64,000 bases of DNA, taken from positions 62,001-126,000 of the forward strand of contig RSEE01000136.1 in the NCBI GenBank assembly GCA_003971905.1, given 5' to 3'. This DNA is from Moniliella sp. 'wahieum'. Its lineage: Eukaryota. A model generated the notes under the pieces. It was not told where the DNA came from. It worked only from the letters and a program-made list of their open reading frames with translations, and did no database searches. Position numbers and translations under genes: made by a program. Shown here piece by piece: positions 1-64,000 of the stretch; position 1 is the first letter of the stretch; the number at the start of each line of letters is the position of its first letter.

Positions 1-3000
1 TCTTAGAGGAGGGTGTCAACGCTGAAGTTGGGCTCGTACACCAACCTGATGTCAACACCGCTTCCACTGAGCCAACGGTCGAACAGCCTTCTGCCACTCC
101 CGATGGAGAGTTGATTCCTAGTAGCCAGAAAGATGGTGTTGAACAAGCGCCGGTGACTTCAAATTCCCTCAGCCCTACCAAGGAGTGCGCCGAATCGGAA
201 GAAGAGCTCGCCCACCACCACGATGCCAGCATCGCTCCCACTGAACCAGCCATCGAGCAGTCTCTGGTTATCCCCGACGGAGGGAACGTGTCCCTATCCC
301 AAGATGATGGTGAGCAAGCGCCGGTGACCGTAATCACCCCCAGCCCCATCGAGGAGTGCGCCACCGCTGAAATTGAGCTCGTGCAACGCCTATCGGATCT
401 CAAGCTTGCTTCCACGGAGCCCCCTGTCGAGCAGCCTCTTTTCTTCCCTGACGTCGACCCCACGGATCCAACTGTCGAGCTGCCTTTTCTTTTCTTCCCT
501 GACGTCGATTCCACGGAGCCAACTGTTGAGCTGCCTCTTTTTTCTTCCCTCCCGCCAGGTACGTCCCGATTTCCCCCCAAGATGATGATGAACAAAAGCA
601 CTAACTATATCTTCTGCCTACAGTCCCATCGAGGAGTGGGCCACCACGGAAGTTGAGTTTGCCAACCACCAGAATGCCAGCACCGCTCTCGCTCAGCCAA
701 CCATCAACTGGCAGCCTCCTGTCATCCCCAACGAAGGGTTCGTTCCTAACCCCAAGATGATGGCGAGCAAGTGCTAGCAACTGCGAATGCCTTCGTTCCC
801 CTCGAGGACCGCGATGAAGAAATGGGCTGCGAACCTGAAGAGGCGGATGATAACGATGAGCCAATGAGCTGCGAATCACCTTCTGTCGAGGAAAATCGCG
901 ATGAGCCAATCGTGTGCGATACACCTTCAGAAGTGCCAACCGCAGGGGTTTACCGCCCCATCTCAAGATGTCGAGATAGGGGTGGTTACTGCCCCAACCC
1001 AAGATGTCGAGATGGTGGCTGATGTTGACGGTGTCAGTCATGCTCCGATGGCATTTTCAGCAGCCCGTACGCTGGTCAGGAGAAACAGGGGTCATGGGCA
1101 TCAGCCGTGGCACAGCTTAATCCGGACCAACAACGTTCCGCCACCGAATTCTTTGCGTCTTTCAGTGGTGGGGCCGCTCAGACCGCTTCTGGTGGCACGG
1201 CATTCGCGCTCACTGGTCCATTTCAGCATCCAACTAATACTTGCATTGTGCCAAAAACACCTGACCCACCTACGCTACTTCCCAACGGATGGGGATCCAA
1301 TGCTACTGTTCCTTCGCACTCTTCGTGGGCGCCAATCCAGGTGACTCCTTCGCGAGCCAACAGCCAAACACAACGCACGCGCCGCCCTCTGCATTCGGGG
1401 TTCTTGCCGGAGTACGACGCAGCAACATCATTCGTCTGGCACTATTTTCCAGCCTGCTCAGGGCCGTCCGGGTCCCACCAATGGGTTTGCGAGTTACGCT
1501 ACTGGCCCATTCAAGACTGGTTGGACCACAACCAACCAAAACCAGCCAGTTTCCCAGCAGTTTCCCTCTGCCTATGTCCCACCCGACAACGACGATTCAG
1601 GTGGCAATGCACCCGTTTGGGATCACACCCCGGCTCAGCCTACTGTTCAGCCTATGGAGGTTCAACCAATGGATCAGCCGATGGATCAGCCTATGGCTCA
1701 GCATATGGCTCAGCCGATGGTTCGGCCAATGGCCCCGCCGATGGATCAACCCATGACTCGGTCAATGGCCCAGCCTATTCCTCAGCGCCCATATGTTGTG
1801 AGCAAAGAACCAGTGGGAACCTCCACAGCCGCCCCGTTGAAGTCCGCTTTCACTTCGGAAGCATTTGCTTCTAGGCAGCCACCCCCAAGTGGCAATACAG
1901 TGCAAGGTTCCCATGGCCAAAATGTTGCCTATACTGGTGTCGGAACAACGGTTACGGATGGGCCAGCACAGGCGGTCCAACCTCCGAAAATCATCTGCAG
2001 GCTGCTCCGCGACCCAATGAGGCTCCGCGACCCAACGAGGCTCCGCGTGCCAACGAGGCTCCGCGTCCTAATTGGTTGCCACCAGGCGCTCGCATCCAAG
2101 GCGTACCTTCTGCTCCTAGCTCCAAGCTGGCTGGGGCGCGATCCCTGGCTTTTATTCCTAAAAGGCCTGTCCGGAATCGCGCCACGCCTGGTCCGCTTCC
2201 GCGGGTCCAACAAGGGCCCTCGACCGAATCTGTGGTCCCTATCACTGGCCTGCCCCGGCCTGCCTCGGCCTCCACTCCGGCCCTGGAGCAGCCTACGTTG
2301 GGTCTCGACAGGGAACAGCTCCCGCCGAGCCTCACCACGGTTCAACCAGCAGATGTCGCAACCGCAAAGTGCTGTAACGGATCGTTCTTGTGACTTGTCA
2401 TCTCTTTCTGCTCAAACTTCCACTGCGGCATCTCTTTCTGTTGCTCAAACTTTCACTGCGCGGCGTCTAGTACCCCCTGTTTATGTGGGAAGCGCAAGGA
2501 ACCTTCTTCTGATCCATCTCCATGGGATGATGATGGAGATGATGATTCTGGAGATGAATCCAATCGTGGTTCGAGGCACAAGGTTGCTCGCACCGGGGAC
2601 TATGAAGCTGATGGCCATTCCAGTGATCCATCACCACTTGGTAATCAAACCTGTGGTCTATGTGGGAAGCGCAAGGAACCTTCCTCCGATCCATCTCCTC
2701 GGATGAAGACTGGGATGGTAATTCGGGAGTTGAATCCCGTCGCGGTTCGAGGCACAAGGTCGCTCGCACTGAGGACGATGACACTGATGGCCATTCCAGC
2801 GAGCCCTCCACATTTTCCGTCCTTCCCACTTCGGTAACATCACACCCGCCAGTAACTATTCCAAGGGAGATGCGTTACCACCACCATGGACTTGGGAGGA
2901 TTATATCGTCGATGGTGCCCTCTGGGACTCGGAGCCTGGCGATGATGCTCCCTGCGAGCTTCCTGATTTTACCATCCCATCAAGCATTACGACCGCTGGT

Positions 3001-3383
3001 GATCGTGGGAAGGGGAAATCCCCTCTTAGGGGCCATATCCTGGGGAAGATGAGGCCGATGGTCCTCCGGGTGACCCAGCAGACTTTGCCGTACCAACCAC
3101 TCCGGCCGCTGGTGCTCGTTGGAAAGGGAAGGCCCCTTTGAGGGGACCATGTCCTTGGGAAGATGATGCTGATGCGGCCGGGTCCGGCGTACCGATCACT
3201 TCAGATGATGACGATGGTTGGGAGCAGGCCCCTTGTTCCATCCCAAATCCATTGGACTACGATGCCGAAGGTCTTCTATGGTGGCACCCCCGAGGAGTTC
3301 CCGGACGACCTATGCCGGCTTCTGTTTGGCGAGGGGACGTGGGTTGTTCTTACTGGGTGCCGTCTGATCCGGACGAACAGTAA
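1..3383 (+). CDS. Hypothetical acidic, Pro/Ser-rich, repeat-built protein (5' end outside window, multiple frameshifts)
   Basis: Chain of + strand ORFs (111-656, 771-1022, 1107-, 1654-, 2076-, 2660-, 3138-3383) in shifting frames. Internal repeat lengths are mostly multiples of 3 (171-174, 51, 12, 18, 177, ~114 nt), which supports coding. No domain recognised. Confidence 0.45.
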
Positions 3384-5876
3384 CGGTACTCCCCCAAAGG
3401 AGACAACGCCAGTTGAACCTTGTCCTCTTTTGAGTGGCGCCGCTTTCCTGGGATCTCTCTCCTCTGGCCCGGCCGTTGGACAACCAGGGCCGTGGTCGTA
3501 ACAGAGTGGTGGTGTCGGCGGGTGCTACTAGTACTAGTCTGTCGCGGGTGAGGGGTGAGCCCAACCACCTACTGTGTATTATTTGTTTACGTTTCCATTT
3601 TGTATCGCCCAAGTCTTCTGTCTGTCTCTGGGTTTTTCGTCCGCTTTCCTCAACTTGTTCTTATGTATGGGCGTTGTGTCTCTATTTCACCGGTCCTATC
3701 TCGTATCCAAACTGTTTTGTTGTACCGCGAACTGTCTACCAAATATCGTTCCAGCATCATTGTCTCTGTCATGATGCCAGTATTATATGCAGAAGGTACA
3801 CTAGTAGACGCAGCACTAGCGTTTAGTTATACCGTAGTACAGCAGGGAATCATGGTGGCTGGCGAGACTATAGATGGACGGAGAACCACAAACAGATCAG
3901 AGTATCAGTACAAGCGGGTGCGATATAACAGCAGTGCCAGTCGAAGCAAATGCGTGCTTTTGTTACATGACTGGGATGTGCATACTACGAAGAAACGCTT
4001 CTTTTCCCCCACTTGGTTGATAATCTCGATAACGACAGCAGCCTTCCTTGGATTCTGCTGTGCCAATGCGGATCAACTGTTGTCATTGACCTCCACTGTC
4101 GGGATAGGGGTCGAGAAGAACACAACGGCCGGCCTGCCACTGTCTTTGCGCGATTCCTCGGTATGTGGTTCCACGCATATCCATACACCAACGTGGAGCT
4201 GGTGCCCGGTAGAGCATTGCCTGACACGGATGTGGGGGTGTGGACGTGAGGAGAAAGTGCTGATGGGGGTGGGTGACGATGGGCCTGTGAAGGTCGGCCG
4301 CTCAGATATGCTGGTGGATGATGCATGGCGATCGATGATCGATGATCCCAAATCGGATGGCTGTGGATGCTTAGCTAAGCGCTTTAGCGCGTGACGCGTG
4401 ACGCGTGACGGGTGCAATGGGATCTCAATTTCATCACAAGCTGCTGGCTGGGGGTGCGTGGGGGCAGGTGGGGGCATAGGCAGGTGTGAATGTGAGCGCG
4501 AGCACTAGTCACTGTCACCGGTCACTTTGTCACCGGGCACCAACGACCGGCACATGTGACGTCACATGTCACATGTTACACCAACTCAGAACTACTGACG
4601 TACTGCCCACTGCACGCAGCACTATACCCGTCTGAGATTTAGAGTTCTGAGCTCCGGCCGGCACCCTCTGGCTAGGCTCAGCGCTCAGCCGCTGCTCAGC
4701 TCGGGCTGAGTCCTGAGGCTCAGGCTCAGTGCGCAGGCCTCACGCTGAGCTAGCTGCCTGTAACATTAACAGCTGTCCTGAGGCGGCGCCTGCCGAGGGT
4801 GGCGAGGGCGAGGCGGGGTACTGGCGGGGCTTGGCCAAGGCCAGACACACGCAAGCGGGGCGGTGCATTGGGCTCAACGTCCTATCGGAATGAATAAAAC
4901 AGCCCCGGACTCACCGGATCGATGATCGATGCCATGGCTTCAGACGCTTGTGCTTGGATCTCTGGTCCCCAGTCCCTGGTCTCTGGCCTCGGCTCAGCCT
5001 CCGAGATTTCAGAGAAGACGTCTGTAAGCTGTATCTCCGGTGCCGGTGACATGTGAAGCTGTGACGTGTGACATCTGACGGGATTGGATGGATTATCGAT
5101 TACGACTATCGATTACGCGTTACGCGCTGAATAAGCTGAGCATCGGTTGAACACCGCTGTCACCGGTCACATGCACCGGCGAGCGATAATGGATACCTAG
5201 TGATCTGGGCGAGTGGAGAATGGAATTGGATACAGTTTGCTTGACAGGGTGGAGGTGTGGCCAGCGGGGGCAGCAGCTGCCGCCAACAGGGGGATTGGGT
5301 GGCACTGCCATGCGTCCAGGGCGGGCACTGCAGGGCACTGCTTGGCCCGCCTGGTCGCGGCCACTTCAATTTGAAACGCACGCAGTGCGTGATGCGCATG
5401 CGTCATCGCCATCTCTCTCTCCGCCCCGCGGCCGCCCAGGCGCAGCAGCGCACAACAGCAGCCGCGCCCAGAGCGTGCTAGTGCCGCCAGGGGCAGTGCC
5501 AGGCCCACGCGGTGCGGTGCCTGATGCATGGGGTTGCATGCATGCTGCCCCCGCGCGGGCCAGCACCAGCGCGGTGTGCCCCGGCAGCCAGGCGCACGGC
5601 CAGTGTGGGCGCGGGATCGCATGCTGCATGCTATCCGCCTGGTGCATCGCGTATCCAACGGCGAATTTGCCGTGCCAGATGCGCCCGCTCTGCGCCAGTG
5701 CCCGCCGCCCCCGGCCGCTCCCCGCCGTCTGCTGCTCATCCATCCCATCTCTCGCCCCCATCTCCGTCTCTCTCTCCGTCGTCCTTTCGGCTGCCTCCAC
5801 TGCCACCGCCACCGCCTTCGCCATCGCCATCGCCACCGCCCCGCCCCCGCCCCACCACTACCACCACCACACCACC

Positions 5877-8552
5877 ATGTTGGGCGCCCAGCAGCCACCC
5901 CAGGCCCCCGCACAACCTCGCGGCGTCCCCCCGCACTCGGCATCTCCCCATATCGCCGCTGCCACCCACTGGTGCTACTACCCTCCGTCCAGCGGGAGCA
6001 CCCCCAATCGCAAGTGGCGTTCCGTCTTGGGCTTGTCCAAGCGCACCTCCCCCGTTCGCAGCGCCTCCCAAACCAGCGATGGCATCCCCCCCCACATGCT
6101 CACCAACGACGCTCCCGCCTTCCAGCCGCCCATTTACCACGACAGGGCTGTTGCCATCCCGCCCTCTCAGCCGCCCTCAACCCTCGCCTCCCCAGCCACC
6201 TCCAGCACCGGCACTTCCTCCGACACGCCCAGCCCGGTCTCATCTGCGGAGCAGCCCACTGCCCAGCACCTGGCCTACCTGCCCAGCTCGCATCCTATCT
6301 TCCCCAGTGCCAACAACCACGAAGAACAGATGCGCATCTTCCATGCCGCCACGGGCGCTGCTACCACCCAGCTGGCCGATCCCACGCCCCAGGTCTCTCT
6401 ACAACCACCCGCACTGCCCAGTCCTCCGGGTCGGCCCCGCATGATGAGGCAGACACGGTGGAGATGCTAGGTCCCGTTAGTCCTTCTGTCTCGCCCACTG
6501 CCCAACTCCATTCTTCTCTTCCGTTCTCCTCGAACGAGTCCACGCCAACTGGCACCCCTCCTCCGACCTTGCCGGGCACGACGGGTTCCCTGGCACCTGC
6601 TGGACCGGGGTCAGAGAACGATCTGCAGCGTTGGCCCACGTTTACGGGTCGAACGTCCCGATGAACGGCAATGCGCTCAGTTTTAGTTCCCAAGACTTTG
6701 AACCACACAAGAAAGCCAACACGGGAAGCTTTTTACGTTCTGTTTCGCGCGCCGACGTCCCGTCCGGGCTCGCGTTCCGGGCCCTCGGTACCCCTCCGTC
6801 CCTGTTGAAGCGAAACACTCAGTCTCCTCGCCGGCGCAGGTATCGAGCGGCGGGTCAAACGGGAGTTTACCCAGTGCCCCTGCTCCTGCTACTCCTCGAC
6901 GCCAGGAGGAGGTGCGACATCGGGAGGCAGTACTAGTTCGCTTGGCGGTTGTTGCATTGGCGTCGCCGTGGGCGCGACAAGGACACTAAGGGCGGTACGT
7001 CGGTGCGTCCCAAACGCAAGGGGTCTTTGGGATCGTCGTTGGCTTTGCTTCATATCAATTCCCCCTCGCAGGCTAGTCCTGTATCTTCACCTTCCTCGCC
7101 CGCTCCCGTGCCGGCCAAACCGCATTCTTCTTCGGTTGGCCACCTGCCCGGCTTGGCCTCGACCTCCTCTGCGTCCCAGGCTCTGGCCCGACCGCGCATC
7201 CCCATGCCGCCGGGTGTGGGACGCCGCACCTACTCCACCTCCGCAATCAAGGTTGCCGCGGCCGAGGTGGGCCCCGGTTCGTTCAATAAGATTAAGCTCC
7301 TGGGCAAGGGGGACGTGGGCAAGGTTTATCTTGTGCAGGAAAAAAGTCGGAGAAGCTTTTTGCCATGAAAGGTACGTTTTTTTCCTTCTCTAAATGCGTG
7401 TGTGTGCGGGGGGGGTTAAGCGCTAGATACTGACTTTGGAGTCGGGTAACAGTTCTGAGCAAGAAGGAGATGATCAAGCGCAACAAAATTAAGCGCGTTA
7501 TGGCTGAGCAGGAGATCCTTGCGTCGCTCAACCATCCTTTTATCGTCACGCTCTACCACAGCTTTCAATCGGAAGAGTACCTCTACCTCTGTATGGAGTA
7601 CTGTGTTGGCGGCGAATTCTTCCGTGCGCTGCAATCCCTGCCGGGCAAATGTCTACCGGAGGAGGACGCCAAGTTTTATGCGGCCGAGGTGACAGCCGCG
7701 TTGGAGTACCTCCATCTAATGGGCTTTATCTACCGCGATCTCAAGCCAGAGAACATTTTGTTGCACGAGTCTGGCCACGTGATGCTCTCTGACTTTGACT
7801 TGTCCGCCCGTGCTGGTCCTCCTGGCGGTGCGCCAGCTGCGATCCGGCAAGCGACACCCACCAGTGTGCCCTTGGTCGACACACGATCTTGCATTGGCGA
7901 CATGCGTACCAATTCGTTTGTCGGTACTGAAGAGTACATTGCGCCCGAGGTGATTCAGGGCTGTGGTCACACCTCGGCGGTGGACTGGTGGACGTTGGGG
8001 ATCTTGATTTACGAAATGGTGTATGCCACGACACCATTCAAAGGTTCCTCGCGCAACGGTACGTTTTCCAATGTGCTTAAGCGCGACGTGGTCTTCCCCG
8101 AGTCCTCTCCCGGTCATTCCGTCCCAACGCTGTCCCTGGCGGGCAAGAGTTTGATCAAGAAACTCTTGATCAAGGACGAGACTGTGCGTCTTGGATCGGT
8201 TTCGGGCGCGTCGGAGGTCAAAGAGCACCGCTGGTTTGCTTCGCTCAACTGGGGATTGCTGCGAAACCGACAACCACCAATTTTGCCCCCTAAGCCCGCT
8301 GAGGTCCTTGCCGCCCTCGAGGCCCAACAGGCCCGTACCGCCGCTGCCGATCCGTTCAAGTCCGCATCGGCTTCGGCTTCCGCTGCTTCGTCCGTTTCGG
8401 GTCTGGCACCTCTGCCGCTGAACAGCACGCAGGGTCTGGCCCTGGATCATCTCCCTGGCACCCAGGGCGATGCTCGGTTCACCCCCGACTCGAACAACCC
8501 CTTCTCGGGCTTTGAGTGCATTACGCTTCACCATGATGAGGACAACGATTGA
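5877..8552 (+). CDS. nrc-2: AGC-family Ser/Thr kinase, nrc-2/Fpk1/Kin82 (phototropin-kinase-like) type
   Basis: [85 protein letters not shown]. Intron 7372-7452 (GTACGT..TACTGAC..AG). One A missing in the run at ~7340-7345. The N-terminal low-complexity region is frameshifted and the start is approximate. Confidence 0.93.
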
Positions 8553-10732
8553 ACAAGCCCGCCCTCTCGTCCTGCCCACCGCCCTGCCCCTGCCCACCGT
8601 CCTGCCCATCGTCCTGCCATCGTCCTGCCCATCGTTTCCCTGTTCTCCCTGTTCTCCTCGTTCTCCTCGTTCTCCTCGTTCTCCACGTTTTCCTCGCCCT
8701 TTCCCCCGTCTTCCTTCTCTCTGTCCAACCGCGTACAAACCCACTCCCTCCGTTCCCCTCGCCTCTCGCGTTTGACCCCGACGTATTTCAACGCCAGGAC
8801 GGTACCGGTACCATGACCGTTCCCGAGACGCGTCGACCCTGTTGGGTACGACCTTTCGACCTTCGACCGTACGAGCGTACGACCGTACGACCGGTCGCTC
8901 GCTGCCTCTCCGCCTTGGCTTGGCTTGGCGTCACGTACTCCATCTTTAATTCCACCCGATCGCATCGCATCATGGCTGCCTCTTCGCAACTTTCCCCCCC
9001 TAGCGCCTTAAACCTCTTTTCGCTTTTCGGTCGCTCCCCTCCTCCCTCCCCTCTCTACCCGCCTGCTCTGAAGCCAGTCCCTCGCCCTCGCCCTCGCCCT
9101 CGCCCTCGCCCGTTATCTAGTTGTTTTTGCTTGAATCGGTACCCTCATCTCTACCTCTATTCGCAGTCGCAGTCGCAGTCGCAGTCGCAGCTGGCGGTGC
9201 TGGCCTGCCCCTCCCCCCCCGCTGGGGCACGCGCTTAAGTGGTGTATAGAGACAGCGCCTTACTAGGTCGACGGGCTGCCTGGGGGATCCCAGCGTGGCA
9301 GTTTTGTGTGCTGGCTGTGGCGCATGGGGCCTCGTCGATCGTCCACCACTGGCAGGCAGAGCCACAGGCAGGCTCTAAAGGGTTAAATCTTTACTTGGTC
9401 GTACGCCGAGGACCGCATCCTTAAAACTGCTCAGACTGAGCTACACGCGTCAGGGACTAGGACTAGGACGCGGGCGCCCAGCGTCTTCACGGCACGAAGA
9501 TGCAGTCATAGTGACGTTAGCTTGATCTATCTGTGTGTTTGGACCGGTCACAAGCTAGCACGCAGTTGGGTTTAATTTTGCGTCGGGGCAGTGGGACGTG
9601 CAGAACCCAGACCCACCGAGGTAGACCACAGCATGACCGTAGGACCATAGGATCGTGGGCGGGGCGGTCCAGCGCACACTACTTTACTCCCGTTGCTCCA
9701 GACGTCCGTGGTGGGCGGATGAACGGTGTCTGGCTCGGGCTAGTGGGTCCCATGGCAACTTCCAATGCCGGACCGAATCGGTCGTTATGCGGTACGGAAC
9801 GCATCTCTAGGCTTCAGGACTAATATGGAAGAGACTGAACGCCGCCCGTTACCCCGACCTTTCGATGCGCCTACTCTACCCAACCTGGCCTGTTGAGGCT
9901 GCTTCGACCTGTGTATGGAGGATTGGGCCTGTGCCTGACCTGTGTGGTCACTTAAGGAACAAGGATTGCGTGGTCTGGAGGGTCCTGAGTTTCTGACGTG
10001 CTAGGGGCTAGTACATCAGAGAGGTCTGGCACTTGACAGTAGGGTATTATAAGGGTCCCATTCCACTGATGTTGACAGTCTGCGGTGCAGTGGGTAAACC
10101 AGCCTCGATTATTGTCCGCGCACCTCGTCCCTAAGGCCTAAGGACAACTGAGTACTGTGAGTACTGATGCATGAAGCTTGGAGCTTGAAGAGCTTGAAGG
10201 GCGATAATCGACAACGTGATGGTGGGACATACATTTGATGAGCGCGTAGCCATCCACATATCCCATTGAATCTCCTCCTCAGCCCAGCGTCCGCTCGGGT
10301 TTTGGCTCTCAGATCTCAAATCTCGCTAGCGCGTGATACAGGATGCAGGACATGGACAGACCATACCAGGTCTCCGTCTCCCTAGTCCCTCGACTCGTCT
10401 CGGACCACAGGTTCTGGCATGCATCTCCTGCCAAGCAACACACGGACCATGGAACGAGATCCCTAGTCCCTAGCTTCCCTCTGGCACACTGCCCTTTGGA
10501 TATTGGCCTCTGGTTCTTTAAGCTTTAAGCTTTACGCGTTACGCTTACCAAACTCTTGCCAGCGTCACGCGTCACGTCACACATCACATATCACACGTCA
10601 TGCGTCACGCGCCAACCCACGTTCAACGTTCTTGAACGTTCAACGTCTGCCTCGTTCATGCGCACACGCATCCTGTAGCCTGCACGCGCAACTATACCCC
10701 CGATCCACTGTGCCATGTACCCAGCATTGCCG

Positions 10733-10862
10733 CACGCGCGGCGGTGGGGATCTACATGCTACAGACGATCCCGAAACGCATGCGCTTCATACACGCGCGG
10801 CGGTGGGGGATCTACATGCTACAGATGCTACAGACGATCCCGAAACGCATGTGCTCCATGCG
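10733..10862. repeat. 59-bp tandem duplication, second copy with an internal 9-nt duplication
   Basis: CACGCGCGGCGGTGGGG(G)ATCTACATGCTACAGACGATCCCGAAACGCATG starts at 10733 and at 10792. Confidence 0.9.
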
Positions 10863-10892
10863 CAGCTCTCACGCGACGTTGAAGTTCAGTTA

Positions 10893-10942
10893 AACGTTAA
10901 ACGTTAAACGTTAAACGTTAAACGTTAAACACGTTAAACGTT
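10893..10942. repeat. (AACGTTA)5 heptamer array of a palindromic hexamer
   Basis: AACGTT at 10893, 10900, 10907, 10914, 10921 and 10937. Confidence 0.95.
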
Positions 10943-11907
10943 GAACGTGTTGAACGGGGCTTGGCGCTTGGCTGTCAGGCGGTCAAGTAGTCAGAAGGTC
11001 AGGCGGACAGACACGAAGACGGAAAATATGGGACAGACGACCTCGGGACGCGTGATTAATTCGATTAATGATTAATCGATTAATGATTGCCACTGAAAAC
11101 TGAAAACTGAAAACTGTGGCCTGCTCGGTTCGCACCCTGGTACCCGAGTACCCGAGTTGGAGTTGCTCATTAACTGCTAAATTGTTAATTGCCCGCCAAC
11201 GTCCCACGTCTAACCCACAATGCTGCTGTGGGAGGCCGTGCCAGGCCGCATTCCCAGGCTGTGGAGCTAGGCAGCCAGGCCAGTGTTCAGTGTACGCTCG
11301 CCTGCCCTGGCTACGCGTGCGGGGAATCAGGCGAATCCTCACGCGCCTCACGGCTGAGCCTGAGTGACCGGTGAGGCGTAAGAAATTCAGGCGGCGACGC
11401 GTATCACATACATCACATGTCATGTGACGCAGATGGGTGCCCTGCGCCTGCCTTAGCGCCTGTGCCAATGGACGAGCACTGCCGCTGTGCCTGTCTGGAT
11501 CGTCTTGGAAATGGGCGATCCCACGCAGGGCTGCTGCCACGTGGGGAGTGCAAGGTTGCACACGCCCAGGGTCCATGTCTGTTCCACTGCCCCCCTGCTC
11601 CCGTTCCGCGTCCGCATCAGACGGGCGCTGTGCCTCCCCCGGGTGACCGCCGCTCAGCACTAGCTGGCACTCCTGTCTTCCCGCCGGAACTGTATCTGAC
11701 CCACACGCACCGAACATCCTCCTGCCCCACCTAGGTGCTTGGCCGTCGTCCCAGGCATGCCCTTTACAAGTCCAGGTTGTTTGGCTAGCAACTCGCGGTG
11801 CCTATAACCCCCTCCTCTCCACTCTTTTTCTTTATCTTTCTCTTTCTCTGCACCGCCACCACCCCTCTCCACCCCTCGTCGCACCCACTGCCGAATCGAA
11901 CTTCGCC

Positions 11908-12731
11908 ATGCACACCAACGCCGCTCTTCTTCTCTCCCTCGTCGCTGCCGTTGGCATGGCCAACGCTGCCGCCAACCCCGAGGCCACGCTGCACCTCGCT
12001 TCGTCATCAAGCGCGGTACGTGTTCTGCTCCCTCCCCCTCCTAGCCCATTGCTCAACGTGAGATACTGACGCGTGCCCTATCCGGACAATCCCCATCCTT
12101 ACTCTTACTCCTTAATCCGTTCCTTGTTGAACTGGTAGAACCGAACGTCTTCTCGGCCATCGGCAATGACATTACCTCGATTGGCGACGGTATCGTCGCG
12201 GGCGTGGAGAGCGTGTTTAGCCATTTGACCTCCAAGGGCGCTGGCGTTGCTTCTTCGACGGTCACCTCTGATGCCGTGGGCGAATTCAGCACGCTCCCGT
12301 CGGATGCAGCGGGCATTTTCACGACGGTCAAGTCAGATGCAGAGGGTGTGTTCAGCACCCTCACCTCCCAGGGCGCCGGGGTCTTGGCGACGGCATCGGC
12401 GGAAGCGGCCCAGGAATTGGCCACGATCGAGTCCAGGCTTGTCAAGGATAAGGCCAAGGCTTCGTCCCTGTATGCCCAGGCCTCGGCCTCGGCCGACCCG
12501 TCCATGTCCATGTTGGCCGACAAATATGCTTCGCGCGTTTCGGTGCTGGAAGCGTCGGCTTCGTCCGTTTCATCGTTGGCTACGGTTCGGCGGCCGTCGG
12601 CTTCGGCCGCCGCGGCGACTGCCGCCAAGGTCGGGACTGATGCCACGGACGGAGCTAAGGGCCAGATGGCGGTGCATGTGGGTGCTGCCCTTCTGGCCGC
12701 CGGGGCTGGTGCCGTCGGATTGCTGCTTTAA
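11908..12731 (+). CDS. Secreted, probably GPI-anchored Ala/Ser/Thr-rich cell-surface protein with 11-aa repeats
   Basis: Signal peptide MHTNAALLLSLVAAVGMANA. One-base frameshift near 11985 restores ..PRFVIKR. Intron 12016-12138 (GTACGT..TACTGAC..TAG). Exon 2 EPNVFSAIGND.. ends in the hydrophobic tail AVHVGAALLAAGAGAVGLLL*. Confidence 0.75.
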
Positions 12732-13050
12732 CCGGACCGCTTGTCTGTCTTTTGCCATGTGGCATTAGGATCTGGATGGTGCGATGGCTATTGCTGTACG
12801 ATGCAATACTGTCCAGCTAAAGGGATTCGACTGCTACGTTTTTGGTGCTTTTTATCTATTCATCTTTGATTCAATCTCTTCTTGCCCAAACCGTGCTAGA
12901 GGGCAGTGCTAGGGTTCACCTGCACTCTTTCCACTGGATCGGTGACGCTCGCTGGTTCGGGTGATTCGCCCCTTGCGCAGGTTGCGCCATTCCTTTATCT
13001 GTTCCGACTTGCTTGCTTTTTTGGGCTCTTGTCTTCTTTTCCCTTCAATC

Positions 13051-13199
13051 AGCTTGCTTGAAGGACTTGTGGCTGACTAGCCCTGCCTTCTTGCACACCT
13101 TGAAGGTGCGCCTCTGCTTCCTTGTTGTGTTGTCCTCCGCAATGGAGCTTGCTTGAAGGACTTGTGGCTGCCTGCCCTGCCTTCTTGCACGCCTTGAAG
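13051..13199. repeat. ~55-bp direct repeat pair, starts 95 nt apart
   Basis: AGCTTGCTTGAAGGACTTGTGGCTG..GCCCTGCCTTCTTGCAC[A/G]CCTTGAAG at 13051-13105 and 13146-13199. Confidence 0.9.
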
Positions 13200-14003
13200 C
13201 TCATCTTTCGTGCTGCCCATAGCCTAGCGTTCCTTAGCCGCACTGTAGCAAACCGAGGGTTCAACGGTGAAGTTCACCCCTGTCATGGGTCGGATGTTTG
13301 CCGCTTCGGTATGGTTCTGTTGTGGAAATAGTGGGTCTGGGTCGGGGGCTGGTCTCGCCTAGCGTGTGGCCGCTGGCAAGGTGTGACATGTGACATGTGA
13401 CATGGACATGTGATTGGAGACCAGGAGGTCCCAAGCGGTCGTGTCGGCCTGTGAGATCTGAGATCGGAGATCTGGCGTGGTGACATGTGACATGGTGACA
13501 AGCAATGCCTCCAAAGGCCCTGCGATGCGGGAGGAAGATCGGTGAGATGTGACATCGGACGCGCGCTGCGCATGGTTGAACGTTGAAAAGTGTAGTCTGA
13601 GGCAAAGGGGCAGTGTAGGGGACTAGGGAGAGTGATAGTGACATGTGCGGATGTGACATGTGACGGGGAAGGGCAGCTGTCGGGCGGGTGGGCGCGGGGC
13701 GAGTGTGTGGCGCTGTGCGCTTTGCCAGCGGCCAAGCCCAGCGGCCTCCGGCGTGTCACATGTGATGTCGCACCGCACTGGCCAGCGGCTGGGTGGTGGT
13801 GGTGGGCAGGGTGCGGCAGGGTGCAAGTGCTAGCTAGTGCTAGTGCTAGTGCTAGTGCTAGTGCAAGTGCTACTGCCGAGAACCGGAGGCCCGACGATGC
13901 GTCCGCAGCATCCTCCTACCACTCCCACCTCCTACCACTCCCCCTCCCACCACTCCCCCCCCCCACCGCTGCCCCCTCGGCTGCGTGTGCTGCTGCCACC
14001 AGC

Positions 14004-16651
14004 ATGTGGTCGCCTCTGTCCCCCCCACCCCCACCGCCACCCGCCACCACCCCATCCCGCCTGGCCAGCACCCGCTCGCCCCCCCCCCCCCCGCCTCCTC
14101 CTCCTCGTCCCCGCGGCCTCGCCTCCCCGCCGCCATCCCACCCAACTCCGCGCCGCCCTCGGCCACGTTGCCCATGCCGCCTCCCATGCCCTCGCCCCCC
14201 CGGACGCCGACCTGCGCCTGAGCGACAGCGACAGCGACAGCAACAGCAACAGCAACAGCGACACCAGCACGCGCCGACACGACATTGGTCTCGCCTCTTC
14301 TCCCTCCCATGCCTCTCGGCGGCCTACCTCTCGTCGTACCCAGCGCTCCCGCCGTACCCAGCCCACACGCCTCTTCCCTGATGTGCCCTCCGATCCAGCT
14401 CAGCATGAGCCGCTCGAGCCCAACCTGTCAGCAGGCTACATCTTGTCGGCCCAGGAAAGCTCCGAGTTTCTCGGTCCAACCCATCACCGCCACCACAGTC
14501 GCAATGACGAGGGTGTTGCGACTGTGACGCCAACGTACGAGAGATGACCGCAAGCACCAGCACCGATGCTTTGACTTATTCCAAGAGCACCAAAAAGTCC
14601 GCGCTCATGTCGACGCCCGACGCCGAAGCCGACGCTGATGCCAACGTTGTCGATGTCCTCCCTTTCCAGCCGGTCGATGAGGATTGTGAGAGGGAAGGTG
14701 GCGGCCACCCGATTGAACAGCACGAAGACGAAACCAAGCAAGAAGCCTACTTTGACCGTGCCCATTCCTCCTCGGGCAAATACGTGGCAGAGATGGGGCC
14801 GGATGTGCCGATCAAGCTGGCGCATTTATTCAAGCCCCCCATGATCCGACAATGGGTACATGGGTCTCACTACTTTGGGGAAACCAGCGAGCGGGCGCCG
14901 GCCCGGACCGAATTGTTTTTCGACTTGGTAGCCGTCGCTATGGTCCACAAGGTATCGGATTCTCTCATGGAGGCACCTACGCGCGCCATCCAGGTTGCCA
15001 TCTTCGCCATTACGTTTTTCCTCCTCGCCTGGACCTTGTGGCTGGACCAACGTATGATCATCAACCAAAGTGGCAGCGACGATATTTTCCAGCGGGTGTA
15101 CCTTGTTGCTATGATGATTTTCTCCAATGCCTTTATCTCCAATGCAAGCGGGGTAAAGGTGGCTACCTTTTCCAAAGAGGGCGAGGCGAGGGTGGAGAGG
15201 GAGAAGGCTCGGCTGCAACCGAGGAAGCTGTGCGTCTTCTTACCCGATTTGTAGGGCATGCTTTCATCTCTAGGGCGGAGGGTGCCAAGAGACCAGTGGA
15301 AGAGCCTGTCCCGGATCCGGAAGCACACATGTTTGGTCCCTACTACTTTGCTGAACACTGGCATTCTTTCCTTCAAGGTGCCATGAGTTTTTGGCTCACT
15401 GCACGTCTTCTCAAGCTGTGCATACTGGGTGCGTACGCTGTATGGCTGCCCAACTTTCGCGCCGCCCTGCTTCTTCAATTTTGCGTCACGGTCGTTTGCA
15501 CAGTCTGTTTTCTTCCGCTTGCCTTTAGCCAGGAGCCAACTACCGTCATGGTTCTTGCAGTCGTTGGCGTTTTGCTTGATTTTTTCCTCCGCTTCGGTCT
15601 GGCAGCAGCGCAAAAAGGTTTGCATAAGATTGCCAAACGGGGCCGCGGCCACTTCTACTTCCCAGCTCAGTCCGTCGAGCACATGGCAGAGCGCCTGATG
15701 CTGTTCACCATTCTGGTCATTGGCGAAACCATCATGAACTCAGCCTATACGGGATCTACCCCGACCATGGCCATGCTGGATGGGATGTGCTGTTTGGTCG
15801 GTCGTCATTGACGATTATCAATTCCTTCCTTCTGGCCTGGATCTACTTTGACGCGGATGGCTCACGTACGTTTGTGCATGCTCTCCGACGACACTACCAC
15901 CATGCGCTGCAGTTCACCAACATTCATGCACCCCTGTGCGGGGTGATTGTACTGTCCTCGGTGATCCCCAAGCTGATTGCCAACGACACGGTAGACCAAG
16001 GTACATTGTGTACTATTCTGGCGGCTTGGCCGTTGCGTTATTGAGCATCGCTGTGATTGCGTGTCTACACGAAAGCCTGGACCTGCACGGATCCGCGTGG
16101 TTCTCTACCAACTCACGTATCTTGGCGCGCGTGCTAGCCGCCACCCTGTTCCTCTGTTTGCCCATCAAGGCCAACTGGCGCACGGTGCACTACCTTGGTG
16201 TGCATTCAGCCATCTTGCTCGTGCTCGTCATGTTCGAGACGGCAGGCAAGATAGGGGCCGTGGGACGGGTGTACGACGAGTCGCGCGCAAAGGCGTTGCA
16301 CGAGTACCAAGAAGCCATGGATGCCACCCGACGAGGTCACTTGGGGAATACAGCTACCCTAGCCAGTTTGAGCGGGAGCAACTTTGCCGCACTCGAAGTC
16401 AAGCCCAAGTTACCTTCGCGCCCACCCAGAGCCTATGGGGCAAACTTAAATTTTACGCTACCCAGCTCCGCGCTAAGTTCGATAAAGAGTACTTGTCCCC
16501 CGGGCCGTCAGCCAAGAGCCGCTGGCACAATTACGAAGACTTGTCCTACAACGAACGGGGCGAGGAAGATGTCGGTAACGAGGTCGAGTTGGGACAGGTC
16601 GAACCTCATAAGTTGCGTCCGTCGAGAAGGTGGGCCTTGACCGCGTTTTAG
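14004..16651 (+). CDS. LtrA (low temperature requirement A) family multi-pass membrane protein
   Basis: ERAPARTELFFDLVAVA, DDIFQRVYLV, EHMAERLMLFTILVIGE and LAWIYFDADGSRTFVHALRRH motifs plus many TM segments across frameshifted ORFs 14544-16651. Start uncertain. Confidence 0.82.
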
Positions 16652-16653
16652 TA

Positions 16654-17428
16654 CCCCCCCCCCCCCCCCCCCCCCCCCAACAGCCTAAAGGCACATTGCA
16701 TGGGGAAAAGGTGCGCGTTGCGTTCCTCCACGCCTCCCATTTTTCCCCCTCGTTCTGTTTCCTCCCACTTCCTCTTGTTGTGCTTGTGCCCCCGGCCTGC
16801 ACCTGCACCTGCACCTGCACCTGCATCTCAACCGAACCTGCACCTGAACCTGCACATTCACCCTCATTCCATGTCTTTTCAAGCCTTGCTGCACTGCACA
16901 TTCCCCCCCCCCCCCCCCCCCCCCCCTTCATTTTTTCTCTTGCACATCGCAGTTTGCCCTTCTACTAGCTACCACTTTTCCAATCCGAATCCCAATCCGA
17001 ATCCCAATCCCAATCCCAATCCGAATCTCAATTCATTTTGCCCGCCTCGTCATACTCTCTTCATGGTATCTTTTCTTCGTGGTATCTTCGTGGTATCTTC
17101 ATGGCCTCTTCGTGGCCTTGTCATGGCCTCTTCGTGGTATCTTCATGGTATCGTCCACACAACTCTTGTGCCAACACCACGGTCGTTCCCTCGTAGCCGT
17201 CGTTCAGTCTGGTGTCCCTCCGCACCACCTGGGGGCTTTTTCCTTCGTCCTGGGCGGTTCGTGTTCGCACTATGAGATGGTAGATCAACGACCGAATATG
17301 CGTCGACATCATTCCCCTCCGCACAGACAGGCCTCATCGTTCGCCTCCATATCCATATCCATATCCATATCCATATCCATATCCATATCCATATCCATAT
17401 CCATATCCATATCCATATCCATATCCAT
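16654..17428. repeat. Cluster of simple repeats: C25, (CACCTG)n, C24, (CC[C/G]AAT)n, 11-bp minisatellite TCTTCRTGG[TA/CC], (ATATCC)~13
   Basis: Read directly at 16654-16678, ~16796-16850, 16903-16926, ~16979-17027, 17058-17152 and 17346-17428. Confidence 0.9.
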
Positions 17429-18935
17429 TGTTCTGGGTGCTCCGGTCATCTCCGAACACCGAGCCCCGCATTTCGTAGAACTTCATCGATCACACGCCAG
17501 CCCTGCGACACTATCTGCGGCGCCCGGTCTTGACAGAACCCCACATCGACTGCGGCCCACTGGATCGCAGTCCTGGTACAACCCCACATCTACTGCGCCA
17601 AACAGATCGCAGTATGGGCAGAACAGGCCGCCCTTTATCCCTTACTACTGTAGATTCCCTTCCTTCTGTTGAAGCCTGTTCTGATGTTACGGTATATAGG
17701 CAAGCCCGGTCTAAGGCTTGCTGGCGCTGATCCTCACCGCCCAACCCACGTCTTCCCCCCGACTTCCCTCTCCACTCTTCAAGCTTCACCCTTGATACGC
17801 TTGCTTACGAATTTACGGCTTACAATCGACCACTCTGCAAGCTGCGGTTACTAGTTACTATCAGTAGCGCTTGCTCTTCTTTAGGACCCTGTCTGTTTCC
17901 GCCTACTACAGCGTACCGAGTGTGGTAACGCCGCGAGGAACAGAGTAATTTCGGAGATCCTGGACCCCTTCAATTGGTCTTACGACCTACGTACGCGGCT
18001 CCTACCTCGGAGGGTCTGAGCTGCGGCCTTTGCACGCAGGTAGCCACCCAAACTAAGGGTCTCTCCCTTGCCTCTACACCCGCTCTGATCGGTCCAACCA
18101 GGATCTGAAGCAGGACATAACGTATGTAACTCTAATGCCATGTCCAAGGGCTTTCACCCTAAATTCCGGGGACGGTCCGTCTCGGGGCTCGCCCCATGAC
18201 ATCCATATTCATATCCATATCCATACCTCTTGCTACTCGTTTTTGTTCCTAAGTTGGGCCGTTGCTATGGTTCCGACACATTGATGCACGGTACATGATG
18301 CAGGCGTGCATGAGGGTGCATGCGTGCCTTGGCGGTGGTACATGGTACATGTTATCCTTACCACTGACTGCCATGCAATAGTATGCAGCGCTGCTGGATT
18401 GGGCGTTTGGGGTTGTGCCCTCGCTGTCTTCCTGGGGGGGTTGCGATTTGCACCTACCGACCAATTGAGTTGTTGCTGTTTCCTGGCCATGGTATATGGC
18501 AATCGATGGCAGCCATAGCTGGAGGTGCCATTGAAGGGTTTGTGGTCGAGACGCAGTGAAGCTTGAAGATCGGCTGAGACGGGCAGGCGGCCCAGCCTGA
18601 CCCACCCGACACTGGTTGTGGTGGGGCCGGGTGGGAGTCCAGCACGTGGAGCTGAGCCGGCAGAATTTTTGGATCGGGCCACAAGCGCTAGCAACTGAGC
18701 GTCTCGACCTTAAATGATTCATGGTTAGTTGATTGGTTCTTGATCGATGGGCGACTGCCGACGTCGACGATTTGGCTTGGCAGGCGGGCGGAGGGTCAGT
18801 GTGCAGATCTCGCCGCTGAGGTTTCGCAGACAACCACCAAGTCGGTCCTCGGCGCCCACCCCCCCCACCACCCCCACCACCACCACCACCACCGCAGCCA
18901 GCAGCCCGCAGCCCGCACCCAGCACCCAGCACCCA

Positions 18936-21323
18936 ATGGGCGGCGGCGACGGCGACGGCCCCCCTGCGCGGCCGCTTGCCCCCGCCTCGCATCCCACCTA
19001 CTCCCTCCGCTTTGCGCCGCAGCTCTACGACGCCCCGCCGCCGCACCACGTCACGCTGCCCGCCGCGCCCTGGCTGCCGGCGCCCGCGCTGGGGCTGGCC
19101 AGCTGGATGGCCTCCCCCCCCCGGCAGCTCCCCCGTCGTGCGCCGTGCCGCCCAGCCCAACACCACCCGCTACACGGCCGCCGTGCATGCAGTCCGCATT
19201 GGCTTCCGCAACCCTTGGCGCAGCTGGCACCACCCCAGCCCCCTCCAGGTCTGGTCCGGCCTCCAGTGGGGCGGTAGCACCTCGTGCTGCCCATCTGCTG
19301 CCCCCACCCGTCCCGCAAGCGCGCTGGACGGCGACGCGGAACTAGCCGGCACATGGATCGAGTCGCCAATCTCTAGTGCTCGCCCGAGCTGGGACCAGGA
19401 CGAAAAGCCGTCACCTTTGTCGCTCACCCCGCCGCTGCAGGAGCCGGCGATGCAGCCCGTCGCCACCCAGCCCATCGCTTCTTGGCCTACCTTTCTTGCA
19501 CCCGACGAGACGCGGACGACGTGGATCGGCCATGCGAGCGTGCTCCTCGAGTTGCCCGTCCCGTCGCCCCAAGGCGGGCAGGGGGGGTGCTGCGACTGCT
19601 CTTTGACCCCATCTTCTCTGAGCGTTGTTCTCCCACGCAACGCTTTGGTCCGCGTCGGTCCCTCGAGGTACCGATCGCCGTGGAGGACTTGCCTCCGATT
19701 GACCTGGTGCTCATTTCCCATTCCCACTACGATCATTTGGACTTTGACTCGATCGCTGCTCTCCTCGCTGCCAACGGGACCAGCGTCAAGTTTTTGTCCC
19801 CTTAGGAAACAAGGCGTGGTTCCTGTCCTCGTTGGTGGACCACGGATTGGAGGAGGAGACGGTGTTCGAGTGCGACTGGTGGGATGAGGCGGTGCTCTCT
19901 TTCCCCTTTTCCGAAAAGAATGTGGGGATGAGGGAGCAGAACGTGGCCGAGGGGACCGTGGAGGCCGAAGAGGCACAGGTAACCGTCAAGGTCACTTGCA
20001 CCCCTGCCCAGCACGGTTCTGGCCGAGCAGGGATCGATGCAGATTCTACCTTGTGGAGCAGTTGGTACATCACCTATTCTCGTCCCCGACCTCGGCCGAT
20101 GACCAAGGAAAGAGTTTCCGGGCCTTTTTCGCAGGCGATACTGGCTTCCAGTTCCACGACCCGGCCACAGCCAAGAAGGAGGACGAGACCGAAAGTGATT
20201 CGCCCCCGGCCGGATCCACCCTACGTCAACCTCCTCGTAGCCAAACAGCGGCGCCTAGTTTGGGTGGCAAGAACCTTTCTCATCTTGTCGAGACGAAGGT
20301 GAAACGAGTTCTTACGTCGCGCACGTCGTTCAGTACACCGAAGAAGAAAGATATCTAACCCCTCAGGGGAGGAGCATTCACAACTCGCTTTCGCTGCCGA
20401 AACCTTCGTTCGCTCGGCTGCGTCAGGATCGACATCGCACCACTTCTTTGCATACGGAAAGTTTGGTCTCGTCGATATCGAGGAACCTCCCGTGCTCGCC
20501 AGTCCTCATGCTTCCCATCTCTCAGCCACACACACGCCTACCCTACGCCTACGCATGTCCCCCCGCCTCAGTTTCTCCACTACCGGTCTTTCCGAGCCCT
20601 CGTCTTCCCCGGGGGCATCGACGGTTCCCTCTCGGAACCTGCGCTTCTTACTCCCGTGCATCCTACGGGCGAGAGGGCTCTGACCGTGACCGGCTCCCGT
20701 ATCCGCCGCGCGGTACCTTGCGCAACAGGAGACGACGAGCGCAAGACAAGTACCCCCACTGCCCGGCATTTGAGGAGATTGCAACCCGTCTCGGTCCTCC
20801 CGATCTCAATATGCTCCCGATCAGCGTGGGTGCCACATTGAGCTTCCTCAAAGGCTTGGACCCCTTCCCGCAAGCTTGGTCCCCGTTCCCTGTGGCGTGC
20901 ACGAGGGCGTCACGGCGGCCAACCATATGACCCCGCAGGACGCCGTGCGGTGTTTCCGCCTGATGGACCTCACCCGTCCGGTTGCGCCGACGCCGGAGCC
21001 TGCCACGGACCAGAACCAGAACCAGTTCCAGGACTCACCAGTGCATCCGCCCGTCGCCTTAGCCATTCACTGGGCTACGTTTGTCGGCGACCCCGATGAG
21101 GCGCGCCGGTCTCTTCACCGCCTTGGCCAGGCCTGCCGCGACTGGCACGTCCACTTTGCTCGGTCCTTGCCACCCCGCGCCCCACCGCCACAGCCACAGC
21201 CATAGCCACAGTCCGGCCGACACCGATCCCACCTTCCTAGCTATCAATCCCGGTGAAAACATTGTCTTGCCGCTCCGCCCTGCCGCCTCATCGACATCCA
21301 TCATCTCCTCGAGGCAAGGGTGA
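18936..21323 (+). CDS. NAPE-PLD/Fmp30-like metallo-beta-lactamase-fold phosphodiesterase
   Basis: TWIGHASVLL, LFDPIFSERCSP, DLVLISHSHYDHLD (HxHxDH), CDWWD, PAQHGSGR, LWSSW, FFAGDTGF, CPAFEEI, HMTPQDAV and AIHWATF occur in the correct order across frameshifts. Confidence 0.9.
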
Positions 21324-21544
21324 CCGGTGATACCCGCATCCATCTCATCGACTCATCCATCTCCTTTCCAGCTTCACACGCTTCACGGTACAGGTAAAGT
21401 AAGCGTACGCGTGGCTCAGTTGCTCTCTGCTCTCCATAAACGTTCCGTCCGGTCTGTTCGTAATGACATTGGTGCATTTTATTTTCTCTCCAGCCGCGCT
21501 CTTCCACGCGAGCTGACGCATCGGTAGGACAACAGCCAGCCGGG

Positions 21545-24500
21545 CTAACCGCTAGCTTTGGCTTTGGCTTTGGCTTGGGCTTTGGCATGTGCTCCTTCTC
21601 GTAGCGGCCCATCCCGATCCGAGCTCAGATCACGGCCAGGGGAGACGATCCGGATTGGCTCAAGGGGTTGGCGGGTCGCGCTGCGCAATCTTGGTGCCAT
21701 GCGTGTCTTCCTCCACTGGGGAGACGACACGGTCGGCCTCGTTGGGCGACTGGGCCGGAGGAACAGGAACAGGAACAGGAACAGGACCGGCGTCCACAAC
21801 TGCAGTAGCGGTGGCGTAGCAGTAGGGTCCCCATCCATCGTCTCGGTAAGTTCAGAGGGACGCGCAGGAGTCCCGGCCTCGACGGCATCGTCCGCATCGT
21901 CCGCATGTTCCGCATCAGGCGCCATCGTTCCCCCCTCCCGAGCGAGGGTGGGCGAGGGCGAGTCAAACATGGCAGCAACAGTGACGTCGTCATCAGCAGG
22001 GGACGAAGGGGTATCGTGCTGACCAATTTGCGCCGTCTCGGGGTGGGATCGGGGGGAAGCGACAACCCAACATGCGGGTTTGGGATTTGCTCCGGCGGCC
22101 GGTCTGGCTCGGGTTCTGGCTCGGGTTCTGGCTCGGGTTCTGGCTCCGCGGTCGTCGGCCCGCCTCGGCCAGCTCAGGCGCGGCGCCTCAGGTTCGCACG
22201 TGGGCGCTGGAGCGGAGGAGTGTGCTGAGGCAGCGAGAGGGGACGTGGGATCGTCTCGGTGGAGGACAGGGGCGCAGGACAGATACCCGTTCCATCGTGC
22301 TGTCGACGGTCTCTGTCAATTGCCCTCCTCACCCTCCACCTGGGACTCAGTAGGAGCCTGGTCATCCATCACGGCTTGGACACCCATGGGTTCATTGACC
22401 TGGGGCTCGTCGGCCTTGGTTTCCTCAACCGTGGTTTCCTCGGCCTTGGTTTCCTCGGCCTTGGTTTCCTCGGCCTTGGTTTCCTCGGCCTTGGCTTCGT
22501 CAACCTTGGCTTCGTCAACCTTGGCTTTCGTCAACCTTGGCTTCGTCAACCTCGGCTTCCTCGACCTTGGCTTCCTCGACCTCGGCTTCCTCAGCCTCGG
22601 CTTTCACGTCGACCTTGGCTCCCTCAACCTTGGCTTCCTCAGCATTGGCTTTCTCGACCTTGGTTTCCTCAACGTTGATTTCGCCGACCTTGTTTTCGTC
22701 AAGCGTAGTTTCGCTCGCTTGGGCTGGGGGAACACTGGTTTCGCCCACTTTGGTTTTGGTGTCATTGCCTTCCTCAATTTTGGCTTGCTCAGCTTCGTTG
22801 TGGGACTTGGCCTCATCTACTTCAACGTCTTCAACTGCAGCACCTTTGGTCTCCGGTTCGACTTTGGCCTCGTCCGCCTTGGCTTCGTCCGTCTTGGCTT
22901 CGTCCGCCTTGGCTTCGTCCGCCTTGGCTTCGTCCGCCTTGGCTTCGTCCGCCTTGGCTTCGTCCGCCTTGGCTTCGTCCACCTTGGTCCCCTTCGCCTT
23001 GGTCTGGTCTACCATTGGTTGTTCACCCGCCCTTGGGGGCATGACTTGCTGCGCCTTATGCTCGTTCCCGCTTGACTCGGGGTGAGTCGAACCCTTTTCT
23101 GGGACGGCCTGTACACCGGGTCGTCGTGCCGCTCGTTTCTTAGCAGCTTCCGCCAACCGCTGCGCGAGCGACATGCGTGGTTTCTTCTCCTGTGGCTGTA
23201 CCTGTGACTGTGGCTGTGGCTGTGCCTGTGGCTGTGCCGGGGCGGGAGGTTCGGGCGCAGGGGCTGGTGGTACGGGACGAGAGGGGAGGGGAGGCACGGG
23301 ACGCTGCGTCGCGTCCGAAGTAAGTGTAGCGTCCGTAGGTGGGGGCTCAGCTAGGGCCCGCTTACCTTCCACCACCTGGTCCGGTGCGATAGGGAGAGAC
23401 GAAGTAGCGGTTAGAGGGACGTCCTTGGTGCCATCCATTGAGTCCGCCCTCTTCTCGCCCGCCATCGTTTCCGCTTCATTCGGAGCACCAGCTGGACCGT
23501 CCGTTCGATCGGGCACCGCATCGGTCGTAGCGGATGCAGATGCGGATGCGGATGCGGATGCGGATGCGGATGGGGCGGGGGTAGAGCGCGTAGTATGCGG
23601 TTCGTCCTTTTCGGTCTCTCGCGTCTCCAGGGCGCGAGTCACGCCCACTCCAGCGGAAACCGTGTAGGCCACGCTGGTCAGCCCTGACTGGGCCGAGGCA
23701 AACCAGCTCCGCAACGGCGCCTCAACCACTTGCCCTAGGCTGGGTGTGGGGGGGTGAGGGAGAGGAGGGGACGAGGGCGGAGGAGAACGTAATTGTCCAC
23801 TGGGAAGGGGGGGACTCTTCATCCTTGGCTGGTATGCCATTTTGGCCTCGGGGGCAAGTGGCAGGTCGTCGGGCATGGCTTGGACCGCGTCTGCCCCTTG
23901 AGCCTCGGGTTCCGATTGCGGTTGGAGTTGAGATTGGGAGTGGGATTGGGGGTGGGATTGGGATGGGGATTGGGATGGGGAGTGGGTTTGGGGCGGGGAT
24001 TGGGGTAGGGGTGGGAGTGGGGGTTGAGGATGGGCGTCGGTCTGGGCCCGGATTTGGGCGTCATCCTGAGCACGAGCTTCGGCAGCTTGAGCGTCGGCGC
24101 GGGCTTGGGCTTCCGCTTGAGCTTGGGCCTCCGCTTGAGCTTGAGCTTGAGCTTGAGCTTGAGCTTGAGCATGGGCTTGGGCGGCTGCTTCCGCTTCCTC
24201 CTGCGCGCGAGCCAGCACCTTCTTTTCTTGGATCCAAGTGGAGGTTTGCTGTGGATGGGTCAGTCAGTAGATCTGTCACGGCCAAGACCAAGGGCAAAGG
24301 AAAGAAACAGAAACAGAAACAGCAAAAGGGAAAGGAAAAAGAAAGGGAAGCAAATACGCACGGTAGGATCAAATGGATCGCCTTTGAGCTGGGCCATTCG
24401 GCCTACGAGGTAAGCCACCTCCAACTCGATCTGCGCAAGTACGTCGTCGGCCGGCACGAGGGCGGCATATACCGCGCGCAGCTTCTCGACAAACCGCAGA

Positions 24501-27500
24501 TCGATCAGGAGGTACACTTCCGTCATGATACCGCCAGCTGTAGCGGGAGGCAAGTAGCGCCACAGCACCTTGCTCAACAAACTCGTTTCCCGACACAGAT
24601 CCAGCATGTAGCTACCTACCTCGCCCGTTGCCGGGGAAGGGAGAGAGAGTACATGCACCGCCACACGGTCGCCCATGATGGATACCAGCTTGGCATGCAC
24701 TTCGCGTTGGTGCTCGGTAAAGTCGTTGCGGACCTTAGTCCATTCGTGTTGGATGGCGATCGGGGTGGCGGAAGGCGGTGCAGGTGCGTGCGGTAGCGCC
24801 GGCACAGAACGGGCTAGATGCCGCGTACAAATTTGTTCCAAGCCCGGTAGGAGGCATAGGACGACATGGAGCGACTGCGAAGCCAGAGCAAGGTGCTTGG
24901 CTGTGATGTTCTTGAGTCCGGCCGAGCGCATCGCACCAGCGCCCAACACCACCTGGCACACGCGCGAGTTGAACGCCTTGAGAAAGGAAAGTAGACGCGA
25001 CATGCCCTCGGCAGCCAAATGGGGCAGGGCAAGAAGAAAACGTAAGTACTCGCCTAGCAGAGTGAGCATTTCCACCGAAGCGCCAGTGAGGTACGCATGG
25101 CTCTGACCCTCGCCGAGAAAGAGCGTCTTGTGGCTTCCTTCTTCGGCAGGAGCTGGCTGGGAGAAGAAGAGTGAGGTTGCTGGCTGAGCAATGCATCGAC
25201 AGCACGCTGTGTGGTGACAGGCACCGCACAAGCGTCCCACCGCTCCTCCTCCACTGCCTTGGCGCATCGGGACATGGCCTGGGCATGGAACGCATGCAGG
25301 AACCCACGAGCCTGGGCGGCCAACGTGCGTCGGAGGCTCGGTAGCACCACGCGCGCTGCCAGCTCCGACCGCAGCACAAACGACCACGTGAGCTGGAAGA
25401 CCTGCATAAACTCACAGATGGGCAAGTGGGCATGAACTGGGCCCCGCAGCGCCAACAGACGCGCCAGACAGGTATGACTCCGGCTTGTAGCTGTCCTGAG
25501 CAGGCCACTGAGGACAAAGGGTAGACTGGGACCCACCCCGCGGGCGCGCAAGTGCCGTGCCGGGATCCAGTCCCAAGGCCTGGCCCACCCGCTCGTCCAG
25601 CGGGGGAGGCCGCACATCGCCAATCTGCGCTTGGGCCAGGTCATTGAGCACAACCAGAACCGTGCGCGACTGAAGGCGAATGCCAGCGAGCCAGGCCATG
25701 AGACCTTCGAGGTAGCCATGGAGAAGCGGTAGGAACGTGCTCAACTCGGTCTTTTGCGCCCAGAGAAGCGATGTCTCGGGCGGCTCGAGCAACGGAAGAC
25801 TCTCGTCCCCTCCGGTGGGCGCGCCGGGCAAACTAACCCAGGGGGCGAGACTGCCAGGCACACCGCGCAGACGTCGTCGGGTGATGGTCCGAAGCGCATC
25901 GAGCAGCACCACTTCATAAGATTGCAGCGCACGTTCCACCCCGCCAAGTTGAACGAGCCCCTGCAAGATGGGCAGCAGCTGGGCGCGAAGTGCGATGTGC
26001 CATCGGGGTCGTCGGCGGATGAGGGTGGGAGCACCGTCTTCTCATCTTCTTTTTCCTCCCCCTCCTCCTCCTCCCCCGTGGTTTGGACAGCTCGTGCTCT
26101 ACATACGCACGAAGCCGTGCACGCACCTCGGCACCCTCGTCCTCGGGTTCAGGTGAGGAACGCTCGTTGGGGGAGAAGAGGGATTGTTCCCCATTCACAC
26201 GCAACTGTTCGGCTGCGATGCTGAGAGAGCGATTGAGGGAACGATGTCGTTTGTTCCTCCTGGCACGCGCTTCGCCCGCTTCGGTTGGACTAGCAACATG
26301 GCCCCATCCTAGCTCGAGTTCTTGGGTCGGCGTCGAGGGTGCCGGGTCAGAGGGAATGTCAGGTGCCAACGATGGCTGGGGGGAAGGAATGAACAGCGCT
26401 TCGTCTTTGGTCACTCTCATGATCAAGTCAGCGCGCAGCACGTTCATGAGTTTGCGTTCCAATGTGCCAATAAGCACGGGGAAGAGCGCAGCGACGCTTT
26501 CGGCCGCCGCAAGCACTTCGCCTGCCGGGACAGAGGAAAACGTAGCCAACTCCATCTCCCCCTGCGTGGGAGGAGGCGCAAGCCCACCCAAGCGCGCCTG
26601 AACCAGCATGGTGAGAGACTGGATCATGTTCAAGGCCTTGCTCGGATCGGGCTGCGAGGCCAAGAGGGTGATCCGATCCACTACCTGGGCCAGCTTGCGG
26701 GTCGCCAGAAGCCGGTCCAAATCCTGCTGGAGACGACGGCGATGCGCCTGGCGCACAACCAACTGCGCTCCCAGCGACGGAACCCCCTCGCCCCCGAGAG
26801 TCCGGCGAGAGAGCGAGTGAGAATGGCAGCTCGTTGCGCTCCTTTGGCCGCGGCCGACTGCAGCGCTCTCGCCTGGCCTAGGGCGGCAAAAATCTTGCGC
26901 CCGGTCGTCGACAGCAACTTGAAGGTGCTGATCGATCACAGAGGCATAATACGCCAGCTGCTCCTCTCGTAATGCAGCGGCAGGGATCAGTTCCTCGCCG
27001 TCGCCCGGAAAGAGGGCGAGGAAGGTGTGCGGATCCGAAAGGGCAAACCGACTGTCAAAGAAGAAACTCGGTACCCGCTCCAGGGGCGGCGGCGGCGGGC
27101 GGGGCGTAGACTGACGAGTAGACAGACGAGCCAGGAGAGCACAGTGGTCGGCGTGCCGCTGCAGAAGCGGCTTGTGCGTCTCGTCCTCCTCTTGGCCCAG
27201 CTCGGGCGGGGCAGCAGAAAAGGGTTGCCGGGCGGGGTCAAATGGAGCTGGCCGCGGGCGCCCTGGGCTTGGGATGTGCGCCAGGGCTCCCATTCGGCAC
27301 GGAGCGACTGGGCGTAAGAGGCGAGGGCGGCGGGTGGCGGCGGGGCAAAGAAGCCGGACAGGGCTCCTCCTGGGCGGGGGCGGGGGCGGGGGGGCGGGCG
27401 AGGGAGAGGACGTCGGTGGAGGCGGCGAAGGCGGGGCGGAGGCGGAAGGAGGAGAGGGTGTTTTGGCTGCGGGAGCGGCGGTGGAGGTGGTGGGCCTTGA

Positions 27501-27722
27501 CGGCGGCGAGGGCGGCCGGAGCGGTGGTGGTGGCGGCGCTGGTGCTAGGGGCAGAGACGCGGCGGGCGGGGCGAGCGGGAGGGCGTCGGGGGCAGGGGCG
27601 GGGGCGCTGCGCGGGAAGAGGGGCGGGTAGCGGGAGGAGGTGGGGTCGATGGGGCGTGCGCGGCGGGTGGGGTGGCTGACGACGGTCGACAGCCCGGCAA
27701 AGCCACGGCCGTCGGAGGCCAT
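21545..27722 (-). CDS. VPS54: GARP complex subunit Vps54 with long low-complexity C-terminal extension
   Basis: FLKAFNSRVCQVVLGAGAMRSAGLKNITAKHLALASQSL, FTEHQREVHAKLVSIMGDR, AVEEERW and VPSFFFDSRFALSDPHTF. Intron 24361-24249 (GTGCGT..ACTGAC..CAG) joins the core in frame to ORF 24218-22515. The 3' end is approximate. Confidence 0.88.
22400..22985 (-). repeat. 15-bp coding repeats (EAKAD/EAKVE/EETKA pentapeptides) in the Vps54 tail
   Basis: (TTGGCTTCGTCCGCC)n at ~22864-22985 and (TTGGTTTCCTCGGCC)n with variants at ~22400-22670 on the + strand. Confidence 0.9.
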
Positions 27723-28642
27723 CCTGGGTGGTTGCAGCAGCCAGCGGCGGGGGGTTAGAGGGCGCCTCGGCATGGCCACTGCATGCTGCCCGCCCTGCCT
27801 TGCCCGTGCAGCGCCCGGCAGCGCCCCTGCAGCTGCCCCCTGCATGCACAACCCCCTGCAGCATGCTGCACCATGCCCCCTGCCCCCTGCCACGTTGCTG
27901 CCCGCGCCGATTTCACATTTCAGCCCACCCCGACCCACCCGCCGCCGCCTCCACGTCACCACATCACCAAACGCGTCGCCCTCTCCTCGCCTCTACACGC
28001 GACGCACACGAGAACCACACCCACCTATCTTCGAATCGAAACCGTGGCTTCTCTTCATGGTCAACCTGGTGTGGCTAGAGCCTTGAGAGCCACCGTCGCA
28101 TGGTGTTGTGTGTAAGAACGCACCAGGACATCCGATCATCAACCAACAGACACGCTCCAGCCAAGCGGGTACGCTCATCACAACAACATCCCTTGTCGTA
28201 CACGGCGTTGATTGCATGTCATAGGCTGAGTAGGCTGAGTAGCCCTGCCCAGCCAAGAGGCTAGCGCTTGCACCGATGCCAGGCTGAGCTTGCGTAACGC
28301 GTAATGTAGCCTTCTTCCCACTCGGTGGTCCACGTCATGCATCATGCATCATCTCTCAAGCATCATGCATCTTGGCCTCGGCCCCACTGGCCTTCGAACA
28401 TAGCAATGTGGTCCTCGGACTGAAACATTCAATGGCGCCGCACGACACATGGTTCACTAGTCACTCCCGAAAGAACCCACGCTCGATAAGGCATCGCAGC
28501 GGATTGCTGGCGGCAGTGCCATCACCCGGCCACGCCAAGGACAATCACCATCACCACCACCACCACCGCCCAGCACTGCCGCCACCATCCCCAGCACGGT
28601 GCGATCCTGATTCGTATCGTCTCGACGTTCCTGCCGCACCGG

Positions 28643-30804
28643 ATGGACCCCAATGCATGTGGTGGCCGAGGGGACGCAAACGGGTCTGCGAGCGGCGGTG
28701 TGCGTGGCACACGCACTGCCGCTCACGCTGCTCCCTCCCTCAGCCTGCTCACACGCTGGCTCTCCATCGCATGGACACTAGCTACGTTGGCGCTAGCCTG
28801 TCTGCCCTACCCTGCAACCGCTGCTCCCATCCATGCCCCCATCGCGTCCACTGGCTTTGGCCTGCCTACGCGTGCCGCCTTATCGGGCTGGTGTGGTTCG
28901 GCAAGTTTTGTGGTTTGGCTCTTTGCCCAGACCCCTCAGATCATCACCAATTACCGCCGCAAGAGCGTAGATGGTCTTTCTGGTGTATTCGTGGCGCAAT
29001 GGATGGTGGGAGATGTGCTGAACTTGTGCGTCGCGTTCTTTATCTACTCTTTTTTTCTGTCGGTTGGACTAACCTAATCCGGACGTCGGGACCAGGATCG
29101 GCTCGCTGCTCACGCACCAACTGCCATTCCAAATCGCAGTGGCTAACTTCTGCAGCATTGATCTTTGCATTTTGGCTCAATTTATCTATTACACCAAGAT
29201 CTATCCACGCCCTCGGGTCGCTGCTGCCCTCCCTCCCCTGCTGGAGACTGGACGATATGGCGACGCAGAAGGCCTCGCCTGAGCGACAATGGGTATGGCG
29301 CACTGGGCAAGTCTCGCTCTAGCCAGACGCGTTCGCTGCACCCAAGTGCCGGTCCGGCACCCATCTTTTTCGAACAGGACCAAGTGCAGTCGCCTGTCGA
29401 ACAAGCACCCACGATGCAAGAACGTGTAGCCCACGACGTGGAGGCGACGCCTGTCGATGACCCGACTGGTCGGCCCCAACATGGCATTCGCACTCTTCGC
29501 TGGATGATGGGTCACACGCGGCACACCGAGTCGGACGAGTGGAGCGAGGAGGAAGAGGAAGAGCGAGAAGGAGAGGGAGACGGGGAAGGAGAGGAAGCCG
29601 GTCGGGGCCGCAGGATGACTCGAACGGCGACCATTGTTGCCTCTCACCATGAGCGACTGTCAGGCCAGGATTCTTCCCGGCCTAGTCCAGGGTCAGGACG
29701 ATCTCAATCTGCCTCGGCCTCGCCTTCTTCTTGGGGAAACCAACTCATGGCACAGAGCCAAACCTTGCCCCCACCCCCGAAGCAAGCGCCCGGCGCCGCG
29801 CCCAGGTCGTCCTCTGCTCTTCCCGGCCCCGTCCGGTGAGGGAAGGCACATTGACGCGAGAGGAGTACGGGCGTTCGCGACGAAGGAAGTTATCCCGACC
29901 TTCAGGTCCTTCTATCGTTTTGCTCGCTGTGGGGATTCTCTTTACTGTCCGTTCGTGGCCCGCAGACGCTAGCGGCTCCGCCCCCGCTTCGGTCATCTTG
30001 CTGGGCACAGCCACCTCGCCCATCGCCTCGCAAGCAGGTATGCCCGGTACGCGTGGCACCTCGTCGCTGCCTGTGCACATACAGGATGAAACGCTGGAGC
30101 GGGTGGTGGGACGTATCTCGGCCTGGTTCTGCACGCTGCTGTACATGACGAGTCGGTTGCCTCAGATCTGGGTCAACTTGACGCGTCGGTCAGTGGAAGG
30201 ACTGAGCATTATGCTCTTCTTTTCGGTGTTTTTGGGAAACAGCCTCTACTCAGCCTCGGTCCTTGTTAACCCCGCTGCGTCCGGACCGAACCGGCGTGCC
30301 TACCTGCTCGAGTCGTTGCCGTTCCTACTGGGTTCAGGCGGGACACTGATCTTTGACATGATCATCGTCGCTCAGTGGATTGCTTGGCGAGGTAACCAGC
30401 CCCATCCTATTGCCTACGTGCAAAAGGCCGCATCGCGACGTGCGTCAGAATCTCGTCGCGGATCAGCTAGCACGCCCCTACTCGCCACTGCTAGCACTTC
30501 GCGTCCGCCCCGTTCCCCCTCGGACGCTGAGCACCGATACGCACGTCACAGGTCCCGCTCTATGCGCCGTAGTGCCAGTCGCCGCAGCTCGGTCCCTCGC
30601 TCCTCCTCTCGTCGCCGCCCTTGCCTTTCCCCTCGGCCACCAGTTCGAGTTCGGGCGGGAAACCCTCCGCGTCAGCACGCACCGCTTGGGACGTACCCCC
30701 TCTTGTTCCGGACGAGCCATTGGCTTGACCACACGCGCACCCATCTTCCTGCCCTTTCCTTCGCTTCCCTCCGGTTGGCAAGGGGGGGAATCATTAATCA
30801 TTAG
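28643..30804 (+). CDS. PQ-loop vacuolar basic amino-acid transporter (Ypq1/Ypq2/Rtc2-like)
   Basis: First loop WLFAQTPQIITNYRRKSVDGLS..QWMVGDVLNL. Intron 29026-29095, then IGSLLTHQLPFQ. Second loop LYMTSRLPQIWVNLTRRSVEGLS..YLLESLPFLLGSGGTLIFD. Both ends are approximate. Confidence 0.9.
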
Positions 30805-31637
30805 CATACCTTTCCATGGCGCTGTTGCAGCCACCGTAGTTAGCGCATAGTCCGGCAGACTGTGGAGGTGGGTTGGTCTGACAAGAAGTAGATGGCATGG
30901 ATCACAGGATTGCTTCGGTAGGTCCACGAACTAATACTCCCTCCATACCCATACTATACCCCTACAGCGGCGTCCGACAGCTACGCGACCAACGTCGGCG
31001 ACGACGACAAACTGGGAGAGGGGCGGGCGGGCGTGGCGGGTTGCGGCGTAGCAGCCGAACGTACCTACTTACTTCGTTTTTCTGCTGTGGAACCTGGTCG
31101 GCGGCAAGGGCTGCCTGGATGCTGGGGCCAGCACCTGCTAACGCGCAACCGCGTGAAGGAGCACACGGGCGCACGTGACCAACTCAGGCTAGCCTGCAGC
31201 TTGAAGCTTGCTTGAATATTGAATGTTCAAGTTGAACGTTGAACGTTGCAATTGCAGCTTGGTCTCTATTACTAACGCAAGGACAATGCAGCAGCACGCA
31301 GCATGCAGGGTGGCACGCAGATGCTGAGTGGAAATGACGTCAACGCACCCGCCTCGGCTACGCCGGCCCACACCGCCGCCATGCCCCCCTGCGCGGACGT
31401 AGCGGGGCGAGGCTGGCACACCCATCGACACTGCGCTGCTGCCCTCCTCTGGCGTCCGTGCACGACGGCAACAGCAACCTGCGGCAACCCGGTGCTGCCC
31501 GGTGATTAATGATTTCAGCGCTTTCAATTCAAGCTTCAGCTGAAGCCCTCCCCCCTTCTCTTCTCCTCTTGCCTTCCCCTCGCCTGCCTGCCTTCCTACC
31601 ACCACCGCCTTCCTGTGCTCCCAACCCCGCTCCCATC

Positions 31638-32392
31638 ATGATTGGCACCACCCTTACGCGCACTGCCTCCGTGCTGCCCGCACCGCCGTCCCGGCTGGTG
31701 TGCGCGCCAAGCACACCCTCCCCGACCTGGACTATGACTTTGGCGCGCTGGAGCCCTTCATCAGTGCCGAGATTATGGAGACGCACCACAACAAGCACCA
31801 CCAGACGTATGTCACCAACCTGAATGTGGCCGAGGAGAAGCTGCACGATGCAGTGGCCAAGAATGACATTGCGGCGACGATTGCGCTCCAGGGCGCACTC
31901 AAGTTCAATGGCGGTGGCCACATTAACCACTCGCTCTTTTGGAAGAACCTGGCGCCGGCAGGCAAGGGCGGTGGAGAGCTCCCCGAGGGTGGTAAGTTGG
32001 CTGCGGCGATCAGCAAGGACTTTGGCTCGCTCGACAAGCTCCAGTCCCAGTTCAATGCCGCGCTGGCTGGTATCCAGGGCTCGGGATGGGGTTGGCTGGG
32101 ATACAACAAGGCCACGGGCGAACTGGAGATCCTCACCACTGCCAACCAGGATCCTCTCTTGACCCACGTGCCGTTGGTGGGCATTGATGCTTGGGAGCAT
32201 GCGTACTACCTCCAGTACAAGAACGTCAAGGCCGACTACTTCAAGGCGATCTGGTACGTCTGGAATCGAATCGAATCGAATCCCTCTCTCCCTTGTGCTT
32301 ATCAATGGGACACACAAAGGTACTGACACTGACGGCTTTGCAGGAGCGTTGTGAACTGGAAGGAAGCTGAGGCCCGCCTTACGGCGGCCTAA
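31638..32392 (+). CDS. SOD2: Mitochondrial manganese superoxide dismutase
   Basis: [47 protein letters not shown] and [11 protein letters not shown]. Intron 32254-32343 gives [16 protein letters not shown]. One frameshift in the presequence near 31677. Confidence 0.97.
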
Positions 32393-32610
32393 GTATGCAT
32401 CTTGGCCCAATAGCTTTGGTAGGTGACATGCAGATCTAAGATCTAAGCCCCCATGCCTGTCCACGGCTGTATTTTTTCTCGGGATATAATAGTTGTCAAC
32501 GAACAGGTCTCTCGGGACACAGCAGAACTTGGGTGGGGGTGGTAGACGAGAGGAACATACTGTCGTTTTCTTCGGGAGCAGCTGTGCAAACCATTTCAAC
32601 GGAGTCAAAG

Positions 32611-32620
32611 AAAAAAAAAA
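32611..32620 (-). terminator. Pol III oligo-T terminator downstream of tRNA-Arg
   Basis: T10 run on the minus strand about 20 nt 3' of the tRNA discriminator base. Confidence 0.65.
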
Positions 32621-32639
32621 TAAGGACGCCATGTCGGCT

Positions 32640-32720
32640 CGAACGACGCAGGGGTCGAACCTGCAACCTCCTGATTACAACCAGTCGTAGTCAGACGCGC
32701 TACCATTGCGCCAGCCGTCC
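32640..32720 (-). tRNA. tRNA-Arg(ACG) with 9-nt intron
   Basis: Minus strand reads GGACGGC TG GCGC AATGGTA GCGC G TCTGA CT ACG A [CTGGTTGTA] A TCAGG AGGTT GCAGG TTCGACC CCTGC GTCGTTC G. All four stems pair. Confidence 0.93.
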
Positions 32721-33048
32721 TTGATATGGGGCTAGGGGCGGAACAGGTGTGCCCCCCGCAACTGCCATGCGGAATGTGGCGGAATTTCCTGGGGTACCCC
32801 ACAACTGGCCTCGTCGCCTGATTAGTCTTAGTGGCGCGATGGTAGGATGAGCCTATTAGCCAGGCCTGCTAGCCTCTGGCCTCGGATCTGGCCAGGGTGA
32901 GTACTGAGTGTGGGGTGGGTGTCCATTCATCCATTCATCCATTCACCCATTCATCCATTCATCCATCATCGTACCATCCCCCCACCGCCTGCGCGCCCCC
33001 GCTCTCCTTTTCCCAGCACTCTTTTCCCCTCTCACCCGTTGGCATACA

Positions 33049-33608
33049 ATGGAGCCACAGACCAAGCCCACGCAGTACGTTTCCGTTTCCGCTGTTCCTG
33101 CCTGCGCTTGAGGATGTGTGGTGCTGACTGGACGTGGGCAGGCCGGCGAAGGAAGACCCCATCTCGGTCGCCGAGCTGGCCAAGTACAACGGCACCGACG
33201 ACAACTGCCCGTGTATGTGGCGATCAAGGGGGTGGTGTTTGATGTGTCCCCGCGCAGGGAAATGTACCAGGCAGGCAAGGGCTACAGCGTATTTGCCGGC
33301 AAGGACGCCAGCGCCGCGTTGGGCAAGTCGTCCCTCGACCCCGAGGATGCGATTGCAGATTACTCGCAGTTGACCCCAACTGAACTCAAGGTCCTAGACG
33401 ACTGGTTTGCCTATTACAGTAAGGTTCGTTGTCTCCCCTCCGTCGTCTTGTCTTGTCCGACTGTGGTTGGGCATGCAACAGACTACCAGACTACTGATAC
33501 TGAATACTGTACTGACCGGCCGTCGATCGTGATGCTTTCATGCTCCTGCTCCTGCTCCCCCTCTGGCTGTTGCAGAGGTACAACATTGTCGGCAAAGTCG
33601 TGCCTTGA
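33049..33608 (+). CDS. Small cytochrome b5-like heme/steroid-binding (MAPR/Dap1-like) protein
   Basis: ELAKYNGTD..VYVAIKGVVFDVS..Y..GKGYSVFAGKDASAALGKSSL..LDDWFAYYSK|RYNIVGKV. Introns 33075-33141 and 33424-33575. One frameshift near 33210. Confidence 0.92.
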
Positions 33609-33775
33609 ACCAGCTTCGTGGCTCATGTTTTCTCACCTTCGATGCTACCACTCCGTGGAGAGGATGCAGGTGTTTTGAATGAAGATATGCTTCATGTTTG
33701 CCTTAAAAGTAAATGTGGTTTCCGGGTCTTCACTGGGAGTGGGATTGTCCTCGACACGCGCAGCAGGAAAAGTGT

Positions 33776-33888
33776 TGGCACTGGCACTGGCACTGGCACT
33801 GGCACTGGCACTGGCACTGGCACTGGCACTGGCACTGGCACTGGCACTGGCACTGGCACTGGCACTGGCACTGGCACTGGAACTGGCA
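33776..33888. repeat. (TGGCAC)~18 microsatellite
   Basis: Direct reading. It lies between the convergent b5-like and complex I genes. Confidence 0.97.
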
Positions 33889-34174
33889 ATGACGCATACA
33901 CTGGCAAGCGGGTGAGCAGGTGAGCTCACCTTTGGTCTTGCCTGTATCCATTTACCCGGGCTTGGCGATCCTTCTGCTATGATTCCCTTAGGGTTCACGC
34001 TCCCTTCCTTATATGAGTCTGTGTGGGTCCATGTTGGGGACAGACTACTGGTCTGTGCCAAACACACGCTGGCCTCCTGGTACATATAGCCCTACAGCTC
34101 AAGGCAAAGGGAGAGGCGGGGGGGAAATCATATCCCTGCTGGAATTGAATATTGACCGAGGCTCATGCCATGCA

Positions 34175-35698
34175 TTAACGGTCCACCTCGCCGAACACCA
34201 AGTCCATCGTCCCGATGATGGCCACCATATCAGCGACATCGTGGTGACGGGAAATCATATCCGCACCAGCGAGATGAAGGAACCCAGGGGCACGAATTCG
34301 GCAGCGGTAGGGCCGGTTGGTGCCATCCGAGACAAGATAGACGCCCATTTCCCCCTTAGGCGCTTCGATCGCCGCATACGTCTCACCCGGAGGGACATTG
34401 AAGTTTTGCGAGAAGAACTTGAAGTGGTGAATCAGGCTCTCCATACTTTCCTTCATGTTAGCACGCGGGGGGGCAGTGAGTTTGTGGTCATCCACCTTGA
34501 CTTGCCCGGGGGGCATCTTGTTGATGCACTGCTCAATGATCCGCAACGACTGCCGCATCTCCTCCACCCGGCACAGATAACGGTCAAAGCAATCGCCATT
34601 CTTGCCGACCGGTACCTCAAAGTCCACCTCATCAAACTTTTCGTACGGCTGGCTCTTGCGAAGGTCCCATGGAATGCCGCTCCCGCGCAGCATGGGCCCA
34701 CTAAAGCCATAGTTCAATGCCTGATCGGCCGTGACCCGACCAATGCCCACCGTACGCAGCTGCCAGATCCGGTTGCCCGTCACCACCTCTTCCACTTCGT
34801 CCAGGCGCGAGCTAAACTGCGATGCCCAGACATGAATGTCGTCCAGCAGACCAACCGGGAGGTCAAATGCGACGCCACCAGGCCGGAAGTAAGCAGCGTG
34901 CAAGCGAGCACCACAAACCCGCTCATAAAACTCCATGAGCTTCTCACGTTCCTCAAACCCCCACAAGAATGGCGTCAGACCACCAACGTCCATCACGTGG
35001 GACAGGACCGCCATCAAGTGATTGTTCAGTCGCGAAATTTCCGAGTAGAGAGTACGAATCCACTTGGCCCGCTCCGGCACTTCAATGTTGAGCAACTTCT
35101 CCACCGCCCGGACGTAGCACAGCTCGTTGGTCATGGCCGACGAGTAATCCAGACGATCAAAGTAGGGCATAGCTTGGGTGTAGTTCTTGTACTCGATCAG
35201 TTTCTCTGTCCCGCGGTGCAACAGCCCAACGTGCGGGTCAGCACGCAGAATCTCCTCTCCGTTGAGCTCGAGGATGAGACGCAAGACACCGTGCGCAGCC
35301 GGGTGCTGCGGACCAAAGTTGATGGTAAAGTGGCGCATGTTGGCCTCTTTGCGCGAACTGGCCTCCTTGTAGATCGCATTCGACATCTCGATCGACGCGC
35401 GCAGTACGATCCGGTCGCCGTACGGGTCGTGCTCGACCTTGGTAGGGGTGGTGATGACGGGAATGCGCTTGTCAAAGAACCCATGCTCCAGACGATGCGG
35501 GTTGGCACTGCCGGGGGGGACCTCGTACTTGGGCAGGTCCTCCTCGCCGTTGGCGTTGTTGGCGTGGGCGTGGGCGTTGGCGTTGGCGGCGCAGACGGAG
35601 GAGGAGAAGCTGCGTGGGGCACAGAGGCGGGCAGAGGCAAAGGGACCGCGGACCGGGGCAGCCGCACGCAGCGCGCCGGCGAGCAGGTGGGGGCGCAT
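34175..35698 (-). CDS. NDUFS2: NADH:ubiquinone oxidoreductase 49-kDa subunit (NDUFS2/NUO-49, Nad7 homologue), mitochondrial precursor
   Basis: Intact, intronless 507-aa frame with presequence [14 protein letters not shown].., [40 protein letters not shown] and DLVFGEVDR*. Confidence 0.98.
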
Positions 35699-37949
35699 GG
35701 GCAGCGGCAAGAGACGGGACGCGGTGGGGAGGTGGAGGGGCTGGCTTGCCGGTGGACTGGGGACTGGGGGACTGGCGCTGGCGCAGGGACGGGGCGGCGC
35801 CGCTTGCTTGTGCTCGCACGCCCATCGAGCGGCGCTGCATCGGCATGGCTGCCCAGCTGAACATTCAATCTCGCATCCTCTGCACTCCTCCCACTGGCTC
35901 CGCGCCCGCCCGATTATTAATGGCCCCCCGCAGTCCGCCCCCCCAATTCCGCCCCATTCCATCCATCATGCATCATGCATCAACGATCAACTACCAACCA
36001 TCCCGCTCCACACACGCACAAGACCGCATCATTCGCTTCCGTTTCCCTTGCTGGCTCGCAGCAGGGAAAACAGCCGTGAGGGAGGTGGGGTTGGCTTCCA
36101 CCCTGGCTGCGCTTCCGCCATCAGGGAATGCATGGCCACACTCAGAGCTTACGGAGCCTAGAGACCATCAATCGACTGCACCCGCGAGGTTACTCGACGG
36201 CCGCTATGTCCTCCTCCGACTGACTTGCGCAGTGGCTGCCCTCGCCTTTTCTTACTCGTCCTGCAGTGAAGGAACTTCGCTTTGGATGTCAAGTACATTC
36301 GTTCGGACTGTATGGAATGGATACCTATAATCCAGAGGGAAGAGAGGCAATCGCATGGTGTACAACGCATGATGTGTGTAAGGGAGACAAGGGATTCAAG
36401 GAAGATCTATAACAGGGTCAGCCTCGTATATGTGTGAGCCCCGTCACTCCCACAGGTCGGCTTGAAGCCTTTGGGCCTCGATAGGGCCCAGACGAAATTG
36501 GCGAGGTTCTGGTAGCTTCCAACACCACCCGCCTTAGTTGATTTGTATATGATGCCCTCGGCGCCATCGCCGGTACCTTCTCTCTCGAGCATTTCTACCC
36601 CATTCTCCCAGAGCTCGGAACACTTAGCCTCACAGTGGTCCCCTCTCTCGACCGTTCCTGTGCCCCCTCGCGCTCCCACGCCTATAGAGAGTACACTATG
36701 TGCACTTACACCAACAGCATACTGCAAAAATCCAATGTGCCCGAGTCCCCCCAGCTTCGCGTAGTCCCGATTTACCCGGACCTCAATCTCGTTTCGGCTG
36801 TTCATACACAGCCAATATGAAGACCCTCTGCTTTTCCCACAGCGACTCGAAGCACAACCACTGACGTTCTACCGTACGGTCCCTCCTCTGGCTGGCTCGC
36901 ATCACCGGCCCTGACCTGCGTTATGAGGTTCGCGCCGCCTTTGTCGGGCCTCAGGGAGCGCGGTAGCAACTGTGAGTGGCACCTCAAAACTAATTGACCT
37001 CATCTCTTCATCGACCTTGATAACCAAAGAGTATGGTTCCACCTTCCCCAGCTCTATTGCACGGGTCCGCATCACGTGTGCCACGCGCCACGCGCCCTAC
37101 ATCAGTCCTCAAGAAGCTTGAGCTTGAAGTCTGAGATCTGAAGCATCCATCTCAAGCTTCTTTCTACAGTGAGCCTAGTGGGCGGGGGAGTAAGGGCGAA
37201 GCAGGGAAGTCAGGTGTCACATACGTCGCAGTCACCTGTCAGAGTTCCACTTGCGTTGAAGCTTGAAGAGTGGCAAGACGCCAGTTAAAATTAACCCCGG
37301 ATGAACGCTTCGCATCTTAGATCTTGGACACCATCCATCATCCATCAGCATCATCCGTCAGACTCCCCCCCCCCGCGCATTCCAGCAGCCAGACGTGTAA
37401 GACCGAGACCAAGTAACCTTCCAGCCAGAGCCTCACTACCATTTTGGTCGGCCACAACAAGCCATCGGTGTTTGTGCGTCCTCACTGGCAGCAGCTGTAG
37501 TACATCCTCTAGTCCTGTGGGCCAGCTGAGATGCCCACCATCAAGAGACTACGTTGGTTGCGGAGGCGCTAGTATATATCAGAGAAGAGACCATCCGCAC
37601 CCACCTCTCCTTTCTTTCTCCACCAGCAGTTCCTCCGATACCGTCGTCTTGGCCCGCGCCTCAACACCTCACAGCGTACGTGCTGGACTGGTCACTGTCG
37701 TTGGCGCCGTCGCCTTTCGACAGCTGGACACAGCTGCAACCACACTGGCTTGATTCTGCAGTACCCCGTCCGACTGTGACACCAATCGCCGAGAGACTAT
37801 AGGTGCTATCGTAGGGCGTGGGGTACACATGGCATCATTGTCACGGGGTAAGCATGTTGGAGCCCACTGGGAGGACTCCAAACAAAATATAGCACCGTGG
37901 ACCATGGTATACCTCCATCCCAATGAGGAAATGTGTGGGTTGGGGGGAG

Positions 37950-38158
37950 GGTGGGTGAGAGGTGAGAGTGGGAAGAAGAAGACAAAAAAGAAAAAGAAGA
38001 AAAAGAAGAAAAGAAGAAGAAAAGGATCCATAACGATGAGATATCCACCACAAAATTGGTAATCTGCGAAGCCCCTTGTCCTCCTCATCTAGAGGGGATC
38101 GAGGGCAGGGGATGAACGAACAAGCGAAAAAAGCAGAGGTCGAAGAAAAGACAACAGG

Positions 38159-38190
<32 letters not shown>

Positions 38191-38720
38191 AAGGAATGTG
38201 GTGCGCATGTTCCTCTGTCCAGCCTGGGATCGCGAGAAAACAGGAAAGCTCCAAGGGAGGGGAGGGAAGGGGAGGGGAAGAGCGGGAACCGAGGTGCCCA
38301 CTGGGGAAAGATCCAGTTGAACGTAAGTAAGCGGAGGCGATGTTGAACGTTTCCAACGGGAAAATGACGAGGTGAAAAAGCACGGCTCTGCCGAATATTG
38401 AGTGAGATGAACCATGCCATGTGTGCGGAAGCGAAAAATGGAGCGAGATGGATGTCCAACCGGGGACGCAGGAAAGAGTGTGGGGCCTCCTTGTAAAAAG
38501 TCCAGTGCATTCATGCAGGCAAGGAGGCAGAGGCAAAGACTGAGGCGAGCAGTGGAGATGCAAACGAAGAGAGAAAGACTGGGAACTTGAGAAGGAAAGC
38601 GATGCAAAAGAGAGAGAGAGAGAGAGCGAGGATCTTCATCTAGTTCCGCAAAGAGAATACCGATTCTGGCCATGCAGAGATGATACACCAAGGGTAGGAA
38701 ATAAAGAAAGTAACAGCAGA
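37950..38720. repeat. Purine-rich low-complexity tract with (A/G)-runs, (GAAAGT)n and (GA)n
   Basis: A/G-rich run at ~37970-38026, GAAAGT x5 at 38158-38192 and GA repeat at ~38610-38626. Confidence 0.7.
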
Positions 38721-38794
38721 GACAAAGTCAACCAGACCGATCGATACCATCGGTTCGAGGCGCTAGTCCATCAAGTCTACAGTCACCCGACCCG

Positions 38795-41090
38795 TCAAGG
38801 GCGGTGCTGCCGCACCGAGGCGGCGCGTAAGACTTGACAGTATTTGCCCGACGGTAGCCATTCTAGGTAAAACGCTCGGTCTTGGGGCGAGAGACGGCTG
38901 ACGTCTTGGGACAGATCGGCAATCAAGGAATGAGCCTGGGCTGGGGATACAGACAAAGAGGCAAGATGGTGAACAAACTTGCTTACCATTGCGCGTTCTT
39001 TACGGTCCGTAGGCGCCGTACAGTGGTCCAGACGGTCGGTAATCGTGACCTGCACTCCACGACGGTCGGAGCGCACCTTGGCTGCGATCCGGGTACGACA
39101 GACACAGCGAGCGGACTTGGCGTTACGATGGCCTTTTCGTTGGTCAGGAGAGGAATCCGAAGCGGGTTGTTCCCCTGTGGTTGTCGGGGCTACAATCGGG
39201 CAGATTCGCGCGAACGACAACAGGTGAGACAGGACGAGTACTCAATATGCTCCTCCTGCTTCCCCGCTTGACCACCGTGCGTTCCCAAATTCGATCCGTC
39301 TTGAACGGTCCGGCTGAAACCAGCTCATCTTTGAGCTCGTCCCAGTCGGCCACGTCAGTCAGGAGAAAAGAAAGTTTACGCGCGGAACGAGAAGTGCAAC
39401 GTTTGGGATCGCTTTGGCTTTGGGCGGCGGACTGTTGACCAGACGAAAGGGGGACGGCCTTATCAACCAACTGGGCCACCAGTTCCTTGGTCCAGCCTAC
39501 CCTCACAGAGGGAATAGGGGCCAAAAGCACGGTGCGTCCAGTTGAATGGGCAGACTCCTTCCCCAAGGATCCAGATGAGTGGGTACCCTGCCGGATAACG
39601 GGGGACGCCGTCCCGCTCTGCTCCACCTCAACCTCAACCTCAATCGAAGCTGACAGTCCAGATGAGGCAACGCGCAAGTCGTAATCCTTCCCTTTGTGTA
39701 GAAGCGGGAGCTTATCGCTGATCCACAGCTGTTTTACAGGACGATGCATCTGTCAGCGCGTTCCAATCGGGGCGAGAAGGTGAATGGGGTACATACGTCA
39801 CTGTTGTGCTGCGTACTAGTGCCAGGTACGTAGATCTTGCTACTTCCTGAGGATTGAGCAAGGGCAGAGGAACTGGTAAAGTCGGCTGCAACAGGCAACC
39901 CCCCAGCAGTTGTAGCGGTGGGCGTAGGAGGCAACCCTGCCCCTGTTCCCATCAGACGCGCCACTCCCACACCCGCGACGGAGGGGGGAGGCATGCCCGA
40001 CACTCCCAAGCCCATGGTGACCGTGGTGGGAGAGACAGAGGACGAGGAAGAGCCTACACTGCCGGACCGGAGTGGTTGAGGGTAAGGGCGAGAAGCGCTC
40101 CGATGCTGCCGAACTGGATGGGTTGACTCTTTCCCCGTGGAATGGGAGGCAGGGTTAGGATGGAGAACGAGGTGACGGTATGTGGCAGCAGAGACCAGGG
40201 GTGGGGTGGGCTGTTGGCAGCTTTGGGAAAAGCAGGGGCATCCGGGAGGTGAAACCTGTGAGGCTGAGCCCGAGTGGTGCAGACGAAGAAGGCTGGTGCG
40301 TAAAAAGCTGTGGTGGGGCGACAGCACCGCAAGTTGTCAAGGATGGGTCCACGATCCCGGGGCCTGGCTGCGATTGGTGGGGCGGGGTGAACGAGGTTCC
40401 AGTCAAGGGCGGGGACACAGGCCATGGAGTGAGTGTGAAGGTGAGAGGGCGAGAGGGAAGAAGGAGCTGAGACCAGCGGGGCCGGCCCACTGGGAATATT
40501 GGCTAGGGGAGGGGGATGGATGGACAATGGCTGAGTCCGGAAAAGGGGGGACCCGATGATAAAGGCGATGCGCTGGTCATGGGAGGGGCGGCAGTGACGG
40601 CGGTGGGTGGGTGGGCAAGCTCGGCTATGAAAGGCGCAGCTGTCGGCGCCAGAGAGAGGGCAGCGCTCGTGGCGGCCGCGTCGTTCGAGGACCAGAGCAA
40701 ATCAGTGTCAGTGCGTGGCACGAACGGAAGGAGAGGACCATGACGCAGAGCCGTCAATCGTCCAGCGAATGGAAAGGCACGAGAGAGGCGATAAGAGGGA
40801 AGGCAGGATGGGAACGGGGCGGGGTGCAGGCAAGGAGGGGGATGGGGATGGGGATGGCGATGGCGATGGCGAGCTAGCAGCTAGCGGCAACTTTGAGCGT
40901 CGAGCGAGTGTTGCGATGAGCGTGGTGACGGGATGGGGGATGGCAGTGGGTGTGGAGGGAGGGGGGGTACGGGCCAGCCGTAGGTGCACCAGCCAGGAGA
41001 AGGTGGTAGGGAGCGAGAGGGGAAAGCAGGCAAGGGAGAGGGGTGGGAGGGTATATGGACAGAGTGATGGTGGTGGACACGAACATTCAT
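38795..41090 (-). CDS. Hypothetical protein: Pro/Ser-rich N-terminus, C-terminal possible FAR1/WRKY-GCM1-like zinc finger
   Basis: Overlapping minus-strand ORFs (40757-40503, 40527-40054, 40327-39734, 39749-39144, 39220-38795). The last two join through an intermediate frame by adding one base in each of two homopolymers. Stitched sequence: IEYSSCLTCCRSRES..KSARCVCRTRIAAKV..VQVTITDRLDHC. Confidence 0.55.
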
Positions 41091-44000
41091 TGTGACATGG
41101 CCGGCTACAAAGGCTGTGAAGAAGGCCGGCGGAAGTGACGTTGGCATATGAGGGAAGTCGAGACGGAGAGCGAAGCCTGGCCAAGCCTACGATGCAGGGC
41201 GTGCCGCTTCGGCTGATTCAGTGGGTGGCGAATGGCTGCGCCTATGCCACTCGTCACTTGCAATGTGAGAGAGTGTGTGTAAGTCATCCACAGTCACAAT
41301 AGGCTGGCGGCACAGAGAGCAATAATGGAGTGGCGGCGCCAAGGTACGACGGCCATGGCGCCGGCTTGAGCGCAAATAGCGCCTAAGCGGTGGAACAGGA
41401 TGTGGCAGCCGCACGAGTAAGCTCCGTGCTGGGTGCTGAGGCTCAGCGCTGGGTGGCTCAGCCTCAACGCAACGCGCCCCGCTGCTCTCAGCGCGTGACT
41501 GGGGAGCGCGCCCGGGATCAGATCTCAGATCTCACAAGCCAGCAAGACAGCCGAGGCTCAGCCAAGCGCTCCGCGAGTGCCCAACCAACCCCACCCACCC
41601 CACCCAACCCAACCCGATTTACACCAGACGCACGCAAAGACAATTCAACGCAACACCACCACACCCAACGGGTTGCACATCTATGCTCTCTGCACATACA
41701 GCCAACCAGCGTACCTCCCCACCTACGGCCCCTCTTGCTCGCGCCCTGTCAGCCCAGTGCCGAGAGCGAGGGGGGCAGAGCGGCGATGCGCCCGGCCACA
41801 CGAAGGATACAAGGCCAGCAGACGAGGGGACGTTTTCGACGTGCAAATCCATGCCCCCCCACCGCACCAGCTGAGTGCCGTGTGCCTGGCACCCCCCCAC
41901 GCGTGCAGTGCCCTCCTGTGCCGCGGCCCGTGCCCACCGTACCAGGGCCCAATGTGGAGCAGCGCCGATCCGGCCTGGCCAACGCTATGTTCCGCACGGC
42001 AGACAGCGCTACTGCCGCGCAGCTTGTGCAGCGCTGGACTGGGTGCCACCGGTGACCGCCACGCTGTCACGCCTCCCGCGCCACAACGCACGCGGAATCT
42101 GTAACACTCGCCGTTGGAGCGCGTACTTATGCACCCTCTTGTACTGCCCCGGTCGCAGAGCTCAGAGCTTAGAGCGTAGAGCGTACACCGTAGAGCTCAG
42201 ATCGCCCAGCGCTAAGCGCTAATTGCGCGAATTATCAATTAGCTCAGACCTCCTCAGACCTGCACCCGCGCGCAATCCACACGATCGGCATCATCCATCA
42301 TGCATCATCCATCATCCATCAGCCATCCTCCACTTGCACAATCTTAATCATCAATCAGGCGTCCGCGTCACCGGTCACCACCCCGACGACCTGGGTTCCC
42401 ATACCAATGCTCCTGTTCGCGCCACCTCCAACGACGTCCACCCTGATCAGGCTGAGCTGAGGCTCAGCGCTGAGGCAGGTAGTGTGGAGGCAAACATATT
42501 GGTTCCGCACGTTCAACACGTTCAACCCATACACCTGTCCTGGTGGATCCTATCTGCCCCTGGCCGTCTATTTGGGGTACTCCGAATTGCTCTGCCGAAG
42601 GTTTTTTGGGTTTGTGCGTGGAGGTCCCGGTCCGTTACGCTGTCCCCGTCTCGCGTCATGTTATGCATCCTGTCTTGGACGGCCATAAGTGCAAAAGGGT
42701 CGGGCGATGCAAGTGAGATCTGAGAGCCAAGTACCTAGTACGAAAGGAAGCCAAGGATGCACTGGTCGAGGGAGGGAGAAAGGATCGGCGAAAAGCAGTG
42801 AGCTAGTGAGCTAGTGAGACCTGAGATTAAGATCAGAGAAGATGTACCTGATTAGCTAATAGGGCCGTGACAGCAAGCAGGACAAAGGAATTGGGGCCTG
42901 CTGTGTTGTGGCGACGTCCTGGTCCACTCGGCTACGAAGACCGCCATGGATGATGTGGCGTTTAGACAGTAGCGTAGACGATCGATTCGGGGCGAGAGAC
43001 AGACGTTGGTGGTACGAAGCAAGACGCGAGGGCTATAGGAGAAGGCTACTAGTCATTGGCTTAGGCACGCGCGCATCAGCAATCTTCGGAGCCCGCGGAG
43101 ACTCGGGGCTTGTGAGGCCGGAAGTGCACCAGGATCGGTGAAGCGAGTCACCGTCACAACAGTGTGGCCTGGTGTAGCCTGCCGTCGCACCCCGCCAATT
43201 TGCATCCCAGTCCAAAGCGCGAGCGACCCATGTCGGCCAGGGAAGAATGGAGCGGAACCGCAGCGTGGGTTTGAATGTGGCAGCAAACCGGGGTGGCAAC
43301 AAGTACGCATCTCCTCGCTCCGTCCGCGCCCAACGGAAAGCGACTACGGGCGACTATGTCCGAAGACTACCCAGTCCTATACCAGACCCTTCCCAGCCCC
43401 ACTCGCCGCCCGTTGCTTCCCTTCGCTGGTCTGTCTGTCTGTCCGGATGTACCATTCGAAGTCCCAATAAGGTTAGGGCTTGGCGCTGACTTGGATGTAA
43501 AGTCCGACAGACGCACAGCACTGCCATTGGCGGGACGCGGCGGCTGTTCTGGTCCTTGTCGGCCACATGTGTCATCCTTGTCACATGCCTGTCACGTGAC
43601 ACTGTATTTGGCCGGTGGGGAAGCGTGAGTACGTGTGACGTGTGAGACTCACTCACTCGGTTCTGAGTGCCAGTGGGGGAGGGGAGCGGAGCAGAGGGGG
43701 CGCGCGGCCGGGTGTTGATGGCATCGTTACTGCCCAGCTGCCGGCGCCACCGTTTCTCAAACGCCACTCTCTGCGCGCCCCTCCACTTGGCAGTACCGAG
43801 GACCAGACGACGGCGATTCAGAGGTGCTTTTGCTGAAGGGTGTGGATGTTAAGGGCCCAACAGCCAGCGGTCTGCATGCCCAGGAATGCCCTCCCCATCG
43901 CAGCCACCACTTCAAGCTTTAAGCTTCAAGTTCAAGCTTCAAGCTTCAAGTTGAAGCTTCAACCTTCCAGTTCAATCGTTTCCAGTGTCGCATACTAACT

Positions 44001-44857
44001 TCAAACCTCAAGTTTCAAGCTCTTCAAGCTGTTTATACGAATTCGGTGTTCTGACAAGCCTCAGTTCCTCCTCCACAGTCGCTTCAAACCCCCGATTGGT
44101 TTCCATTGAATTGGAGGATCAGACCGATCAGGGCAGCAGCTGGCACGAGGCACAGGCTGCCAGCCAAAGCGAGGCCAGATGCGCGCCCAGCGCCAGCACC
44201 CAGCGCCTAGGAACCACTGCTAGGAACTGTACCTACTTGCGCTTGGTGGGCGTTTTGAACGCTGGCGCTGACCCTCATGTGTTGGCTGCTGGGTTGGAGA
44301 TGTCAATAAAAGCCCCAGGCTGTGCATGATGCATGACCTGCATGATGGTTCGATGTTTGCTGATGGGTGCTAAGCTAATGCATAATGCGTAATGGATGAT
44401 GGCGTTGATGGCTTGGGAGTGGTTGGTGGGCAGGCCCGACGCGTGTTGTACGTAGTGCTTGGTGGCACCAAGTGGCTGAAGCGTCGAGTGGAGCAAAGAA
44501 GAGGAGTAGGCGGTGCTGTGTGGATGCGAGAAGCGCAAGGCAGCAGGCACCCAGCGGAATGGGCGCGCGGCGGAATGGCGTGGGAGCGAGCGAGTGGCGC
44601 GCAGAGATAGACGGGGCGGCGCTCGATAAGCACCGCCCCAGTGCGACGCACCCGTGTGGCGTGGCGTCGCCCCCAAGCACAAGAACAAAGCACAAAGCAC
44701 ACCAGCACAGGCCGTGCTCAGCGCCACATCACCCATGCATCACCCTCCATCCCGTGCATCCTAGGTTGTGCGGACGCCTCAGTGTCGCAGATACCCTCCC
44801 ACGCGGGCAGTCGTGCGCTCGGTCGCCAGACGCTCCGCACCAGCCAGTGTGCGCCCC

Positions 44858-45537
44858 ATGCATCCTGAGGCGTCTGGCGGTGTGAATCAGTCGCTACTCC
44901 GCCCGAGGGCTGGCAGGACAGGCAACACAAGCCCGCGTCGTTTCCATCTCCTCGCCGACGGGCTCGTCGGCCGCGACCATCCTCTTCTCCATCATCCTCC
45001 GCACCCACCTCCCCATGGCCTCTTGGCCAGGCCAGCACCAGCCGCAGCCGAAGCGCAAGCACTACACCAACACCAGCACCAGCGCCCCCCCCGCCCCTAG
45101 TGGACCAGCCACTCCTGAGCCAGGGAACGCGCGGGTGTGCGCTGGCTGCCACCGCCAGTGGCCGAGGGCGAGCGCGAGTTGATTTCGTTTGCGAATGCGC
45201 TGTGGCATGGCGAGTGTCTCAAGTGTGGGCGGTGTGCTGCCTCGCTCGCCCACGCGGGCGACGAGGCGCTGGTCTTGAGCAACGGCCAGCCACTCTGTGC
45301 GGGCTGTGTGTGTGCGTGCCAAATCTGTCACCAGGCCATCACCGACGAGGAGGCATCATGGCCGGCAACGATTCCTACCACGCCGCCTGCTTTGTCTGCC
45401 GCTCATGCCATCAGCCCATCACCGCCCTGGTTTTTGCCAAAGCGTCCAGTGGCATCTACTGTATGCCTTGCCACGAAGAGCGCGTAGCCAATCACAATCG
45501 CCAACGCGCTGCGCGCAAGCGTCAGCAGCAGCAGCAA

Positions 45538-45569
<32 letters not shown>

Positions 45570-48352
45570 GCAACAACAACAAAATCGCCGGCCACACCAG
45601 CAGCAGCAGCAGCAGCCTCAGCCGCCAGCCCCGCGGCAGGAGAGCGGCGCAGGTCGAGCAACGATGCAATCTCCGAACCGATGATGGGGCAGCAGCCCAT
45701 ACGCTCAACTGGATCGGATACCTCCCCTCTGATGCCGCATCTTTCCCCGCGGCCACCCATCATTACACACCCTCTTTTGAAACCAACCCGGGTCCCTACC
45801 GCCACGCCGAGAGGAGCGACAACCCTCCATTGGTTCGAGCTCCTCTCTCGTGTCCAAGTCCCGCCGCCCGTCCCAGCCGGCGTCCAACCCTGCTCCCATA
45901 CCTCCATCTGCCTCCCCTCCCCTGACCCCCTCCATTCCGTGAGACGAGATCCACGTTCTTCTCCCTCCTTTCTCCAGGAGCTGGATGCCGGCGAGACCCC
46001 GCTCGCCAGCCGGGCGCGTCTTGACCGGTCGAGGATCCGGCATCGATCCATGTCCAGCACCGATGACCTTTCTCGGCCTTCGACTTCGACCCAGACGCGC
46101 ACGGCCCGGCCTCGGGTCAAGAAAGTCCGTTTACCGGCTGGCTATTCCCTCGACTCGGGATCGCCTACCAGCGCGCTATTTGACCCGTCCGTGTCAGACA
46201 AGGAAAGTACCACCACCTCTATCTCCTCTGCCCCGCCGGCTGCACTTTCCTCTACAACGAATCTCAGCTTGGGGGGAAATCTAAACTGGACAAGGGTACT
46301 TCTTCGTTCCCACTCGCCTCCAGTGAACCCAAGTCAGCTCCCGCGCGTACCCGGACACAACATCGTCCGACATGGACGAAGGATCCTCGACTTAGAGCCG
46401 AACCTGCGTTTCTCTCTGGACAGGACCCCCGATCGGTCTTGCGCTCCGTACTGGCTTCTTCGGAGGGGGGGCTCGTTTCTCTCTCTGCAGAGATGGCCAC
46501 GCGGCTGCTGCACTGCTCCCCTCGCACTCGGGACGGGAGCGGCGGGTTCCGTGTCGATGGAGGAAGAGGTCGTGTCGCTGCGTGCCGAGGTACAGCGGTT
46601 GAAGTACCAGCGTCCAAAGAGCACATTCAAGAGAAACGTCATCGCGACTGGTACCGCACGTACGAATCCAATGCCCATGCCCAGCTGCGCGAGTTGGAAA
46701 AACGGTTGGCTCGACTGAAGAGTTCTGCGAGCTCAAGGCGTCCGAGCTGGCAGAGTAATGGCACGAGAGGAAAAGGGAAAAGCCCAGGGGCACGACCCCG
46801 CCCCTCCTCCGGTCGAACTGGAACGCAACTTGTCTCGTCGACTCGAACGTGTCTCCTCCAGCTTCCGCACCGAACTCGATTCGCTTTTAGAGCAGCGTGA
46901 TGCGATGTTAATTGAGGTGGAGGAGCTGGTTCAGAGCAAGGCATCTCTCCAAAAGGAAGGAGGAATTGTCCTTGTCCATTTCTGCTTTGCACAAAGAGAG
47001 GGAAGGGGAGCAGCATGCACTGGAACAGGCCAAGCTCGCCTGGCAACGCATGCGGTCCCTCCCTGACCCACCTGGAGAAGCACCTTCACCATCTTTGCCA
47101 TCTCCAGCCCCTTCTCCTGATCCGTCCCTGCATGAAGGAGGCAAGATGTTCCGTTGGATGCGAGGCACGGGCACCGGGCCAGCACCCTCGTTTTCCCTCC
47201 ACCCCAGCGCCGGCCATGTCGCATTCTCCCCGGGCCTCTCCCTTTCTTCAGCACGAGGTTAGGGATGCACCGCCTCAACCGGTCTTCCACCTCTCTCTCA
47301 ATTGGAGGGGGACTCTATTCGCAAGTGGGCGGATCGACTCCCAACCTATTTGCTTCGCATCCCAATGAGTCTGGTGGGGACTGTCCTTGGTGCCCACCCG
47401 GTCCCATGAGCGCAGTGGGTCCACGTCTGGCTTCCCCGTTCCATCCAAGGGAGGCCATGATCTGCACTCTTTTATCGCGGTCCGTCCCACCCGGTGTATG
47501 GTGTGCCAGCGAAGCATGTGGGGCCAGACGGAGGTACGATGCGCGTGGTGCAATGGCGCGATGCACCAGCGGTGTATGGAGGGCCAGGTTCCTTTTTGCC
47601 AAGTGGGCGAACGGGACGAGAGTTTACCCGCCATTCCTGCCCCTCCCTCGGCCTTGGTCGAAGACGGTGAACGCGGAGGAGCGCAGCAAGATTCTCCTGG
47701 GTTTGCTGTTCGATTGGCACCGACTTGTCCGTCCAAGCTGCGCTGGAGGGCGGCCTGGTCCCCCACATCCTGTCCAAATGCATCGAGGCAATCGAGGCCA
47801 CCGCGCTGCGTTCCGAGGGCATCTATCGCCAGACGGGCGGGTCGGGACAGGTGACGCTCATCACCTCCCTGTTTGAGCAAGGGTGCGAATTTGATCTGCT
47901 TGACTCGTCTCGGTTCAACGATCCCGATGCGATTGGGTCGGTGCTCAAGAACTATTTACGTGCTTTGCCCGTGGCTTATCCCCCCCCCACCCACGCCCAC
48001 CTGGTTTCTCTCCTCGAAGTTAGCCAACCGGACCTGGAGGAGGTGAGGGAGGCGGTTCGAACCCTTCCACCTGCCCACAAGGCTTCGGCTGCGCTTCTGG
48101 TGCGCCATCTCAACAATCCACCAAGCCAGGAAGGTCATCTGATGAATGCACGAAACTTGGGGACCGTGTTCGGACCCACCCTCTTCCGATCGCTCACTGC
48201 CGCCAAGAATTTGCGCAGATGGGACCCAATGCCCGGCTGGTTGAGTGTACGTTGTCTATCCTGTTGTCTCCTTCCTTTCGTTCCACTTACTCACGCACCT
48301 TTTGTGGCCAGTCCTCATTCTTCATCCGGATGTGTTTGACGATGATGTGTGA
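44858..48352 (+). CDS. Rho GTPase-activating protein with two LIM domains, polyQ, coiled coil and C1 domain (Rga1/Rga2-like)
   Basis: LIM: LWHGECLKCGRC..LCAGC and CQICHQ..YHAACFVCRSC..YCMPCH. C1: HDLHSF..PTRCMVCQRSMW..RCAWCNGAMHQRC. RhoGAP: VPHILSKCIEAIE..EGIYRQTGG..VLKNYLR..MNARNLGTVFGPTL. Terminal intron 48247-48311. Many frameshifts. Confidence 0.92.
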
Positions 48353-50327
48353 CGTATGACGTGTGACGTGTGAAATGTGAAGCCTCTTGCGTCAGAGGCC
48401 AAGATATACCCTCGTACTCTTGATATTCCCCTATCTCGCTGATCCGTCCTTTCTCTCTCTATCTCGCTCCTTTTTGCACCTTGCCGGGTTTCCCTACTCC
48501 TCTTGCTTTTTGTTGCCGAGAAATTTGCTCTTCTCGCTTAGATTCCCCTCTGCTGGCACAGAACTCTCATTTGCTTCCTTTTGCCACCATATTCGTCGTA
48601 GCAGTAATGGGACGGACACCTCAGAAATCAATAATGTGTGTAGGACACCACCTTCGTTCCACACTACATCGACCTTCTGTCCGTCGGTATCTGCATGATC
48701 CACGTCCCCCGACCGCCGGTTGGGGGTTTAGTACTAGTCTCGCAGCCGGCAATACATTTGCACGGTTCTTGCATGCGAGCCGCATTGCGAGTACGGGTGA
48801 TTAGCATCCCTGAGTGTGCGATATACGGTTGTGGCCAGCAGCAGGGTTACTCAATTGGACTGGCACTAGCCTGTGAAAGGCTGGTTCGGCGTCCTCGGAG
48901 CAAGGGCATGACTTCGGTGGGCCTTCGAAGGCGTTTGACAATTGCGGTCTATTCCCTCGCCCGGCTCCAGAGAGCAGAAGGCCTGCTCGGCAGTACATTG
49001 ACTAGCAGCTCGGCTCAAGGCAAGTGGCGCTCTCAGTGCGAAGCACCAGAGAGCAGGCCTGCTCGGTAGACATTGACTAACTAAGGGTGAGCACAAGAGA
49101 CTCTCTGGGGAAGCACCAGGGCAGGCTGGCTCGGCTAGAGGCACAGGCACGAAAGGGCATTTGTACATGTCACGAGGCACTTAGGGCCTGGTTCCTACTG
49201 TATGCAAAAGCAGCCGTGTCTAAGGCTTGTTGCTATAGCTGTGGTTCTTGTCGGCCATCCTGTCCCTGCTCCCCGACTTTCCATTCCCTCTCGCCCTTCC
49301 AGCTTCTACTACCCTTACTACTTACATCTTTACACCTCACGTCGCGGTTACTCTCCAAAGTCCCTTTTTTGCTTTCATGACGACTCTTTCCGATTCCACC
49401 TATGGCGCCGATTGGCCGTCCAAGGGTTTGTACCCATAAAACTACAGGGGGGGTCCCACTTTAGGACTCCCCCCATGACACCTTGCATTCATTCCTGGGT
49501 TCTGTTGTGTCCGGGTCCCACCTAATACGTCTGTACTACTCACCCCTTCTGTTGCATGTCCACATTCAAGAAAAAGGTCCTCTCATACTATTCGGGACTC
49601 TGTCGCAGTCATCCGCTGTATCATCTCTCTCCATTTCGGGAGTATCCGTACGACGCATCATCTGATGCCGGTCGTGCGGCCCAAGTCCGCAAAAGTGGGC
49701 GGTTGGATCGAGTCAAAAGCACAGGCTCTTGTAGAGAGTCTTTTCAATGGGAGTATTTCGACCATAATCTTCATATTCAACCACCGCATATATACGCTCC
49801 TGGTACCTTGTAGGGGCCCATCCCATCTTGCCGCCAAACTGATGTACCCTCTTCCACGTGCACTCCTTATCGTCCGTCGTCTGGCTTGAGTACGGAGTGC
49901 ATAAAAACTATACTCAACGAGGAACTATCAGCGACCACATTCAGTTTAGTAGTAGTCTGCTCCGACCTACACTCGCCGTCAACCACCGCACCGTCGTCGG
50001 ATCCCATCGGGCAAACGATCAGGTCCTCGTCGCCGTGTGTTCGTAGTTTCGCCACCACCAACACAAACGAAAGCAACATATGCATATATATCCCTCAACT
50101 TTTTCATACGATCGACAGGAGGGCGGAAGAAGAGAATAAGAGAGAAACGCGGCCGGTGATGGGAGTAGGGTTCAACGTTTTACCATTCACCGTCCAATAT
50201 TAGTACCCCTTGAATGTGATGGAACAAGCTGCGGGAGCAAACACTCGAGATGAGGAGGGGAAGGGGGAAGGGGGGGTTAGGGGGACACAAGCCTACGTCC
50301 ATATGGAATCAATATGCGTTCACACGT

Positions 50328-53300
50328 TCACACCTGGCTGTTCCGGCGTGACGGTTCGCCTCGCGGCGCTTCGTCGCCCGAGTCGGCGGTGAGGGGCGAG
50401 GGGGCCTCCAAGCCATAGGTTACCGCATCCCGCCGACGCTTGAAGAGAGATTGCTGTGCCACAAGCAGCTCTTTGGTTTCGGCATCAACCGCTTTGCGCG
50501 TCGCGCTGCTCCGTTTGGGATTGTGATTGTTGTTGTTGGTGCCGCCTTCGGCGGGAGTGAGTGTGCCAGGGCTGACGGAGGTGCTGGGTGGGAGGGGCAG
50601 GTGGTGGGCCAATGAGGTACTGGCAGGTGGTGAGGTAGAGACCGTGCGTGGTTCCCCGGGGCCATTGAGAGGCGGAGAGGCGGCCAAGGGGGTGTTGCGT
50701 TTGGGCGTGTGAAAACCAGGCCTCCATCCTCAGCGTCCGAGGATGAGGCGGGCTGGTGGGACGAGACGGTGACGGAAACAGGAGGACGCGGGGAGTGTGG
50801 CGGTCGGGGGAAGGGTGGGTAAGGGCGAGGCAAGGGGCGACGGCGATGTAGGCGAGGCGACAAGGGAAGCCAAGGTTTTCGGACGGGGCATGCTGAAATG
50901 GGCCTGCGCTTCGGCCGTCGCTTGTTCCCGCTCGGTTTGACGTTCCTCGTACAGGTCAAAGGTATCGCCCATCCAAAAGCCGAGATAGCGGATCACCTTG
51001 ATCGCTTCGGGCATGATGCTGCTCATTTGCATAAAGCCATGGGACCAACCTTCGAGGATGCGAAGATGAACAAACTCGTCCTCAGGCTCGTCCCACTCCT
51101 CTTCTTCCTCCTCCCCTCCCGCTCCAGCCATAGGGAAGGTCATCCGCAGCGTCTCATCCAGCCGGGCGCGCGCTTGCTCCTGCTGCGCCCGCTTGCGCTC
51201 CAACCCGGCCCGCCGCGCCATCTTGGCCTCCCAAATGCGGCCTGCGAGTACAACCGAGTCGTCGCACAACGGATCTTTTTCTCCGCACACGATGAGGGTA
51301 GGAGGGAACTGGGCCAAGACAGAGGCCGGAGCCTTGATAGGGGAAAGGTAGTAATTGGTCGCTAGATTCGGCTGGCGATGCGGACCAATGTACAAGATGG
51401 CCATGGAACGCATCATGCCCGGGGTCAGGATCCTGTCTTGGAAGTAAGCCGTCGTCGAGCTCATTGTCAGTCGTGTCTCGACCGGGCCAGCCTTGTGGCT
51501 CTGTTGTTGCTTTTCCAAGCGTGCATCCTCATCGGCCTTGGCCAAAGCTAGTGCCGTCTGCAACTGCTCATCCTTTTTCTGCCGTGCTGCCAACGAAGCG
51601 GAGCGAGAGCGAGAGCTTGTGGACCGCTGCCACTCTTGCGCGTCATTCAAAAGAGAATTCATGCCCACCAAGAGCCCCGGAAGCCCAGAGACGGTAGGAT
51701 CATCAAACAAGGGCTGCTGCACTCGGGGTTGCTCGTCGGCCGTGGTGTCTTCCGATGACACATCCCGTCCTTCCTTCCCATCCTCCCAGTCATCCGTATC
51801 TTCTGCACGGGAAAACTCTGCCCGCTCAGCAAGATGCTTGCGTGCCTCACTTGCCAAGGAAGAGAAGTGGCTTGCCGATTTGGCGCGCGACATTTGGGGC
51901 CGTTGGGGCTTGGTAGCCCGCGAGGGAGACACCGTAGAAGCGCTACCAGAATTTGCGTCCTGGGCTGACAAGCCAGAAGCAGCCGTAGCCTGAGCAGCTA
52001 GGTTGGGGAAACTGCCCGAGGCGCGGCGGATGTGCCGCAACTCGGCAGCTGAGTATTTACGCGACAGACGGGAGAGAGACCGAGAACGAGGGCTAGACGG
52101 ACGCTCGGGACGATGATTCTCCACCGCAGTTACCGTTTCAGCGGGAGTCCCCATCTCGTGCAGGCTGCGTTCACTCTGTTTGCGCAGCACTCGCAGTGTC
52201 TCGGGGTCGAGCCAGACACTGTAGTTGACATTGACGGAAGGGTAAGCGAGTAGGAGCCCAATGGGCTTGGGAAGTGGGGGGGGGGTCTCGCCATTCGGCA
52301 CGCCGAGCTCTTTACACTGCTCTTCTTCAAGCGGCGTGCGATCCACATGGTAGGCAGCACGAACGTGATGGTCCGGGTACTCGATGGTACGAATGACACA
52401 GCTGCGGCCATGTGCCCTCCAGCCGAATCCCCAGTGATAATCACTTGGAAATCATCGCTGCCGCTCATGCCAATTACGCGACCCTTGGTGAGGTGGAGGA
52501 TGCGATAAGCATCAAAGCACTCCTCTTGTGCGTATGGGAAGACAAACTCGGGAGCCTTGGCATAGTTGAGCGACAGCACCACTTTGCCCGTTTCCTTGGC
52601 CAGCTGCGCCGAAGACGCTCTTCATGGTGCTCGGGGACTGCGGAGAGGAGTCAACACAGAGAAAGAGGAGGGATGGGCAAGGGGGGATGAAGAGAAGAAC
52701 GGGCGAAAAGACGTACCATGGAGATCCATCCACCCCCAGGAAAGTCGAGGATAAGCTGGTATTGGTCGCGCAGCTGGGCATAGGAGCCGTTGAAGAAGAG
52801 CATGGCTTGGATGGGCGGCGTGCATAGGCGCCGATGGGCGGGCGGGGCAAGAGGAGCTTCTTGACCAGCTTGGGGCGGTACCAGGTGAGGGAGGTGGCAA
52901 AGCGGATGTAGGGGTTGGTGGTCTTGTGCCACTGGGTGCGGAGCATATCAATGGTGGAGTAGGGCGGTACTTGCGCAGGCGCTCGTCGGCGGCACGGTCA
53001 AAGACGAGGAAGTACAAGGTAAACAGGACGCTGCAGAGGTCGCGCAGCCACTTGGGGCGGATGGGCATGCTGGTGGTGAAGGCCGTGTCGAGGGCGCAGT
53101 TGATCCAGGTGGCGCGGTAGAAGTTGCGGTTGTACATGCGAGCCAGGGGCTCGGGGGGGCGAGGCCGAGGACCGAGTCGACGTTCTTGAGCCCATACAGC
53201 GACGCGAGCACGCCGACGAGACGAGCTGCCAGGGCGAGGCGTGGCGCAGACGGCGGCCGGCCCAGCGGAGGGGCGCGATGCGGGGGCCGTGGCGGGGGCC

Positions 53301-53393
53301 CCAGGCGAGGAGAGCGGACCAGAAGAGGAGGAGGACGATGGTCTGGTAGCGCTTGATGCGCCGCGACGGACGCCCGAGCAGGTTGTCGATCAT
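50328..53393 (-). CDS. Hormone-sensitive-lipase-family alpha/beta hydrolase (Abhydrolase_3)
   Basis: MIDNLLGRPSRR.., DFPGGGWISM, intron 52716-52638, LSLNYAKAPEFVFPYA, nucleophile TGDSAGG, GEKDPLCDDSV and GWSHGFMQM. The 3' end is approximate. Confidence 0.92.
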
Positions 53394-53849
53394 GGCGGGG
53401 GGGCACGCAGCTTGGCGGCGTGGGCGGCGTGGGCGAGCTGGTCGGGGAAAACGAGGACAAGCGAGGGAATATGGGCCTCCGCTTTCACAGCGCGGCGGGC
53501 ATTCCTGCGCCTCCGCCCGGGCCGGTGTGCCGATGGGCGCCGCCGCACCACACCGCACCCACGCCTGCCCCCGAAAGCCGGGGTACGCGGGGTACGCGTG
53601 ACGTCACCGTGCCTGGGCCCCCGCACGGTCATGTGACCAGGCGCTGCGTTCTGCCTCGGCCTCTCACCTCCACCATACCTACAGCTGGGATTGCGTGTGC
53701 TTTGTGTTGCTTTGCCAGCGAAGTACTTGTCAGAGGCTGCGGCCTGGCCAAGCACCACGCAGCCCGCCTGGTGCGCACGCTACCTACCAGCCGAACCAAT
53801 CCATGCTGTCGGACCAAAGGAAAAAGTGCCGGCGTGCTAGGAGTGATAG

Positions 53850-54639
53850 TGGCGCGTGATCATGTGATAGGCGATGCATGGAGCAAGTTGGCCCGTTGGA
53901 ACGACGCGGTCTTTGCTGCCTGGGCGTCCTTCTGTGCCTTGGTCCAACTGGGCCAGGCTGTTGCGTTTCATCGCACTACCAACCCCGTGTCCCGACCAAC
54001 CGTTTCCCTCTTGTTCGTTTTGGTGCAAGTGTGGTGTCGGGATTCCTGGTGACTATCACGAGCGCTGACAGTGGTGGAACTGGCTCGACTATGTCAACTT
54101 TCTCTTTTCATCAAACTCATCATTACCCTTATCAAATACATCCCCCAGGTTGCTCAACTACCATCGCAAATCAACACGAAGCTATCGAGTCGAAAACCTG
54201 TTTGCCGATCTCGGTGGAGGCATGTTATCCCTCGCTCAACTTGTACTCGATGCATTCATCGAGGGCGACTGGAGCGGCATCATGCATCACCGGCCATCCC
54301 GCCAAGCTGTATGTCATGATTTGTATTGTATCTTTGGTGAGAAACGTACGCTAACTTCGTCTTCCTGTTCTCTCGTTTGGTGGGATTGCTCTTACTGCGC
54401 TCGGCATGGACGTCATCTTGATTATTCAATGGGAAGCATACGACAAGAAGCCTGCCGGCTCTGTCCTGACCGACGAGAGGAAGCAAGCCCAGGTGAGGCC
54501 ACTGAACGAACGTCACTTCTTTTCGAACGTTCATAAATCCCTTCAGCCTTACCTCGACTCAATGCAGCTTGTACGGGTTCCGCATTCATCCGCCTCTCAT
54601 CGCCCGACGCTCATCGCCCACACCGTTCAACGCCTTTGA
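53850..54639 (+). CDS. Cystinosin/ERS1-like PQ-loop protein, only the C-terminal part recognisable (possible truncated gene or pseudogene)
   Basis: WNDAVFAAWA, IKLIITLIKYIPQV, LNYHRKSTRSYRVENLFADLGGGMLSLAQLVLDA..DWSG..HPAKL and MDVILIIQ. No first PQ-loop was found upstream. Confidence 0.7.
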
Positions 54640-55677
54640 TACCGGTGCTTTCTTCGACGACCATATATGCCACTGATTAATGATTGTACGATAGACTCAA
54701 GAGTTTCTCTTTCTGTATGAATGTCATGCCAGTTTCACGTGTTCTCTTCTTGTTCAAGAACCGGGGTGCCTTTTCCGTTTCGGCATCCATGCACCAGACA
54801 TGCCACATGACCAAGAAAATGAAGGTCCAATGTGACGACCCGAGGTGGATGTGGGGGGATTCACTCGACGATCTTCAGCTCCATAGATCGGAAAGATGCA
54901 GCAACGCTTCGTGCAACGACCTCGAGTATCAAGTTGGTTTTCTTAGTGCTCCCTACACCCGCCATTTTGAGTCTGGTAATGCGGTAGATCTGCTTCGTGG
55001 TCACTGTGCCGGCTACCTCTCAGCGCCAGGCCCATGAGAAGACCCATTTTCGATTCCGGTCGCTTTATGAGGCAGCCAGCTCGCGTGATTTGTTGGTTAC
55101 AGCAGGCTGTGCAAATCATACTCATTTGCCCCACACCTACATTGCGCCGGCCCATCCCCCCATAAAGACCTTGACGGGGGGGAAGGGGATGTCGAGGAGG
55201 ATGTGGGCAGTGCGGGCATTGAACTGCTTGGCAAAACCAATGGCTTTCACGTCGTTGGATCAAGGCACGGGGCCCACGGGGGTCTGAGCCGAAGCTTTGC
55301 CAGCCGGCATGACCAAGCGACCCTCCTTGGTGGCCCAGCTGGGGGGCCTTCGGTTGGATCCCCACTGCCTGCCCTCGGCTCTTAGATCTTACGTGCCAAC
55401 ATTTCGAAGCGGCCGGCGGAACAACTAGCTAGGATGTGGGGTCGGGGCGGAATTTGCGACGATGAAATGTCAACTTTCAGCAGGCGCCATACCCGGTATG
55501 CCCGCTGTTTTTTTCCGGGGGATCAGGCGGTCAGGCCAGGGAGAAAATCAGATAGTAGTCGAGCAAGATCTTGGGCGGAGAAAGGGAGGTACGGCCACGA
55601 GTCGCACCATCTTTGCTCTGATTTGACTCGGAACCCTTCCACCACCACCAGCTTCTTCTTCTTCTGCACCTTCGAAG

Positions 55678-56782
<1,105 letters not shown>

Positions 56783-59770
56783 TTGGGCTTTCACTCTGGC
56801 AATACATGCAGGGCCTTGGTCATGGTATTACAGACACAGGATGCCCTTTCTTCAGAAAAATCCACCAGTAACGACAGGGGATGAAGCATAGCTGTATAGT
56901 ATAATTGTGGCCAAACAGGGCGAATTTGGACAAGTACGAAGATGGAATGCATTCGAGGCAAAGGATCCACCAAAGGCGGCTACAATGAGAAAACAAACTA
57001 AGCATGTGAAGAACCAAAGGAACCTGTGGGCAATCATGCGGTAGTCCACCATGTCGCAAAGGTGTACACGGATGCCAATCATTTTGAGGGTACTAGTAGA
57101 AGGTGTGCGAGACACATTCGTCCACTCTCCGAACAAAAACGATCCACTGCACAGCAGAGGAGAGGTTGTGCCACTACTGGCTATAGCATTATATTCGAAC
57201 CAGCTCGATCACTTGATCTGGATCTTTCCTCGTCAGGTAGCGAAGTTCCTACTCGGCGCGTTGCTCCGCGGTAGAACTGGCGAGCGGATAAAGCGGGTAT
57301 TGGGAACCTTCGTATTACTGATATAAAAGAAGATGCTGATTGTTGTGTGTTGTACCATGGAGATGGTATAGCTTCCCGAGACCGGTGCAACGGTGGGACC
57401 ACAACAGGTCACTCATTACTCACTGCTCCGTCCGCGCATGCCCTTTCCTTTTTGTGCTCCTGCGTTCGCATCCTTCTGTCTTTTCCCCCGCTTCCACTCG
57501 ATACTTGGTTCGATAATCGATACCGTCCACCGGTCACATTATGGTCACGCCCTTCCTGCTCGTGATCCGCGTGATCAGATCCCTAGCTTTTTTCCGTCAG
57601 TATGCCAAGTAGGGGCCATCTGATCGGGGCCAGTTGGCCACGGAGCAACAGTTGAACTATGGGAGCAAAGGAAACGGATACGACCATTGAATAGTGAAGC
57701 TTGAAGCTTGAAGCTTGAAGGGCCATCTCTGTTACGTTGTTGCGCCACAGGGTGACTGGTGCGTTTCTGACCAAAGCTGGTCCCTTGACTCCCTCCTCAG
57801 ACGTAGGAGCTCCGATATTTTCTCATCGCTTATATCTTGCCTGGTCCGCTTCCAGGCCCAGGCGGAACTGGCTGCTTGCTTGAAGCTTGAAGCTTGAAGC
57901 TTGAGCTTGACCCCTGAAGCTTGGTACCCTGAGGCCTGAGAAGGGACTGAACGCGCCTTGGGCCGTAGTAGCTACTGGCCGGCTAAACGCACAAGCTTCC
58001 TGTGGCTCAATCGAGTGCACGGTGAGAAGGAGAAACGATGTCCGATGATGATCGATGATCAGGGAAAACGACATGCAAGGGCGACGACACCGACGCAAGG
58101 AGACGACACTGAGTACTGACGCAAGGGAGACAAGGGGATGCGCGCGCTCTGCTCGTCCGATCTCACCCGGCACGTACATGCTCGTGGAGATGCAGAGGGG
58201 TCGCCATGGGTCCAGCCTGGCTCACCGGTCACATGTCACGCACCATGCATCTCAGATCTCATGGCAGATGCATCCAGCGGCTTCTGGAGGGGAGTGCCAG
58301 CAGAGCAGGGGGTCAGCAGCTTCTACCGATCTATCCATCTCCCCCAGATCCCCCCCCCTTGCGCCCATGGGAGACAGGGAACGGAAAACGCGGCGGAGGT
58401 GGTGGGTCGCGTGGGCGTGGCCCTGTGTGGACTGGCAGGAGCAGGGCGGAGCAGGGCGGAGCCCGGAGGCCGTGGGACGACTGTTATTACGAGCCGCGTG
58501 AGGCCGAGGGCCTGAGGGTGAGTAGGTAGTGCACGCTCATTTCCGTTGCCCCCCCGACCCACACCAACCCACCATCTGATGGAAGAGCGACGTACCCCTT
58601 ACCTCGAGACTTGGAGAGTGAACCAGCAAGCACGCTGCACGCGAGCCCCTTGCACCAGTTGGCAACGTGTTGCATTTACTCGCTCGGCCGTCCCAGTGGG
58701 GAAAAGACAAATGATTGATGAGATACCCGTAACGAACAGTTCTTGACCATGGGTCACGAAGATGATGCTTGAGCTTGAAGGTCGGATGTGGGTCGGAGGG
58801 GTCGGACCGGCACTGTGGTCACTACTAGGGTCACTATTAGTACTGGTCACTGGGACCTGGCTTGGGCTGTGCGCTCGTTGAGCGTTGAGCCAGCCGCTGT
58901 GTTGGCATGTGGCTCTCAGATCGATGATCGATGATGGATGATCCGAGGGACCGATTGCCAACAGTTCCTCTCCATTGTGTGGATGTGTGATTGGTGTTCC
59001 ATGCTGTTTGTGGGAAGATGTGCAAGGCAACGCATGGGCAGTGTGGAATGCCGTGCCTATAGTACCTACTAGGAGGTGACTAAGTTGTGGCCCACGTCGT
59101 CTGCTCCGGCACCGAGCATCCCAGCGCACACATGTGCAAAACAATAGTCCGCATTAAAGTTTAGACGCCATCAATATACGTACCCCTGCACCATCCACAT
59201 CCGAGCGAGAGAGGCGGCAACGCGGCGCCCTGAGACGCAGGAATCAGACGCGTTATTGGCTGCGGTAAACACGGCCAGTCACTAGTTACTAGTTACTGGT
59301 TGCCATGTAGTTCTTGGCTGCCGACTCCCGCAGGATCGCCGGCGCGTCGACGCGCCGATGAGAGACTGCCGAAAGATCGTCATCGATCATCCGTCCCCGG
59401 GCGCTCGCTTCAGCGCCCTAAAGCTTGAGCCTACCCAGCCTTCTGGCTAGTACTGTGCGAAGTGCCCCTTCTTTCGCCTGAGTGTGAAGGGGTCTTGTCG
59501 GAGAAGGTTTGCACGCAGGGTTCAGGTATCACTCAGTAGGGGCGCACAAGACGTGTGTATGCGTATTAGCCGCGCTTGATCCAACTCGCTAAATAGCGCC
59601 CCTCCCCTCGCGTTGTCCGTCCCCCGTCCCCGCCCCTGCACCTTTTGTTTTTCCAGCCGACAGCCAGCCGCATCGCATATAGCGGTCCCCGCCACGCTCT
59701 CTTCCTGCGTCCGCCTCTCCCTCCCCCCACCCCCAGCCCGTGCTGTCCCATAGCCGTACCAGCCACAGGC

Positions 59771-62620
59771 ATGCGCGTCTCCTCGCCCTTCCTCCCCACA
59801 TTCATTGTCGCCGCTGCCCTGCAGACGACTGTCCATGCCATCCCCGCCACTTCCGACAACACCCACCGCCCTACCACTGCCGCCGCCGCCGAAGCAGCGT
59901 GCCATGCTCTCCCCGCAGCCCTGGGCCATTCGGTTACGGCTTCCGATGGCAGCACACTCCAGCTCAACGGATCCTTCTCCCAGTGGTACGCTGACGGGGC
60001 CAACCCTTCGCTTGAGCTCCTGGGCCTGAGCTACCCCCCTGGCTGGGTCCCCTCGGCCAAGAAGACGCTCAAGATCATTGATGGGCCTACAGCCGTCGCA
60101 CCCGACTTGGACTTGACCCAAGACTTTGGCTATGGCCGCCAAGGTACCAACGAACGAGCTCGATCGATTGCCAACCACGGCCCTCTTGGTGGCCTCCCCG
60201 CATTTTGCGGTACGTCTTTCGCCTTGGCACGCATTCTGGGACGGGGGCTTGGGTGTTATGGGTAGTATATGCTGGGCCCACAAAGATACTGACATGCTTT
60301 TCTCATTTTCCCTCCTTGTGGTGTCCTCGCACCACCCGTAGACTCGGCGTTCGAATCGTGACCAGCGACAAGACACAGGTGATGACGGAAGTGTGGTTGC
60401 CGCAGGCGGACGATACTGCGTATGGGGGTAAGCCTGGTGCGGTCGCAACTGGCCCACTTGCCCGCTCAACCATTCCGATTACCCTCAACCTTCTACGCCC
60501 GAGTTGTTGGATGTTGCCGATGCACCTTTCTCCGTCCGGACTGGAAACGCGCATGGGGCAACCGCACGGTATACAACCAGTCCGACCCAGCTACAGTCTT
60601 TACCAACCTTCATGCCTCGCATTCCTCCTCTTCCTCTCTGGTTCGTCTTCCGGTGCTTCGCGCCGAAAACGAGAGGAGCCCCATCTTGACCCGCGCAAGG
60701 CACCGCCTCCTGGGCACCACTCTGGCCATGGCATTCTCTCGGGTGCTGAAGTCTATGGCAATGGCGATTCGATCTACTGGAACGGACGGATGATGTTTTG
60801 GGTAATGGCGGTCTTCGCGGCTGGATACCGTACCCGACCATGAAACAAACGTTGGCGCGGCATCGCTACGCCGTCGTGGGCAGTAACATGGGTCATTCGG
60901 GTTCCACGGGCGACGCAACCTTTTCCAATGGCACCCAGCACGTGGAAACGCTCAAGGACTATGGCGGTCGTGCAACTCATGTTTCTACCCAGCTGAGTCA
61001 CGTTGTCCTAGATACGTTTTATGGTCCAGAAGCTGGGGTCAGGGTGGCCCAGCACAATCACCACCACCATGCTGGATCGGCCAAGCGAACGGACTCTGTC
61101 CCGAGTTCTCCAACCGAAGGCGGGAATTCGACAGAGGGCAAACAGGGACGCGTACGATCGTACTTGCTGGTTGCTCCGACGGAGGAAAAGCCGGTTTTGC
61201 TAGTGCTTCTTTGTACCCGACCGACTTTGATGGCATTTACGCCGGCTCGCCAGGGTCAACTTTAATGGGCTGAATGCGGGGCAGCTCCGTGCGCAGGCGT
61301 TGTTCCGTCAGGCTGTCATGCGGCCCAAGGGCGCCTATGTCGCCATGAAGAAACATTGGGCCTCGATTCATAATGTCGTCTTGGCCCAGTGCGATCATTT
61401 GGACGGGTGTGGATGGCGTCGTGTCCGATCCCAAGGCTTGCTTGCGCAAACTCGACTTTGCAAAGGACTTGCGTGCCGTGGTCGAGAAAGTCGTCGCATT
61501 CGAAGTCGTCTTCATCAACCAAGTCGTCGTCATCCTCCAAGGCGTCGTCATCCTCCAAGGCGTCGGCATCGTCCAAGTCATCTAAATTGTCCAGGGCGTC
61601 TTCCCATTCCAACTCGCAGGCCGGCACGTCCACGCTAGCATCCATCAACGGTAGTAGCAGTCTATCGCACTCCATCACCATGATGATTCCGCAGCCACCC
61701 TCGCCTCGAAGCGGGCGATCACTCGTCCTCACTCAGCTCTTATGCTGCAGCCGCAAGCGCATCTAGTACCAGACACCGCAAGGGGGGCTCCCTGTACGGC
61801 TATGATCGGCACCAATGCTTGAATGCGTCCCAGATTTCCACGCTGAACGCCATGTTTGAACCCACGGTCTGACTGATAAGAACCACCAGAACCATACCGT
61901 CTTCCCAGGCTGGTATCCAGGGTACGAGACCATGCCCGGTACGCAAGGTGCGGAGAAGAAGGCGATTGGGTGGTTGGAGCTGGCGCTGTTTGGATGGCCC
62001 AACGAAGACTATGAAAAGTGGGATCCTTATACCCAATTGACCTATGACCAATTCGCCCTCTCTCTCCAATCCAACGTGACCTTCCTCAACACGAACAATC
62101 CGGACTTGACTGCTTTCTTTTCCGATCCGTCCCGCAAGTTGATCACACCCACGGTACGACCGACATTACCATTGCCCCTGCCAACTCGGAGCAATTTTTT
62201 GAGCGCGTGGCCAGCCATTCACTCCTGCCAATGGCCACTCGGTCGATGAGAGTTACAAGCTATTTCTCGTTCCGGGTATGGGCCATTGTCGAGGCGGCGA
62301 TGGCGCGTTCCATTTCGGTTAGTTGTGACTCAAGAAGCCCCAGGCAACCGGCGTACAAGTTTGACACGGAGCACGATGTACTTCTGCGTCTGGTCGCATG
62401 GGTGGAACAGGGAAACAAGTACGAACCGAACACTTGGGTCGCGGCATCTTACCCTACCATCGGTCAAGTCTATACTGATGCAGCTCCCTTTTGGACCTCC
62501 AACTATGCATGGGGGCTCCGCTTTACGCGCAAACTCTGTCCCTACCCACAAAAGCCCGTGTACAACGGGTGGGGACCCACTTGGGGGCCTAACGAGCAGC
62601 ACAGCTTTTCGTGCCAGTGA
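59771..62620 (+). CDS. Secreted tannase/feruloyl esterase family protein
   Basis: Signal MRVSSPFLPTFIVAAALQTTVHA; LPAFC|RL (intron 60210-60341), EVWLP, WNGRMMF-GNGG, SNMGH, GCSDGG, DFDGIYAGSP, CDHLDG..DGVVSDP, FLVPGMGHCRGG, LVAWVEQG and RKLCPYP. Confidence 0.92.
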
Positions 62621-64000
62621 TCCGTGGGCGATGGGTATTATACAAATTCCTGATCGATCACTAGCACTGTTGATGCATCTCAATCTGGCGCAGCATGATG
62701 CATGACACCACTTTCTCATTCTTCCCTTGGTTCTTCCACTTTTTTCTTGATTATGGACACCGCAATTCGTCTTCTTTCACGGCCCTGTTGTTGCCTTTGC
62801 GGTTTTCCTCGCAAGAAGGTGCTGGAACGCTGCACCGGTACGATACCGTCCCTGAATAGGTTTTTTCCATTATATATGCCAACAAACCGTTTAAGGTTTC
62901 TATGCGTTGTTCCCAAACCAACCACCCCCCCCCCTCCTCTCCTTCCTAACGAGGGTGATCAGTAACCAAGCCCCTCCCACCCGCGCCCCCTCCGGGGGTT
63001 TTTATGAGAACCGAACCCATTGCATATAACTTTCTTTTTTGCTCTCAGAGTCAGACCCTGAAGCTCGAAATTGACCCTTTTTATTACCTGAGAGATGGCC
63101 ATCGATCAGGGTCGGTAACCGGTAAACCCTCACATAGCCCATACATGCAACTACGATAGCCTATTCTCCAGTGGTTGTGGTACAGATTGTGAAAAAAGAA
63201 CGGGGGAAGAGCACTCGGGCATCCTACGGGTTGCCTACAGGTATAAGGCGTGAAGGTCACGCGGTGAGCACCAGCTTTCTTCAGGGAACGTCGGAATACT
63301 ATAGGGGAGGAAACAGGAGAATGATAGGGGAGGCATGCAGACAGGGCAGCTGAGGTGGGTGACATGTGACATCTGCATAATTGGAGCGAGCAGCGGGATG
63401 CGTACTGATACTACTAACCTTCTGCGAGCGGAAGCGGAACTCTTTCGCCCCCGGTCAACGTGTGAGCTTCTAAGGGCCGTGCAGGGGGAAACAAGAGGGA
63501 GAACAGGGAGATCCCAAAGTTAAGCACTGCTCTACTTCTTACATCTCCGTGGTACATCTGCGTCGCTAGTAGTAACTAGTCACTAGTCACTAGTCACTCT
63601 ATAGATAGTGACAACGAGTAACGATGATAAAACGAGAGTAGTTATATAATAACCTAGTGACGGGACTAGTCATTAGACACTGATAGCCCACACGGCCATC
63701 TGCCCGGCGCTGGCCTTGCGTATCTCGAACCCAACTTGCTTGTAGATCGAAGATCCTGCACCCCGAACATCCTTTTGGCATGCTACAGCAATACGTGATG
63801 ATGAAGGGCAACCTAACTACTAGGCCAATAGGGCCCAAGTGCTATTGACCAACCCCGCGTTTTGGGTGGATCGATCATGGAGATTCGGTGTGAGATCTGT
63901 GAGATCTGAGATGTGTGAAAAGGGTGCAGTGGTTCAAACCTAGATCCTGTCGGGAGTAACTAATAGCGCGCAACGCGTACCCCGCATGTGGACGAAGGAG

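Follow-up and report, generated by a model that had tools for sequence, protein, structure and literature searches.

The non-coding DNA of Moniliella sp. 'wahieum' carries many short junctions in which a 4-nt palindrome (P4) lies between two T-x-A triplets with the same x on both sides (the core motif, TxA-P4-TxA), and these elements are probably footprints left by the excision of a cut-and-paste DNA transposon that had inserted at T-N-A sites, and not a regulatory code. The window analyzed here comprises positions 62,001 to 126,000 of contig RSEE01000136.1 (assembly GCA_003971905.1; 64,000 nt), in which 14,602 nt belong to Pfam-supported ORFs and 49,398 nt lie outside them. When a chain was defined as one or more TxA-P4-TxA junctions, 68 chains were found in the 64-kb window, 13 with two or more junctions and 55 with a single one (1.4 to 1.7 'copies'), so that the term 'short arrays' used in the first-pass annotation does not describe most of them. 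It is likely that a known mechanism appears here in an unusually dense and stereotyped form, and the observed anatomy and statistics of the scars lead us to infer the transposon, its hairpin chemistry and the route of repair.

Statistical properties of the junctions

In the 64-kb window, 87 TxA-P4-TxA cores were observed versus 1.57 expected, and the Markov-3 expectation for the part free of Pfam ORFs (49,398 nt) was 1.3 ± 1.05. The earlier impression of a non-random pattern was therefore well founded (87 versus about 1.5 expected), and the hexamer coordinates on which it relied were exact in 25 of 25 cases, with an identical hexamer 7 nt away in 18 of them. Enrichment was found only with TGA (38 versus 0.88), TCA (29 versus 0.57), TAA (11 versus 0.08) and TTA (9 versus 0) as the flanking triplet, a target-site preference common to all scars, and the control cores AxT, CxG and GxC were at chance (0, 8 and 7, respectively). 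Perfect period-7 repeats with a length of 14 nt or more numbered 62, and in 35 of them the unit was a 6-nt palindrome plus one base (fraction expected among random units, 0.11), which fell into the A....T class in 32 cases and the G....C class in three, with none in T....A or C....G; no excess of dyad-symmetric units was present at any other period from 4 to 12.

A....T hexamer palindromes exceeded the Markov-3 null (286 versus 172 ± 12), with the other three classes at or below it, and the autocorrelation of TNA peaked at lag 7 (223 versus about 100). After masking of the period-7 runs, single A....T palindromes were not enriched (179 versus 171 ± 11); the palindrome excess is wholly bound to the tandem context. 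Pairs with the same x at lag 7 were frequent (TGA to TGA, 63; TCA to TCA, 55; baseline about 15) and TGA to TCA, which would give a perfect palindrome, stayed at baseline (12 versus about 12), indicating that x is copied directly. T and A are the only fixed bases, and the usage of x (G 32, C 24, T 8, A 7) and of P4 tracks background composition, in line with the proposal that a geometry (T-N-A every 7 bp with a self-complementary core) is conserved and no single sequence is shared. Nearly all palindromes had been said to occur, which holds, although the figure of 14 of the 16 A....T types rises to 15 of 16 when the inner 4-nt palindromes are tallied, TATA alone being missing.

Flank templating and junction variants

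In 47 of the 55 isolated cores, one half of P4 matches, as its reverse complement, the 2 nt that flank one of the TxA triplets on the outside (chance 0.12, p = 4e-35), compared with 1/8 CxG and 2/7 GxC control cores. Templating is mostly one-sided: the left flank alone fits in 21 cores, the right alone in 18, both in 8 and neither in 8 (odds ratio 0.17, p = 0.003). The flank matches end after 2 nt. The main P4 class consists of even palindromes, and odd palindromic spacers were at or below chance (16/72 for k = 3, 2/42 for k = 5). The 12-mers are not decay products of 14-mers, and the ends of arrays show no one clean phase. In addition, 21 of 39 scars have a G immediately before the outer TxA (p = 3e-4), a preference that has no counterpart in a mirror-image C (11/39) and is not predicted by the excision model.

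A period-9 class (9 observed versus 0.03 expected) consists of two whole 7-nt direct repeats nnTnAnn with 2 nt between them whose reverse complement forms an adjacent 7-mer end, a rule obeyed by 9 of 12 period-9 7-mer repeats centred on TnA versus 3 of 140 others. Its 7-mers are non-symmetric in five of the nine cases, among them GATTAAT-TC-GATTAAT (11054..11069), CCTCACG-CG-CCTCACG (11337..11352), CGTGATC-CG-CGTGATC (57561..57576) and TGTGAGA-TC-TGTGAGA (63889..63904). The class further includes CTTGAAG-AG-CTTGAAG (10184..10199), GTTAAAC-AC-GTTAAAC (10924..10939), GTTGAAC-GT-GTTGAAC (10940..10955), GTTCAAC-AC-GTTCAAC (42511..42526) and CTTCAAC-GT-CTTCAAC (22820..22835), the last of which lies in a repeat-rich ORF and adds 9 nt in frame. 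A period-8 class was also above expectation (11 versus 2.9).

Distribution along the window

Only one of the 68 chains lies inside a Pfam-supported ORF, at its last bases (p = 7e-7), which bears out the claim that coding DNA is avoided, and the density amounts to 68 chains versus 1,824 TNA sites outside Pfam ORFs. The elements cluster in particular spacers and occur both 5' and 3' of genes as well as in a convergent spacer; their reported position upstream of ATGs is thus not specific. The window also contains numerous short tandem repeats, with many different periods.

Chains with two junctions are TGA/CGCG (4390..4410), TGA/CATG (13382..13402), TCA/TGCA in the Vps54/PQ-loop divergent spacer (28335..28351), TCA/TGCA 5' of NDUFS2 (35964..35982), TCA/GATC (41518..41534), TCA/AGCT (43932..43950) and TCA/CTAG (63578..63598). 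TGA/AGCT arrays with three junctions occur twice (57695..57720 and 57879..57904), and the longest array, (GTTAAAC)x6, has five (10889..10930). In mixed chains, such as TGA-GTAC-TGA-TGCA-TGA (10158..10174), x is constant and the palindromes differ; others are TTA with AGCT, AGCT and CGCG (three junctions, 10516..10543) and TCA-CCGG-TCA-CATG-TCA (58222..58238).

Single junctions begin with GA-TGA-TCGA-TGA-TC (4334..4347) and TCA-CCGG-TCA, which has no flank match (4515..4524), followed by TCACA-TG-TCACA with the right flank as template (4562..4573), the symmetric 14-mer GC-TCA-GCGC-TCA-GC (4676..4689), TGA-CATG-TGA (5047..5056), GA-TTA-TCGA-TTA with the left flank as template (5091..5102), the right-templated TTACG-CG-TTACG (5113..5124) and TCA-CCGG-TCA (5160..5169). 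Between 10 and 14 kb there are CC-TAA-GGCC-TAA-GG (10130..10143), the left-templated TC-TCA-GATC-TCA (10307..10318), CG-TCA-CGCG-TCA-CG (10563..10576), TGA-CCGG-TGA (11365..11374), TCA-CATG-TCA (11413..11422), the right-templated TGAGA-TC-TGAGA (13452..13463), TGACA-TG-TGACA (13481..13492), the left-templated GT-TGA-ACGT-TGA (13575..13586) and TG-TGA-CATG-TGA (13652..13663). Neither TTA-AATT-TTA (16446..16455), which may be a chance occurrence, nor TCA-TCGA-TCA (17483..17492) has a flank match; they are followed by CT-TCA-AGCT-TCA (17777..17788), TTACT-AG-TTACT (17848..17859), TGAAG-CT-TGAAG (18557..18568), GG-TGA-CCGG-TGA (21319..21330), CG-TAA-CGCG-TAA (28293..28304) and TCACT-AG-TCACT (28454..28465). 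AA-TCA-TTAA-TCA-TT lies at the end of the PQ-loop ORF (30789..30802), and beyond it lie TGAAT-AT-TGAAT (31213..31224), GT-TGA-ACGT-TGA-AC (31231..31244), TGATT-AA-TGATT (31503..31514), TCA-AGCT-TCA (31529..31538), TC-TAA-GATC-TAA 3' of SOD (32435..32446), TGAGT-AC-TGAGT (32898..32909), AT-TGA-ATAT-TGA in a convergent 3'-3' spacer (34144..34155), TC-TGA-GATC-TGA (37130..37141) and TGAAG-CT-TGAAG (37257..37268).

The right part of the window contains GC-TAA-GCGC-TAA (42211..42222), CA-TCA-TGCA-TCA (42296..42307 and again 54278..54289), TCACC-GG-TCACC (42368..42379), TGAGA-TC-TGAGA (42714..42725 and 63900..63911), CA-TGA-TGCA-TGA (44325..44336, and 3' of a tannase-like gene at 62694..62705), TAATG-CA-TAATG (44376..44387), TGATT-AA-TGATT (54674..54685), TC-TTA-GATC-TTA (55380..55391), CC-TGA-GGCC-TGA (57928..57939), GA-TGA-TCGA-TGA-TC (58047..58060), AC-TGA-GTAC-TGA (58108..58119), TC-TCA-GATC-TCA (58250..58261), GA-TGA-TCGA-TGA (58923..58934), AG-TTA-CTAG-TTA-CT (59284..59297), TCATC-GA-TCATC (59380..59391), GG-TAA-CCGG-TAA (63114..63125) and TGACA-TG-TGACA (63360..63371).

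Probable origin of the scars and related systems

In the proposed excision mechanism, an element would enter nnTnAnn and duplicate these 7 bp (l2 l1 T x A r1 r2) as its target site. On excision, each flank end would be sealed as a blunt hairpin, which the host would cut about 2 nt from the tip, giving opened ends with 4-nt self-complementary 3' overhangs (r1 r2 r2' r1' and l1' l2' l2 l1) whose duplex would stop at TxA. End joining may then keep one overhang and trim the other, and the junction actually observed is TxA, a 4-nt palindrome and TxA with the same x, at period 7, the palindrome coming from one flank. If the other end were, less often, opened at or near its tip, the observed variants of period 8 or period 9 could result, the latter being two whole 7-mers plus 2 P nucleotides. 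Since each scar holds a perfectly symmetric nnTnAnn site, arrays are possible, and re-insertion and re-excision at the scar, or later slippage, might add identical 7-bp units; mixed chains would reflect events at one TxA with different flanks, x being common to the chain. Frameshifting scars are purged from coding DNA, as the distribution of the chains shows, and so build up in spacers.

A fixed-length duplication, flank-templated P nucleotides, a target preference and junction variants, all expected of excision footprints, are present. The transposon itself is deduced from its scars; no transposon, no TIR element with a 7-bp nnTnAnn duplication and no transposase domain was found in the 64-kb window. 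The high scar density requires a very active or long-lived element. Furthermore, unmodified 7-bp duplications are rare (4 independent cases versus 68 palindromic chains) and junctions with both overhangs retained number 0 in the 64-kb window, so processing would have to be unusually stereotyped.

An origin through break and repair free of any transposon is unlikely. In this scenario, a host-encoded nuclease, e.g., a domesticated transposase, would make cuts staggered by 7 nt at nnTnAnn sites in open chromatin, and duplication and palindrome would both arise during repair, which would suit the absence of a transposon from the 64-kb window, the high density and stereotyped outcome, and the clustering of scars in particular spacers. 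However, a staggered cut with fill-in gives the unmodified duplication seen in the four cases mentioned, duplication plus flank hairpins needs two reactions, insertion then excision, as in a transposon, and no candidate gene was found in the 64-kb window. Quite improbable, too, is an origin in replication, in which a nascent strand with TxA at its end would copy 2 nt from a different template, fold into a small hairpin and pair again 7 nt further back, with hairpin-stabilised slippage as the means of expansion. The 12-mer TxAbc-c'b'-TxAbc can be derived on paper in this way, the longer arrays (13/68 chains) probably do grow partly by slippage, and the window abounds in short tandem repeats of diverse periods; yet units closed by G/C, and periods other than 7, should be favoured if hairpin stability were decisive, whereas C-x-G and G-x-C cores are at chance, A-x-T cores are absent and enrichment is limited to period 7. 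Template switching also predicts that x becomes its complement, which would give perfect palindromes, and these are not enriched; the 7-nt TnA-centred unit common to the period-7 and period-9 classes is left unexplained, and the 12-mers are not decayed 14-mers. Quasi-palindrome correction was rejected as well, perfect inverted repeats that extend to the bases beside the centre being expected from it and TGA...TCA at lag 7 being at baseline. Among the options in the first-pass annotation, a repair process that writes palindromes comes nearest to the data, but its template-switch version is disfavoured, as is a structure-driven origin, because TGA...TCA perfect palindromes are not enriched.

That the elements form a selected cis-element or DNA-structure lattice, in which TNA at 7-bp spacing would serve as a protein-binding site or extrude hairpins or cruciforms and in this way regulate chromatin or nearby genes, is very improbable. 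They are non-coding and clustered, some units coincide with known fungal regulatory palindromes such as ACGCGT and TGACGTCA-like ones, and scars may have been co-opted secondarily. Against this, two bases only are fixed and the remainder tracks background composition, single junctions predominate, single palindromes are not enriched, and elements lie 5' and 3' of genes, one of them in a convergent spacer. The core, moreover, has its template in the flank beside it, in 47/55 cases the flanking dinucleotide. These findings leave the cis-element, DNA-structure, TNA-reading-protein and chromatin-signal options of the earlier annotation unsupported. An array of transcription-factor sites or a structural cis-element was rejected for want of a conserved recognition sequence and of single-site enrichment (179 versus 171 ± 11). 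Microsatellite slippage was likewise rejected, given that 55/68 chains have a single junction, that the 12-mers do not derive from 14-mers, that the junctions depend on their flanks and that the excess is period- and unit-specific; the earlier view that neither ordinary slippage nor one transcription-factor motif suffices was correct. Microsatellites and promoter tandem repeats resemble the scars as short non-coding tandem units, and the longer arrays here probably vary in length through slippage, but microsatellite processes do not single out one period together with two fixed bases and a palindrome templated by the flank, and most elements here fall short of 2 copies. An assembly or sequencing artefact is scarcely conceivable with about 70 independent short sites that share an exact internal logic (flank-templated halves, strict T/A) and are restricted to non-coding DNA, and we know of no platform error that yields such a pattern.

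Among known systems, the classic hAT duplication is 8 bp long (nTnnnnAn, T being the second and A the seventh base), and hAT targets, like the present ones, show a symmetric T...A preference. A classic hAT element was rejected, the duplication here being 7 bp long, T occupying position 3 and A position 5, and so were hAT-type odd-centred footprints, odd palindromic spacers being at or below chance. According to the available part of one source, flank-DNA hairpins are formed by hAT, Transib, RAG and a MULE, and end joining leaves footprints (PMC5499845). [quoted passage not shown] Footprints of hAT elements (Ac/Ds, Hermes, hobo) and the present scars both retain the two target-site duplication copies and share a short flank-templated P-nucleotide palindrome with a few nt lost on the other side, and hAT repair by end joining after flank hairpins is like the pathway proposed here (PMC5873905, PMC5499845). 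Ac/Ds palindromes are heterogeneous and odd-centred, whereas here even palindromes with one dominant outcome were found, and the junction variants span a narrower range than those published for Ac/Ds.

V(D)J coding joints and Transib provide even palindromes from a blunt hairpin opened about 2 nt off the tip, as proposed here. Artemis prefers to open hairpins about 2 nt off the tip, and Transib makes 5-bp duplications. The scars differ in having no non-templated additions, and no sign of a Transib or RAG relative was seen in the 64-kb window. PIF/Harbinger/Tourist elements use a T-N-A centre, usually TTA/TAA, within an extended palindromic target. Despite the similar centre, PIF/Harbinger was rejected, as the direct repeat here is 7 nt and TxATxA is not enriched (36 versus 27.5); these elements have a 3-bp duplication and generally precise excision (PMC4561436). 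Tc1/mariner/Stowaway footprints are described as a small target duplication flanking a few extra bases, hence their palindromic look (PMC4561436). These extra bases derive from the element ends and are therefore identical at every site, whereas the inserted bases here vary with the local flank.

With regard to fungi, the suggested link to 7-mer repeats in Ustilago maydis drew no support from a literature search at the level of titles and abstract openings. In a survey, hAT7 families and Kyakuja make 7-bp target-site duplications in Basidiomycota and are described in Pucciniales and Agaricomycotina (PMC12730594). No copy of hAT7 or Kyakuja (KDZ) was seen in the 64-kb window, but their duplication length equals the 7 bp found here, and hAT7- or Kyakuja-like families may serve as leads to the identity of the putative transposon.

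Period-7 repeats and the invariant core

The first-pass annotation had described the intergenic DNA of the window as carrying 7-nt arrays of A-N4-T palindromes, and all 25 of the positions that it quoted carry the hexamer assigned to them. A total of 62 perfect period-7 repeats of at least 14 nt are present in the window, and in 35 of them the unit consists of a 6-nt palindrome plus one base, compared with a dyad-symmetric fraction of 11% expected for random units of window composition. These 35 palindromes are of the A....T class in 32 cases and of the G....C class in three, with none of the T....A or C....G class. At periods 4, 5, 6 and 8-12 the dyad-symmetric fraction is at or below the null, so the effect is confined to period 7. 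The preference for A....T was also confirmed in the hexamer counts (286 versus 172 +/- 12 in 100 Markov-3 simulations, with C....G, G....C and T....A at or below expectation), as was the periodicity by the autocorrelation of TNA, which peaks at lag 7 (223 versus about 100). After masking of the period-7 runs (2,737 nt), both single A....T palindromes (179 versus 171 +/- 11) and TxA-centred 7-nt odd palindromes (163 versus 154 +/- 12) are found at expectation, indicating that there is no selection of palindromes as such.

A better description of the repeat unit is a T-x-A triplet with a 4-nt palindrome (P4) after it. Two such triplets with identical x around one P4 make the 10-mer TxA-P4-TxA, hereafter the core, which occurs 87 times in the window, compared with 1.57 expected under a Markov-2 model of the whole window; outside Pfam-supported ORFs the expectation is 1.3 +/- 1.05, with a maximum of 5 in 60 simulations of a Markov-3 model trained on these 49,398 nt. 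Control cores in the window are at chance (A-x-T 0, C-x-G 8 and G-x-C 7), and a comparison of all 64 triplets flanking P4 revealed TGA (38 versus 0.88), TCA (29 versus 0.57), TAA (11 versus 0.08) and TTA (9 versus 0) as the sole outliers. Same-triplet pairs at lag 7 are raised (63 for TGA-TGA and 55 for TCA-TCA, over a baseline of about 15) and TGA followed by TCA is at baseline (12), which indicates that x is copied rather than complemented; the elements are thus direct repeats around a palindromic centre and do not form perfect palindromes. T and A are the only fixed bases of the unit: 15 of the 16 P4 types are used, in proportions near those of the dinucleotides that follow TNA in the window, and x (G 32, C 24, T 8, A 7) is near the 3:1 TSA:TWA background. 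The 87 cores form 68 chains, i.e., runs of cores sharing a TxA, which group into 25 clusters and have one junction (one P4 between two TxA) in 55 cases, two in nine, three in three and five in one. Run length peaks at 12-13 nt (23 and 18 runs, compared with 0.6 and 0.2 expected) and not at 14 nt, and most elements are single events.

Flank templating and classes of junction

Among the 55 isolated cores, the period-7 match continues beyond the core with successive frequencies of 0.75 and 0.58 on the left and 0.62 and 0.53 on the right, and is at chance after 2 nt. The match is on the left only in 21 cores, on the right only in 18, on both sides in eight and on neither in eight, a negative association between left and right (odds ratio 0.17, p = 0.003). 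Both the 2-nt extension and this negative association imply that the typical element is a 12-mer, TxAbc-c'b'-TxAbc, or its mirror image. In 47 of the 55 cores, the dinucleotide immediately beyond one TxA has its reverse complement in one half of P4 (chance 0.12, p = 4e-35), compared with 1 of 8 C-x-G and 2 of 7 G-x-C controls.

If a 7-bp duplication is written l2 l1 TxA r1 r2, its unmodified junction r1r2|l2l1 is 4 nt long and would produce period 7, and replacement of either half by the complement of the other is predicted to yield exactly the two mirror-image 12-mers. The same model foresees rarer products of period 9, in which both 7-mers are kept with 2 templated nt between them. Nine such products were found (0.03 expected), five of which have non-symmetric 7-mers (GATTAAT-TC-GATTAAT and, written without the second copy, CCTCACG-CG-, CTTCAAC-GT-, CGTGATC-CG- and TGTGAGA-TC-). 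Among the 152 positions at which a 7-mer recurs at period 9, the templating rule is obeyed by 9 of the 12 with T and A at positions 3 and 5, compared with 3 of the 140 without them. A period-8 class, in which P4 is accompanied by one retained base, is also present (11 versus 2.9 expected). The window contains no P4-P4 junctions (both overhangs kept), no enrichment of TxATxA (36 versus 27.5) or of palindromic spacers of odd length, and only four independent unmodified TnA-centred 7-nt duplications; non-palindromic 4-nt spacers number 69, which is near chance after alternative frames within arrays are discounted.

Several local features accompany these classes. Among 39 one-sided scars, as the proposed excision footprints are called here, 21 have a G immediately before the outer TxA (background 0.26, p = 3e-4) and only 11 have C at the mirror position; this bias, which the footprint model leaves unexplained, could be a target or repair bias and may reflect which overhang was kept. 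Array ends have no single phase. One 12-mer recurs across unrelated loci, three times as TGAGATCTGAGA and twice as its reverse complement (13452, 42714, 63900, 10307 and 58250), and CATCATGCATCA, TGAAGCTTGAAG and TGATTAATGATT are each found twice at other unrelated loci; such recurrence may point to a target preference that goes further than T and A. At 4552-4569 the 18 nt ACATGTGACGTCACATGT form a perfect palindrome; x changes polarity in it, from TGA to TCA, about a central ACGT, and the palindrome includes the CRE-like core TGACGTCA. The densest scar cluster holds two 9-nt tandem duplications, TGAGTACTG (two copies, 10149-10166) and GAGCTTGAA (2.1 copies, 10181-10199), of which the latter fits the period-9 rule and the former has no clean fit.

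Proposed transposon excision and alternative explanations

A direct duplication of fixed length at a preferred target, flank-templated short palindromes and small length variants together are the known signature of cut-and-paste excision through flank hairpins, the probable origin of the window scars, and excision footprints with P nucleotides are textbook biology. An element would insert at nnTnAnn and generate a 7-bp duplication, and its excision would leave a blunt hairpin on each flank. Artemis-type nucleases open hairpins about 2 nt from the tip; opening of each flank hairpin at such a distance would give a duplex ending at TxA with a 4-nt self-complementary 3' overhang, and one overhang would then be retained and the other trimmed. 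Such a model accounts for the 7-nt period with its invariant T and A and unchanged x, for an even palindrome that depends on one flank, and for the minor classes and the varied hexamers, which look like assorted restriction sites because A and T bracket any palindrome written. Each scar includes a perfectly symmetric nnTnAnn, at which re-insertion would lengthen the chain by identical units, as would slippage after a second copy has formed. Where other flanks border the TxA, events would make mixed chains sharing x; chains of this form are TGA-GTAC-TGA-TGCA-TGA at 10158 and TCA-CCGG-TCA-CATG-TCA at 58222. Within the window there are no dispersed repeats or MITE carrying the units and no terminal-inverted-repeat elements flanked by nnTnAnn, the sole matches being arrays that pair with each other, and Pfam searches of 264 ORFs (at least 110 aa, E <= 1e-5), and of 33 of these again at E <= 0.05, identified no transposase domain.

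Other models agree less well with the scars. A 3-bp TNA duplication with 2+2 nt of element ends, as in PIF/mariner-like elements, was rejected because the palindrome follows the local flank and 15 of 16 types occur at background frequencies, and PIF-type elements generally excise precisely. A 5-bp duplication with 2 P nucleotides is superseded by the whole 7-mers of the period-9 class, and a classic 8-bp hAT footprint has T and A at the wrong positions and would give odd rather than even palindromes. Decay of longer arrays, with the 12-mers as decayed 14-mers, conflicts with a flank match that ends at 2 nt and with the negatively associated sides. A host nuclease that cuts with no mobile element involved is a less likely source of the junctions; unmodified duplications would be its more natural product, and a symmetric cut with fill-in, which predicts them, was rejected on the four cases seen.

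Replication template switching or hairpin-driven slippage, which might also write palindromes, fails on the T/A specificity, on the unchanged x (template switching predicts a complementary one) and on the 7-nt unit common to both product classes; for slippage stabilised by hairpins or triloops, there is moreover no G/C preference, and period 7 alone is affected. The observation of the first-pass annotation holds up, but the cis-element lattice proposed there, as a selected system, fails because cores are templated from their flanks, composition resembles the background and single sites show no enrichment; the option listed beside it, a repair process that writes palindromes, was essentially right. 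An assembly or sequencing artefact is implausible, considering that about 70 sites have such internal logic and are confined to non-coding DNA.

Excision with flank hairpins has close parallels. hAT, Transib/RAG and a MULE are described as having this chemistry in common, with end joining of the opened hairpins leaving footprints (PMC5499845). In Candida albicans, S. cerevisiae and plants, the footprints of Ac/Ds are short deletions with palindromic P-nucleotide insertions (PMC5873905). The window scars, with a central T and A in 7 bp and with even palindromes, differ from classic hAT, and the published Ac/Ds spectra are less uniform than the junction outcome in the window. Basidiomycete families with 7-bp duplications include hAT7, from rust fungi, and Kyakuja, from Laccaria (PMC12730594); the supplement of that study gives consensus sequences, and a target consensus is absent from the rows covered. 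The abundant intergenic TAACTGA heptamer direct repeats reported for marine Beggiatoaceae genomes (PMC4679880) are superficially like the window units, but represent a fixed-sequence bacterial case and are probably unrelated. Full-text searches, judged by titles and abstract openings, found neither this lattice nor such footprint arrays in the fungal literature, and no genome whose spacers carry footprints at such density, no TnA-centred 7-bp target with this stereotyped junction and no footprints building 7-bp arrays.

A bolder and rather doubtful extension is that an unrecognised, extremely active cut-and-paste lineage, or a domesticated descendant, with a 7-bp duplication, a near-absolute central T-N-A target and blunt flank hairpins, has scarred several percent of non-coding TNA sites, that re-entry into its own symmetric scars builds the 7-bp arrays, and that most promoter short tandem repeats and palindromic hexamers of this lineage, including regulatory-looking ones, stem from footprints and not from slippage. 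If the excision reading is right, a visible share of the intergenic sequence of this fungus would have been written by transposon excision and hairpin repair. Past transposon traffic could then be counted, as a fossil record, in a region without a transposon; the scars would be a natural readout of hairpin opening and end joining in this fungus, and would supply promoters and UTRs with new palindromic sites and tandem repeats. It would also be a warning that periodic, designed-looking non-coding palindromes can be repair products, not signals.

Distribution around genes and other repeats

The window is eukaryotic, with about 59% G+C and plentiful short tandem repeats. ORFs with Pfam domains encode an AGC kinase, an LtrA-like protein, a metallo-beta-lactamase fold, Vps54, a PQ-loop protein, Fe/Mn superoxide dismutase (SOD), cytochrome b5, the 49-kDa subunit of complex I, a LIM-C1-RhoGAP protein, an alpha/beta hydrolase, an isocitrate/isopropylmalate dehydrogenase and a tannase-like esterase. 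For the kinase, the best named relative is in Microstroma glucosiphilum (67% identity), and numerous fungi come next at about 60%; this places the source among the basidiomycetes, probably within or close to the Ustilaginomycotina, and that search gave no close named relative. As GC3 gene finding was uninformative, coding DNA was approximated by Pfam-supported ORFs only (14,602 nt, with 49,398 nt outside). The absence of arrays from conserved coding domains, reported earlier, was borne out: only one of the 68 chains (p = 7e-7) lies in a Pfam-supported ORF, at the very end of that for the PQ-loop protein, and TNA sites are not scarce in such ORFs (453 within and 1,824 outside). The 87 cores occupy 813 nt of the approximately 49 kb outside them. 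Chains are located upstream of genes (for example in the spacer between the divergent Vps54 and PQ-loop genes, and 5' of NDUFS2), downstream (3' of SOD, of the dehydrogenase and of the tannase-like gene) and in a convergent spacer, at 34144, a distribution that fits purging of frameshifting insertions from coding DNA, not promoter function.

A footprint-like CTTCAAC-GT-CTTCAAC at 22820-22835 adds 9 nt in frame inside long repeat-rich ORFs (22023-23072 on the forward strand and 22518-24263 on the reverse), period 9 being the only footprint class of frame-preserving length. About 26 copies of a 15-nt unit, in three blocks at 22337-23047 within overlapping long ORFs, have a weak Pfam match to Pentapeptide_2 and are probably a coding repeat. 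About 8 kb at 36000-44400 are without a Pfam-supported ORF, even at E <= 0.05, and hold 10 scar chains. Near-perfect long hexamer arrays, (TGGCAC) x18.8 at 33776-33888 and (TCCATA) x13.8 at 17346-17428, are unrelated to the 7-bp class, and pure poly-C runs of 25 and 24 nt are located at 16654-16678 and 16903-16926, about 250 nt apart. Bigger tandem duplications at 130-657 and 2482-2799, in ORF-rich DNA with no Pfam matches, have units of about 171 and 176 nt that are 72-93% identical, and inside a scar-rich spacer at 10756-10859 a 35-nt segment is present twice, 69 nt apart, with 94% identity.
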